A stretch of 60,962 bases of DNA from Reclinomonas americana ATCC 50394 (taxonomy: Eukaryota): NCBI GenBank assembly GCA_048213135.1, contig PS015452.1, forward strand, positions 110,753 through 171,714, written 5' to 3'. Below are positions 1-60,962 of the stretch, piece by piece. A program made the translations under genes and the position numbers. Within the stretch, counting starts at the first letter, position 1, and each line of letters starts with the position of its first letter. The notes beneath the pieces are model-generated. The model did no database searches, had not been told where the DNA came from, and saw only the letters and a program-made list of their open reading frames with translations.

Positions 1-23
1 CGGTACGGTCGTAACGTACGTAC

Positions 24-26
<3 letters not shown>

Positions 27-112
<86 letters not shown>
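27..112. repeat. (GT)n microsatellite inside an intron
   Basis: Direct inspection. Confidence 0.98.
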
Positions 113-113
<1 letters not shown>

Positions 114-119
114 GACGCA

Positions 120-809
120 CCTCTGTTCGCTCCGTGGTCTCTTGTGCGTCGAGCAGGCGTCGGTTGGCATCGCGCAGCTGCGCTGCTGCACTCTCCCTCT
201 CCTGCTCCATTTGGACCACAATGCGTCGCACTTCTTGTCGCCGTCTGCGTGCGAGAGGGAAGGAAGAGTGAGACTCCCGTGTTGCGTCAGGCGCCACCTG
301 CAATACGCAAACACGCACCCGTCCATCTCTCGTCGAGCTTCGTCACGATCTCGCTCCGCAATGAGCAGTCGCTGTCTCCACTCCTCCCACTGTGCGGGAA
401 CGCGAACCTGATCGTGCACCACCGAGCCCACAAACTTGTCGAGTTGTGAGCGCAGATCACTGCCACACAAAAGAACTCCCGGTCAGTGGACTGAGAGACT
501 TGCACGCTCCTCACAAACGCGCACACGCGCGCGCAGGCATACCGATTCTCGCGCGTCAGCTTTTCGATTTGCCCCTCGACCGCCGCACGCCCCTCTTCCA
601 GCTCCTTGTTTTCCGCGCGCACGCGACCCAAGTCAGTCTCGTAGCGACGACGCAGTCTGCGAGGCCACCAGGTTGTGAGACGAAACTCAAGTACACCTGC
701 ATACGTCCTTCAAAGACGGCGAGACGAAACTCGAGCTCGGCACTGGAGAATCGCTGTGCATTCTCCTTGGTCAATTCCGCGATGCGCTGCTCTTGTCGCT
801 CAATCTGCA

Positions 810-860
<51 letters not shown>

Positions 861-2600
861 GGTGCTCCCGTCAGCGACCATTAGTGCGCGTGATAGGCAG
901 ACGAAAATAGAAAACCACACCAACCTGCTTCTGCAGGTTGGTGTATCGGCTCTTTTGTTGCTCCAGGGTGGAGTTCAAGTCAACAATCTGCATCACACAA
1001 ATCAGTCGACACGGACAATGAACGTGAGCGTGCGTGCGAGCGACGTGCCTGTGCCTTGAACTCCTTGGCCTGATTCAGCGCCTCCAGTTCCTTGCGCTGC
1101 AGGCTGGCCACACGATTCGCCAGCATCTCGTACTCCTGCGGCGAGAAATGGCGTAATGAGCACAGGCTCCGCCTGCAAGAAATGACCACAGCAGCCGCAC
1201 ACACCGCATCCTGTCTCGCATGCCGCGATGCTATGGAATCGAGCTCCTCTTGCAGTGCTCGCCGTTGCGATAGCAGGTCTGAGGCGTGCGACCACAAGTC
1301 AATGCGATTGTTCCTTGCCCGGTTACACCTTCCAACACACATACCCTGAATCTGCACATCACGCTGTGCCACTAGTTGTGTTGTCTCCTCCACGCCCTGG
1401 TCCGCAGAGTCTCTGTAGGCCTTGTAGTCTCGCAGCAAACTGCGGATATCTTTGAACACACACGCACACTCTCTCTCTCCGTATCACACACACAGCGACG
1501 CACCTCTCCTTGTCGGCAAGTCGGTCGCGCGTCTCCATAAGCTCTTGTTGCGTGTGCTGTAATCTGAGATGCACCTCCGCCGCCTCCCCACGCGCCATCT
1601 CCACTTGCGCATTGAGCTCTTGGATTGCCTCCTCCAGCTGCCTGCGGTCTTTCCGCAAAAGGTTGCACTCGCGCTCCATGGTCTCTGTTGCTCGCTGGCT
1701 GTTCTCGGTTCTCAGCTCCAGCTGCTGGCCTGCAGCATGCAAAAACAAGGTCTGAGCCAGTGCAAAACCACACGCACACTCTGTCGGCGCCCCAAACGCA
1801 ACATTCCAGCTCTCGATCACGCAGCGATTCCTTCAGCGTGGCGATTTCACTATCGCCAGCCGCCATGCGCTGCCGGTACAGTTCCGTCTCCTCTGTCAAC
1901 ACATCGATGCGGTCCTGCAGATCGTAGCTGCTCACGCACCAGTCAGCCACGCGCTTCTAAATCACGACTCGAATACAATAAGAACGAAACATGGCACCAG
2001 CATCGGCTGTCGGCGTGCGCACCGAGCGCTGCAGCGCGTCGAGCTCCACTCCTCGCGCACTCGCCTGTCGATCTTGCAACGATCGTTGCAGCTTGTCGCG
2101 CAGCTGCTGGTTCTCCTCCACCAGCACATGCAGCTGTCGATCGATCTCCGAGAACTGGTTCTGCGCGAACACGTGTTGGCGCCATGCCTCACACTCCCCC
2201 TCGACAACACTGCACGGGTGTACCGTAGCAAACGCGATCTGGCCCTCCAGCTCCGTGACGTACGCCTCGTAGGCCGCAAGAAGCGGATTCACAATCTCGG
2301 AATCGGTCGTCCACGGTGGCGCAGGCTGATCGCTCAGCGGTGCATCCAGGGAGACTATCGCACGCTCTATGTCAACGACAGCCTGCTCAATCGCGATGTG
2401 CGTCTCTCTCTTTCTCTCACTACGCCTCACCTGACGCACGAGAGGGCACATGCTTCTGCATCTGTGGATGAGCGCGAAGAGCCGCGTCCAGATTGAGTGT
2501 CACTCGTCGACCACCTCCTGCACCCGTGCGCTATGAGTGCCACACACACACAGAGAGAGAATAGAGACACTACACAAGTCGAACTCGCCTCCTGTCGCAT
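120..2600 (-). CDS. Multi-exon coiled-coil protein, CEP89/CCDC123-like; 3' end runs off the left edge of the window
   Basis: ATG at 2600 (MRQEASST). Spliced exons give continuous heptad-rich sequence (VNPLLAAYEAYVTELEGQI...NQFSEIDRQLHVLVEENQQLRDKL...). The PLLxAYE...LVxENxxL motif resembles CEP89 as I recall it. The last visible exon ends at a GTGCGT donor near 120. Confidence 0.7.
811..857. repeat. (CA)n microsatellite inside an intron
   Basis: Direct inspection. Confidence 0.98.
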
Positions 2601-2747
2601 CGCCAGTCTGTTCACGAGAGACAACTTGTGAGTCACCGTCCGTGCGTCACATACACACACATACACACGCGTAGAAACGCAACAACGAGTGGTCGCACAG
2701 TGCTATCGAATCGCGTGGGAGCCCCACCACTGCCATCAGCAGTCGAC

Positions 2748-5700
2748 ATGAGCGCGCCTGCTCTGAGGCAAGAAAATTGGGACGAGTATGTAACGGTCAG
2801 CGACGTCGATCGCTCCCCACCAAGTACGACGAGGGGAAAGGACGCACTAGGTGTCAATGCACTTGCTATAGTAACGTGCAGCAGAGGGCACTTTGTGGAC
2901 TTTCACAGCAACTGAAAAGCAAAGCCTCTTGAATTCGAACGTACGCGTCGACGTCAAGCTTCAGTGCATGGTGGCTCAGCGACGCGCACTGCTCGCCTTC
3001 CCATCCCTCCGCTTTGGTCCACCTGCTGCACACGGTCACCACGGAGAAGAGAAAGTCGATCAGGAGAAGGACGCGCGACGCTCGCATAGCATCAACATAA
3101 CACGAAGATGAGGTCTTTCCCTCTCCTATTATATCCCCTCCGCTTCACCTCCATCGACCACATTATCGCTCACTCTTACCTCCTCTCCGACAACCGCAGC
3201 GCACAACCACCGGAGTTCGTCGAGGTGATTGTGCCACTCGAGGCCAAACGCCGATCACAGCCTCACGTTCACTCGCCCTCGCCCTCGTCTACCTCGCTCT
3301 CACTGCGACAAGGCGACATGTGTCGCGTGCTTGAGCTTGACGCACGCCGAGCCAGTGTCTCTGTGCAACTGTGGGCTCGTCATCATCAACGCGAGGACGA
3401 GGAGGATGATGACGACGAGGAAGAAGATGACAGGGAAGGCGTGTATCGCTTGCCAGCAGTGGCGGTGCGCGTGGTCGGTGGACCTGCTGGTGTCAAGGTG
3501 AACCTCGTCTTGTGTCATGACGAGTCGTCGTCGACTTCTGTTTGACATGTGGATCGATCGTCAACACGCACACAGAACCTGACACAGCATCCGTTCTGGC
3601 GTGAGCTGGCGACGCGACCGGAGCACCTGCAGACGTGGATGTCACCGGTGTTGGTGAGCAGTGCAATAGCGGGCGGAAGTGGGCGAGCGGATGATGCGGC
3701 GTCGGAGTCGACAGTGGAGTCGGGGCAACTGGTGGCGGTGGTGATGCAGCCGCGACGGCCATCGCTGGTCGCCACCGACGATGACACGTTGCAGGTGTCG
3801 CCGAACAGCAGTGGCAGCGCGCAGGTTCAGCAGCAGCAGACCGGCGGCAGTCTCTCGAACAACAGCGACGAGACCACGGCGACAACGGTGACGACGCCGA
3901 CGCCGACGGTCGCGCACTCGACAGCGATGGAACGCAGCACGGTGCCTGTGGCGACGACTAACGCTGTTGCAGCAGCCTCTGTGTTTGACGCACAACGCGG
4001 TGCGTACGCCAGGCAATCGCCGCCGTCCAGCCCGGGCGCGAACAAGACGAGGGTGGCACAGCTGGAGAGACTCGGTTCGTGCAACCTGTGCAGCGCGAGT
4101 GCGCGCCGCGGGTCACTCACGTGCGATCGCATGCAGTGGGACAGCTGAATATGATGCTCACCAAGTTGCTGGAGGCGCACCCGGGTCTCCACGAACGACT
4201 GCAGGCTGTGGGTTCGCCACTGACACTCGTGCCTCGCTCATCGCCGCTGGCTCCGCTCACACAGCCGCGTTCACAGAACAAAGCATCAAGAGCGGGCGCT
4301 TACCGGCCGCCGCCGGACAGCAGCCGGTCACCGCCGTGCACATTCCACTGATTACGGCCTACGAAGCGCACATTAAGCGTCTGGAGAACACCGTGCAGCT
4401 CACACAGGTGATGTCTCGTGTGTCACTTGACGAAATGTGCGCATCAACTGATTGATGTGTGTGGCAGGCGAGGTTAGCTGACGCCCAGAAAGACCTGTAC
4501 TCGCTGGTGGAGGAGGGCAACGATTTGCGCGAGACACTTACGCTAGAGTCGGAGCTGCGGCGTGCACTCGAACGCCAGCTGCGCACTTCGGGTGCGGAGA
4601 GCGATCAAGCTGACTTGCTGTTGCGTCGAGACTTGCCGGAGTGGTCGTGATGCTGTCACTCACGCGTGGACAGGCTCGAGCTGCACTCGCGGAACGCCAC
4701 ATTGACCGAGGAAGTGGAGCTGCTGAGATTAAAGGATCGTGAGTGGCAGAAGCGAGAGGCGCACCTCAGGGGCGAGCTGGAAGCTGCCGGGAGGAAAGGT
4801 ACACTTCTTTTTTCGAAAATACTCAGCACTTTGCACACGCAGGCTGACCCTGTTTGTCTTTGAAGACAAGGAGAACACGGTGCGGTGGGCGGAAGCAAGG
4901 CGTGACTTCATGGCCGTGGACAAGGACTTGGGGGAGGCGGCGGAGAAGATTGAGCAGATGAAGTCGTTGTGCCAGCGCAAGGACGCCGACTTGACGGAGC
5001 GTGATCGGCAAATCGAGCTGGCTCACCAGGGTGCGCAAGAGGCTCGGCAGCGCCAGACTGTTGCCGAAACGCTGGTGAAGGACAAGGAAGCGTTGCGTGT
5101 GTTCGACACGGGAATGTGGTGCTTGCTCCGTCGTTGACGACATGGTGCACAGCATGCTGAAGGAGTTGAGGTCGCAACTGGAGCAGATGCGAGCACTGGT
5201 GGACCGTCGAGAGGAGCAGCTTGACGAGCGCGAAGGCAAGATACAAAGTTGCAACGATGACGACCTTGGCGTGCGCTGTTTTGTTTCTTGCTCACACACA
5301 CGTCACAGATCTTGTTGCACAACAGCTGTACCTCGAGCAAATCGCCTTGCAGCACAAGGAGACGATCGCCGCTCGCGTTGAGGTTGCGTACCTTCCTCGT
5401 GCTACGTACACGATATGCATTAGTTGACTGTGCCGCCGGCAGGAGGTGCAACGCTTGCAGCAGGAGAACGAGTCGAAGCAGGAAATCGAGCGAGATCTAA
5501 CTCTGGAACTGAGTGGCGCTCAGCGACGTGTTCGTTTTCGATAGACGCCACACTGTTCTTCCCACATCTACGTCGCTCACATGCGGTTATCAAACAGTGT
5601 GAAGACCTGGAGACGACCTTGCGTGCCGAGCAAGAGAGACTGCGTGACGCGCTAAAGGATGTTGCGTACTAGCGACGTGTGCTTGCGTGTTGGAGGTTAG

Positions 5701-7637
5701 CTGGAGACACTGACTCGTCCACAACGCAGCTGACGGCCACGCGGGAGGAACTGTCACAACTGAGGAGCGAGTACGCTCTGCTGGAAGTCAGTGTCGGTGC
5801 AGAGTTGCGGAGGTCATGTCTCCAGTGTTGTCTCTTGTCGCATGCCTGCTGAATTGTGTCTGTGTGTGTGCCTGCTTGGACAGTGCACGGCGTCGTCTGG
5901 TGCAGCAGCTGAAAGACTGCGAAGACATTATTCAACGACAACAGCACGCTCACCGCCAGCTGGAGCTTCAAAATGTGCTGCTCTCTGACGAGAATCGGTG
6001 AGCCCACCGATGCAAGCTTGGCTTGTCATCTAAACACATGATCTTACACACACGCGCAGAGCACTGCAACAACGCTGGGAACTGCTCATGTCAATGCCAG
6101 ACGGTCGTCGGACGCAGGCTTCTCGCATCGAGCAAGAACAGAAGCAGCAGCAGCTGCAGCAGATGCAGCAACCGCAGCTGCAGTCGTCGTCCGATGTGGT
6201 CACTCGAGAACTCGAGCGGTACGTTCTTTCGTTGGAGCAATCTCGCTGCTGCACGTCGGGCACTCACATGCTGGAGGGAAAACAGAGAGCTGCGAGTCGT
6301 GCGCGAGAGGCTGAATGAGTTGGAGACACGGCACATGGAGGCGCAAGCCAGGGATCGCTCACAGCACGCCACCATACAGTCACTGCGTGAGAATATGGAA
6401 ACGCTGAAAGTAAGCAGCAGCATGTGTTCACATGGTGCAGTGCGTAGCGCGCGCGTCTGTCTGAAGCTGCCAATACGCAGGCGGAAAAGGTGCATCTGGA
6501 GCAACGCGTGCGCGACCTGCAGCAAGAGTACGCGTCGTCGAGTGTGCGCAGTCCCGCCGAGCGGTCATTCTCGACGGAGATGAACCGTGGACAGTTGGCT
6601 CTGGTGTGGACGCAGCTGCCATGTGTACCGGGAACGACTTGAGAGACACTCACTACCGCATGTTATCTTTGCAGTTCGAAAGCAAGGCACGTGACGCCGC
6701 ACAGCGAGCAGAGCGCATCAAAACGCTGGAGGCCGTGCTGGAGCGCACACGCGAAGAGAAAGCGCTTCTGGAACACCGATTGTTGCGTGAACACTATGGG
6801 ATGGGATGGCTGCATGCTCACCACCCACCTTCTCAACTGCAGAAGCGTGGCCCGCGAATCGGTCAAGGACGAGCTGGCTGTCGACATTGCGGAGGCGGAG
6901 GCCAAGGCGGAGGTGGAGCGTGTGACGGCGGAGAACGCACGCGCCGAGCTGCAACGATCGCAGGAGGAGGTGCAGAGATTACGCGCCGAGGTAGGAACGC
7001 GAGAGCAGCAAATGGAGGGACTGCAGGCGGCCTTGTTGCGATCGTTGCAGTCGTCGCAACTGGCGACCATACAGCAGGCACGACTGATGGCAAACAATGA
7101 GCACTTGATGGGAGAACGCCGGGAGCTCCATATCCTTTCTGTTGCCATCGCTTGTGCAGCTCCAGTCATCGCGTTGCCACTGCGTTTGTCCTTGACTCTT
7201 CGCGTGCACTCGACAGAATCGAGCGATTGGAACTCGAAGTACGTCGCGCTCACACGGCGAGTGTACGACACGCCGCATCGCCAGCGCTGTCGACGCCCAG
7301 CGTGTTTGGTGCGTGTCCGCCGTTCCAGTGCTTTTTTTCTGTCATGCGCATCATTCTCACCACCCACACCACAGAGGGCATGTTGTATGGCGAAACACAC
7401 GGTACTGGCGTCCCCGGCATGCTGCCGCCGACCACGCCCCAGGTGCTCTCATCCAGCGGGCGCGCCGTTCTCACGACCGCGTCTCCACTGCGATCTCACA
7501 GCCCCGGCACGGCCGTTCGTCGGAAAAAGAGGCCATCGTCGGCCACCGCAGCGACGGCCGAGACCCGACCAATGTCGGCTTCCGCACCTGCTTCGTCGTC
7601 GAGCCGAGCGCGACTACGAGCCATGCATGCACAATGA
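2748..7637 (+). CDS. Long multi-exon coiled-coil protein with a CEP89-like central region and an N-terminal extension
   Basis: ATG at 2748 (MSAPALRQENW). About 20 short introns restore one frame through IPLITAYEAHIKRLE...DLYSLVEEGNDLRETL and a long coiled coil to TGA at 7637. The 5' exon structure is less certain. Confidence 0.7.
7130..7209 (+). other. U12-type (minor spliceosome) AT-AC intron
   Basis: 5' ATATCCTTT at 7130, branch site TCCTTGAC at 7189-7196, AC end at 7208-7209. Removal gives GAG CTC C|TC GAC AGA ATC GAG (ELLDRIE), restoring the frame. Confidence 0.92.
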
Positions 7638-7708
7638 ATGAAATAATAATAATAATCAAAAACAACATTCATTCCTGCAGACAGAGACAGGCACCCGTGC
7701 ACATGGTG

Positions 7709-9546
7709 CTATGAGTGCACCCACTCAAAGAACTTGGTGGCCAACTCGAAGCCGACAAACATCAGTCCCGCGTACGGAACTAGCTTGGCGAGGTTGGCCG
7801 TCGTGCCGCGGTACAGGCCACGAATGCCCTCTGTCCGCGCCACCTGGTATGTCACGGGGTGAGAGGAGTGGTAGGATAGAGTGGCGACACAAATGGGACG
7901 CACCTTGAGGAAGCAGTCCGTGGCATTCTTGTAGTACTCGGGGTTCGGAGAACCGTCGGCCAAAAACTTTTGGTCAATGCCCTGCGCCTGCAACTTCTTG
8001 CGGATCAGGTCCATGGGGTAGGTGCCGGTCTGCGAAAAGCTGTGGCGCTCTCCCGAATGAGCGACACGCAGAAAACACAGGCAAAGAAGGGTGGGAAAAA
8101 AACGCAACGCTGCGGCAACACAACCATTCGCAAACTGCTGTAGTGGCGACAGCTGATCGCGCGGAATGCCCCATGCACCACCCAACATCTGTGCCATCTG
8201 CGTGAGTTTCCATGCACACCAACCCAACTACCCCGATAGTGCGTCACACACCTCGTAGGCCATGAATGTCATGCCGGCAAAGGGGAAAATGCCGAACACC
8301 GTGGTCACAATGCCGCGGTACAGACCACGCACGCCCTCTTTTCTGTAGATCTGCTTGGCCGTTGGCCACGGAGCCAGTTTCTGACTCATGTGCGACACGG
8401 TCAAGCGCGTCTGCAGCGGCGGGATGAGTCAACGGGAGAAAAAGGAGGAGGGAATTGAACACGCAAGCGCACACACCTTGATCACATCGAGTGGGTACGT
8501 GAAGAACGAGGCAGTGGAGCCAGCAATGCCGCCGGCGAGCAATGCACGCAGCGGCGACAATTCACCTGTTTCTTGACTCCTCAACATGTCCTTCACCTTC
8601 ACAAATGTGGCAAACTGAATGCCTGTGCATGCAGATGAAAACGACAGACAATGAGAGGGGGCTCAGGGAAAAAACACAACGCACCATTGAATGGGAACAG
8701 CCTGACGCACGCCATGCCTGCACCACGACAAACAGAACAGTGCGTGAGCGAGCGAGTGAGCACGCACATTATGCACAAGCATCACCATTGCCCTTCCAGA
8801 ACGCCTTCAGCCCCTCATTCTTGTACACATTCTGTGGCGAGAGAATGAGCACGCCAGAGGCGCACACGACTAACAAGAACCACAAAGAAGGACGCAACAC
8901 TAAAGGTCTTCAGAAACCCCTGCTTGGAGTCCTTGGTGCCGACTTGCGCCAAAATCTTGACCACGTCCAACGGCTGAACACGCCACACATGAAGGGTCAA
9001 CATGCGAAAATAGCGATCGATTTCTCCGATGCACGGGGAGGCACAGGGAGAGACAGGCAGTGAGAGGGAGAGTAAGGGAAGGGGTTTGGCAGAGAGGGAA
9101 AGAGAGAAAGTAAGAGAGAGAGAGAGAGACCGGCAGTGAGTGCATTTGGCGAGAGAAACCGAGTGACTGGTGCATTGTCGATCGCATTTGCATCGATCTC
9201 TACTCTCCAAGCTCTCCCATTCACTCACTCACTCACTGCACCCACTACACCCCACGCAACCCACACCAAAACCACACCAAAATCGCACCAAAACCCCACA
9301 CAAAAAACAAAAAAACTCACCGACGTCAATGTGCGCGATAACACACCCGCAAAGCCGCCGCTGATAAAGTTCTCACCAAACGGCAGCTTACTGCAACACA
9401 AACAAACAGACACAAACAAGTCAGAGAGAGAGAGAGACAAACAAGCGACATGTCTGTGTGCGCAACACGCGCTTGCTCTCTTGCACACACACACGGGCAC
9501 AGAGTGAGTGAAAGTGTGTGTCAACGCACCTCTCAAAACGACCCAT
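7709..9546 (-). CDS. SLC25A43: Mitochondrial carrier family protein, SLC25A43-like
   Basis: Spliced product MGRFESKLPFGENFISGGFAGVLSRTLTS-PLDVVKILAQVGT...EGLKAFWKGNGMACVRLFPF...YPLDVIKTRL...EGVRGLYRG...YPMDLIRKKLQ...EGIRGLYRG has three Px(D/E)xx(K/R) carrier repeats. Family is secure; subfamily is by recalled similarity. Confidence 0.85.
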
Positions 9547-10081
9547 GAGCGTGTGTTTGTGAGAGAGACAGAGACAGTTTCAATGTGCGCTCGCCCGCCT
9601 TTGCATTGTCTGTGTTTGCGTCTCTCTTTGCGTGTCTTTGTTTGTGTTAGAGTGTACGTGTGTGTGTGTGTGTGTCTCACGCGTAGACGCGAGCAACTGC
9701 AATCATGGGCTGCGCACAGAGCTGCATGAAGGACAAGTCACTGGGAGTTGCGTGCACTGACACGCGCACGCACATGAAAGTCACTTGCGAGCACACACAT
9801 GCGCGCGCATTGAGAGAGTGCGAGAGAGCACTGTTGTGTGTGCATGCATGGCGAGTTGTGCATTGAGATGATGATGGTTGATTACACGTGCGTGCGCACT
9901 ATATGTGCACACACGCGCGCGCTCTCCTCTCACAGTCGCACTCTCTCTCTCTCTCTCTTACGCGTGCGTTGTGCGTCGCGTCATCATGCACCACCGAGAG
10001 AGGAGTTGCGGCAGTTGATCATCATGACACACACTCACCGTTTGCCGCGCACAGTACGAGTCGGAGAAGGGCGAGGTGCCG

Positions 10082-12115
10082 ATGCGAGGCATGGGCGCAT
10101 CTTCGTCGCCCACTGCGGATAGTGGATACGCGCCACCGCGCTCGCCGGGTAGTGGTGTGCTCTCGCCGGGCAAGGCGGCTGGAGCGGCGGCCGCAGCAGC
10201 GGCGGCTGGTGTCACACCGCAGGGCGACCGGCTGTCGCTGATGCATCACCGCGATGCGGATGAGAGCGATGATAGCGATGGAGAGACGGCCTCCAAGCCG
10301 GTGCAGTCGTCTTCGTCTACGCCGCCGGCACCGTCGCGGCCACCGGCGAGGGCGGCAGCGAGGGCGGCGGCAGCGGCGGCGTCGTCGTTGTCGGGGGCGG
10401 CGTCGGTGGAGTCGGGCGAGTCGTCCATGCTGGATCAGCGCATTGAGAAGAGGCCGCAGTCGCCCGACGCGCCACCGGTGGTGAGTTGATACACAACAAC
10501 GAGGGTATAACTGTGTGTGCGTTCGCACACATCCACTGACTCGTCTTCCTTGCAGCCGCGATTGGCGTTTGGCCATTGGCCACCACCAGAGGGTCCGGTG
10601 ACGCGCGGTCGGCCGCAGTTTGAGGCGAGGCTGTTGGCGGTGCGCGAGGCCATGAGCACATCCACCACGCGTTCGCTCGGCAACGTGCAGAACGCTGTCA
10701 ACGCACTGTCGGCATTCATCCGCACCGAGCCGCGCAGCACCGAACTCACCAACCAAGGTGCGCCACGCTCTCCTCTTACTTCGCCTCTCCTCTCGCACTT
10801 TCTCATCGGTGTGCTGTCAGGCGTCGTTTTCCTGCGACGACTGCTCGGCATTTTGGACAAGGTGTACGCCGACTGCTACCGACGCGAGCCACTGGCGATG
10901 CCCGACAGTGACTTGCAGTTTGTGTATGCGCGCGCGCTGGAGTTGACTGTGGATCTGTTTATGCAAAAGACGTGTGCGCACGCCGAGACCGTTCACCGCG
11001 GCCTGCCCGATGTGCCCGAGTTGGAGGCGTTTGCGTGCGACAAGCTGTTTGAGGACTACACGCGAAACGTGGCGCTGCGCGGACAGTTGCTGGCGCTCTA
11101 CTCGTCCGTGATGAATCTGAGTGGTGTGTCCAGCTTGCGGAGATAATTTCCCCCATGACTCGCCTTTCTCACTCACTCACTGCTGCGTGCTTCCTCACGC
11201 TGTAGAGGCACAATCACTCAAACTGAATGAGGATCGCTTCGTCACACTCGTCATGGATTCGCTGGACAATTTCGTGGAGGACTCGTCGTGCTGCGGGTGG
11301 GCGTGCTACATTATCGCGATGCAAGCGCTCTTTTTGCGACCCGAAGTGGAGGCCACATACGCCGTCAAGGGCATTCCGCGAAGGCTTGCCGAGATCATTG
11401 ATCGTGCGCTGCTCACCAACACACCATTCCCGGCGGTGCAATCGATTAGCGCCATTCTGTACCTGGTCAAGAAGAGCGGTGTGTGAGAGGGAGAAACAGA
11501 TTCATCTGCTGTGCTTTCTCGTGTGACTGAAAGAATGCGACTGTCTCCTGGTGACCCGCAGAACGCCTGAAGAGGCTGGCGCTGGAGACGGGCATTGTGG
11601 AGAAGCTGGATTCGTGCATGGCGCTCTTCACCAACAACCAGCAGCTGGAGCAAAAGGCCGATCAGCTGCGGCGATTCCTCAGTGCGGGTGCCGGCGGCGC
11701 TTCTCGCTCGCTCGCCACGTGCGTACAATTCTCCTTGTGTGATCGACTTGAGCGTTTTTTGCACTCACTCCTCTCGTGCTGGTAACAGTGCGCCGGCATC
11801 ACCGTCGCCGCCAGTCAGCAATGGTGGAACGCCGACGTCCTCGTCGGGATTGCAAGCGGGCGGCTCACTATCACGACGCACCAACTCGGATGTGTCGTCG
11901 GACACGGAGAGTGATTCGCGTGGCGTGAGCAGCTCGGGTGTGAAGCTGCGAGTCGGTGGCGGTGGGCGGTCGACCAAGAGTTGAGTGGTGGTGGGGGGTG
12001 GGGGAAAGAAGCAGGGTTGGCATTCCTCTGTCTCACATGACTGTATGCAGGCAACGATGGGTACGCACCACCGACGCTGCCGTCGTCGGCCGTGAGGAGT
12101 GGTGGAGCGCGCTAA
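10082..12115 (+). CDS. Hypothetical protein: helical core flanked by Ser/Pro/Ala low-complexity tails; start uncertain
   Basis: ORF pieces 10076-10489, 10517-11146, 11121-11486 and 11597-11984 join through GT-AG introns; final exon ends at TAA 12115. Confidence 0.65.
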
Positions 12116-12251
12116 TTGAGTGTTGAGGGGGGGCATGTTTTCCGTGTGTTGTGGTCGTTTTTTCCCCTTGAGAAGGACGGGTGGGGTGAGAGGAATAACA
12201 AAGAAGCATTGGACGTTGCTGCTACACACCTACAACTAGTACATTTATTTC

Positions 12252-13313
12252 TCACATCAGCAGCGGAAGTGCGGGGATGACTCGCTGGCCGCGATGCTCG
12301 CGAAACATGCGCATCGCAAACTGGCCGGCCGCAGACGCACGGAACTCGTCGACCAGGGCACGGAACTCGGGCGACAGCTCGTCCAGGGCTGGCAACTTGG
12401 CACCGTAGCCTGCACGCGCGCGCAAGAGTGAGGTGAGTGGGTTTTGTGGCCAGACAGTGCGGTGCGAAACAATGCTGACCTTCTTCTGGGGTCGGCAGCA
12501 GGAGTGGCGACAGCATGCTTGCGGCGCTCAGGTCAGCCGCCGTGAAGCGATCGCCGACCAGGTACTGTCGTCCGTCGGCGAGCAGCTCGTCGATGAATGC
12601 CACTTCCTGTGCAATTGCTCATGCCGGTGAGGAGAGAGAGAAGGTCTCGACAAGTCGTGTCTGCGCACCTCACGCAGCACGGCCAGCGAATCGCGAGCAT
12701 GTTCCTCGTCGATGCGGAGACCGCGAGAGATAGCCTTTCGCAGCAGTGGTTTGAACAGGCGTGCGAAGGCAGACTGCACGCGCGGGAAGTTGCTGCGGAT
12801 CATGCGTCCAAACATGTCGCTGTCCGCCAGCACATGCAGATACGCCACTCGACGCGTATGCGGACCTATGCGCTCGCCAAAGCGCTGCTCCAGCTCCACA
12901 ATGCGATCGGTGAACTCGGCGGGGTACAACGAGTTTGACTCGTCGTCGAGCGCGTACCGATCGGACGCCCACTGCGCGATGTCGGACGAGTCGTGCAGCA
13001 CTTGTCGCTGGCGCGGACTCCTCGATCGGATCACCAGACAGGGCGTGGAGGCTTTGCTGGAGGTGCCGTCGACATTGGTCTTGCGAGCAAAGCGCGTGGC
13101 ACACAGCACCGGCAGTGCGTGAAACAGCGGCATGTAGACGCGTTCTCTGTACGGAATACCGTAGTGATCGAGAGCCCACCGTGCCTTCTCCTGTGATGCG
13201 GATGAGAACAAGGCGCTGGAGGGAGTGCCATTCATTGTCGACAGCGCAACGTTGTAATGAGAAAAACGAATGGTGATCAACTCGAGGGTGGGTTCGTCTT
13301 CGCTCGCCGTCAT
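12252..13313 (-). CDS. Glutathione S-transferase-fold protein (paralog 1), 3 introns
   Basis: LITIRFSHYN|EKARWALD N-terminal motif, TPCLV, VLHDSSDIAQW and YLVGDRFTAADL; ends PALPLLM*. Confidence 0.9.
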
Positions 13314-13492
13314 TGTCGAAAAAAACGCTAAAAATGAATATCAGTCACTACTTGTAGACGATGTAACTGCGTCTGAAACTCCGCTCCGAGAACCTCGCGA
13401 GTCTCATCGGAGAGCACGACGCGAGCATGCTGAAAGCAATGTACATGTGGCGAAGAACCTTTTCAGTGAGTACCACATTGACTTCATATACT

Positions 13493-14587
13493 TCACAGCT
13501 TGCTCTTCATCAGCAGCGGGTACGTCTTGACCACCTGCTGACTGCGCTCCTCTCGAAACATGCGCAGCGCAAACTGACCGGCGGGAGTGGCGCGAAACTC
13601 GTCGACAAGCGCGCGCATGACAGACGGCAACTCGTCCAACGTTGGCAGCCGACCTCCGTACCCTGCGCAAAAGCTTGAGCAAAAAAAAAAACGCTCAGTC
13701 AGTTGTCTCTCGCAGCTGCAGCACAAACCTTCCTCTGGACTCGGCATCAGCGCCGGAGCCGCCATGCACGCAAACGACAAGTCAGCCGCCGTAAAGCGAT
13801 CGCCGACTAGATACCGCCGTCCATCGGCCAGCAGCGCGCTCACCGCGGAAAACTCCTGCATACCATCGCTCCCGTGTCATCCTTGCGCGCATAGCAACAA
13901 CAACAACCACGCTGAGAAACGCACCTCGCGCAGCTTGGCAATCGATCGCTGCACTCGCGCCTCGGTCACGCCCAGCCCATTGACGATACCGTTGACCACA
14001 AACGGCTTGGAGAGCCAGATAAGCGTCGCCTGCAGCCAGGAAAAGTTGGCGCGCACCATGCGCATGAGCAGATCGCTGTCGGCGAGCACGTGAAAGTAGG
14101 CCAGGCGACGTGAGTGCGGGCCGACTTGATCGTGGAAGCGCTTCTCCAGCTCGACAATGCGCTCGCGATGTGCACTGGGGTACAGCGAGTCGCGCTCATC
14201 GTCGTGTGCGTATCGCGCCGAGGCCCACTGTGCAATGTCGGTGGAGTCGTGGAGAACGCGACGCCCGCTGGTGCGCGAGTTCACCACGAGACAAGGCGTG
14301 GAATAGTTGGTGGAGATGTTGTCGCCGTGTGCTTTGTGTGTGCCGCGTGTGGCGATCGCCACTGGGAGCATGTGGAAGAGGGGCATGAAGGGACGCTCGT
14401 GGTAGGCCACATGGAAGCGGTCGAGTGCCCATCGCGCCTTCTCCTGTGCATGCAGTCAAGAGTGAGACCTTTGTGGCATGCAAGAGGAGGTGACTGCACG
14501 CGCAACGTTGTAGTGCGAGAAGCGGATGGTGATCAACTCCAGTGAGGGCTCATCGTCGGCCTTGCGCTTGCTGCTGCTGGATTGCAT
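13493..14587 (-). CDS. Glutathione S-transferase-fold protein (paralog 2) with C-terminal PTS1 (SKL)
   Basis: Same motifs and the same three intron positions as paralog 1; ends YPLLMKSKL*. Confidence 0.9.
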
Positions 14588-14629
14588 GGTGGCGGACTTG
14601 ACAACAAACTCCGTCCCAAACGAATGAAT

Positions 14630-17600
14630 TTATTGTGACCCCCGTCCTCGCCTTCCCATGGTGGAGTTTGCAGTCGCTGGCCTTGTTCGCGGAGGTGATG
14701 TGGCGAGTGGTGAAGCGGCGGGAGGCGGAGAGCGGATTTCGGCAACTGGCGATCGCAAGCCGGCACTTCGCAGTCGGCCGCCCAGCGAGGCCAGAGGAGG
14801 CGGTGGCGGAGGGGAGCGCTCGGCTGGAGAGTGCACTGGACTGGTGAGGGTAGCCACCGCCGAGGCCACTCGTTCGATGGCGCGAATGGCATCGTTGACC
14901 GGCACGGCAGACAGGCCGCCGACAATGTGCGCCGACTTGGGTCGCCGTTTCTGCACGAGACCAGCGTGAATTCGCTGGAGGTGCATATCGTGTTCTCCCC
15001 CCTGTATATGTCTCACCGGCGAGGAACCTGTTGGCGAGTCGGTGGCATGTGTCGATTGGTCGAGCGACGCCGATGCGGAGCCTCCGGTGGACGTCGTACT
15101 GCCGCCGGTGCGACCGTGCAACGGAGCAGAGCGCTGGCGGCGCAATCGACGCTGCGTACAGACAACGATGAGCGCTTGACAATAAACAGGGGACATGCAG
15201 GTGCATGGGCGATGAACCTCGTTCTCTGTCTTTAGAGTCTGGCAGTAGCGTGTTCCGTGCCGAATGGCTTGTAGTGCGTCCTCCACGTCCAAATCCACCT
15301 GTTGAGTCTGCAGGAAGATTGTCAGTACGCCGCGAGACTCTCGACGTGCGTGGTGCACTGGAGGGGGCACCTTGAAATCCAACATGCGCAGTCGGAATCG
15401 CTGTGCGTCCTCTGACAGGTGCGTCTCATTGATCGTCTGGCGGTGCGCGGGTGAGTCGGACGCCGAGAGGGAGAGAATCACAGCACGCAGCGTCACTGCA
15501 CCTCAGAGGTCTGCTTATGCAGCTGCGCTTCAGCGTGCACGTCGCGGATCAAGTGCGCCGGCAAGTCCGGCACCGACACACGCAAGTTGCGTGCTTGCGA
15601 CTGCTGGGAGGAGACTCGGAATCCGCACGGTCCGCGCACGACCGACGCCGATGGGGGACGGGAAAAACTGAGCTGCTTCTGGTTGTCCGCGCTCTGTGCG
15701 CTGGCCAACATTGGGACAGCTGGCGCAGACGGTGTGCGCGGTGGCGACGGACTCGGTTGCGTGTCGACAGCTGGAGGATCGACGACAGCTGGTGAAGCGG
15801 GCTGCGGGTCAACAGTGGTGGTAGTGGTGGTGGTGATGATGGTGGTGGTGGCGGCGGCGCTTGGTGCAGCCGACTTGCGAGACACTGGACTCCGCGGGCG
15901 CAGCGACACGGTTGTGTGCGCCAACGAGGTGCCGAGTGGTGGTGGTCGGTTTGCTGTCCGCGGACTGCATGCAGATTGGGTCAGCACGCATGACGACAAA
16001 GAGGCATGCTTGGCGCGCACTGCATGTACGCACACATGGGGGAGCTGATCGAGAGTCGAGCTTGCAGGCGCAGCAATGGTGGTGGCGGTGTGTGAATGTT
16101 CCGACTCGTGTGCTTCACTGGCCGCGTCGTCAAACGGCGCAATGCTGGAACCGGCAATCAGATTCCACGACTCCTCCACAGGCGTCTGTCGGTGACTTGT
16201 CGACAGTGGTGGACCCGCACTCTGCACACCTCACATTTCAGTTAACACTCCACACGACGCCCAAGATGAAGGCAACACTCACCGGCAGTGGCACTTGGGA
16301 CTTGAACAGTGCGTCTTGCAGTTTCGTACTCTCGGCCACCTCCGACAGCGCACGCGCCGACGGCAGTGCCGACGCGGAGCGCGACAGGCCATCTTGTGAC
16401 GGCTCTAGAGACGATGAAGCCGCATCGCCCCCCTGTTGCAACTGCTGTTGCTGCTGCTGTTCATGATGTAGTTGATGTTGTTGCTCGTCGCCACGCATGT
16501 CCATTCGCCTGCCACTGCTGCTGCTGCTGCCTGCGCCGGCGACCTTGATCCGGCGCAGTACACGCGCCGACGCCCTACGCTGCAGCAGCGATCCACCGCC
16601 ACTGTCACTGCCACTGTCGGCCCTGGCACTTGCCGCCGGCGACACGTGTGCCGTCGCACTCGTCCTTGCCATCAGCATTGCACTTTTCTCGGCGTCTGTT
16701 GTTGTTGACATGACAACTCAGCAATAAAAGAACAGAGGTTCTTCTCGAATGTGCACATACCACTTCCATCCTCTTCGTCCTCCTCATTCAGCGGTGGCGG
16801 AGCCGATGGCACACGCACGGCAGGAGCTGCCGAATGTGGCCTCTTGTCACTCGGGAATGACGACAACTCGTCGAGCTGTGGTGCTTCTTGAGCCGACAGT
16901 GATGGCTGCGAGTGAAGCGGTCCCGAATCGTCTTCCTCCTGCCGTCGGCGCGACCGCTTGGCCGGTGGCGTCTGGTTCTGCGGCGATGTGATGTCTGCCA
17001 TGGAGCGAATCAGGGCCGATGCAGAGCTGGCGCGGAAGCGTTTCGTGGCCGCCGACGAGGGTGAAGGTGAACGCGACGGCGGTCGCTCATTCGGACGCAA
17101 CGCAATGAAGCGATGCCAGGTCGGTCGAGAGTGCGTGCCACTGGATGAAAGACGCGGGCGTGCACTTGGGGAGAGGGACGTACGCCCAGAATGCGCGACT
17201 TCCTCCGGCAGCTGCGTCCCATCAAAGAGCGATCGAGAAACACTGCGGCGCCTCGCACTGGCGCCCGGTGATTCGGCCGCCGACGGCGACGCCAGCAGCG
17301 ACGACAGTGTATACTGCGGCTGATGGAGCTGCTGCTGTTGAATTTGTTGCTGGATGGCTGGCAGCGTCGAATTGGTGATGTGCAGCTGTGACAGCTGACG
17401 GCGCTGCAAGTGATGCAAGGTGGCCGACGCCGGTCGCGAGGCGGAGGTGGGTCGTCCCAGATGTGCACGCTCCCACACGGATTCGTGGGGTGAGGCGACC
17501 TCTTTGGCGACGGCAGCCGGTGCGCGATGAGCCACCTGCATCGTTATTGCGTGGGTCGTCGGCACACAGTATCCATCCTTTAGTATGCTCCGCTGCTCAC

Positions 17601-19035
17601 CTCTCGTGCATGCGACACGTTGACCATCAAGTGGTCCTTCACCGTGGGCGAATGGCGCACCGGTGACGCCGAGGTCGCGGCTGCCGCGGCGGCGGCGGCC
17701 AACACGGACGACGAGGACGGTGAGATGGACCGGCGGACCTGCAGCGACTGCAGCATGAGTGCCCGCTGTTCCTTCTTGCGCCGTTGATGCTCCCGGTGAA
17801 CGTGCGACAGGCGCACGGCGTCGGAGAGTACCGCATCGTCGTCCGCGGCCTCGTTGCTCGCCGTTATCGTGACGGAATGCTCCCGCGCACGCCTCAGCTC
17901 CTTGCCAAACTTGCTCGAGGAGGTAGTGATGGCACTGCCGCCTGTTCGCTGCTGCTGCTGCTGCTGCGACGACGACGACGGCGGCGCCAGTGACAACTTT
18001 TGCCGGCCCACCAGAGTGACACGACGGCCACCCTCCTGCACGAGAGTGATGGTGGTCATGTCGGCGGTCTCCGTCCGCGGCTGTCGGCGCAGATGAGCAA
18101 GCCCAGGCCGCGATGGCGAGTGGCTGCCGTTGCTGCTGGCGTCGGCGGCCAGGCGGGCGGCCGTGGCAGCCGCCGCCTGCTCCTCGCCACGCGTGGCCAT
18201 GCGATCGGCCACTTGCGACACGGTCCGGGCACGCCGAGTCGCCGAACCGAGTCGCGACACCACCTTCTGCAGTCCAGCCCCGCCAAAACCACCGGCAGCG
18301 GCCGCGACCGCTACGGCAGCTGACGCCGACGGACCGCCTCCACCTCCACGATCGTGCGCCAGCAGCACGGCCAGCGCACGTCGCTGCGATCCACGAGACA
18401 GCGCTCGACTCGCTCTCGACTCCAACTCGGCCACCACCACCGTCGGCATCTCCCGCGACTGCAACGTCCGCTCGTACCGCGCCGCTGTCGCCGACCACCC
18501 TCGCCCCGCGAACCGAACCGGTCGTCCACCATCGCGGTTCTCCACTTCGTCGTCCTCGTCATCATCCTCTGGATCATCATCATCGTCATCGTCCACGGCA
18601 ACCTCCTCATTGTCAGCGTCATCATCGTCGTCGTCCAAATGGAGCTCGTCGAGCTCGGGCGACGGCACCGACGAGCGCGGCGACACCACGACTGATCATC
18701 TCGAACATGAGTCGTCTAACAACAAAACACCCTTTTCTTCTTCATCTTCTTCCACACAGTCTTCTCCCTGTCACATCCCACTCACCATCGTCATCATCAA
18801 TCAACGCACGCTCCACTTCTCTCTCCACCAGTCGGTCTGCACGCACGTGTGGCACAGCGACCACCAGTGAATCATCGCCGTCGCGTTGCAGCCGTTTGAG
18901 GTGATCGAACAAAGCCGCGTGTCGCTGCTCCGACGCTGCCTCCTCGTGGCGCCATTGTGCACGGTGCCGGTGGAATGAGCGCTGTAGGTGTTGCTCTTGC
19001 GTCCAGAAGCCGGCCTTGGCGGGCGCGGCTTCCAT
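14630..19035 (-). CDS. Large, mostly disordered Ser/Pro/Arg/Gln-rich hypothetical protein
   Basis: Consecutive minus-strand ORFs (18742-19035, 17580-18689, 16672-17550, 16238-16711, 15493-16227, 14630-15496) can be linked by short GT-AG introns. No domain recognised. Confidence 0.6.
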
Positions 19036-19081
19036 TCACTCACGCACGTGCCTGATCGTGATTGAGTGTGTGACACCGCAG

Positions 19082-22000
19082 ATGTCATCCATGCCCATCA
19101 ATGTGCGTTTGCCAGTCACACTCCGGTCTCTCTGGAGAGAGACTCGCACTCTCACAGCGGCCTCTTGCGATGAATCCGTCTGGTGGCGCAGTGGCCGCCG
19201 CGTCACAGCAAAAGACGGTCTCTATGAACGCGCGCTCTTGTGTCTGTATGAAAGTGCAGTTTGCTCATGTGTGTATCTCTCTCCCTCTCTGCCTCTCCCT
19301 CTCTCTTTCTTTCTCTCTGTGTACGTGCGTGCGTATCGATCGCAGATGTGGAAACGCATTCACAACGCGCTCATCTTGTCGTCGACGATTGGTCGGGTCA
19401 GATTACCAACAACCACAGCAACGAGTTGAGTGCGCGATGACCTTCTCTCCCTTCTCTCTCCCCTCCCTCTCTCTCCCCTTTCTCTCTGTCTCTTCTCTCC
19501 CCTCCCTTCCACATCATCTTGACTGATTTCTTCGATTTTGATCATGTCTGATCTTCCGGCACACAGATGATGAGGAGGAAGAAGACGATGAGGAGGAGGA
19601 TGATGAGGAGGAGAAGGCCAGTGACAGTGAAGTCGAGGAGCATCCACATGACTACTCTGTGGACGATGAGGACGATGATGGCGAAGTGCCGGCAATGATC
19701 ACGGATGATCATCATCGGGAGCTGGATGCGATTGCCGATGAGGGAGTGGCGTTGCAGCGGGAGCTGGAACGAGTTGCGTGCACTGTTTGCTGTAGGAGTG
19801 CTTGCTCTCCTCGCTTACTCACACACTACTTTCGAGTATGTAGTGGTGGGCCTGCTGCAGCTGCGCAGAGCCTGTGGGTCACGACACGATTCGTGCCGCC
19901 GTCTATGTCGATTTCTTCACCAAGCTGCTCATGAAGAGCGATGAGCATGCGGCGCTCTTGTCGGAGGAGAAGATTCGCGCCTCCATCCAGGTTCATGCGC
20001 GCACTCGTTCCTCTTCTTCTTTCTTTTCCGCAAGATGACTGACTCGTGCTGGCAGTTTGAGTGGCGACGCGATCGGCACGGCGCACGCAACATCACTCTC
20101 GATCAGTTCCTCGAGTCGGCCCATCAGTTTGTGGAGGGTCTGTACGCGCCCCTTTTTCCATTGTCGATGTGTTGTGTTCACGGTATCGTGTCACAGAGTG
20201 GCACCCTGGTGTACCGCCGAGTGAGGCGCGACGATGTGCCCGTCGCTTGCTTGAACGAGCCTTTCCCGACCACGAGCGTCGTGTCCGTCAACACAATCGT
20301 GCGTCGCACATCCTTCCCCCACCCTATCTCTTTGTTGTCCTCACTCACCTCGCCCAGAGCGCGCCAACACGGCACGACCACACCCCGAGATGCGTCCGTG
20401 GACTCCCGAGTTTGACCCCAACTCGGGCGCGTGGAAGCTGCGAGCGTCGCCGACGGATCTCACCCGCTCACTCATCACTCGCCGCCTGTCGCCACCGCAC
20501 ATGGAAAGGGAGGGTGGCGGCTCGCCGTCGTCTCCCGGCTCCCCACCATTCACACCCTCGTCGACCGTATCCTCGTTGCCGCCACCGGCGCCTCTGCGTG
20601 GCGTGTCACCGGGCACCGTCGAACGTCTGTGGTTTGTGCCGCAGCCGTCGCCGCTTCCGCCACCCCTGCCGCCACAGCAGCTGGCTCCGCTGAAGCCCGT
20701 GGTCGCTACGTTTGAGGTGGTTCTGGCGCCAGACATGACGGCGCAGCAACAGAAGCTCAAAGCGGTGCCCGGCAAGGTGCAACGGCGTGCCTCTGTGGAC
20801 ACAGTCACATTGTCGTCTGGACCGCGGTGGCCGTCGGTGGTCGACAGTTTTGCTGTGCTGAAGGATCCAGTGCAGGCGTGGGAAGTTGCGCAATCGTTCA
20901 TGGCGCACGCGTGTGTGATCACATTGCACTCATCCGTGCCTGGACAGGGTGCTCGATTCGCCACGTCGCCGCTCGTCGACAAGCTGGCAAAACCCAAGGG
21001 CCGCTATCATTACCTCGAGTTTAACGAGAACTGTTGCGCACACTCCACCGCTACGCAACGCCGGACAGCTGCTGATGCTGACGTGTGTGTTCCCCCAATT
21101 GTAGCACGGCGCCAGGAGTCAGCTGCAGAACCGCGAATTGTGGCTCAACCACGTGCAGCAGGTCTGTTGCCTTCATTCTTCTTCATCCTTCGTGTATCTC
21201 TGTGTATTTACCCGCATTCCCCTACCAGCTGTCGATGAAGCACCTCCCGCCCCCATGCAGTCGCCTCCACCACAACAGCCTCCGCCACCAATGCCGCAAC
21301 CAGTGGCGAGTCCGTCGTCGCCAATGGCGGCACACAGTGGAAGCGGTAACGGTTCTCCGACGCGCTTGCGGCAAGTGCTCTTTGCAGGGCCGACCTCGCC
21401 CGAGGTCGCCCCCACGGCGGGACCGCGTGCGCTGCCGGCCACGCTACCGTCGCGGCGTGCATCGATACCAATGCCGACCACGTTCTTTCACGATGAAGCG
21501 CTACTGCAGCCGCCACCAGAAGATCCCAAGCAGGCCACCCGCCAGGCGTACGCCAAGCTCGCCAAGGCACGTGAGGAGAAACGCAACAGCAAGGGCTCCA
21601 GTTCTCCGACGTGCGTCGTCAGTCCCTGCACTCCGCCTCACACATGTGCTCCTTTGTTCTTTCACTCTGACTGACTGCCACATGCGTGCCACCAGCGCGG
21701 CGCCGCACCAGCATGCAAAGTCACTCGGCAACGGCATGTGGGCACTCGATGTGCAGCACTTGCCTGCCGACCCCAACCGCCACGCCGACGAGTTGCTGTC
21801 CACGGAGCGGCAGTGGAATGCGCAGCATGTGGCCTCGTTTCCGGCGCATTTGCCGACGTATCTCAGTCCAGAGGGTACGCTGCCAGTCGTCGTCGGACAG
21901 CAGAGATGCCGTTCTTCTCACACTCGACACAGGCGACAAGATCGAGCCGCGCGCACAATCTGCCTTGTCACCACTTTCACCGGCCGCCGCCGAGATTGAG

Positions 22001-24292
22001 CAATCGCCTGTCGCAGCCACACTAGCTCGAGACGAGGTGTCGCCTGCTTCATTTGGTTCGCCAACCGATGATGCTGAGGGACATCAGCAGCGACCGGCGT
22101 CGTCGGTGAGCAGAGATCGAAGGGCATGCATCATACATTACAACGTCACACATCTCACTCTTTCTCTCTATCCTGCAGCCGGCGCTGAGCGAGACCATGG
22201 GAGCGACGGGCACGCGGTTGGAGGATGCTCTTCGCGCAGAAGTGGACTGGGATGTTGGTCCCTTCCGTGAGGAACCTTCGTCGCCGAGTGCCGAAAACGG
22301 CGACGAGCATGTGAACGAGAGTCGTGCGCTGCCGGCCTCGCACCAGAGAGCGACAAAGGCGGCCGCTTCAAGTCCACAAGGTCGCCACCACCCGCGTCAA
22401 GTGTCGGAACCAGCCATGACGTCGTCGCTGCGGTCGCGACTGGAGACGAGTCTGCGAGCTGCTCGAGAAACAGTGCCACCACCTTCTGCGCCCGGCAATC
22501 CACGCATCGGCCGCTCGCCCAACAGACCACCAGCTCGGAGACTTGTTGTGTTCGAGGATCCCGCCGATCCGTTTACCACCACCAGTCTGTCGCCCGGTGC
22601 GCGTTTCTTTGTGCCAACAACATGCATTCTTGATATAGTATGCTGACGCAGCTGCGAATAGATCATGTCACTGGCCTCCCGCGACATATCATGCCGACAC
22701 CCTTGGGCGCGGGGGTGGTGCCGTCGTCTGCAGACACGAGTCCCACTCGTGATCCGTCGCCACATATGCGACGTGCGAGTCAATCGCACATGCAGCAGCA
22801 ACAACAGTACCACCATCAACATCAACAACAACAACCGCCGCCGCAGCAGCAGCAGCAGAAGCAGTTGCGACCACAGTCGGCGCCGAGTGCGCGTCGCGGT
22901 ACGCCACATTACCTGCAAGCGACTGCTGCCTCGGCACACTTGCACGGCGACACCGTGAATGGAACACTGCTTGCACGCGATGCCGCCAAGACGGATCCAG
23001 GTTTGCGTCTCCCAGCCTTCGTATTTGGTGGTAAGTACTAGTTGTGTGACTTTATTGGGGTGTGCAGAGCTGTTGCATGCTGCTCAGCTGGCGTACGACC
23101 TGTCGGACCCCGCACGGGAGACATCGGCTGTGGTTCGCCTCCGAAAGACTGCGCTGCATGAGAAAGCGGGTGAGGCCAACAAGCAACTGCGCCAGTCGCT
23201 GCGTGTTATCCGCGGCGTGGCTGGACGCTATGCCGGCGACCACGTGCCCGGGGTAAGCTCTTTGCCTGGACAGTACCCATTTTCCCACCTCACTCTCTCA
23301 TCTTTGATTCTGTGTGTCAGCGGACTTCCCCTCCGCACTCACGTTCACGGTCGCCGCCACTTGACAACCACAGGTGAGAAGCGCTCGAGTCATTGTGTGC
23401 TGCAGGCGTGAAATACCCATTCGACGCTCACCTTCCCCCTCTTCCCCCTCATTCCCCCTTCCCGCGCCATGCAGCACATCCATGTCACTCGACGAGTTGC
23501 TCGAACGCCGTGCGCTGTGGCGATCGCTGCCAAAGACGCTGTCCACCGTCCCCGAAGTGCACGTCAAGACCATTGACTTGTCGGCGGTGCCTGTCGCCCC
23601 ACTCCCACCCACGCCAACCGCTGTCGCAGGTGCGAAGACCTGCCCCCCCCCCCCCCCCCAACTTCATGTGCCACCCACTCGCCGACTCACTCGTGAGCTT
23701 CGCAGCGGTGGTTGGTCTCGCCGAATCGATGGCCTCGCAGCACGCTGGAGGTCCACTCTCGCCACCCTACATGGCGGCCGTGCGGCCGCCGAGTGCCAAC
23801 GCCGTTCGACGCACACTCGGTGCACTGAGTCCCTCGCGTGGTGGTGGTGGTGGTGGAAGCGGGCATGCACGGCACGCCACGTCAGATGCCGTCTCGTCCC
23901 CGAGCGGCAGCCACCACCACGGTCAGCCAAGCAGTCCGCCAACTCGACGGTCACGACCGGCCAGTGCCGTGCATCCGCGAGAGGCGGCGCAGGTGGTCGA
24001 GGGCATGCTGCTGGAGCTGGACGCCGACGTACGAGCGCGTGTGGTCAGCAACACGTGGCGACCACACACGCGGCACAATGCGTTGCCAGTCAGCAAGGAG
24101 ACCACCAACGGGCGGTACCAGCACCAGCTCAAGTGGGTGGTGCAGGGCGAATCCGTGGGTCTCGGCGCATCACAGTCCTCGTCTGCACCGGCAGCCAATG
24201 GGGGAATGGCAAGCGGTGGTGGTGGGGGAGGAGGAGGGGGAAGTGGAGGAGGAGAAGGAGTTCGAGGCAGTCGGCGATCCAAGCGATTCTGA
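19082..24292 (+). CDS. Large multi-exon hypothetical protein with acidic, Pro-rich and poly-Gln tracts; may extend to about 24630
   Basis: Chain of plus-strand exons with GT-AG boundaries and branch-like CTGAC/CTCAC motifs. No family recognised; both ends uncertain. Confidence 0.5.
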
Positions 24293-24675
24293 AGTGTACT
24301 TTTTTGGTCGAAAACTGGGGCGCGATATTCCGACGGGAGGTGCAGTCAAATCAAATCACAGTCAGTACCGATGCGCGTTCTTCATCCATGCCTCGCTGTC
24401 AGCGACACACAACAGATCGTGGAGTACTCTGTTCGGGAAGCAATATCGAACACAACCGATATCGGACAACTCCATCCGCTCTCTCTCTCCCACGCTCCTC
24501 CTGCACAAGCTGACCACTCACCCTGCCTCTCACTGTTGGAGATGACTCACACAGAGGGACCAATTGCAAGGCGCGCGTGGTTTCCCTGCCGAAGAAACCG
24601 AACACTACCTGAGCGACTCTTTGTTTGATTTTCTCATTTTCACCATCATTGAGCGCAAAGCAAGCTCTCTTTCAC

Positions 24676-26274
24676 ATGACAACAACAACAACAACAACAA
24701 CATCGCCGCCCACTCTGGCACCACTGCCACCGCCCTTCACCGGCGCAGTGACACTCGTGCGCACACTGCGCGACTTGGGCGCCTCCGGCCACATAACCAG
24801 TGTGTGTTTCTCGCCCGACCCGCAGCGCACACTGCTCGCCTGCGCCTCTCGCCAACACTCGCGCGTGCTAGTCTACGCACCGGCCTCCCTGTGTGGCCAC
24901 GAGGGCCCTCCTGCGCGCGCGCACGAGCCCTCCTCATCGCTCTTTTACCGCCTCGTCTTGTCGTACACGGTGCCAGGCGCCTGCAACGTGCAGGCCATCA
25001 CCTGGTGCAGCGCACACTGTCTGGCAGTGGCCTATGGCACCGATGTGCGCCCGGCAGTGATCGAGGTCATTGATGTGCGCACGGGTGACTCGAGGAGAGG
25101 CGGGGTGCTGACGGGACACTCGCACGAGATCACCTCGTTGGACGCGAGCATTGAGAAGGAGGCGGTGGTGTTGGCCTCGGGATCGTGCGATCACACAGTG
25201 CGTCTGTGGCGACTGGGCACGCTGGACACGTTGAGTGTTGAGGGAGGAGGGGGCGAGGACGAATTGTCGCTGCACTCGTCCGGATCGTTGTCGTCGTACT
25301 CGTCGTCGAGTAGCAGCAGCGATGAGGATGAGGGTGGGAGCGATGGAGAGAACGATGTGGACGACAGTGATGTGCTGTTTGGGCATCGCAGTCGCGTCAC
25401 CTGCGTGCGATTCCGTGCCGACGGACAAGTGCTGGCCTCGGCCTCGGCCAACTCGGAGGTGCGACTGTGGTCGGTGGCCACGGGGGTGTGCCTCTTTGCG
25501 CTGCCGTATGTGTCGGGCGGCGGCGTCTTCACGTCGGTGGCGTGGCATCCGCAAGGCACACAGCTGGTGGCCTCCACCGACACGGGCCTGGTGCATGTGT
25601 GGGACGCCAAGGACCCGAATCAACGCCGCTCGCTGCGCACGCTGACGCCCGACACCCCCGCCCAGCACGCCTCCGATGTGGCGTTCTGGCCCGGCCCTGG
25701 CGGCATTGTGACGAGCGCCAGCACTGGCGGTGTCAAGCTGTGGCGCGGTACCGAGTGCTTGCGCAGCTTCCCGGCCGAGTCGCCGCCGCAGAGCATTGCG
25801 TGGACGCCGGATGCCGCCCTCCTGGCCATTGGCAACACCGACGGCAGCGTGTCGATTTACATGCACGACGCGTCGGCGTTGCGCAGCGAGGTGATGATGG
25901 CGCACGAGGCCATTGGCCTGTTCATGGAGGCCGACGACGGCGACGACCACTACCACGGCAGTGCGTTGCTGATCTCGCCCACTGCCGCCTCCTCCACCTC
26001 GACGACGACGACAACAACAGCAACGACAGCAATGTCGCCCAGTGCGCGCCGGTCATCGGTCTCGACGGTGCCGCCGTCGCCCACTGCGGCGGCCAGAAGC
26101 AGGAGGAAAGTGAAGTCGGTGCCGATTCAGGCCACGGTGTTGCACGTGGTGGCGCAGCATGCGGCGCTGTGCCTGTGGAGGTTACTGAAGGTCCCGGTGC
26201 CACCATTCAAGTCGCCGTCGGCGGCGGAGTCGAGCGGCGTAGGAACCACAATAGATGTAGAGGATCGACAGTGA
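24676..26274 (+). CDS. WD40-repeat protein, single exon
   Basis: Uninterrupted ORF with LTGHSHEITSL...LASGSCDHTVRLW, GHRSRVTCVRF...LASASANSEVRLW and LVHVWD repeats. Confidence 0.92.
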   Translation: MTTTTTTTTSPPTLAPLPPPFTGAVTLVRTLRDLGASGHITSVCFSPDPQRTLLACASRQHSRVLVYAPASLCGHEGPPARAHEPSSSLFYRLVLSYTVPGACNVQAITWCSAHCLAVAYGTDVRPAVIEVIDVRTGDSRRGGVLTGHSHEITSLDASIEKEAVVLASGSCDHTVRLWRLGTLDTLSVEGGGGEDELSLHSSGSLSSYSSSSSSSDEDEGGSDGENDVDDSDVLFGHRSRVTCVRFRADGQVLASASANSEVRLWSVATGVCLFALPYVSGGGVFTSVAWHPQGTQLVASTDTGLVHVWDAKDPNQRRSLRTLTPDTPAQHASDVAFWPGPGGIVTSASTGGVKLWRGTECLRSFPAESPPQSIAWTPDAALLAIGNTDGSVSIYMHDASALRSEVMMAHEAIGLFMEADDGDDHYHGSALLISPTAASSTSTTTTTTATTAMSPSARRSSVSTVPPSPTAAARSRRKVKSVPIQATVLHVVAQHAALCLWRLLKVPVPPFKSPSAAESSGVGTTIDVEDRQ

Positions 26275-26473
26275 TCTTGGTGTAGAAAGGAGGGGAAGAG
26301 ATCAAGTAGAGCTTGTTATAATAATGTTATGTGCAGCATTTGTTTATGTTGGAGGGAAGCGTTCTTCTTTCGGTGCGTAGAGTTTGTGAGAAGAGAAGAG
26401 GCATGCATGATGGCGATCTCGATCGCACTCAGCAGATATCAGATCCCGCTCTCAGCATTCCACCCCACGCAAT

Positions 26474-26546
26474 GCCTCTGTAGTTCATCTGGTAGAATAT
26501 ACGACTGAAGATCGTAAGGTAGCTGGTTCGAGCCCAGCCGGAGGCA
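26474..26546 (+). tRNA. tRNA-Phe (GAA), copy 1
   Basis: Cloverleaf: acceptor GCCTCTG/CGGAGGC, anticodon arm TACGA-CTGAAGA-TCGTA, T arm GCTGG-TTCGAGC-CCAGC; oligo-T Pol III terminator follows. Confidence 0.95.
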
Positions 26547-26832
26547 TTTTTTGATCGCTGCATGCACCAACTTTTTTGGTACAAAATCGATCGTGACAAT
26601 CGCGCCTTCCCGTTGTCAGAGCACAATGCAGCAACGCGCCTGTAGGTGCACTGGAAGATGGCCTCTGACGCGACAGCCACTTTTTTGCCAGCGCTCAAGC
26701 ACGTCCCCCAAAAGGGTGGTCGCAGTCGACAAGTTCTGCATGCACAACTTCGTCCTCACAATCGGTTTTTGTGTCTCGCGATCGCACTCAGCAGATATCA
26801 GATCCCGCTCTCAGCATTCCACCCCACGCAAT

Positions 26833-26905
26833 GCCTCTGTAGTTCATCTGGTAGAATATACGACTGAAGATCGTAAGGTAGCTGGTTCGAGCCCAGCCGG
26901 AGGCA
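26833..26905 (+). tRNA. tRNA-Phe (GAA), copy 2
   Basis: Identical to copy 1, also followed by oligo-T. Confidence 0.95.
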
Positions 26906-27305
26906 TTTTTTGATCGGTGCATGCACCGCTTTTTTTGGTACAAAATCGATCGTGACAATCATGCCTTCTCGTTGTCAGAGAACTCTGAAGCAACGCGCCT
27001 GCAAGCGCTTCGAGGGATGACCTCTGACACGACAGCCGCTCTTTGCTTCCACAAATGCAAGCTCCCCCAAAGGGTGGTCGCAGTCGACAAATTTCTACAA
27101 CTTCGAACACCGGAAACCGAACACCACATCGCACAGCAAGACTTTCTCCTCGTACCTCTCAGCTCACACCATTGAAGCAGCATCTTTCAACGCAGCTCGT
27201 TTGCTTCTGCTGTCTCTGCACACAACTCTGCAGGTTTGCTGAAGACGTCGGCCCCACGTCACGTCCTGCAATCACGTTTCTCCGTCGGTCACCAATCCCC
27301 CACTC

Positions 27306-28924
27306 ATGCGCGCTGTGCTCCTGTGCGCCACCCTTCTCGCACTTCTGTGCACACTCTGCTATGCGGCACCATACGAGCGACCTGTGATCGGCATTCTCAC
27401 CAACCCAGCAGCGACCACCATTGAGCTGCCGCAGCTCGGCGCCACGGGCTTCCTTCCGGCCTCCTATATCAAATGGGTGGAGAGTGCCGGTGCAAGAACC
27501 GTGCCCGTCTATTACGATGCCTCGCAGGAGTCATTGCAGACGCTCTTTCGTTGCGGAACGCACCACAATGCGCATGCGTGATTGATTATGTGTCTCTCAT
27601 GCCATTGTGTGCAGAGAAACTGAATGGACTCGTGATCCCGACCACCAGTGCGTGCAAGCAGTGCCACTCACAGACAGATCCTTACATCATCAGTCTGATC
27701 ATACAGTACATGGTGTTCACAGCGGGTCCGTGGGCAATCGGCACCTACACGAACAGCTTCAAACCGTATCTCACCAACTTGCTCTTCCTGCTGGACCTGG
27801 CCAAGGCCGCCAACGATGCCGGCAATGTGTTTCCGTTGCGTACTATCACGCACGACCACATGAAGATGTGCCGCTCACCTCTCGCAGCGTGTGGGCCGAG
27901 GGCATGGGCTTGTCGTTCCTCGCCTACTGGGCCACGCAGGTGCCGGAGGTGAGCATGTACACGTCGGTGTCCGACATGCCTGTGGCGTTGAACTTTACGG
28001 CATCGGCGGCAACGAGTCGTCTCTTTGGTGGCGCGTCGCCTGCGCTGCTGGACGCCTTCAAGGCCTCCACGAACTATGTCGATGCCTCGTTCGTGGTGAT
28101 GGCGGAGATGTTTGAGAAGCACGCGACGCTGGCGAGTACGTTCAACGTGTTGAGCACCTTTATGCTCACGTCGTCGCAGGTGATGTTTCACTGTGCGTGG
28201 CTTCCATCGTCATGAGTCTGACGTGCGCACAGGTGTTGGTGATGGCCATGGAGGGCAAAACGCTGCCGTTCTACGGCGTGCAGTGGTGGCCGCGCACCAG
28301 CGCGTATGAGTGGGGTCCCAAGCGACGGTAAGCATCGCAGTCACTGCGTCGGACAGCTGTCATGCTGCATGTTGTCGCTTTCTCTTTTTCTCGTGCTCTT
28401 TGCCCTACATAACTCACTTTCTCTTCTTCTGACAGCTGTCGGGATGCATGTTGTCGCTTTCTTACTTTCTCACCACGTAACTCTTTTTTATGTTGTCTTC
28501 CTCTCGCTCTCGCTTCCCCTCCTGCCTTTCTCCTGTCATCGCATATCCCTCCCTCTCTCTTGTCTTCGCCTCCCTCACTCTCCCCCCACACACCAGCTAC
28601 GTGCACTCGGACAGCGCCATAGCCACAGCGCAGTACCTTGCGAGTTGCGTGCCGCCCATTGCCCTCCCGAGCGGCCGCGCACTCACCACCTCATCGTGCA
28701 GACTCGTTCGTCTCCCAGGCACGGCTGTCGGCACAGCGCTTCCCCTCCGACGATGCCGTGTACAACGTCGGATTTATCCAGTGCGTTGCTCCGTTTCCCC
28801 ACACTGTTCCTCACGCGTCGCTCACTGCATCACGCGCAGATTCTGTGCTGCCTCCATGATCGGTCTGTACAGCGGCGCCGACGCATGCTACCTGTTTCCA
28901 CCCACCACCACCACCAATGTATAG
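27306..28924 (+). CDS. Gamma-glutamyl hydrolase (peptidase C26)-like secreted or lysosomal protein, catalytic residues substituted
   Basis: Signal peptide, RPVIGIL, ASYIKWVESAGARTVP, KLNGLVIP, FPVWAEGMG, PFYGVQWWPRT, HSDSAIATAQYLANSFVSQAR. Confidence 0.88.
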
Positions 28925-29009
28925 AATGTTGCAAGCATCATGAAGAATTCGCCTGACATGCTCATTCACCACCACCACCACCTCCTCCTCCACACTCCTT
29001 GTCTACTCC

Positions 29010-31835
29010 TTACTCTGCCAACACATCGACGCCATCGTCCTCGTCGAGATCACCCGCGTCCCCTTCCGGCTCCTCCAGGAAGGAGTTCGGCGGCACCTCA
29101 AACAAGCGCAGCGACGGCTTTTGCGGCTCCTTCAGCAGCAAGTACTTGCCAGGCGGCAGGCGCAGGAATCGGTCAACAAAGAACTGCGACACGACACGGG
29201 CCAATCGATTCAGCAACATAACGCGCACAAAGAGGGAGGGGTAAGAGAGAGGTTTCACAGTACCTGCAGAATGGCAAACGAGTTCTTCAAGTTCAGCGAC
29301 ATTTGTGTGGCGAACTTGATTGGGGTTGTGGAGATGACGCCAAGCGCCACATGATTTGCCGAGTCCTTCATGTTGGTGCGTGTCACATAACTGTGCCATC
29401 ACAGCATTAGCGTCGAGTTCTCACGCAGCGACAACAGCAAGGGGAGCGCATTACAAGGAGACGCAACGCAATCTTCATGACCTCGGCGCCGGCAATAAAG
29501 GCCTCCAATGACGTGCGGGCCAAACGGTACGCATTGTTCTTCAGCTCCGTGATCAGCACATTGCCTGATCAACACAACCCCGTGAGCACAACAATGTTGC
29601 AACAGGAGCGAAAGTATACAGGGAGGGAAGGGAACAAAAGGTGGGTCTCAGTCACTATTCTGAGAAGATCGAATTTTCCTCATCTACGAGATCGGGATTA
29701 GCTTGGCGATCGTATCATCGTCGACCCCCCTGCCTGCCATGATTGCCACCACCACCACCACCACTACAATCGCTCACCTGGCGACGCATCCAGATCCTTG
29801 CGGTAGGTGATGCCGGTGGCCTTGGGGTCGAATTCTTGCAGTGCCTGCGCACGCATGCACCGTCAGAGCATGTACATCTCACACACTCGCACGCACGTAT
29901 GCGAAACGCACCCGAATGATGCAGTGAGCCTTGGCGCCACCCTCCACTGGAATGGTGCCGTCGACGGAACACCGCACAACAATCTTGGCGCTCGACGAAA
30001 TGTCGAATGTGCGGTACTTGAAGACGGTGCTGGAGGTCTCCGATGCATCGCTCGCAAACGGAACCGGATCCAGCTCTGTCGCTTCGTCCTGAGAAATAAT
30101 TGGTGAGCCTCGCGGGAGCGAAAAAAAGATTGGTAACACTCTCTGGGCCGCACTCAACTCTTCTGACGCCCTGCTGGCACAATTCGGCTTGAATGCGCAC
30201 GGCCTCGGCCGCCAGCGCACTGGCGCTGTTGACCAATTCACGTGCATCGTCTTCCGGCGGCGCTGCCGCTGTCTCGCTGATTACCGGAGCGTCTGCGCAA
30301 GTGCCCAGATGTGAGAGTCCGGCGACGCACACTCACTCGAGACGGAGAAATGGACGCACCAAAGCTCGCATAATCACGGACGTCCAGGAACAGCTTGTCG
30401 TCGATGCGATTGATGATAATGTCGAACGAGTTGAGCGAGCGTGGTACCGCCATCAAAGCAGAGATGACCGCGTCGGTGGCAAACACATTTCCCAGATTCT
30501 CCTCGGCCATGCGCAGCAGAATGGGATCATCCGAGGTAGTGACCTGTGTGTGTGTGTGTGCGTGTGAGCGCCAGCAGGACGACACCACCCTCAACTATAC
30601 ACACACACACACCTTGTGGAAGTGCACAGCGGTGGGCTGCAGTGCCACCGGGCGACGCACGTTGATGCTGTCAAAGAAGGCGGTGTCGACAGGTGCCAGT
30701 TGTCCAATCTCCTTGCTGCACGACATCATCAGTCCTCCACTCCCACGCTCCCACTTGCACACACACAGAAACGCAACAGAGTTTCGATCGCGGGCGGCGC
30801 ATTGACGGTCAACTTGGTGAGGGCGGCAAACTGGAACGTATCCTTGGGGATCCAATCCGAGCGAGCCTCCACAGAAGGCCGCTTGAGACCGCGCGCTCCC
30901 ACATCCGGGTTGCGCATGTAGCGACCACCACCAGCACCGCCACGGAACGAACCACCGCGACCACCCTACGTAGAGCCCGAGGAGTGAGACACGCACACGC
31001 ACACACGCACGAACGCAACCCATCGACGCAACTCGCGATCCTGCAGCACCCGAACCACGACCTGCGCACCAGCCTCATCAGTGCCCTCTCCTCCCACATA
31101 CGCTCTCACTCCACACTCACCACGCGCGCCACTCGATCCCGGCTCCACCTCCGCCCCCTGCTGTCCCCCGCCGCGACCGCCACCACGTGCACCCCAGCCT
31201 CCACCACGCGCGGGACCCGACGGACCACCACCACCACCACCACCACGTCCACCACCGCGTCCTCCGCGGAAGCCACCACGGTCGCCACCACGATCACCAC
31301 CGCGGTCGCCGCCACGGTCGCCGCCACGATCACCGCCCATCGATCCACCCAGTGAGCCGAGTGGCTTGGTCGGCGGCTTCACCTCCACCATGTTGAACTG
31401 CTCCTCTGCAGCCGCCGGTTGGAAGAACGACGGCGCCAGTGCCGTAGTCTCACTCGGTCGCTCACGCTGACCGAACGGACGAGCTGAACAATGCGCGTGT
31501 GTGTTAGCAAGACAACAACAACATGTGCACATGTTGGACATGCCCACTCCTCCCTCTCTTTGCACTGTCTCTCTCTCTCTCTCACCATCGCGGCGACGAT
31601 CAAACGGCCGTGTGTTGGTAAAGTCGGAGATCTTGCCGACGCGCACAAACTTGTCAAACGGCTGCAGTGGGAGACCACTCAACACCGAGGCCACAGGCGC
31701 CGGAAGTGTGCTTGATGCTGATGCAGCTGCTGCTCCTACTACTGATGATGATGATGATGCTCCAATGGCAGCTGAGGACAACACCGGGCCCCATCCATCG
31801 GGATTCTCCACAATCAAAGGCAACACAAATGACAT
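29010..31835 (-). CDS. EIF3D: Eukaryotic translation initiation factor 3 subunit D
   Basis: ENPDGWGP, PLQPFDKFVRVGKISDFT, VTTSDDPILL, VFATDAVISALM, SFDIII...KLFLDVRD, ITELKNNAYRLAR, LPPGKYLLLKEPQKPSLRLFEVP and an acidic tail. Confidence 0.95.
29643..29728 (-). ncRNA. Putative intronic box C/D snoRNA in an unusually long eIF3d intron
   Basis: Minus strand: terminal stem GGGTC/GACCC, box C-like ACGATGA, D' CCGA, C'-like AGATGA, box D CTGA. Host intron is about 210 nt versus the usual 60-80 nt. Confidence 0.65.
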
Positions 31836-32135
31836 GCTTGGTGTGACCTATTTTCGGCGCCAGTGATTGTCAGTGAATGCTCACACGAACACATGCACAA
31901 TGCACACAAGCACACACACAAAAAGGCGCCAATGTGCTCTTGCCTCAACTTCTGTTGTGTGATTGCGCGTTGGACAATCCGGACAATGCGAGCACAGCAA
32001 ACCCTCACACTCAACACACACTTCCACCCTTTGCGCGGACTATCTCCTGTCACACGCAGTCTGCCTGTCTGTGTGTGTGTCTGTGCTGTGGTGCATTCGT
32101 TGGTGTCAGAACGCGTCTTTTGGGGCGGTCTGTGA

Positions 32136-35100
32136 ATGAACATGGAGGAGGCATTGGAGACTTTGGTCGGGATGGGTTTCCACCCGGACTCTGTGCGGCA
32201 GGCACTGGAGGTACTGTACACAGAGAGGCACGCGCAGTGTATGTGCGTGAGAGAAAGAGAGAGAGAGACAACACCTAACAACAACATGCATCACATGGTA
32301 TTCACCCGAACTCTCTTCTTCTGTTGTCGGTGTATGTGCGGACAACAGCACACATGCACACTCTGCAAGAGAAGAAAGAGGCAGTGACATACAGAGAGAG
32401 AGAGACATTTTGGCAAAGGTTGTTGTCCACTGACTGTGTGCTTTTGTTGCAGGCCTCGGGGGGAAACATGGAGCGTGCGATTGAGGTGTTGCTGACTGCA
32501 GTTGCGTTCTTCCTCCCGCGCATGTGCACAGGAACAGTCAAGGGTGCTGACATGTGTGTGTGCGGTGCAGCCTCCGCACTTTGCGCGACCGGCCTCGCCT
32601 GCTAGAGAACGAGGTGAGAGGCAGCTTGTCACACACACACACGCACGCACACACGTGGCATTGCGATGACACCGTTCCCCCCGATCCTTGTTGCAGCTCC
32701 GTCGGTGGCGTCGGAGCCGTCTGACGAGGAGCACGTGGATCTGTTTGATGGACCTTTGGGATCGTCGTTTGGTCGTCTGGATTCGTCGCTGGATGGTGCC
32801 GGTTCGGCGTCGTCTCCGAGTGTTGGTGGTGCATCTGGACGCTCGGCAGTGCGCTCGGCGGCCGACAAGTTGCTGGATGAGGCCGATGTGGACGAGGAGG
32901 AGGCGGGGAGTGTGGTTGGCGATGAGGTTGGTGGTCGTGATACTGCGCTCCTCCTTCTCGACTCAACTCACTCACTCTGCATCACACCCAGGACGCGATG
33001 TCGGTCGATGGCGATGGCGACAGTGAACGCCGCGTCGTGTACGCCCTGCGTGAGCTGAACTGGATTGCGGCCTACCTGTTTGAGCGTATCCGTTCGCGGG
33101 ATGGTGCGGCCGCCGAGTTGCACAGCCAGCTGCTCGCCAGCACCGGCAATCTGCAGGAGCACGCGGCTTGCATTCAGTCGTCCATGGTGGCTGAGCTGGT
33201 GGCCTGCAGTCAGTTGGCCAATGTTGCGCTCTGCTCCGCGCACCGCCTCCCTCGTCTGCTGTGTGTGCGACTCATGCGACGGCTGTGTAGGAAACGCTCA
33301 ACATTCCCGGCGAGCTCGTGGCCGATGCGCCGGGTCCGAGCAGCTCGATCGACAAGCAGTCGTCCAGTGTGCTGGATGGTGTTGTCAAGATCATGGTGAA
33401 GCCGCTGATGGAGGAGATTCTGTCAAAGCAAGTGGCTGGCCAACCGACGTCGCCACTCAGTGCGGCCACGGCCGAGAGCGAGTTTGTGGAGTCTCGTGTG
33501 CAGCCACTGATTCGCACAATTTTTGACGTGATTGGCGATCTGTCGCACATGGAATCGCTGGCCGGTGCGTGTGTGTATGTGTGCATGCATTGTGTGCGTG
33601 CGACTCGTGCATGTCTCATTTGTGGTCGTCGTGTAGACTTCCTCGACACACTGTTTGATCTGCCGATGATCAACTCGGAGGAGCTGGTGTGGATTGCTCT
33701 GAAGCTGTGCCAGAATTGGAAGTCGCCGCAAGTTGCGATAGATGCGTGTGCGCATGTCTGTGTGTACACAGCTAACGGTAGTCGATGTGTAGGTGTTGCT
33801 GAAGGCGCTGAGCCACCTGCTGCGTCGTGTGCAAATGCCGTTGAAGCACCTGCGCTGGCAGCGTCTGGTGAATTGCTACAACAATGTGCCGCACGGCCGG
33901 GAATACGTGGCCTCGCCACTGACGACTGGCATCACCAAGGTGCAACACTTCCTCAACACTGGCCGTCTGTCGCACGGCGCCATTGCCAGTGTTGGTGCGT
34001 CTCGTATTTTTCCGCCCCCTTCGTTCGTGTCTGCCCCCCCTGACGCCCTCGTGACAGATGGTCTCGTGTTCGTGTTGCTGTTCGAGCCGGATCCCGGTCG
34101 TCCCGCCGAGTTGGTGGCGCTCGACATTGGTGCCGGCGGGTGCTCCATGAACGAACTGACTCGTCGTCCGTTGCCGTCCGTGTCACGCAACCGTTGCGTT
34201 GTCGTCGATTGAGAGATTTTGGTATGCGCCTCTCATGCTGTGCGCCCTCAGACACCTTCCTGTCGCTGGCGGTCATTGGCAAGGCGCTGTGCGTCGTGTC
34301 GCGTGTGGAGGGCGCTGCGGCTGATGTTGTCGGACGAGCGCAGTTCATCAATCCGACCACGCTGCAGGTGTGTGTGTTTTGTATCTCGGCCAAGTCTCGG
34401 CGATCCTTTTTCTGACTGTAACTTGGCATTGAAAAAAATGCAGTCTGTGGGTGCCGAGATCACCTTCGCGAGTCCACTGCTGGCCGACATTCGCGCCAGC
34501 GTGGCAGTCGGTGGCAGTGGAAACACGCTGCATGTGGTGGCTGCGCGTCCAGTGCGTGCCGATGAAGCCCGCTTTGTGAATTTGGTGCGGTCGACCGATC
34601 CAACTGCCGTCGGCCTGTTCACCGACACGGTGGTGTACGACGAGGCTGCCGGCCACTTTACCGCCGGTACTGTGGAGGCGCGGTTGGTGAGTGAGTGATG
34701 TGATGTGAGAAGGAAGGAAGGAGAGACAGTTGCAGAACTGTGATCACTCACAATAATAACTGTGCAGGCCGACCCGGCAAATGTCCCCGGATCGCTTTAC
34801 AGTGCGTCACTGCACGTGCGCAGTGATGGTGGTGTGTCGGTGCAAGGCCGCGCTGGCAACACCACCGAGGCCTGGGAGACATACGACTGCGTGCCAGCAA
34901 ATCAGCACGCTTCGCCATCAAAACCCGCTCCTGGTCCGTTTTCAAGCTGCGCGGGCGAGCAGGCGTGGATCACGTGGGCGTACTACGTCGATCAGCGCCT
35001 GATTGTGCAGAAGCAGATGCAAAACGCTCTGCAGATGAACGTGAATGGAGCGCTGCAGCGCGCTGAGCGACTCGAGTCGCTGACACCCTCGCAGCCGCTT

Positions 35101-38100
35101 GTCATGGCAGCGCAAATCATCAACGGCATCTCTCTGGTCAAGGTCGGTGGCGGTGATGCTTTCCGTGAACGTGTGTCACGGATGCTGACTCGATTCCGGG
35201 TTTGCCTGCACAGAATGTTCGCCAGTGTGCTCAGGCCGTTCCGTTTGTGAAGAATCTCTTGGCGTTCCTCGTTCAGCTGCACCAGCAAATGCTGAACGGC
35301 AAGGCTCCTGGTTCGCCGCATGTCACGCGCTCTCCCTCTTCTGTCACCGCTGTTCTCATTATTTTCCGTCCTCGCGTTCAGACCGTGCTGATGTGTTGCT
35401 GGAGGTGCTGGCCGGCGAGTGCTTCTCGTTTGTGGACCTGCTGCTGGCGGAGCGCGAAGTGCTGAACAGTCCGATTGCCGCATCGAGTTGCGCTCGAGAT
35501 GTTTGCGTCCTTCGTTCTGGTGGCTTTTTCATGCTGACACTCTTGTGTCTGTGATGCAGGCAATGAGCAGCTGAGCGAGTTGTGGTCGCTGTTGGAGCAG
35601 CTGGAAAACGAATTCCGCCACGACACGTCTTCTGTCGACAAGAGTCTCTGTGGTGTCTCCGCCAATCTGCGGTACCGGCTGTACGGTCTCACGCTGTCGG
35701 CCGATCAAGTGGTGGCACAGATCCGTGCAGCATGCGCCGACTCGGCCACCGAGGAAGAGAAGACAAACTTGCTCGTCTCGCTGCAGTGCACCACCATCAA
35801 CAACCTGGCACTTGCACGCCTCGTGCTGGATGTTGCGTGGTGGTGAGCAGTGTTTTTTCGCATCCACTCGCGTCACTGACGGCGTGCGCTGCAGGAGGCC
35901 AAGGACGACGATGTGTTGTCGCTGATGCTGCAGCTCGCCGAGGATCACGCGGCCGACCGCTCATCGCCATTCAAATCCGAGGTTCTGCGGTCGCTCACGG
36001 CCATGGTCGTCAGTGCACTGCTCGGTGCCGTGTCGCCCGAGTTGCACTCCACGGCGATCGCCAGCATCAGCAGCCGTCTGCTCAAGTCATTGGTGCGCTG
36101 CGCTCCTTCCTGCCCCGTCCAGCACCGCCTCTCATCATTTCTCTCTCTTCTTCATGGTGTCCAGTCTGCGTCCTCTTCGCGCACACCTGTGCAGCAGCGC
36201 CGCCTGACCATATCGCTGTGCCCGCTGTTCGATGCGCTCTCGTCGTTCGTGTTGGCGCAGTTGCCGGCACTCTCCGACCTGCTTCCGTCGCCCACAGTAG
36301 TGCGTGTGTGTGTCTGTCGCGTGTGAGTTGTTGTTGTTTTGCTCACTCTCGCTTGCTGTCTCTGCGTGCAGTTTCCGTACCGACCGGCTGCCGTCGATGC
36401 GGCCGATGTACAGCTCTCTTGCGGTCTGCTCAGCACGTTGGTGCAGGTGTACGCGCTGATTGCGGACCAAGATGTGGCGGCGCCAGAGCTGACAGGGTGC
36501 GTGTGGAGCTGGTGTGTGAGTAGTTCCGCCGCTGAGTGCATGACGTGTTTGTGCGTGTGTTCTGTGCAGCACGGCGGAGCGTATTTTGCCCATTGCCATT
36601 TTCTCGCTGCCGCTCTCTGTGCTGGCCAAACTGTGGAATTGCATTCTTGTTGGCTCGTGCGTGCTGCTGCTGGCCAACCGTGGACGCGGCAGTTCGGACC
36701 TATCTGCCCCAGCAGCGTGCGCCGCGGCTCTCAGGTGCGTCTTGTATTGCACGACAACACAGATCAGCGCATTGTATTCACATGTGTGACGCTGCGCAGC
36801 GCGGTGCACACTGTCTTCGAGCGCCTCGTGTCGTACGACGCCGAGGAGGGTGAGGTGGCAGAGAACCGTGTGCAGATTCTCGCACTTTTGCAGGCGGTAC
36901 TTGTGCGCCGGTTGCTCGCCAGTGGCGTGGCCGTGGAAAGCGATGGTGCGCAGTGTCATCTTTTTTCTGTCTTGTGTGTTCATTACGTCTTTGACTCACA
37001 TGTGGTGGTATGGCAACTCAGCCGCCGCTGGAACGCAGCGAGTGACGCGGCTGAACCCGTCGTGGTCACTGGCCTCGTCGCTCTCGCAGGGCGGTGGTTT
37101 CACGGACGCCGATCGTGCCGCTGTTTCGCATCAATTGCTGCAACTGGTTGAGCTGACGGTGCCACTGGCTCACGTTCCGGTGCGTTGTTGTCTCTTACAC
37201 CTCTCCTCTCCGCCATTGTTCATATGACTGTGCTGATGATGCTTGTCGTGTGCGCTGAGGGCAGTCGTTGCACGGATACTTGGCGGTGCTGTGGAGCCTG
37301 ACGTTTGAGTTCCACGGACACGAGCGGCTGATCTTGGCAATTCAGCGTCTCAACTCGTCCACGAGCGACAGCCTGCTGCAACTCTACGCCGTGGCAGCCG
37401 TTAGCACAAGCTCTTCCGAATCCGTTGCGTGTGTCCTCCTCCTCCTCATCTCACCGTTTGGTGGTTAATGCTCATATCGCACGCAGAGCACGGTGATTGA
37501 TGCTCTTGCACGCCTCATGACGGAGACTGGAGAGCAGTTGCTGTCGGAGGCCCGCTCGTTTCGTCGCAACGACGGCTCTTCTGTGATTGTGGTTGGTGCT
37601 GATTTCGTGTGTGATTGTGTGCACGCTGATTAGAGGCTCGGTGTCGGCGCCTGGCGAGAATCTGTTGATGGAGTTGGTGTGGTTGCTGGACTTGCTGGCG
37701 GTGTCTCCTACGCGACGCCTGCACTCGGTGGCATCGGTCACCGACCCTGCATTCATGGCCCTCCTTGCCGATGTTGCGTGTGTGTGTGTGCACGTGGTGG
37801 GCGCTCGCACTCTCACTCACCCGAGTTGTACATGCAGCTTGCACGATGCGAGACTGTGCGGCAGAGTGTTGCCGAGGGCTGCCTCTCGCTCCTGCTCAAG
37901 ATGCTGCCGCTGTACGGACCGCGCGATGTACAATCGTGGGATGTTGCGTCGTTTTGTGTGTGTTCGTACTCGTGGTTGTGTCACTCCTCCGCGTTGCTCA
38001 CGATCCCCGGTCGTCTCGCAGCGCGACATTGTGTGCGAATTCGTCAACCAAGCTAATGAGTCATCGGAAGCCGGAGTGGAGATTGCTCTCCGTGAGCACG

Positions 38101-40458
38101 AGGAGAACGCACGAGAGCGCGATGGCAAGATTCTCGACATTCACGAACGCACCGTGGTGCAGTTTGAGCGCCCCAATCGGTCACTCAGCATGTTGCAGTC
38201 GGCGCTGAAGCGCCACGGCAAGACTCCAGTGTCGCGGGTTGCGTTGACGTCGTGCTGATCAGCCACACCTACATTGTCGTTGCTCACTTGCACGTGCAGA
38301 GTATCCCCTCGGCGGTCTCCGCCGCTGCCGGAGCGCACATGCATCCGGAGAAGTTGTGTGTTGTCTTCCCATTATTTTTTGCAATGTGGACTGTATTTGA
38401 CAATTGAGCTCTGCAGGAAAAAGGCCGCAGTGCGTGCCACCTCACGTGCCGTGCGACTCATTCAGAGTCTGTGCTCGGCGTCGCCGAATTGGAGGTTTGG
38501 CGTGAGCGTTGCTAGTCTGTTGAAGTAGTTGATGGTCACTGACGCTGTTTTCCCTCTGCGCGCAGTGACTACTTCCTCAGTCGCGTGATCGGCAGCGACA
38601 TGCATGTGATTGGTACGTGTCGCGTTTGATGTCGCACGTCGTGCAGTTAATGACACAATGTCTCCGTAGACTGCCAGCGCGACCTCATTCTCCGCTCATT
38701 GTCGGGTTCGTTGATTCCCCTTTCATGGCACTCTTCTTGGTATGTTAGATGTTGACTGTCTCACACCAACACAGATCCGTGGCATGTAGTCCGCGGCGAC
38801 ACCGTCAACGGACTTGTCATTGTGAGTCCGCACCGCGGTCTGGTGTGCCCTGAACCAACAAACACCAAGGTTTGTGTGTGTGTTTGTGTTTGTGTGTGGC
38901 GCCACACTGTCTCATGGTGCTCCGCCAGATCCCGGCCGCGGTGGTGCACGAGGGTGCCAAGCTGACCGGTGGGCCACTGCGTGTGCAATGCGGTCCGAGC
39001 ACCATCAGCCGCCTCAGTGCCAGTGTCGCCGCTCTGGTGCAGGCGCCCGAGTCGCTCGGCATGGAAGGTGCGCGATTTGTGTGTGTGTGTGTGTGCACGG
39101 TTATATGGATGAGAAAAGAGTCACTGATCATCGTTTTTTAAATCGTACACAACAGCCTTGCAACTGGAGTCGCTGCTGCAGCAGGCCAAGATGATTGCAT
39201 CCAACGCAGTGTCGGCTGAGTGCCTGCCGTCGGCGCCCGAGTACACCATCTCCGAGGGTGGTCGTCGCGTCGAGTTTGCTGGCGAGTTGCGTTTACCATT
39301 CCACGTGTGTGCGCACTTGTGCTTTAGCCAGCTCTTGATATTCAAAATGGTCGCGTCATTGGCAAATGTAGGTTCCCCAACTCGCTGCTCGCACCGGCGT
39401 TTGTGGGCGACGTGCGCAGCGGCGAAACGCCATTTTACTTTGAGATGGACGTGTACTTTTGTGGTGACGGGTTAGTTTTTTGTGTGCGTGGAGGCGCTTT
39501 GTGTAAGCAGTATGGTAACAACTTCATGACGCGCCGTGCAGTGAGTCGATTCCGACCTTCCTCAAGGTGCCGGAGATCGATCCGGCAGCACCACCGATTT
39601 GGGAACAGCGTGCCTTCCATCGCACGGTCGATGTCGCTCGACGACCTGGCAGCGAGTGGTGCATTGTGGATCGCGACTGGATGACCAAGTACCTGGAGTA
39701 CGTCGACATTGACAAGCCAGTGGAGGAGGAAGAGCCGCCGGCCAGTGCGTTCATTGTCGAGCTTTCCTATCCCGTTGCCTTCCACCCATTTGTTATCGTC
39801 TGCGCCGCAGATCAATGGCCTGGCAACTTCAACTCGACGACTCTGCTGGTGGACCCGTCGGATCCTGGACGGCTGAAACCCGATCTGGAGATCGGCAAGC
39901 AGGTGGTCGAGGTACCGCGTGCCGTGTGGCGCAAGTTGGTTGACTGGTGCGGCTCGCACGACACGCACACTTCTTCTTCTTCTTCTTCGTCTTCTGCATG
40001 CTGACTGAGGAGAGCACACCACAGGAAACTGGTCGAAGGTCCGGCAATCATCCGCGAGATTGTGCAGACACAGTCGGGCGACATGTGCATCGATCTCTTC
40101 CCGCTACTGATCCCGTGTGGCATGTTCCGCTTTGATGGCATGCTGGAGCTGCGCTGGTCGCAGTGGTCGGTGGTGGAGGCCGTCAAGACCGAGGTGCGGT
40201 TGCCTTGTGCTGAGTGTCCGCTGAGCTGTGCGCAATTGTGCACTGAAGATCAATGTTGGTGGGGGAGCAGATTGCCAGCATGTTCTTGCCGCAGCCAAAG
40301 CGCTCGGATCAGCTGCGCCTGTGGTCATTCATCGGCTCTGAGCCTCTCTGGCTTCTCCGCCACGACAAGAAGACTCTCGGTGACTACCGTGTGCAGCCGG
40401 AGCACAGTTTGGTGGTGGAAGTGCAGGCGGCCAATGGATCGTGGCCCATCAAGGAACC

Positions 40459-40545
<87 letters not shown>

Positions 40546-40849
40546 GTCGACGACACGACGACACACGACTACTCGTCGTTCGTTTGTTTGTTTCGTCGTC
40601 GTACGTACGTCGTCGGTACGGACGAAGGAACGGACGACGACGCGTACGGTCGTCGGCCGGCCGTCCGNNNNNNNNNNNNNNNNNNNNNNNNNNNNNNNNN
40701 NNNNNNNNNNNNNNNNNNNNNNNNNNNNNNNNNNNNNNNNNNNNNNNNNNNCGGCGGACGACCGACTTACGGTTAGGTTCGGGTAACGGGTTAGGTCGTA
40801 CGGACGGTCCGGAACGACGGTAGTACGTCGGTACGCGTCAGACGACGTG

Positions 40850-40936
<87 letters not shown>

Positions 40937-43900
40937 GTCGCCCACAAAGCACACAGACACTCACTGTCGTGTTTTTTGTTGCTCTGTAGACTCGTCGGTG
41001 CAAAAGGAGGCCGACATGGTTGCCGCAGCCGCCGCCGCTGCAGCAGCAGCATCAGCTGGAGAGGGATCGTCTGGTGCCGCTGCCAGTGGTGCTGGCGAAA
41101 GCGCAGAGGGAGCAGAGGGCGAACCGAAGGATCTCGGACCAGAGTTGGTGGACAAGTTGCGTGGTGTCTGCATCGTCGAAGGATTGGCGCAGGGTTTGGC
41201 GGCCGCTCACTCACATCATGCGCTGCAGTGTGCCTCCACGTGTTGCGTTTGGCATCTGCCGGCCGGGTGGTTTGACTGCTGCGGTCGAGGTCATCACGTT
41301 GCCGCTGCCAGTCGACACGCGTCTCGGCTGTGGCTACTCGCCAGTCGATCATCGTGTGTTCTTTACCGTGAATCACCGAGGTTTGTTGGATCATGCTCTG
41401 TCGGTCGTCACTGTGGGAGCGTGAATTGAATGACATGCGGTGTGCAGTGGTCTCATCCTACCAAGTGTGGGATGGCCCCTACTGTGGTTGCCTCGCGCTG
41501 GAGACGGAACAAGTCAAGGTCCGCATGGTGGATGTGGATAGCGCCGATCTGGGCCCGCAAGTGTCCAAGATTCTGCTGTGGAGTGCGCCGGATCTGTACC
41601 AGTTTTGTTCTTTTCCCCTCCTACCACCTTCGATCTCCTTCGTTGTATAGCAAACTCACTCTTTATCTCCGCAGCACGCTGATGTCGAACTTTGAGCGGC
41701 GTCAGTACGGCATCGACTGCGAGGAGAAGCTGCTGCGCTCGTTTGTCAATGTGCTGAAGGAGCACCAGTCGCTGGCCGGTTTGTTGTGCGCCGGCTGAGT
41801 TTATTGTGTCGTGCCACAGTGCGGCGCTGACTTTTGCGCTGCAGAGTTGGAAGCCCTTCTCCCGCAAGTTTTATCCGCGGTGCACACACTGTACGCGGAG
41901 CACGGTCGTGCGGAGATGGGCACGTCGTTCCTGCTCAGCGCCGAGCGTCGCACCCTGCGTGGTTTGTCGTGATGCCGCGCGTATGCCAGGATTGGTTTTG
42001 TTATCGCACTAACACCACTCTTTTCTGCGTGCCAGAATCCAAGCGCCGAGTGTCGCTGATGGTGGAATTGTGTGGTGAACTTGTGGTCAAGTCGTCCACG
42101 CTGGAGAACCTGTCCATGCGCCAGGCGTTGGAGCTCAGCCGCCTCATGGCGTCGGTGCGTATGCGCGCACATGGGGAAGCGAGTCGAGCAACATCGTGAG
42201 ACTGACCTGTTTGTGTGTAGTTGGAAGACAAGAAAGCGGTCCGTCACCTGCTGGAGACCATTGGTTCCAAGGGTGAATTTGCTCGTGCATAATGCGCGCT
42301 TCCTGTCTGCCCGCCACCTGACGTATTGCTCTTTGTTGCAGGCGAAGCGGTTGCCGTATCTCTGCTTAACGAGGGTCCTGTGGCCGCCGACATGGAGCAG
42401 CCGTTGGTGACTCTGCTCAGCACCGAGGTGTGTGTGTGTTGTGTGCACTGGCGATGTCGTGCGTCGTTGTCTGTGACTCATTTGCTTCTGGTGGTACTGT
42501 GCAGACCCTGTTGCATTCCTTCCTGCCGAAACCACCGGTAGCACCCGCGGCCCCTGCGGCTGGCGCGCGATCGTCGTTGGTGAGGAGAGCGTGCCACAAT
42601 GTGTCACTCCTCTTTTCTTCTTCGAAGTTGCTCAACGTCGTACACAGGAATTGGTGGCTCTGCGCGAGCTCATGCGCCGCGCACTGGCACAATTGCGCGA
42701 GGACGCTTCGCAGGCACCGAGTGGCACCCAGTTGCTGGAGGCATTTGGACTGCAGGTGCACGAAGAGAACGCTGACTCTGAGAAACCGCGGCCAGCTGCC
42801 GCAGGCAGCGCGGCGGGAGCTGCGAGTGCCTCTGCAGCCAGTGCCGATGCGCGGTCACTCGGACAAGTGCAATCACTGCCGCCACTGTTCCATGCCGGCA
42901 ATCCGGCGCTGCTCGCATCGCTGCATCAGGCCGCGGCTGGTGAGAGAGAGATTTTCTTTGGGGGGAAGGGTATGTATCGTATTGTCACTGACTTGATTGT
43001 TCCTTGCAGCTCCACGAGAGAGTGCACCACGTCCGGAGCCAGTCCAACGAGGTGCGCGTGTTGAGACGCATCACGGACATGCCACCTTTGTAGTCGACAT
43101 GGAGGGTTGTGCTGGCTTCTCGCATGCGGTCGTGCCGCTGCAGAAGCTGCGGTGGGCGGTGCACTTGCCGAACGGATCGGTCAGTGTGGATTCCACTGTG
43201 GGCTGACTTGTTTTTGTACTTGCTGATGTGTTGTGCTTGCCCTACAGTCCGATCTGCGAGTGCCTCTGGCCAACGAGGCAGCACTGCAAGCGCCGGCTGA
43301 AGGCCAAGCGTCGGGTGTGTAGTTTTTCGTTGGCGTGTTTTCTTTGTATGTTTGTGTATCGGCACTGACTGTTGCGGGGGGAACAAAGGCTCCGCGCACT
43401 CGCACACGTGCACATTGGTGCCGCCAGTCGACTGGAAAGGTGCGTCTATGGTTTCTTGTCGGTGCTCCATCCGGTGGATTTGCTCATTTTGCTTCTCTTC
43501 CTTGCACAGACACTGCGCTGCGCCTTGCACGCGTCATGTACAACTTGTTCCGCGCCGAGGTGGTTGCCAAGGGTGCTCTGTCTGTTGATGTGCTGGAGTT
43601 CCTGGCCAGCATTCTGGCCATGGTGCCTCTGCGTGCCATCACAATTGTACCACCATCGCAGTTACGTACGCGCAACTCACTCGTTCGTGGGTTCTTGTTG
43701 CTTACTCGCATGTTTGCACGCGCACACACAGGGATAGCGTCGATTTGCGCGTTTTGCAGATTATTGAGATGCATGCCGAGTCAGTTCACCTGTCGCGCGC
43801 GCGCCAGGCCAAGTACTTCCACACATTCCAGGAGGACACCAGTTGCGTTCTCTTCGAAAAGGTACCTGTATCTGGGCGCCACTGCAGTTCGCCAACACCT

Positions 43901-46289
43901 TCTGTGCTCGTAGACGACAAGAGAATCAAGACGTACGACTTCCCGAGCGCGGTGATGCCGTGGAACCCGCAGCATGCCGAATGGAGCGATCGCGACAATG
44001 CCGAGCTCGCTGCCGAGGTGTACTTGGCGCCGGAGAGTGTGGGAGCGTTGTTGGATCGCGAGTGCTGGAAGCAGCAGCAGAGCTTTGTTCTGCCGTACCA
44101 CGTGTGGGTGAGTGGTGGTGGTGTGAAGACAGAGGGCTCGCATTGACATGTTTGCTCACATTCTGTGTGTCTGTCTGTGCGTGTGTGCCACGAACAGGGT
44201 GACTTCCCGGTGTTGGAGGTTGGTGACTTCCTCACGAATTGTTTGCGAGGTGCACTTGGTAGCTGATTGTGTCCTTTCACGCAGGGCCGAACACGGGAAG
44301 AGTGCGCCAAGCATTTCAAGCTGTTGTGGTGCTTCAATAAGGCATTCCGCAGTATCATTGGTAATGGCATAGTGCGCGTGTGTCTTTTTGTCGCTGGTTG
44401 TGTGTTTCTCACAGGAATTGATGCAGCGGCGGATGCGACACTGATGAAGACGCTGATCACCGGTACGTGTGTGTGTGCGCGTTGATGATTTTGTATTCCG
44501 CCCTTTTGCTCATGTAAACTTGTCGGCAAAGATGTGGCGGTGGCTGCCGGCACCAAGTCGCCGATTCAGCACTGCCTGATGCCTCGCGACAAGCATGAAA
44601 TGGTCATGGCGGCGGTGGCCGCGCGTGTGGCTGCCGGTGCCCGCCCGTACAACGAAATCACAGTGTCGCTGGCCGAGAACTGTGAGTACCATGCAATGTG
44701 TTCCTGTGGTGCTACCGGTGGCTGACCTCATTGTCTCTTTGTGTGTGCAGCACCGGTCTTCCTGCAAGTGTACGGTGTGATGCAGAATGTGACGCGCTTC
44801 CGCAACACGGCGTTTGAGAACCACAAGCTGGTGTCGTTGGACCCGAGGACATTCTCGGAGCACAGTGCGTTTTCTGTCGTGCGGAGTGCGGGTGCAGGCT
44901 GTGCGAGTGTGACTGACTCTCCTGTGTTTGTGCATGTGTGTGTGTCGCGTAGCCGACAGCAATCACTGGGCTCTCATGCGTATGTGCCGCGAGCTGCAGT
45001 CGTCGGCTCTTGATCTGTTTGTGCCAACGCCCCGCTCACTCCGTGACGGAGGTGGCCTGCTGGTGCGACTTGCATTGTCTTCTCTTTCGATTGACAGAAG
45101 AAGCATAGCATGCTAACACGTGATGCTGATGGCGCACAGTGGGTACCCAACCCGGGTGCACGGGACAAGGAGTCACTGACAAAACTGCACATGGTGGGAC
45201 TGATGATGGGCTGGGCAATTGTTAACAACATGCCACTGCCGCTGGATCTTCCGCGCTCGTTCTACGTCTTGTTGGTGGGTGCACATGCGAAAATTTCAAG
45301 TGGCTTGTGCAGCCGTTCTAATTCGCATCTTCTTGAATGATTGCAGAGTGGCCGACAGCTGACGCTGCAAGAGTATCGCGAGGACATTGACCAAATGGAG
45401 TGGCTGGACAGTGTGGAGCGTGCCAGCGACGTCACGAGGTCTTTCTGTGTGCCATCGTGCAATCCTGCTCGGCCGATGCTGGAGCTGGTGCCGCACGGAG
45501 GCGACAGAGCACTGACGTGCGTGTGTTTTGTTGTTGCATCAATTCTCTCTGTGCATCTGTGGTCCGTGCACTAATGCACCCCGCACACAGGTCTGATACG
45601 TGGGCCGAGTTCCGTGATCTCGCGACGTGCGCCAGATTGCGGGAGTTTGATGAAGCGGTTCGTGGTGTCGTCGACGTGTACCCGGCTCTCGTCCATCAAC
45701 TGATGATGTGCACTGCAGATTGCGGCTCTGATTGTCGGGCTGGAGTTGGCGGTCCCGCACCGCGAATTCAGCCTGTGGACTCCCGACGAGGCTGCACTAC
45801 GGATCGCCGGTCGTCGTGAGGTCACGGTCGGGTGGATGAAGGTGTGTGCCCTGCAACGATTGTTTCCTTGGTCCACTTGTCTCACACGAGTGACCTCGTC
45901 GCCTATCCAGTCCAATGTGTTCGCCGATGTACAACTCGAACCATCGCATCAGGAGCAGTTCTGGGAGGCGCTCACACAACTGACACCGCTGGAGCGTGGT
46001 CGGTTTGTGGAGATGGCGAGGGACGGTATGCGTGGCCGAGTCACCGATGCTCCAGTCAACATTACTGTTGCGTATGCACGTAGTTGCTTGCGCCCTCTCC
46101 GATTCCTGCCATATGACACTGCACCGCACACAGGTCAAGCTCACGGAGAGCATCGCCGATCGGTGGCCGCGCAGCGAGCGCGGTGCGAATGGACGCATCA
46201 CGCTCTACACACCGCGGTACCCGAGCATAGAACTGTGCGTGCGCCAGTTCCGCGCTGCCCTCAACGCCCCGTCGCCATACGATCCATGA
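32136..46289 (+). CDS. Giant multi-exon HECT-domain protein with N-terminal UBA, SPRY, DUSP-UBL and a degenerate HECT
   Basis: UBA (LVGMGF...ALEASGGNMERAIEVLL), SPRY pieces (FYFEMDV; GCGYSPVDHRVFFTVN), DUSP (PGNFNSTTLL...VPRAVWRKLVDW), UBL (LRLW...LVVEVQAANGSWP), HECT (LDLFVPTP; GLMMGWAI...PLPLDLP; LELVPHGGD; FWEALTQLT; LYTPRYPS). Spans an assembly gap. Confidence 0.82.
40461..40934. repeat. (GT)n microsatellite arms flanking an assembly gap (N at 40668-40751)
   Basis: Two GT arrays around low-quality sequence and Ns; probably one intronic microsatellite that broke the assembly. Confidence 0.9.
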
Positions 46290-46337
46290 TCACTCCCCGG
46301 TAGTGGGCGTTTGAGAGAGTGATTACTGCAATGAAAG

Positions 46338-48055
46338 ATGAGAAGTTGTACGTCGTCGGTCGTCGTCGTCTGCAGTCCTGCATCAGTCGTCTTGTTGATG
46401 TTGCAAGGAGAAAAGGTGACGCATTCTTCGTCCTCTCTCAACACTCACCTCCCTCTCTCACTCACTCACTCTCTCACACAGAGACCACCCGCGGTCTCCT
46501 TGCACGAAGCTCTGTCGAGCATAGGTCTGCGTGCAGCACACACGCGCGTGGCCATTCTGTGCGCCGCCGGCTACCTGGCCGTGGTCGCCGAGCTGTTTGT
46601 GTTCTCCTTTGCGCAACGCGATGCCGCTCGTGAGTTCTTCAATGGCACCATCGACGATCAGCGCATGGCGTGGATCCCGTGGACCACCAACATCACCACA
46701 TTCGTGGGCGCCGTCGTGTGGGGAGCATGGAGTGATCGCGGACTCGGTCGCCGATGGACCTTTGTGGTGTCGGCCATTGTATGCGGCGTGTTTGGTGTCG
46801 CCAGTGCCTTTGCGCCCTCGTACGCCACCTTTTTGCTGCTGCGCGCGTTGACAGCTGTCGGAATTGGGGGGCTGGTCGTGGTGGATTTCGTGTTTCTGTT
46901 GGAGTTTTTGCCGGCGGAGTTCCGTGGGCGCCTGATGCTCACAGTCACTCTCGGTGGCTCCATGGGACTGGCCATGGTGGTCACTCTGGCCTACTTGCTG
47001 CTGCCGCTGGTGCATGGTTGGCGCTGGTTTGTCGCCGTCTCCGCAGCTCCGTCACTGCTGATGGCACTGCTGCGGTTGTACATTCGTGATGAGACGCCGC
47101 ATTACCTGCTGCTGCGTGGGCGACACAAGGAGGCCGAGGAGACGGTGAGCCGTCTGTCACAGAGCAGTTGCGTTCTGCGTGCGACAGCGGTACTATTCGT
47201 GGCAAACAACGATCTCTCACATCCACGGCGATGGCAGCGGTGTGCCTAAAGCCGCTGGAACACGTGGAACACCTCTCGTTCTCCATGGCTGTCGGTGTGC
47301 TCTTTGGTCGTGCGCAGCGGCGCACCACAGTCGGTCTCGGTGCCGTGTGGTTCTGCCAGGCCACCGGTTACTGGGGCATCACGCTGTTCCTGCCGGCGTA
47401 CTTGTCACAGCGCGGCCTCAGTGTGTACGTCAGCTTCTGGATCCTGTCGGCCACGCAGACGGTACGGCGTTGAATGTCGTTAGTGGCGTGTGCGTTTGTG
47501 GTTCTCCTTCTCACTCGCCCAGCATACATGCAGATCGGTCTGCTGTTGTGTGCGCTTCGCATCGACTCGTGGGGCCGCTTGCGGCTACTGCGCCTGCTGG
47601 CCATCTGCACCACTGTCGCGGTGATGCTGTTTGCGTTTCTGCAGACGCCAACGTGGCTCGGAACGGTGTTGTGCGTGGCCACATACACTTGCTTGCCGTC
47701 CATCTACGGTGTGCTGTGGACCTTCACCCCCGAGTCGTTTCCGACACGCGTCCGTGTGCTCGGCATGGCCTGGATCAACTTATGCGCGAGCCTTCCGGGA
47801 CTCGTCACCCCGTTCGTCTCCTCGCGCCTCCTCTCCGACCCGCGCACCTTCCTGTACCCGCTGGTGTGGGGCATCTTCTTCGCCGTCGAACTGCTCGTGC
47901 TGCTGCTCATGCTGCGCCACGAGACGAACCAGAGTGACCTGACGGCCACGCGCAACAAGGCTGCAGTCGCGACCAGAGACGACGCGCGCGGCGACAACGG
48001 GGACGATCCCGAGAACAACCTGCTGTTGGGCACTGTAGATGCCACTGGCGACTGA
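46338..48055 (+). CDS. MFS transporter, SV2/SVOP-like (paralog 1); start may be ATG 46398
   Basis: WGAWSDRGLGRRW (motif A), LRALTAVGIGG, LLEFLPAEFRGR, ETPHYLL, DSWGR, TPESFPTRVRVLG and multiple transmembrane segments. Confidence 0.9.
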
Positions 48056-48213
48056 TTGTCCCGCCCGCTCTTTACCGCATAGCTGTGTTGGCCAGGCGCC
48101 AACCACAGAGATCGGGTATACGCTAGCGATCGAGCAAGCGAACGGCGACGACGTCGAAAGAGAGACGAGAAGACAAGTCCTGTGAGTGAATCCGTCATAT
48201 CATTGTCGCAAAC

Positions 48214-49800
48214 ATGGAGAGCAGTGCCGAAGCCGACGAAGACAGTCAGGCACTATCATTACACGATGCTCTCACCGCCATTGGCATCACCAAGACTCAT
48301 TACCACGTGACGGCGCTGTGTGTCGCCGGCTATGTGGCGGTGGTTGCCGAGCTGTTTGTGTTCTCGTTTGCACAACGCGACGCGGCACGTGAGTTCTTCC
48401 ACGGCGTCGCAGATGACACTGCCATGGCGTGGGTGGCATGGGCCTCCAATGTGACCGCATTCATCGGAGCGCTGGCGTGGGGTGCGTGGAGTGATCGGGG
48501 ATTGGGTCGCCGATGGACATTTGTCATCTCGGCGCTGGTGTGTGGCGTGTTTGGGGTGGCCAGTGGATTCGCGCCCTCCTACGCAGCCTTTGTGGCCCTG
48601 CGAGCACTCACTGGACTCGGCATTGGTGGTCTCATTGTGGTGGACTTTGTGTTCCTCTTGGAGTTTCTGCCGGCGACGCATCGCGGTCGTTTCATGGTGT
48701 GCGTCACGCTTGGCGCCGCCTGCGGACTCTTCCTCACTGTGACGTTCGCGTACTACACGTTGCCGGCGTGGCGCTGGTTTGTGTGCCTGGCGGCGACCCC
48801 ATCACTCATCATGTCGGTGCTGCGTCTGTGCATTCGCGAGGAGACGCCACACTTTCTGCTGCTCCACGGACGCCACTCCGAGGCCGAGGATGTGTGCAGC
48901 CGAATGGCCGGACGCAGTTGCGTGGTTGTTGCTGCTCAGTTGCGGGCGACGACTGACAAGTGGGTGCGCGACTGCAGAGATCCGCCTGAGGCCCATGGAT
49001 GCGCGACCACCGGTGTCGTATGTGGCCGGGCTGCGGCTACTGTTCGGCGGTAAGCAGTTGCGTATCACACTCGGTCTCGGCGCGGCGTGGATGGCACAGA
49101 CGGCCGGCTTCTGGGGCATCTCCCTCTTCATGCCCGTTTACTTGGCGCAGCGCGGCTTCTCCGTGTACATCAGCTACTGGATCTTTGCCAGCATGCAAGC
49201 AGTTGCGTCGTGCTTGAAGGATGATGAGGGGGACAGGGAAAGAGGGAAATCTGACTCGCTGCGTAGCTGGCGCTGTTGATCTGCATCTTCCTGGTCGACT
49301 CGTGGGGCCGGCTGCGCTTGCTGCGCACGCTGACAGCCATGGGTGCCGTGGGTATGATACTCTTTGCGTTTTTCCAGCAGCCACCGTGGCTCGGCACGGT
49401 GCTCTGCGTGGCCACATACATGTGGCTGCCGGCCATTTACGGTGTGATGTGGACCTTCACGCCGGAACTGTTCCCCACCTCGGTGCGCGTCCTCGGCATG
49501 TCATGGATCCACCTGTGCACCACCGCCCCCAACCTCTTCACGCCGTTCGCCGCGTCGTACCTGGTCGGTGACAGTCGCGCCTACTTGTATCCGTTGGTGT
49601 GGTCGCTGTGCTTTTTCCTCGAGTGCTTCATCATGTTTGTGGTGTTGCGACGGGAGACCAACCAGAGCGACCTGTCGCCGGAGAGTAATAGTGGGGATGG
49701 CGGACAAGACGCTGGCGTCAGTGCGTTGTTGGAGATGACGGATTTGAGACCAGCAGACGACAACGACGGTCGTGATACGGTAAATGAAAAAGTGGACTAA
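48214..49800 (+). CDS. MFS transporter, SV2/SVOP-like (paralog 2)
   Basis: Same motifs as paralog 1 with equivalent intron positions (48917 and 49202). Confidence 0.9.
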
Positions 49801-50049
49801 TTAACTGACGACATGGTGGGTTCTGTCGACAAGTACGTAACCCGACAACAACTTCACCAATGGCCGCGCGCAGTCGGTGTCTAGTCATGATCGTCGGGTC
49901 CGTCCGTCCGTCGTCCGCGTGCGGATATTGTCCGCTTGTAGGTTTCTCCGTCCGCGCGCACAGAGAGCGTGGGCGCACACGCATACGTGTGTGAGTATCG
50001 GTGCGCGTGCGCAGGCTCGTCTTTCGATCGTTGACTCCTTCCGCGCTTC

Positions 50050-53000
50050 ATGCCCGACGACGACAATTGCTTCCTGAAATGCCTCGGTGGCACCATCTTG
50101 GTGGCGATCGCCGTTCCCATCGTGACCACAGGCCTCGTTGCCAGTGGATGCCTCGGCTTGGTGTGCGTGGATTGTTCCTGCTTATGGTGTAAGCTTCGTT
50201 GCTGTCCAGAGCATGTGGTGCGTGGATGATGATGACGTATATGCAATGCATTCTGCAATATTAAAACTCGCTGCGCTGACAGGGATGGACTCCGGATCGG
50301 TGCTGGTGTTTCGGAGCGGGGAACTGCCCGCGCTGCTGCTTGATCCACAATGCTGGCACTGGAGCGCTTTCGCTCGAGGATTTCGCTTGCCAGCTCAAGT
50401 GGTGCGGACCGGCCACGCGTGTGAGGCGGCTGACGCTCTCGCCGTACTGGCCAATGGGAGGGTCGCGATCGAGCAGTGCTGGAGGCACGCTCCGCCACCC
50501 ATGGTGCCCCAAGTTCTGCTGCTCATTCTACAAGTGCAAGTGGTGAGTTCTATTTCTCCCAATAATATCTCCTGTATGTCACACCTTTGTTGATGACGTG
50601 CATTTGCGTGCATATAACGGACGCAGCTGCTGCCATCGGCGCCACAGGGAGGGAACCATTGACTTTGGAACTGACCCTGGCGTGGTGCTCGGCCCGCTCT
50701 TTCCCAACCTTCAAGAGGTCGACTTCACCGGAGTTGAAGGCAAGGGCGCGATGAAGGGGCAGCAAATCATCAGTCTGCTGCGTGTGCTGCCTGATCTGCA
50801 GACGGTCATTATCACCAGGGAGGAGTTCCTTGTGACAGCGTACTCGGGCTGCTTCTTCAAGGTCCCGTGCATTGTGCTACCTGAAGGTGAGTGCCATGTC
50901 CAGGAGGGACATGATACGTGCTCGCCATTCCCGCATCTCTCACATGACACCGGCCAGCGATACTGGACGAGGAGCTGGGTCAAACAGTGGCAATGTGCTG
51001 CCCGCTGTTGGAAGAGTTGCACGTGTTGCGAGTCAGAGTGGCAGCGCCTGCCGCATCGCCCACTGGTCGAACTCCCGCTGTTGCAGCACCACGACAGCTC
51101 ACGGCGGGTTCAAGGCCGTGGCCTGGAGCTGTGTGGGTGGCTGCTGGTTGCGATTTCCTGCGGCGCGTAACCGGTACGTGAGCTAGCAACGCCAACGGAG
51201 GCTGTCAGTGTGACGGCCGGCTCCTTTCTGACAGTATTCTTGTGTCAACGCACAGACGACCACATCTTTGTCGAGACGTGCCTGTCGACTCTGCCGGCCG
51301 AGTATTCGCGAACAGTGTTCACCCTGCAGGATGCCATGCGCGCCATTCGGGAGCGCCTGCCCGACGCAGAAGCTCAGGAGATCGAAGACGGACAAGACTT
51401 GGCGGCCGAGCGCTGGGCGCGCTTGACTGGAGTTGTGTTGCCCTCGAGCCTCCAGTGTTGACGTGCGTGTTGTTTCTCATGTCCTTTTAGTTCCCTCTGG
51501 AGCACGCCATGCGTATGAGGAGAGGCGAGCCTGAGGTGGAAGAGCCAGAGGTAATGTTCGACGCCTCGGCACGTAGTGTGTGCCCTATACTCATTTCCTC
51601 TCTACCTAGCCTCTTGTTCCTGTCGCCGCCCCGGTGTATGCATTGCCTCCTGGCCAGTATATCGACTATGGACACCCGGCGCACCTGCCACTCCCACAAC
51701 AAGCTCCCATGGGCGCGTGTCCACCAGTCGGTGGTCCCAACGGCATGGCGCCAGCAATCCCTGTCGCGTTGGACCCGAAGAACAACGCAGCAGCCGCGAG
51801 AGCGCAACCGGTACCGCCACCTGCAGCACCTCAAGTGCCTCAACCGCCTCCTCAACAAGCTCAGCCGCCACCTCAAGCAGCAGCTCCACGCGCTGCAGAA
51901 ATCCGACCTGCACCGGCGGCAGTGGTGCCAGCACCGATCGTGGTGAGTGCGCTTGTGATGATTGTTCATCCTGCTCGCTGCAGGGTGTGTAATGCGTACT
52001 GACGATCAATCAGCCGGATCCGAATGCCTACGACGGCGATATGGCCGCGATGGTTGTCAACCCGCTCAACGTCCGTCTGCACGTGGACGCGGCTGTTGCG
52101 TACCAGCATCCATCAGTCTCTTTGCCTGTTTAGAAACCTGCGGCTGATGAAGTCATTGTGAAGGTACCGCCGCCGGTCGCCGTGCAACCTGAACCGCCTG
52201 CGCCTGCACCAGTCACGGAGGTCGTCGTGAATCGGGCGAGGGGAACGGTGTGGCGCGTGTGCAACTTTTTTGCACCACGATCTCATGCTGACTGAATATG
52301 GTCGGTGCAGATGCGTTGCGCGCGTCTCAAGCTCGCCATTCTCGGTGCTGGTGGCGTCGGCAAGACCTCCATTGTCGAACGCCTCACAAAGAACACATTC
52401 ACACCGGCACTGCACTCGGAAACCGAAGGCATGCTTGTCTCGCGGTACACGCTGGATGGCTGCACGCTTGCCGGGGACATTGCAACCGTTGCGTAACGCT
52501 GTTGGTTGTAGTCTCCGCCACCGAGATGTTCACAGTGCAGAACAGAGTGTGCGCCTGTGCCTGTTTGACATGGGAGGCCAGCATGACTACGGCGTGATTC
52601 ATCGTCGATTCCTGTCGGAGCGCACGGTCTACTTGGTGGTATGTCGTGGTGACAGGCAGCTACCAACTACGGAGTGAGCTCACACCTTCCCGTGCACAGG
52701 CTGCCGATTTTCGTGCGCGTGACGTACAGGCGCTGACTCCCTGGCTCGATCTCCTCCGAATGCGATCACCGAGGAGCCACGTTCTGGTGGTGCTTACAAA
52801 GGCGAGTGTGACTCGCCTGTGACTTCCATCATCGACAACACTGCTGACCCTTCATTTCTCTCTGCTAACCAGGACGATGAAGGCCGTGGCATGACTGTCA
52901 GCCTGCAGAACGAGTTGCGCGCTCTGGCCGCCCGATATGGCGACACGCTGCAGATCCACACCGATCTTGCGTGTGTCGTGTCGGCCTCCAATGGCACCGG

Positions 53001-56000
53001 GTTCGACGGACTCAAGCATGCTCTGCGCCGCGTGATTGCCGAGGTTGGTGTCACTGCATGACAGTAATCGCCAATGGTTGTTACTCATGCTCCACTCTCC
53101 AGCTCCCATTCCTGACCGACGAGTTTCCCCGCACGTGGATCAGTCTTGCGTATGCGCTGGAGGGTCGAGCGAATGCTGGCGACAAGTTCATCACGACGAC
53201 GCAAATCAATCAGATGGCAACACAAGTTGGTTTCCAGCCGGCGGATGTGAGAGACGGATACGTTTGCCGTGTTGTACTTGGTGCACTTTGGCAGGTATGC
53301 GCCGCTGCTTGCGCTACTGACGGAAGAGGAGATGTCACTGATTTCTCATGTGTGTGCAGTGGGGCATCTGCGCCACGTTCCAGCCACACAACCTCATGTC
53401 CACGATCGTGTTGCTGGACATGGCGTTTTTGACGGCGCTTCTCGGCCGCATTCTGCAGTGCCCGGTGGCGCTGCTGGAAACTCACGGTTCGCTCGTATCG
53501 CTGGAGCTTACAGAAGCACTGTGGATTCCGTCGCAGCACGGCAATCAAGTGGTCTGTTGTTGTACAAAGCAATACCGCATGCTTTCTATGTGTTGTCATC
53601 TCTCACCACCAACTGTTTGTGCAGCCCATGGTCGACTTGCTGCCAGCTGGCACAGACTGCTCGCCATTCTTCGACCTGATTGTCGCCATGGAAGTCGGCA
53701 CGTTGATGGCGCCTGGCATGCTTCTGGTGCCACATTTGCTTGCACCACTGCCCGCATTCGACGATGATCGTATTCTGCTGGAGGAGGCCGACGAAGCTCC
53801 GCACTGGGCGATGCGTGCATCTCAGCCTGCCGCTGCAGCTGCCGTCGGTGGCAGCGGTATCCCAAATGCAGCGGCCAGCAACGTGTTCACCATGCTCGGC
53901 TCGATGCAGCAGCTGACTGGCCAGCTGATGTGTGTGCTGAACCGCGTCGCCCAAGTGCGACCAATCTGCGCAACAGCGGTGAAGTGCGATTTCGCGGAAC
54001 TTCGCGCCACGGCAGTGGTGCACGTGGCAAACAATGGCTCCCAGGTTATCGTCCGTGTGGCTCCTGCCGCGGACGAGCGAGCTCAACCGGTCATGCCTAT
54101 CCGTCAACTGTCTTCAGTAGTCGGCAATATTCTGCTGCGCCTGCTGTCGGAGGAACTGCCGGGATTCGCGGAGGAGCGCTGTGTCATGTGTCCGCAGTGT
54201 GAAGCTCGTGGTCATGTCGACCGTCCAAAGCTGTTCTGGGAGGTTCGTTCCTGATATCTTCTCAGTAGTGATGTTGGTTGTAACGACGACAGCTGCATGC
54301 AGGAAGAGTTGCGACAGATGGTCAAGTACGTTGATCGCGTGGACTGCGATGTCTGTGGTGGCTCTGTGCAGCTAGTCGATCTGTTGTTGGAGGCACGCGA
54401 TACGACACTGGTACCTCTGGCGGAGCGTATTATGGCCTCGTCTGAGTCGCCAGCTGCCGCAGCTTCGTCGGTTGGAAGTGCAAGTGGTTCTGCAAGCTCG
54501 GATGGTGAGCTTCTCCTTGATGGATGTCGACTCAAAATGAGATGGTGACTGAGGAAGACTGTCCTTGCACACAGCTGCATTCGATGCCATTCAGTCCAGC
54601 CAGATCCGCATGCAGCAGCGCATGCGCGCCATGCAAGAAGCGAATGTTAAGGATCAAGATCACTTGCAGCACATTCATGTTGCGTCGATGAGATACTTGT
54701 TGGCGCAGCTCTTCGGTGGTATTCACCGCTTGGTTCTCTTGCAGGTCGACGTGGGGGAAGTCCGTCACATGCAAGACGCTTTTATGCGTGCCATTGAGCG
54801 CAACCTGCATTTGCTGTGGCCCTCTGCAGTGTTGCTGCTCCCGGACAAGCGCAGTGGCAGTGAAGAGGTGTGTGCTGGTGGTGATTTGTGAGTGATTTCC
54901 CTCTGTCGTTACTCACCACACCACTACAGACATGGATGCAGCGCCTCTACGCATCACTGACTGGCGCGCCGTCGACCTTCAAGATCCATGTGCTGTGCGA
55001 GTTCACACTGGCGCTGGACGAATCGCTTGTTGAACGATGCGAAGGTCACAGTACCAGATCGGCGTCTGCTTCTGCGGCCGATGGCAAGGTGGGGATTTGT
55101 ATGATGCCTGCGGCACTTCTGGTGACTGCTGACACTTTTCGCGAAAAAAGATTGTTGTTCCACTGTGGCATCTCAGTCCCGATCACCAAGGCTTCGATGC
55201 GAAAGAGCTGAAGAAGTGGGCCAAGAAGGTGCTGCCGTGGTTGCGCCGTGGACTGCAGGCGCTAGGGTCCGTTGTCTTGTGCACCTCTTCGTGCTTGCCG
55301 CATGATGATACTTATCTTTTTGCGGTCGACAGAACTCTGGCTCGTGGTGGACAGCTTGCTGGCCTCGGCTCACAGGAAGTATTCGGGTTCCCGGCTGAAG
55401 CAGAGCCAGCGACCATGCAGCACGTGTACGAGTTCATCGATGCCGCTGTGCCAGCACTCGAAAAGGCAGCAGGAACGCGTGTGTCCATGGAAGAAGGACA
55501 AGCGGCAGCCACAGCTTCGACATCCAATGCACTGTCGGTAAGCCACCACTGCACAGACATTGCGATGATGGTGTGCTTGGTGTGAATGCTCAGCTGCTCT
55601 ACTCTATCTCTACAGTTCGAGGTGCCATTGAGTGTGGAGCACAGCATGACGCTGCTTTCGCAAGGCGTTCCGCAACGGCTTGAGGAGTTGCGGCACGCGA
55701 TCGTAATGTTGCGCTGATTCGTCGAGACTCATTGTCTGCTTGTCCAGAGCCGACGCCCAAGCGGCCATGGAGTTCCTGAAACTGCCTGCCCGGGTGGTGA
55801 CCCAGGTTGGCGGATTGCACGCGACGCTGGTGACTCGCGACGCTCCGTGCGGTCGTGCCGGCACGTTCCTCTGGTGCTGCCAGGGCCACCGCGACCTCAT
55901 CCGTCAGTGGAACGACTCACAAGTTGTGGAGGAGGAAGTGTTTGTGCGGCAGGCTCTGCAAGTGTGTCAGTGCGGCACCCGTATCCTCAGTCACATGTGA
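50050..56000 (+). CDS. ROCO-family protein: hydrophobic and Cys-rich N-terminus, LRR-like repeats, Pro-rich linker, Roc GTPase and COR; 3' end 56000-56156 uncertain
   Basis: P-loop GAGGVGKTS, G3 FDMGGQHDY, HRRFLSERTVYLVV, PWLDLL, VVLTKGE, VSASNGTGFDGLK, FPRTWISL, zinc-ribbon CPQC/CDVC and C-terminal FKIHVLCE...HQGF. Confidence 0.82.
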
Positions 56001-56595
56001 CCGCTGGTCACGCGACAGTAGCTGCAAGCCTCTGAGTGCTTCAGAGATGTCAGCAACAACGACAATAACAATTCATTCACCCGCCGTCTCCAAAACATCA
56101 GTCTTGAAGGCATCGGCAGCGTTTCTTGTTTGCGCCTTCGTCGACAACTGCGATAAGATCAAGCGTGGCTGAGCAGTGGATGTTGACGCTTGCGTAGACG
56201 CTCAGGGCTCAGTGTTTTTCGCGGTCGAACACAACAATCAACACAAACACCAGTCGTGACTGCAATTACAACAACAACACAACTGCTTTACTAATCCAAA
56301 CAGCAACACAGCTGTATGATGATCACAATCTGTACAACAACAACAACAACAACTTTACAAGTCCAAACAGCAACACAGCTGCATGATGATCACCATCTTG
56401 AGTGATATTCTGCACGCTCTCGTTAGTGATCATCAAGTTTGGCACTTTTGCACAATTCCCAGAGTCTAGTTGCCACGTCCACGCACCGCTGTGGCAACAG
56501 CTCGTCGCTGCGCAGACGTCCTGTGTCCTTGTCCGCACTCCCTTCTTCAATTGCATTCCGAGAGAGCGCGCATTTCCACACTTTCACGAACAACC

Positions 56596-57426
56596 ATGTT
56601 TGCAGTTCCGCAAAAGCGTACCACGGGAGGAGGAGGAGGAGGCCGCGCTGCACCACCAGCCACCGCTCGCAAGCAGCCAGCAAAGAGCCCGTCACGCAAA
56701 CCAGCGGCGAAAGAAACGTGCGTGCAGCCCAATTGAAGTTGATGGACATTCTGTTCGACTGACTGATTTATCGCTGCGATTACTTTGCCACGGTCAGGGA
56801 CTACTCCCCCGTTTCTCTGTCGACCCTGTTGGCCTGGTCGCCGGTCAAGGGCGGTGATGCGTACCCCTCGGAAGTCATGCGTCAGGCGGCCGGATCGGTC
56901 GCGAACAGTGCTCGTGCTCAACTGCGGCACATGGTGGAGAACATGCAAGTGGAGCGCGGTGCGGTCACGGTCGCGCTCAAGAAACTGGCGCAGCCGTTGC
57001 ACAAGGTACTGTTTCGTGTGACTTTGGTGCTGTCAAGCAAACGGTACACTCACCACCCACGCGGTTCGCAGGAGTTGTCCCGCACAGAAATGGCGCGACT
57101 CGAGCAGCGGCGATTGACGGTGATCAACGAAATCGAGGCCCATGCCTCAGGCATGGAGGCTGAGACACGCGCGCTACTGGTTTGTGTTGAGCGTCGTGTA
57201 GAGCATGCAATGCACTGCCCCTTCTCACCTGGGTGGACAGAAGGATCACGCGAACATGGTCACGAAACTGCGATCGATGACCGAGTCGAGCAGCACGGCG
57301 CTGGATCGCATGTGCGAGGAACTGGTTGAGCGCGCGCGAGCGGCAGTGAACCGAAGCGCCCGGGAGGTTCTGCGGCAGCCAGCGCCAGCACCGTCTCGCT
57401 CTAACCGAGGAAACGGGCGTTCGTGA
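56596..57426 (+). CDS. Small hypothetical protein: basic N-terminal tail plus coiled coil, 3 introns
   Basis: MFAVPQKRTT...KET|DYSPVSLSTLLAWSPVK...HK|ELSRTE...ALL|KDHANM...GRS*; all junctions GT-AG. Confidence 0.65.
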
Positions 57427-58233
57427 CTCGAGCAATTGCATTGGCCCGGCACATACAGGTCATTGTCCGCCACATCCACGGTGGTGCGCTGTACACGACA
57501 ATGAACGTCCGCCGGCTGCTTGCAGTACGTGACCTTGTAGAGAGATGGCTCTGCGATAAAGGACATTCTCGATCCAGGCAAATTCAGTGTCGTCACTGTA
57601 TTCGATTACAGGTGGTGTTTCTGAGTGGACACGCTACAATCTGCAAGCCTCTTACTGCGGTTGTGTCGCATGCCTGCTGGTGACAGTGGGTGCTGTCGAG
57701 GATTGGTGCAGTTTACCGAAGCGTTCGAGCAAGACGAATATTGCATGAAATTCGAACTTACTCGTCAGCATCGTTGCGTTCCTTAGTACGCATAAAAGTG
57801 ACACACTGCTGCATCGCCTGTGCCGCACACACTGCTGCCGCTGCTGTGCCCACGCGCGCACGCTGGAGAGGACAATCATCAATTCGAACATGGCGGCACT
57901 CAACGGACGTCAATATGATGAACTGCGCAGAAACAGTGTTTGCGCGCGGCATTTTCCAACGGTCGTTTCAATCAACATTGTCGGCATCTCTGCACGCAAG
58001 GTATCTCTCGCCCCCGTCAATCACACACACATAGGCACACACACATACACACATGCACACACGCAGAGAGTGTTGGCGCGTGTGATTGTGTTTTGTGCAC
58101 GCGCGCGCACGCAGTGTAGTGATGACCTCATGCTCACTGTCTCTCTCTCTCTCCACACACACACACAGAGAGGGTCGCTGACGTGCGTGCGCGGAGAGGA
58201 GGAGCGTGAGTGTGTGAGTGTGTGCCTCACTTC

Positions 58234-60868
58234 ATGAGTGATCCACCACGACCATCGCACGGCGACAATGGTGGTGGCACTCAGCCGCCACAGAGAGCAA
58301 TCGCCTCTGTGCGTGCACCGCTCCACCGCATGTCGTCACTAATGACTACCACCGCGGCACCAGAACAACAACAACAACAGCAGCAGCAGCAACAACAACA
58401 TCGAGGCAGTGGTGTGATGCCGCTTTTGCGCTCCATCACCAACTCCTCACTGACGATTTTGCGCGAGGCCACTGCCGACGCGGTCGTTCGCGATCGATCG
58501 CCCTCACCAGCAGCGACGCCCGGGCAGAGAAGGCGACCGGCGACTGCGCACCCGCCCAGTTCCACACCGCCTGTTCGCGGCTCGGGGTCGCTGGGAAGTG
58601 GGCCGATTGAGACAATCACACAGCCGGTGACTGTCGGTGACATTGGGTATGAGCCGAGGCCGTTCCTGGAGAGTGCACGAGGCGACAGGGGTGGAAAGCG
58701 GCCGTCTCTGACTGTGGATGCGGCGGCGCCTCGTGCTGCAGCGTCGCCACTGTCAACGTCGTCGTCATTATCATCATCATCATCACCACCACCATTACCA
58801 ACGCAGCAGCAGCAACCACAGCAGCAGCACAGAAGACTCGGTTCAATAGCAGACTCGGATGGCGGGGGCAACGGTCGCCGCGATTCGCTGCAACCACACG
58901 GCTCCCTGATGGCTTCTGTGGGCAACGATGACGCGACGCTGGCGGCGCGTCGTCGATCCAGTCTGCGAGTGCCACCACTAATTACGTCGCTGGCGCTCTC
59001 TCCTGGCAGCGCACTGTCACCGCAGTCGGCGGTCGATGGCGTGCCAACGTCGCCAGTGAGTGCGGTGGCGCACGCGGCCATGGCCAGCAGCCCTGCCGCG
59101 CAGGCGAGTTACGCCGCTCTGTTGCGGCAGAGTCAGCTGCACCAGAGGCGGCCGAGTGCCGAGTTTGATGAGTTGCTTGTGCCGGCGCCACCACTTGCGC
59201 CTCCCTTGCATGTGGCGTCTGGTGGCGGCAGTGACCGCTCTCGGCGCGTAAGCTTGGCCAGTCGCAGCACGGCTGCGTCGCACACCGCGGTCGACGACGA
59301 TGAGGGCGACACTACCGCGCCGCAGCATGTATCTGGATCGCAGTCACGGAGACGCGGGTCGGCGTCAGCAGTGGCAGCAGCGGCGACGGCATCGGCCGAT
59401 TTTCTGTGGCAGACGTTACGTCTCACACACACACGTATATCCGGTTTTGGCAGCAGCGAGACACATGCGCACGCAGAGGAGGAGTATTCTTGTTCATATT
59501 CAGCCTCATTACTCGCAGTTTGCTGTGTGTCTCCTCTGCAATCCCACCCTGTCGCTTGTGCTTGTATACGCAGCGAGAGGGAAAACACTTTTCTATCGTG
59601 TGCATTGCTGACCAATAAGCTGGTTTTGTCGTCTGGGCTGTCTGGTTTTGACTCATCTGATTGTGCGTTTCGTGTGCATCGACGCAGTCCCGGAGTACCG
59701 TCCTTGCCACGGAGCGACGGTGGTGCGCATGCAGACGCTGCAGCCATCGACAATCTGCTGGTATTGGACCCCAACGGCAACACTTTGGCGACCGACCTCG
59801 TCGCTCAGCAGTGGCGCATGCGGCTGATGTCGCAGAACGCCGCTCACGAGGACACAAAGCAACAGCTGGCCGAGGCGCTGCGCAATGTTGCGATTTGATG
59901 CTCTCCATATTTGGCGTGTCTCATCTCTCCCACAACGCACACTCACACACACACACGCAATCCGCATCAACACAGGTGCAAATTCTTGGTGAGCTGAGTG
60001 CCCGCTTGTACGAGAAGTTTGAGGTGGAGCAGACCAGGCGAAGGCAAGCACAGCGTGAACTGCGCCGTCTGCGAGAGGTGTGTCATGGCCCGCTGCGAAT
60101 CTCACACCCTGTGTGACGACGACTCTGACACTTGTGTGCACGGCAGGAACTGACGATGCGACGCGAGCTGGAAAAGAGGCACAACGAAGAGCGTGCCTCA
60201 TTAACAGATCGTGTGGCCGAGCTCGAGGGCACGCTTAAAGCTATTTTGGCGGCAGCTCGTGATTTCACGAGCGAGCAAAAGGGGACTGCTCTCGATTTGT
60301 CATCGTTAAGTGTTCATTGTGCGTGCCTGTCAACCGCGGACGCCGCTGGTGCTGACATCCTCTCTCCCTCTCTCCCCCACTAACCAGTGATGCCACTGGT
60401 GCGGATGCTACCTCTGCGTCTGGCGGCCACGGTATTGGCGTTGGAGACATGCACTACAATACCGTAATCGACAACCTGCTGAGAAGGAGTAGTCTCGTGG
60501 ATGCCAGTGCACTACTACCCACTGGCGGTGACTCTGCTCGTTCGCGCGTGGCAGTGGCCGCAGCTGCAGCCGCTGCAGCGCTCCTCTCTCCGTCGACTGC
60601 GTCGAAGAGATTAAGTTCTCACGACAGTGGTGACGAGAGTGCACTCGACGAATCGTCCTTCAGCAGTGGTGGAGCCACCGACGACGCGATTGGCGAGGCA
60701 CCATCACGGCGTCGAAATGGTGGCGACTCGGACGAGTTGGCCGAGGACGCAGACTATCTTGACGATAGGCCTCGAGCGGGCATAACGATGCAGGTGACAG
60801 TGGAGCACATGGCGAGTCCATCCACCGCCGACCAGGTGGCGCCTGGTCGTGTTATAAGAGGCGACTAG
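58234..60868 (+). CDS. Hypothetical protein, low complexity with a central coiled coil
   Basis: ORF 58210-59898 joined by GT-AG introns to VQILGELSARLYEKFE..., ELTMRRELEKRHNEE... and final exon ending at TAG 60868. Confidence 0.65.
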
Positions 60869-60962
60869 CCTCTCTCTCTCTCTCTCTCTCTTTGTGAACA
60901 ATCTTCTAACATTTATGCTGCATGGCCAGTCTCTCTATCTATCTATCTCTCTCTCTCTCTCT

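Follow-up and report, generated by a model that had tools for sequence, protein, structure and literature searches.

The window is the whole stretch of DNA that was analysed (60,962 nucleotides, 61 kb), from the intron-dense genome of Reclinomonas americana ATCC 50394. Its predicted genes include those for eIF3d, a mitochondrial carrier, two GST-like proteins, a gamma-glutamyl-hydrolase-like (GGH) protein, two MFS transporters and a Roc-GTPase, and they are interrupted by introns of about 67 nt whose branch site is CTSAY and whose acceptor is CAG. A sequence-only reading had listed 36 introns here that start with GTTGCG and are almost never preceded by an exon G. All 36 positions carry GTTGCG on the strand given (minus-strand coordinates being those of the G of GT), and just two, 5383 and 38238, have G at -1. 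The shifted-donor observation was thus confirmed. We found no description of a GTTGCGT-type donor in the literature.

GTTGCG donors across the window

All introns are predictions of one self-trained gene finder on this one 61-kb window, and the finder merged neighbouring genes, added some false introns and missed in-frame ones. In a donor-blind run, GT was the sole demand on a donor and every GT was scored alike. GTTGCG was nevertheless the top donor hexamer, at 30 of 172 predicted introns. Among introns of 40 to 140 nt it began 30 of 163, as opposed to 2.0 expected from independent position frequencies, while making up 88 of all 8,433 GT sites (binomial p=5e-28). The claimed avoidance of -1 G was borne out in the same run (2/30 GTTGCG donors versus 76/133 others, p=3e-7).

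The hexamer total is barely above chance; the non-random part is the location of the matches. Both strands hold 88 copies, compared with 70.9 +/- 7.5 in 100 dinucleotide-preserving shuffles, one of which reached 88. Predicted donors account for 40 of the 88 copies and intergenic DNA for 6; sense and antisense exons each contain 17, with both read-through introns counted among the sense ones, and sense and antisense introns each contain 4. Independently of any gene model, CTSAY...YAG follows 30 to 115 nt downstream of 36 of the 88, but of only 1,271 of 8,151 other GT sites (16%; p=1e-8).

Of the 36 listed sites, the donor-blind run used 25 exactly and took a different donor, mostly a nearby GT, at the other 11. 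A run with a learned donor model of two classes placed 34 exactly and added six further GTTGCG introns, although counts from this run are partly circular for the -1 position. It missed 13250 and 54679, in-frame and stop-free candidate introns (60 and 66 nt long) that a frame-based finder reads through. We refer to G/GTGCGT-like donors as class A and N/GTTGCGT-like donors as class B, with the slash marking the exon end. Class B is mainstream, as had been proposed: its share of introns was 23% donor-blind and 28% with the donor model, and it is present in 13 of 16 predicted genes.

Introns are given below with their length and last exon base (lower case), on the plus strand unless marked minus. 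Outside the genes treated in the next section, both runs recovered the listed GTTGCGT introns at 1730..1802 (minus, 73 nt, t), 4620..4673 (54 nt, t), 5092..5152 (61 nt, c), 5661..5729 (69 nt, t), 6782..6842 (61 nt, t), 32501..32570 (70 nt, a), 34193..34251 (59 nt, c), 37773..37837 (65 nt, t), 37943..38021 (79 nt, t), 38238..38299 (62 nt, g at -1), 41156..41228 (73 nt, a), 46067..46133 (67 nt, t) and, in the Roc-GTPase gene, 52488..52545 (58 nt, c). Listed and likewise found by both were GTTGCGC at 33223..33290 (68 nt, t) and 35487..35559 (73 nt, a), and GTTGCGA at 33732..33792 (61 nt, a) and 59887..59975 (89 nt, t). The donor-model run alone placed listed GTTGCGT introns at 5383..5442 (60 nt, g at -1; the donor-blind run took a GT 6 nt upstream), 28644..28701 (58 nt, a), 37424..37486 (63 nt, c) and 39286..39371 (86 nt, a), and GTTGCGG at 5804..5883 (80 nt, a). 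It also gave GTTGCGT at 19773..19843 (71 nt, a), for which an earlier donor-blind iteration had the same donor with another acceptor. The missed candidate at 54679..54744 (66 nt, t, GTTGCGT) carries TTCAC and a CTTGCAG acceptor.

Additional class B introns were predicted beyond the earlier list. Both runs gave GTTGCGT at 35832..35894 (63 nt, t) and 52095..52163 (69 nt, t), GTTGCGC at 21033..21104 (72 nt, t), GTTGCGG at 55687..55747 (61 nt, a), GTTTCGT at 657..730 (minus, 74 nt, a) and 1928..1990 (minus, 63 nt, t), GTTGAGT at 11980..12050 (71 nt, a), GTTTTGT at 41602..41674 (73 nt, a), GTTACGT at 43661..43731 (71 nt, a), GTTAAGT at 60305..60387 (83 nt, c) and, long and less sure, GTTACGT at 59415..59687 (273 nt, c). 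Found in the donor-model run only were GTTGCGT at 2608..2683 (minus, 76 nt, t), GTTGAGT at 19425..19566 (142 nt, a), GTTTCGT at 37558..37633 (76 nt, c), GTTGTGT at 38353..38416 (64 nt, a) and 51432..51490 (59 nt, a), and GTTGCGA at 7035..7159 (125 nt, t), the weakest of the set.

Junctions in conserved genes

Ortholog or profile alignments run gap-free over four GTTGCGT junctions, at 29467, 30777, 8898 and 8108. An HMM from 26 homologs gives the eIF3d gene model 438.7 bits, and the donors of this gene at 30777, 29467 (both GTTGCGT) and 30158 (GTTGAGT) lie 8.6 to 38 bits above every in-frame alternative. For the intron at 29391..29467 (minus, 77 nt, c; listed, both runs), the sole alternative is 38 bits worse; the KIA/YV junction named by the sequence-only reading reappears here as gap-free KIA/YVTR, with Pfam profile positions 460 and 462 on either side of a split codon. 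The intron at 30716..30777 (minus, 62 nt, t; listed, both runs) is the best of four variants by at least 8.6 bits, and the additional one at 30089..30158 (minus, 70 nt, a; donor-model run), which sits in a variable loop, ranks first of five splice variants with a lead of 9.6 bits or more. At 30966..31032 (minus, 67 nt, a, GTTGCGT; listed, donor-model run), alternatives differ by -1.0 and -2.3 bits, a choice beyond the power of homology because the stretch is Gly/Arg rich. Another GTTGCG occurs 13 nt into this intron.

In the mitochondrial carrier gene, ortholog P0197 aligns gap-free across the GTTGCGT introns at 8832..8898 (minus, 67 nt, t; listed, both runs; FLKTFS/NVYKNEG) and 8040..8108 (minus, 69 nt, c; listed, donor-model run). 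The read-through candidate in GST-like gene 1 (13191..13250, minus, 60 nt, c, GTTGCGC; listed) matches exactly a 20-residue gap relative to the paralog, and its position is shared with the intron of GST-like gene 2 at 14444..14506 (minus, 63 nt, c, GTTGCGC; listed, both runs). In the GGH-like gene, the exon upstream of 27550..27614 (65 nt, c, GTTGCGG; listed, both runs) matches solved GGH chains through its final residue. The flanking exons of 27835..27887 (53 nt, c, GTTGCGT; listed, donor-model run only) are too divergent for PDB comparison.

The MFS transporter genes hold three listed GTTGCGT introns found by both runs: 47167..47237 in gene 1 (71 nt, a), and 48917..48977 (61 nt, a) and 49202..49266 (65 nt, a) in gene 2. 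In the paralog alignment, those at 47167 and 48917 agree in position and class. The intron homologous to 49202 is class A (47462..47533, g/GTACGGC), so that in the same alignment column and phase acg/GTACGGC in gene 1 faces gca/GTTGCGT in gene 2. By the alignment, this pair is a class switch between GTACGG and GTTGCGT coupled to a -1 G or A.

We also considered that both splice sites might lie one base downstream. At three of the four homology-checked junctions the alignment permits this because the codons would be synonymous, and there it was rejected only on chemical grounds and because the CAG acceptor is shared. At the level of aligned sequence, exact junctions are shown at several conserved proteins.

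These junctions bear on whether the pattern is a prediction artefact, with true donors at nearby GT or GC sites, or some segments not intronic, and GT-AG-constrained modelling producing the rest. The splices are predictions from sequence, in the donor-blind run 11 of the 36 sites lost out to another donor, use of GC 3 nt downstream (GTT/GCGT) would preserve the frame, and the hexamer total only modestly exceeds that of shuffled sequence. However, the enrichment at predicted donors emerged without any donor model, the CTSAY...YAG link needs no gene model, the four gap-free alignments rule out a gained or lost codon at those junctions, and the paralog gap equals the 13250 intron exactly. We consider an artefact very improbable.

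Two donor classes and the exon-side G

An unsupervised two-component model of the donor-blind donors separated 63% G/GT-G-[CAT]-G-T from 37% [not G]/GT-T-G-C-G-T. In line with the proposal that GTTGCG is a one-base displacement of the common donor, class B positions +1 to +7 (GTTGCGT) match class A positions -1 to +6 (GGTGCGT) with one mismatch. In the donor-blind run, donors with -1 G numbered 63 of 82 in class A but 2 of 37 in class B (p=5e-14). Exactly GTTGCGT makes up 30 of 50 class B donors, and other heptamers are also GT plus T plus a class A tail (GTTGAGT, GTTACGT, GTTAAGT, GTTTCGT and GTTGTGT). Where class A donors combine T at +3 with G at +5, -1 G was kept in 20 of 20 cases, which implies that what counts is the distance between the two Gs and not the T itself. 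At the position equivalent to +4 (which is +5 in class B), C occurs in 36 of 95 class A donors with -1 G, 12 of 18 without it and 44 of 50 class B donors, a rise that we read as compensation.

The exon side separates two ways in which U1 could read class B. A one-base shift of the class A profile matched its bases best (log-likelihood -148.6), ahead of exon background (-159.2) and the same register (-198.0). This agrees with the earlier suggestion that the +1 G stands in for the missing -1 G, and favours the shifted register over a bulged U. In a bulged arrangement, U1 would pair with -1, +1 and +2, the extra U at +3 (or +2) would bulge, and pairing would resume at GCGU. The motif is literally GTGCGT plus one T, and PMC4856993 gives such a bulge as an experimentally supported U1 register in human cells. 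With a bulge, however, C9 would keep its partner at exon position -1 and a class A-like share of -1 G would be expected, as opposed to the 2 of 37 seen. Also, in minimum-energy duplexes with canonical U1, +1 G paired with C8 in just 4 of 50 cases. We regard the bulge as improbable.

The two classes have the branch motif and CAG acceptor in common, and are alike in branch distance (19 and 17.5 nt) and intron length (69 and 67.5 nt). The unusually uniform 5' heptamer might suggest copies of a recently spread mobile intron (an introner family) whose 5' end happened to be GTTGCGT. Yet an all-versus-all blastn with 180 intron interiors gave five matches at E<1e-3, simple-repeat-like and none linking two class B introns. 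Class B is also retained at homologous positions in diverged paralogs of about 54% identity, and matches class A in lengths and 3' signals. An introner origin is hardly credible.

Reading of the class B donor

Whatever the register, the canonical U1 5' end pairs very poorly with class B: predicted duplexes had a median of -1.4 kcal/mol for class B versus -6.4 for class A. The consensus N/GUUGCGU pairs at -3.2 as opposed to -3.9 for N/GUGCGU, and the near-invariant +5 C is a mismatch to canonical U1. In the minimum-energy class B duplexes, +6 G paired with C4 in 16 of 50 and +1 G with C9 in 9 of 50. Because the extra T brings no gain in pairing, a simple tolerant-U1 account fails to explain why class B is preferred where -1 G is missing. 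On these predicted energies, U1 pairing alone would leave the excess of class B among introns without -1 G (48 versus 18 class A) unexplained. All sequence-level predictions of the earlier interpretation held, and on the whole it was supported in part.

The poor pairing leaves room for a dedicated reader, either a second, variant U1-type snRNA with a 5' end complementary to unshifted GUUGCGU or a dedicated protein factor, with two parallel recognition systems feeding one spliceosome. A hypothetical complementary 5' end would pair with 50 of 50 class B donors in one register (median -10.75 kcal/mol), and the class is so tightly defined, in both its heptamer and its +5 C, that every position might be read. 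However, no snRNA gene was found in the window, even at E<=1, and the 3' signals are identical between classes. Published work (PMC3033335) describes the U1 5' 11 nucleotides as the same as the consensus even in GC-rich protists. Since the class B exon side is that of class A moved by one base and the motifs differ at a single position, one reader is the simpler account. A dedicated reader is possible but, in our view, unlikely.

Taken together, we believe, with a probability of roughly 60%, that the general U1 reads class B in a +1-shifted register of one motif, and that these are ordinary U2-type GT-AG introns with two donor registers. The 5' splice sites would be two registers of G-(G or U)-U-G-C-G-U. 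Class A sites (G/GUGCGU and looser variants) would begin the motif with the last exon base, its first G; at class B sites (N/GUUGCGU) the motif as a whole would lie one base deeper in the intron, with its own +1 G substituting for the exon G and U replacing the second G. If the RNA is spliced as modelled, both classes would be cleaved just upstream of the motif's first GU. The general U1 snRNP is the most likely reader, its pairing shifted by +1 at class B sites, and U6, U5 and Prp8 would then set the cut at GU in later spliceosome steps. Class B would be used at intron positions where the exon cannot supply -1 G, and the rest of its motif would be kept near the optimum GCGU because the shifted register is weak.

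In humans, a donor motif lying one base deeper in the intron is a mere rarity, whereas in this window the arrangement accounts for about a quarter of the short introns. This genome could therefore be a natural test of how the spliceosome chooses its cutting site.

GTTGCG donors among predicted introns

The sequence-only reading had listed 36 introns that begin with GTTGCG. All 36 hexamers were present at their positions, and the last exon base (position −1) was G in 2 of the 36. Some 50 to 90 bases downstream of these 36 donors, we found a CTCAC- or CTGAC-like element followed by CAG or TAG. The hexamer itself is not strikingly frequent, with 88 copies in the window compared to 70.9 ± 7.5 in dinucleotide-preserving shuffles.

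We built a gene finder that was trained on the window only and seeded with Pfam-positive frames. It is a generalized hidden Markov model with three-periodic, third-order coding models and explicit intron lengths on both strands. The finder is home-made and works on a single 61-kb window; it merges neighboring genes and passes over in-frame introns, and some of its predictions are certainly false. In a donor-blind run, coding potential, intron length, a CTSAY branch motif learned de novo, and the acceptor were modeled, while every GT received an equal score. This run returned 172 predicted introns with a length peak at 60 to 75 nt, and the top donor hexamers were GTTGCG (30 introns), GTGCGT (14), GTGTGT (13), and GTGAGT (7). 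Independent position frequencies predict 2.0 GTTGCG donors among the 163 introns of 40 to 140 nt, compared to the 30 seen. GTTGCG accounts for 88 of the 8433 GT sites in the window, and its enrichment at predicted donors has a binomial p of 5e-28. The donor-blind run recovered 25 of the 36 listed donors exactly and gave the other 11 a different donor, mostly a nearby GT. In a test free of gene models, CTSAY followed by YAG was found within 30 to 115 nt after 36 of the 88 GTTGCG sites compared to 1271 of 8151 other GT sites (p = 1e-8).

A second run used the same finder with a learned two-class donor mixture (the donor-model run). It predicted 188 introns, placed 34 of the 36 listed donors exactly, and added 6 further GTTGCG introns. 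Since there is some circularity at position −1 in its counts, the donor-blind numbers are taken as primary. The two listed sites without a prediction, 13250 and 54679, open in-frame, stop-free candidate introns of 60 nt (13191-13250, minus strand) and 66 nt (54679-54744, plus strand). A third such candidate lies at about 7847-7906 (minus strand). Frame-based finding reads through introns of this kind, and two of the three are backed as introns by a paralog or an ortholog.

A two-component position model was fitted, from random starts, to the donors of the donor-blind run. The larger component (63%) has G at −1 (.73), GT, G at +3 (.62), C, A, or T at +4, G at +5 (.79), and T at +6 (.54). The smaller (37%) has G at −1 at a frequency of.04, then GT, T at +3 (.70), G at +4 (.69), C at +5 (.78), G at +6 (.72), and T at +7 (.54). 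The smaller profile is the larger one displaced by one base into the intron, |GTTGCGT compared to G|GTGCGT (where the pipe marks the cut), with one position different. We therefore defined class A as donors with G at +5 and class B as donors with T at +3, any base other than G at +5, and G at +6. The 163 donor-blind introns comprise 82 class A, 37 class B, and 44 other donors, many of which are probably mis-set. The 180 donor-model introns of 40 to 140 nt comprise 113 class A, 50 class B, and 17 others, and 13 of these 17 have G at −1.

It had been proposed from the sequence that GTTGCG donors form a mainstream class and that they avoid exon G. Both claims held up. In the donor-blind run, G occupies −1 in 2 of 37 class B donors compared to 63 of 82 class A donors (p = 5e-14), and class B makes up 23 to 28% of predicted introns (37 of 163 donor-blind, 50 of 180 donor-model). 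All 20 class A donors that combine T at +3 with G at +5 have G at −1; therefore, T at +3 is not what bars the exon G. The fixed feature is the spacing of an upstream G to a downstream G-T pair, with that upstream G anchored at either −1 or +1. The further class B heptamers GTTGAGT, GTTACGT, GTTAAGT, GTTTCGT, and GTTGTGT obey the same rule. One of them, c|GTTAAGT at 60305, carries the motif that the sequence-only reading had linked to rare vertebrate donors read in a shifted or bulged register.

The two classes also differ in intron phase (0/1/2), at 52/42/19 for class A and 22/9/19 for class B (p = 0.005). Class B is scarce where −1 is the first base of a codon and common where −1 is the second, and many phase-0 class B introns follow GAT, AAT, AAC, or AGT codons. 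Ending these codons in G would change the residue, which suggests that the class of a donor tracks what the exon can offer.

At a few off-class donors, mostly ones with an exon G at −1, +5 is T and +6 is G, e.g., g|GTGATGC at 8785 (minus), g|GTACTGT at 29263 (minus), g|GTGATGT at 28180 (plus), and t|GTAGTGT at 2573 (minus). These could be another off-register variant. The junction at 8785 is gap-free against P0197, a mitochondrial carrier ortholog.

Junctions in conserved and duplicated genes

The window (60,962 bases, 58.8% G+C) is eukaryotic and very intron-dense. Pfam searches covered the 150 longest open frames and, at a later stage, 149 predicted exons; the per-exon searches were useful for eIF3d and the carrier but had no match in most of the genes. 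The genes recognized by Pfam are a mitochondrial carrier gene (7.5-9.4 kb, minus), a tandem pair of GST-like genes (12252-13313 and 13493-14587, minus; 176 of 319 alignment columns identical), a single-exon WD40 gene (24.7-26.3 kb), an eIF3d gene (29.0-31.8 kb, minus), genes for a DUSP-domain protein, a HECT-like protein, and a Roc GTPase, and a tandem pair of MFS transporter genes (46331-48055 and 48214-49800, plus; 279 of 513 alignment columns identical). Intron positions are kept within both tandem pairs. A gamma-glutamyl-hydrolase-like gene with a secreted-looking product (27306-28924, plus) was recognized through its exon 1, which matches solved gamma-glutamyl hydrolases (E = 4e-6). A PDB search gave no relevant match for its exons 2 and 3, the later exons being too divergent, and the GTTGCG junctions at 27835 and 28644 consequently have no homology support. 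A carrier exon gave repeat-level PDB matches only, and the protein atlas returned simply “mitochondrial carrier.” A word-indexed protein search had no match for an eIF3d exon. The WD40 protein gave only generic matches of about 30% identity and none to itself, and proteins of a close relative were not found in a large protein collection for the window proteins searched.

Several other features were observed in the window. An Rfam search at gathering thresholds and at E ≤ 1 returned two tRNAs, two sub-threshold matches, and zero snRNAs (so no U1 or U6 gene). The tRNAs are two tRNA-Phe (GAA) genes at 26473-26547 and 26832-26906 (plus), with equal scores and 359 bases apart, which occupy the interval separating the WD40 gene from the gamma-glutamyl-hydrolase-like gene. 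Microsatellites of (TG)n/(CA)n are frequent, at 1-110 and in many introns (e.g., 805-924, 30544-30612, 37773-37837, and 59887-59975), where they often follow immediately on the donor as GTGTGTG. An assembly gap of 84 Ns (40668-40751) falls within a predicted exon of the DUSP-domain gene.

To fix exact junctions in eIF3d, we collected 551 relatives at E ≤ 0.001 with a 61-residue exon and made a profile from 26 full-length sequences. The eIF3d model of 12 exons, with its last intron (missed by the finder) added, scored 438.7 bits against this profile. In place of each donor and acceptor, we then tried all in-frame GT or AG dinucleotides up to 45 nt away. The GTTGCGT donor at 30777 led its alternatives by 8.6 bits or more, the GTTGAGT donor at 30158 led by 9.6 bits or more, and the GTTGCGT donor at 29467 scored 38.1 bits above its single alternative. 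A further GTTGCGT donor, at 31032, is inside a Gly/Arg-rich insert where variant scores cannot choose. The alignments are gap-free at 30777 and at 29467 (…MKIA|YVTR…), where the flanking Pfam coordinates are 460, a split codon, and 462.

The Gly/Arg-rich insert (GGDRGG/RGG) is long, spans 30966-31480 (minus; model residues about 125 to 235), and is missing from the 26 aligned homologs. Another feature of this gene is a weak match to the C/D-box snoRNA snoU6-53 at 29643-29726 (minus; 24.6 bits, E = 0.48, under the gathering score). It is located within a 213-nt eIF3d intron (29565-29777), which is one of the few long ones. The unusually long introns, of about 200 to 300 nt, may be snoRNA hosts.

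The carrier ortholog P0197 (306 residues) aligned gap-free across the GTTGCGT junctions at 8898, where FLKTFS|NVYKNEG stands against FLKSFSNIYQKEG of P0197, and at 8108. The same alignment revealed two class A introns missed by the finder, with GTGAGT near 9320 and an in-frame GTGCGT near 7906. Among the introns that could be placed, class B accounts for 4 of 11 in eIF3d and 2 of 8 in the carrier. Thus, removing the intron yields a continuous conserved protein at 8898, 8108, 30777, and 29467. The site at 13250 is supported by a paralog gap, and the remaining sites by frame and coding potential. Moving both cuts one base further on would leave the protein unchanged at three of the four junctions examined by homology; we discounted this alternative on the basis of chemistry and the shared CAG acceptor. 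A GC-AG intron starting 3 nt downstream was rejected, as it adds a codon, yet the alignments are gap-free.

The tandem paralogs allowed donors to be compared at matching places. In the GST-like pair, the segment at 13250 corresponds to an exact 20-residue gap, and GTTGCGC donors stand at the matching place in both copies. In the MFS pair, both intron positions are common to both copies, and the first intron begins gca|GTTGCGT in each. The second begins acg|GTACGGC in one copy compared to gca|GTTGCGT in the other, so that the class switch travels with the −1 base. A genomic scan with P0197 gave 19 loci that are too distant for a comparison of orthologous introns (mostly 30 to 49% GC, with other gene structures, or intronless, transcript-like contigs).

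Intron kind, register, and pairing with U1

Apart from the donor, class B introns resemble class A introns. In both classes the order of branch motifs is CTCAC, CTGAC, and then CTCAT, and the branch-to-acceptor distance is 19 nt in class A and 17.5 nt in class B. Neither branch score (Mann-Whitney p = 0.49) nor branch distance (p = 0.10) differed between the classes. Median intron length is 69 nt in class A and 67.5 nt in class B, and the acceptor has C at −3 in 96 of 113 and 40 of 50, respectively. All class B introns were modeled as GT...AG with CAG in those 40 of 50, which is only a partial test since the finder imposes GT-AG. Class B is present in 13 of the 16 predicted genes. U12-type introns likewise have a second, tightly conserved donor motif beside the main one; however, class B is like class A in its acceptor, its length, and its branch motif and distance, and its donor is presumably unlike that of the minor class. 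We also considered introner-type mobile introns. An all-against-all blastn of 180 intron interiors gave 5 weak simple-repeat matches and no pair of class B introns. With shared 3′ signals and length and unrelated interiors, class B is therefore neither a minor-spliceosome class nor a mobile intron family.

The closest precedent for class B is the shifted register of human 5′ splice sites (Roca and Krainer 2009, in the account of Tan et al. 2016, PMC4856993), which is treated there as atypical. In both, the consensus is found one base further downstream than usual, +5 is not G, G and U stand at +6 and +7, and the intron +1 G stands where an exon −1 G would pair. The differences are that class B makes up 23 to 28% of predicted introns here, that its tail is GCGU rather than AAGU and pairs poorly with canonical U1, and that the rule against G at −1 is near absolute. 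Recognition of class B by U1 is putative.

A rival to the shifted register is the +2/+3 bulge register, from which PMC4856993 and the literature cited in PMC9311317 distinguish it. In both bulged sites and class B, an extra intron nucleotide follows GU before the consensus resumes. Related one-base registers number in the tens in human, with 68 sites for bulge +2/+3 and 51 for bulge +3 in a table of PMC4856993. If the extra U were bulged, exon position −1 would still face the U1 base that it faces in class A. A bulge therefore predicts G at −1, and the opposite was observed (2 of 37 class B compared to 63 of 82 class A). The exon side of class B (−1 to −3) was also better described by a class A profile shifted by one base (log-likelihood −148.6) than by the exon background (−159.2) or by class A in the same register (−198.0). 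Most of this signal is at −1, where class B resembles position −2 of class A in being rich in A and T and poor in G. Two donor classes, AG//GU and //GURAG, are also in print (Parker et al. 2022, PMC9803359; review PMC11732430). In that description, exon-supported and intron-supported donors compensate for each other, much as G at −1 here anticorrelates with an extended, tight intron motif. However, those two share one register and the intron-supported one has G at +5, whereas the class B motif lies one base further in, with C at +5.

The shifted register that had been suggested for these donors is thus supported by the sequence statistics, but pairing with canonical U1 gives no stable register. 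Duplexes of each donor with the canonical U1 5′ end, whose sequence was taken from PMC4856993, were predicted using nearest-neighbor energies. The median predicted duplex was −6.4 kcal/mol for class A, in the normal register, and −1.4 kcal/mol for class B, with no consistent register. Pairing of the consensus N|GUUGCGU (−3.2) was no better than that of N|GUGCGU (−3.9), although class B outnumbers class A by 48 to 18 among introns lacking G at −1.

The base at the +4-equivalent position, where C is a mismatch to canonical U1, follows a gradient. In the donor-model run, C was found in 36 of 95 class A donors with G at −1 (38%), 12 of 18 class A donors without it (67%), and 44 of 50 class B donors (88%); the donor-blind counts were 23 of 63, 8 of 19, and 33 of 37 in the same order. 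The greater the reliance on the intron side, the stronger the insistence on C at this position. Given weak canonical pairing and the preference for C, the motif may be read by an altered U1 5′ end, by a second U1, or by a protein. Purely for illustration, a hypothetical U1 5′ end with GC at nucleotides 5 and 6 formed a +1-shifted duplex with class B at a median of −6.75 kcal/mol. Of the 50 class B donors, 45 have C4 paired to +6 in these predicted duplexes, and 42 have A7 paired to +3.

Under such a model, one U1 would bind G-N-U-G-C-G-U, and the spliceosome would cut before the first GU. The altered U1 would explain both the rise of C from 38% to 67% to 88% and the stable shifted duplex of class B. 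To our knowledge, the U1 5′ end is near-invariant across eukaryotes. Counting against the altered U1, the 5′ end is the 11-nucleotide consensus in three GC-rich protists (PMC3033335). Overall, we give roughly one chance in five to the reading that this lineage routinely sets the cut independently of the U1 register and that its U1 5′ end has changed to GC at nucleotides 5 and 6.

Significance of a proposed off-register donor class

The observation of GTTGCG donors is confirmed within the predicted gene structures of the window, and the shifted-register reading of class B has the support of the sequence statistics. No paper on GUUGCG or GTTGCG as a donor was found in the limited literature collection searched. 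Single-matrix gene finders will mis-set or miss class B introns, because in one matrix the two classes blur to a meaningless average (G or T at +3, any base at +4, and G or C at +5). The known shifted and bulged registers are few, in human, and raise the question of how the exact cut is fixed when U1 binds off-register. A genome with about a quarter of its introns on one sharp off-register motif would be a natural experiment on a genome scale, made more useful by the simple exon rule (no G at −1) and by paralogs that switch class. Should the U1 5′ end prove altered in this organism, that would be a rare change to an RNA element that ranks among the most conserved in eukaryotes.

Follow-up and report, generated by a model that had tools for sequence, protein, structure and literature searches.

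Predicted introns of Reclinomonas americana with a 5' splice-site signal one nucleotide out of register

Introduction

A shifted register of pairing between U1 snRNA and the 5' splice site is used by some tens of sites in human. Judging from the excerpts of the literature used here, this rare register (Roca and Krainer 2009) is the closest known case to the donors analyzed in this study; as described in the excerpts of PMC4856993, all donor/U1 pairs are moved by one position and the cut stays at GU. In those excerpts the human donors of this type are poor in the canonical register and are without G at -1 and +5, as are the donors analyzed here, and the model oligonucleotide ACA/GUCAAGUAUA (PMC4856993) has the same layout as the H/GUUxyGU (H, not G) arrangement found in this study. 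The same excerpted sources describe bulge and asymmetric-loop registers (Roca et al. 2012; Tan et al. 2016, PMC4856993), including registers with a bulged +2 or +3, and they give 1.5% of donors as the share of all validated non-canonical human registers together (PMC4856993). As far as these excerpts go, one U1 reads donors with displaced consensus bases in the bulge and loop registers, which is also what the reading proposed below would require.

Introner families likewise consist of many introns with a fixed unusual end. The canonical donor consensus of Entamoeba carries T at +3, such as GTTTGT; it begins with GTT like the sites analyzed here, but has G at +5 and belongs to the ordinary register. 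A GTTGCG or GTTGCGT (GUUGCG) donor consensus was found in none of the literature titles and abstracts among the matches listed.

The DNA analyzed here (the window) is an intron-rich stretch of 60,962 nucleotides from Reclinomonas americana ATCC 50394. In contrast to the rarity of the human shifted register, 57 of the 205 introns predicted in the window (28%) have donors of this layout, with a sharp consensus of their own, GTTGCGT. Unlike in the human shifted register, the third base is almost always T, which would leave one unpaired position, and binding of the main motif by a human-type U1 would be very weak.

Results and Discussion

Donor classes in the predicted introns

All junctions except those of eIF3d were taken from our own gene finder, a two-strand model trained on the same 61 kb (earlier single-strand versions merged genes and confused strands). 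Two forms were used: a donor-blind form, which has no donor model and predicted 188 introns in the window, and a donor-aware form with a two-logo donor model, which predicted 205. Analysis of the donor-blind introns revealed that GTTGCG starts 29 of the 188, where 1.96 were expected (P=7e-25). Other GTTxyGT donors, excluding GTTGCG and those with G at +5, start seven of the 188 against 1.9 expected (P=0.003), an excess of about five sites. Replacing T at +3 by A, C or G gave control patterns that were not enriched (2, 4 and 2 against 1.07, 2.63 and 4.04 expected), and the GTTxyGT enrichment persisted under five parameter settings, with 6-7 donors where 1.5-2.3 were expected. The GTTGCG donors of the donor-blind models are spread over all three phases (12, 8 and 9), and the median length of their introns is 65, against 70 for canonical introns; a codon artefact was rejected on account of these phases and lengths.

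Among the 205 donor-aware introns, 131 are canonical (G at +5), 44 are GTTGCG and 13 are other GTTxyGT donors; the last two groups make up the 57 donors mentioned above and are called slid donors here. Guanine at -1 was found in 105/131 canonical, 2/44 GTTGCG and 0/13 other slid donors; the slid counts (44, 13 and the absence of G at -1 in the 13) in part reflect the fitted logos, an influence that is absent from the donor-blind figures, among them G at -1 in 1/29 GTTGCG donors. The remaining 17 donor-aware donors without G at +5 have G at -1 in 15 cases. GTTTGT, GTTCGT and GTTGGT donors with G at +5 also occur in the window, 24 in all and 20 of them with G at -1; they follow the ordinary register and form a group separate from the sites discussed below.

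Two GTTGCG introns serve as references.
29391..29467, minus strand: eIF3d reference intron of the GTTGCG class, donor C/GTTGCGTCT, also read by eye
49202..49266, plus strand: reference intron in the second of two tandem transporter genes, donor A/GTTGCGTCG (A/GTTGCGT)

The eIF3d junction at 29467 is the sole one that keeps both frame and homology: it is the best of five, and all four alternatives lose at least 27.9 bits. Another eIF3d junction, at 30777, is the best of 10 in-frame choices against a profile of 35 homologues. The transporter intron at 49202 lies at a codon boundary (phase 0) that is common to the canonical G/GTACGG intron of its paralogue at 47462.

Slid donors without the GCG core

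The original prediction named five motifs, each a displaced canonical donor without G at -1. All five were found in the sequence where they had been placed: A/GTTGAGT at 11980-11986 (plus) and 30152-30158 (minus), C/GTTACGT at 59415 (plus), A/GTTGTGTGT at 38353 (plus) and A/GTTGCA at 5248 (plus), with G at -1 in 0/5. The corresponding introns, with one rival, are the following.
30089..30158, minus strand: eIF3d intron, 70 nt, predicted donor A/GTTGAGTGC, branch-like CTCAC, acceptor CAG
11980..12050, plus strand: predicted intron, 71 nt, donor A/GTTGAGTGG, branch-like CTCAC, acceptor CAG
59415..59687, plus strand: predicted intron, donor C/GTTACGTCT, acceptor uncertain (59518, 59573 or 59687)
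38353..38416, plus strand: intron of 64 nt in a large HECT-type gene, donor A/GTTGTGTGT (38353) or T/GTGTGTTGT (38356)
5248..5308, plus strand: candidate intron of 61 nt in a coiled-coil gene, A/GTTGCAACG...CACAG, read by eye
5271-5325, plus strand: rival of the 5248 intron, donor C/GTGCGCTGT (C/GTGCGC)

These sites differ in strength. Use of the eIF3d site at 30158 as a donor is well supported by reading frame and homology: the exons on either side both match eIF3d but lie in different frames, and of 12 in-frame GT-AG junctions scored with a profile built from 35 full-length homologues this one ranks first, with the runner-up at -3.9 bits and the GTCAGA alternative at -8.3 bits. The sites at 11980 and 59415 are plausible predicted donors. 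The 11980 intron is the last intron of a gene at about 9726-12115 (plus strand); its donor was picked by both the donor-blind and the donor-aware models, and the in-frame alternatives G/GTGTGAA (-42) and G/GTGGGCG (-18) have low scores. Retention of this intron leads at once to an in-frame TGA inside the motif, and a gene ending at that TGA is the alternative. The 59415 donor was picked by the donor-blind model and has no in-phase canonical alternative; the open frame continues through low-complexity sequence that is not protein-like. The sites at 38353 and 5248 are ambiguous. The donors at 38353 and 38356 (T/GTGTGT) lie three bases apart, are both in phase 2 and have a common CAG acceptor; the donor-aware model chose 38353 and the donor-blind model chose 38356, for which the canonical log-odds are 1.3. 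At 5248 the intron would end at the first CAG, 14 nt past a CTCAC branch, and the rival at 5271 has to skip that CAG; both gene models chose 5271.

Analysis of the gene models revealed further donors of this type.
43661..43737, plus strand: intron, 77 nt (not a multiple of three), donor A/GTTACGTAC, both models agree
51432..51490, plus strand: intron, 59 nt, donor A/GTTGTGTTG, acceptor TAG, both models agree; best alternative donor with canonical log-odds of -3.6
41602..41674, plus strand: intron, 73 nt, donor A/GTTTTGTTC, slid form of GTTTGT, both models
657..730, minus strand: intron, 74 nt, donor A/GTTTCGTCT, slid form of GTTCGT, both models
1928..1990, minus strand: intron, 63 nt, donor T/GTTTCGTTC, both models, stop codon if retained
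37558..37633, plus strand: intron, 76 nt, donor C/GTTTCGTCG, donor-aware only (donor-blind took 37563)
60305..60387, plus strand: intron, 83 nt, donor C/GTTAAGTGT, donor-aware only (donor-blind took 60299)
19425..19566, plus strand: doubtful intron of atypical length, 142 nt, donor A/GTTGAGTGC near a gene start, donor-aware; the donor-blind model took A/GTGCGCGAT at 19430
9833..10054, plus strand: doubtful intron of atypical length, 222 nt, donor T/GTTGTGTGT near a gene start, donor-aware; alternative T/GTGTGTG three bases downstream

The cases without GCG are few (seven donor-blind; 13 donor-aware, two of the 13 being atypically long), and they might form no class at all: the sites would then be chance GT dinucleotides or misplaced boundaries, with weak canonical neighbours as the true donors or with no intron. 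Several observations agree with this. GTTGAGT as a bare heptamer is not enriched, with nine sites on both strands of the window against 10.18 expected from shuffles, and six of the nine are not predicted donors; in-phase rivals are present at 38353 and 5248; the introns at 19425 and 9833 are atypically long; and the gene at 11980 may end at the TGA inside the motif. Against it, the excess absent from the bare word appears as GTTxyGT enrichment at predicted exon ends only (three of the nine GTTGAGT sites are predicted donors), and in the donor-blind models this enrichment is specific to T at +3 and stable across settings. Homology backs the 30158 junction. The 13 donors have canonical log-odds of -2.2 to -6.8, and in none of the 13 slots does an in-frame alternative reach 1.76, the lower quartile of canonical donor scores. 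Guanine at -1, present in 15/17 of the other donors without G at +5, is present in 0/13 of these. Considering the evidence on both sides, we regard the absence of any such class as improbable.

Slid and canonical donors compared column by column

The two classes were compared as logos over columns -2 to +8 by summed Jensen-Shannon divergence. The original prediction was that the GTT logo would match the canonical logo displaced by one, and among the predicted introns it does: the divergence is 0.29 bits with a slide of +1, against 3.42 unslid and 3.85 with a slide of two. The -1 position of the GTT class (A.42, T.32, C.22, G.04) behaves like canonical -2 (A.40, T.26, C.19, G.15), and the preferred C stands at +4 in canonical donors but at +5 in slid ones. 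The class is present in the donor-blind gene models. When GTTGCG is left out of these, GTT donors with G at -1 comprise 11 with G at +5 only and none with G at +6 only, whereas those without G at -1 comprise four with G at +5 only and eight with G at +6 only (Fisher P=0.0013). Among the predicted introns as a whole, the G of GTT donors that have no G at -1 is found at +6, and not at +5 as would have spoken for the ordinary register.

The columns also bear on a bulge, in which U1 would keep its ordinary register and a U of GUU, at +2 or +3, would be bulged out. GU-U-xyGU can be drawn as GUxyGU plus an extra U, and such registers are documented in human cells in the excerpts of PMC4856993 and PMC9311317. 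A bulge, however, keeps exon position -1 opposite its usual partner, C, so that G would be expected at -1; its near absence from the slid donors of both gene models, as against 105/131 in canonical donors, argues against this, as does the -1 composition, which matches canonical -2. In the energy model a canonical-plus-bulge duplex was obtained for 1/44 GTTGCG and 0/13 other slid donors. A bulge is accordingly the least probable of the explanations considered, and we think it very unlikely.

A boundary one base further on at both ends (TT...AGG), which gives the same mRNA, was rejected as a general reading because it requires an exon G after AG, and this is true for only 15/44 GTTGCG and 3/13 other slid introns.

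Intron type, intron bodies and homology

As expected of U2-type spliceosomal introns, all 13 non-GCG slid introns start with GT and end with CAG (10) or TAG (3), and 42/44 GTTGCG introns end with CAG or TAG; GT and AG are imposed by the gene model, and a pyrimidine before AG is weakly favoured by it. A branch-like CTNAY lies shortly upstream of the acceptor in 12/13 non-GCG slid, 35/44 GTTGCG and 97/131 canonical introns, against 19% of random 40-nt stretches; this feature is favoured by the gene model and so is not independent evidence. The donor of minor (U12-type) introns is long and conserved, of the RTATCCTT type. It occurs in none of the listed GTT donors.

Comparison of the bodies of 204 introns, all against all, revealed 35 weak pairs (best E 4e-6, 45 bases) scattered across the classes, with no class-specific cluster. 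Introners share their bodies but the introns of the window do not, and a transposon-derived intron family therefore finds no support.

Retention of any of the 13 non-GCG introns gives a frameshift or a stop, and homology covers one of them, that of eIF3d. A search of two very large protein collections with the 61-residue eIF3d exon found no near-identical protein (best identity 57-58%), and a metagenome scan with this exon, in which 24 loci matched at 57% identity or less, offered no close relative with which intron positions could be compared. Pfam analysis of 206 open frames of at least 130 aa recovered few families, because the exons are short. In the protein search, a WD40 frame had generic repeat proteins as its sole matches. 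In the PDB search, a mitochondrial-carrier frame spanned the read-through of a canonical intron and not of a GTT one.

Consensus of the slid donors and the possible reader

On balance our analysis suggests that the flagged sites are probably minority members of a large class of otherwise ordinary spliceosomal GT-AG introns that is out of register, with U1 pairing one position off. In this class H/GTT-x-y-G-T would replace G/GT-x-y-G-T, the signal lying one base deeper in the intron. The U1 snRNP would pair one position out of register, such that the intron G+1 takes the place of the exon G-1, U+2 faces the base that normally pairs with G+1, and U+3 to U+7 pair like the normal +2 to +6. In later steps (U6, U5 and Prp8) the cut would be made at the sole GU, which lies one base upstream of the position indicated by the U1 helix. 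Such a helix would have one unpaired position and would tolerate only cores that pair close to the best, which would explain why GTTGCGT is dominant and GTTGAGT, GTTACGT, GTTGTGT and GTTTCGT are rare. Canonical donors without G at -1 have a better core match than those with it (3.04 vs 2.64 of 4 positions), as fits a pairing threshold. From the donor patterns we infer both that slid donors are spliced and that U1 has this part in it.

Duplex energies were calculated with the human-type U1 5' end as printed in PMC4856993, from which the organism's own U1 may differ. On that basis the lowest-energy duplex is slid by +1 in 7/13 non-GCG and 18/44 GTTGCG donors and canonical in 0/13 and 2/44. Pairing of GTTGCGT with the human-type U1 is near nil (mean -1.06 kcal/mol, against -6.2 for canonical donors), and GTTGAGT pairs better than GTTGCGT though it is about 15 times rarer. 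Either the organism's U1 must differ, or a factor other than U1 pairing sets the preference. The U1 5' end may have changed to pair with GUGCGU, as suggested by the preference for C at canonical +4 and slid +5. An Rfam scan of the window found two tRNAs and no snRNA, U1 included.

The same figures can be read as one specific new consensus, GTTGCGT, recognized by a dedicated or variant reader, with the non-GCG donors as degenerate matches and in part false calls. A second U1 in which A replaces the C facing G+1, for example, would pair perfectly with GUUGCGU. This agrees with the share of GCG, which is 44/57 in slid donors against 37/131 in canonical donors (P=4.5e-10), with the poor pairing of GTTGCGT to a human-type U1, with the small size of the non-GCG excess (7 vs 1.9), and with the two leftover weak donors being GTTGCA and GTTGCC. 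It agrees less well with the variants themselves: those at +4/+5 are the canonical +3/+4 variants in roughly the same order, each of the seven x-y pairs found in slid donors belongs to the nine most frequent canonical pairs, and every column matches when slid by one, as a single reader in two registers predicts. Moreover, the paralogous transporter introns swap class at one position. A variant U1 would still be one position off relative to the cut, and would thus differ in the reader and not in the geometry. We consider a dedicated reader rather unlikely.

The original proposal of a general register shift is in large part upheld, the logos coinciding when slid by one, but the shifted class is much narrower than the canonical one. 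As to a shift in preference to one novel consensus, the association of -1, +5 and +6 holds without GTTGCG, yet a sharp consensus with degenerate variants fits nearly as well.

Significance

It is quite possible, if somewhat short of probable, that in this undersampled eukaryote more than a quarter of introns are defined by a 5' signal one nucleotide out of register with cleavage. If true, a mechanism so far known as nothing but a curiosity of human cells would become a main mode of splice-site recognition. Splice-site prediction and gene annotation presume that the U1-binding signal and the cut stand in a single register; should two registers be comparably frequent, standard gene finders that learn one logo would mis-annotate about a quarter of introns. 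The variants without GCG bear on whether the donors represent one odd motif or a second register of the same reader and, although few in the window, they favour the latter. With two registers, one helix would be followed by cuts one base apart, dictated only by the availability of GU, which would make a natural experiment on what fixes the cleavage site once U1 has left. The organism would then offer a natural system in which reading by U1 can be told apart from the place of the spliceosomal cut.

Gene content of the window

The window is eukaryotic DNA with a G+C content of about 59%, in which close-packed genes are interrupted by numerous short introns. The genes listed below were identified from Pfam matches on open frames; the tRNA genes are listed with them.

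Mitochondrial carrier
12252-13313 and 13493-14506, minus strand, tandem pair of GST-like genes
WD40 protein
26473-26547 and 26832-26906, plus strand, two tRNA-Phe (GAA) genes with equal scores, intergenic, 359 bases apart
29010-31835, minus strand, eIF3d
DUSP domain within a very large HECT-type gene
46331-48055 and 48214-49800, plus strand, tandem pair of sugar/MFS transporters
Roc GTPase domain

The DUSP domain and a HECT-like end fall in a single predicted chain of 67 exons and about 3000 amino acids at 32142-46289 (+), whose start we take, from reading by eye, to be UBA-like. This chain, which includes a run of 84 N (40668-40751), could represent a single giant E3 ligase gene, or the model may have joined several genes. 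Several introns contain long tracts of (GT)n or (CA)n (805-924 (-), 40461-40627 (+) and 30544-30612 (-)), and the boundaries of these introns are uncertain because the runs offer many in-phase GT or AG choices.

Enrichment of slid donors at exon ends

The heptamer GTTGAGT itself is not special, with 9 occurrences in the window against 10.2 expected, three of the nine serving as predicted donors; the question is therefore the enrichment of such words at exon ends. To avoid circularity, the donor model was omitted from the gene finder. This two-strand Viterbi finder took GT and AG as the only fixed splice signals and scored coding sequence by a periodic model trained on the window; its acceptor/branch term carried little weight, and the prior on length was flat. 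This donor-blind model predicted 188 introns in the window, and expected donor counts were derived from all 8430 GT sites.

Donor patterns in the donor-blind prediction
GTTGCG: observed 29, expected 1.96, P=7e-25
GTTxyGT (not GTTGCG, no G at +5): observed 7, expected 1.9, P=0.003
Control, same pattern with A at +3: observed 2, expected 1.07, not enriched
Control, same pattern with C at +3: observed 4, expected 2.63, not enriched
Control, same pattern with G at +3: observed 2, expected 4.04, not enriched

The seven slid donors (GTTxyGT preceded by a base other than G) outside GTTGCG are GTTTCGT at 730 and 1990, GTTGAGT at 11980, GTTTTGT at 41602, GTTACGT at 43661 and 59415, and GTTGTGT at 51432, with A at -1 in five and T and C in one each. 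Under five penalty settings, one without the acceptor term, GTTGCG donors numbered 26-32 and the other slid donors 6-7 (1.5-2.3 expected). GTTGCG donors had G at -1 in only 1/29. Their presence in all three phases (12, 8 and 9) and their canonical-like median intron length (65 versus 70) rule out a codon effect.

H|GTTGCGT (H, not G) is the commonest single donor hexamer, accounting for 29 of the 188 donor-blind introns and 44 of the 205 introns predicted with a donor model; examples are 29467 (-), 30777 (-), 49202 (+), 5661 (+) and 33223 (+). GTTGCG occurs 88 times in the window; relative to predicted genes, 65 of the sites are in sense orientation and 21 antisense. The finding on the other slid donors is an offshoot of this abundance of H|GTTGCGT.

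Two donor logos separated by one base

A mixture of two position matrices and a background was then fitted to these donors, in alternation with the gene finder, until it converged on 205 introns (donor-aware model).

Donor logos in the donor-aware prediction
Class 0 (70%): -2 A.40; -1 G.82; GT; +3 G.61, T.19, A.14; +4 C.44, A.26, T.26; +5 G.89; +6 T.62
Class 1 (29%): -1 A.42, T.32, C.22, G.04; GTT; +4 G.86; +5 C.84; +6 G.94; +7 T.75

With class 1 slid by one base, the two classes differ by a summed column divergence of only 0.29 bits, compared with 3.42 bits unslid and 3.85 bits after a slide of two. On predicted junctions, then, the GTT logo matches the canonical logo displaced by one base, which is the comparison that the original prediction had put forward as a check.

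Donor-aware donors sorted by simple rules (counts partly moulded by the fitted logos, from which the donor-blind figures are free)
G at +5: 131, G at -1 in 105
GTTGCG: 44, G at -1 in 2
Other GTTxyGT: 13 (GTTGAGT 3, GTTGTGT 3, GTTTCGT 3, GTTACGT 2, GTTAAGT 1, GTTTTGT 1), G at -1 in 0
Remaining: 17, G at -1 in 15; the other two are GTTGCC and GTTGCA

GTT donors with G at +5 (GTTTGT, GTTCGT, GTTGGT and similar) are in the ordinary register and mostly have G at -1, a base lacking in the GTT donors with G at +6. Among donor-blind GTT donors other than GTTGCG, G at +5 only and at +6 only occurred 11 and 0 times with G at -1, and 4 and 8 times without it (Fisher P=0.0013). The pattern that would speak against the original prediction, with G at +5 in place of +6, is thus seen in one sub-group of GTT donors and not in the flagged one.

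A one-base shift of both boundaries leaves the mRNA unchanged only if G follows AG, as in 15/44 GTTGCG and 3/13 other slid introns, and was rejected as a general reading. Intron bodies are unrelated, as had been claimed: all-against-all comparison yielded only 35 pairs, weak, short and spread over the classes, and this lack of likeness speaks against a transposon-derived intron family. Intron positions are conserved in both tandem pairs; the GST-like paralogues have a C|GTTGCGC donor in common, and the transporter paralogues differ at a common codon boundary, with G|GTACGG in one copy and A|GTTGCGT in its partner.

Slid donors in eIF3d and at the cited sites

Eleven introns were found in eIF3d, by reading by eye together with one short intron from the donor-aware model. 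All seven canonical donors read by eye have G at -1 (G|GTGAGA, G|GTGAGT, G|GTGTGT, G|GTGCGT twice, G|GTGAGC and G|GTACTG). Four introns start with GTT.

30777, minus strand, T|GTTGCGT, read by eye
30158, minus strand, A|GTTGAGT, read by eye
29467, minus strand, C|GTTGCGT, read by eye
31032, minus strand, A|GTTGCGT, found by the model

A profile of 35 full-length homologues was used to score all in-frame GT-AG alternatives up to 45 bases from each boundary, and in the conserved part of eIF3d none beat the model junctions. No better alternative was found among 11 at 30158 (best -3.9 bits; a GTCAGA donor nine bases upstream, -8.3), 9 at 30777 (best -7.1 bits) or 4 at 29467 (best -27.9 bits). The site at 30158, the sole non-GCG site with homology backing, is a well supported putative donor. 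In the glycine/arginine-rich part (30966-31120 (-)), the donor-aware model puts one short intron on either side of a 29-base micro-exon (31033-31061), where the earlier reading by eye had a single 155-base intron. The best identity to eIF3d was 57-58% over a 61-residue query exon in a 5.8-billion-protein collection, a 1.84-billion-representative library and metagenome contigs, and the source organism seems to come from a poorly sampled lineage.

All five motifs of the original prediction (11980, 30158, 59415, 38353 and 5248) are real and lie in the sequence where it placed them, none with G at -1. At 11980 both models pick an intron of 71 nt that looks typical, with its CTCAC and CAG; because TGA occurs in frame within the motif, the gene may end there instead, and no homologue was found for the 21-residue tail that splicing would produce. 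The donor-blind model picks 59415, where the open frame continues through un-protein-like sequence and the predicted intron has more than one candidate acceptor. Two of the sites are ambiguous: at 38353, A|GTTGTGTGT and T|GTGTGTTGT share phase and acceptor, and at 5248 (A|GTTGCA...CACAG, 61 nt, the acceptor being the first CAG past the branch) both models favour the rival C|GTGCGC at 5271. At the 13 non-GCG slots, every in-frame alternative scores below the lower quartile of canonical donors (1.76); two of the slots, 19425 (142 nt) and 9833 (222 nt), are of atypical length and doubtful.

The donor class containing the cited motifs is strongly supported in silico, and its non-GCG members are few, significantly enriched and behave as a register shift predicts. 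A general register shift is partly supported, not proven, because one motif dominates the class, two cited sites are ambiguous and the junctions are predicted. Among the matches listed by full-text literature search, none describes a donor class of this kind.

Proposed pairing with U1

A shifted U1 register, with every pair displaced by one position and the cut left at the GU, has been described at a small number of atypical human donors (PMC4856993, PMC9311317). The slid donors have the same layout. Their -1 composition, which resembles canonical -2 and is nearly without G, argues for the slid register over a bulged U, since a bulge would keep G favoured at -1.

The slid class is far narrower than the canonical one (GCG core in 44/57 versus 37/131 donors, P=4.5e-10), and among canonical donors those lacking G at -1 have the closer fit to the core (3.04 of 4 positions versus 2.64); both observations fit a pairing threshold. 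The energy model used a human-type U1 5' end. With it, canonical donors pair in the canonical register in 117/130 cases (mean -6.2 kcal/mol), pairing of GTTGCG donors is very weak (mean -1.06 kcal/mol; slid in 18/44, canonical in 2) and that of non-GCG slid donors somewhat stronger (mean -2.38 kcal/mol; slid in 7/13). The make-up of canonical donors is itself unusual and, with G near-obligate at -1, C commonest at +4 and T more frequent than A at +3, hints at a U1 5' end differing from the human type. Because GTTGCGT far outnumbers the other slid forms and canonical donors also prefer C at +4, we infer that the host U1 may be unlike human U1 where it faces that position, or that another component may set the preference.
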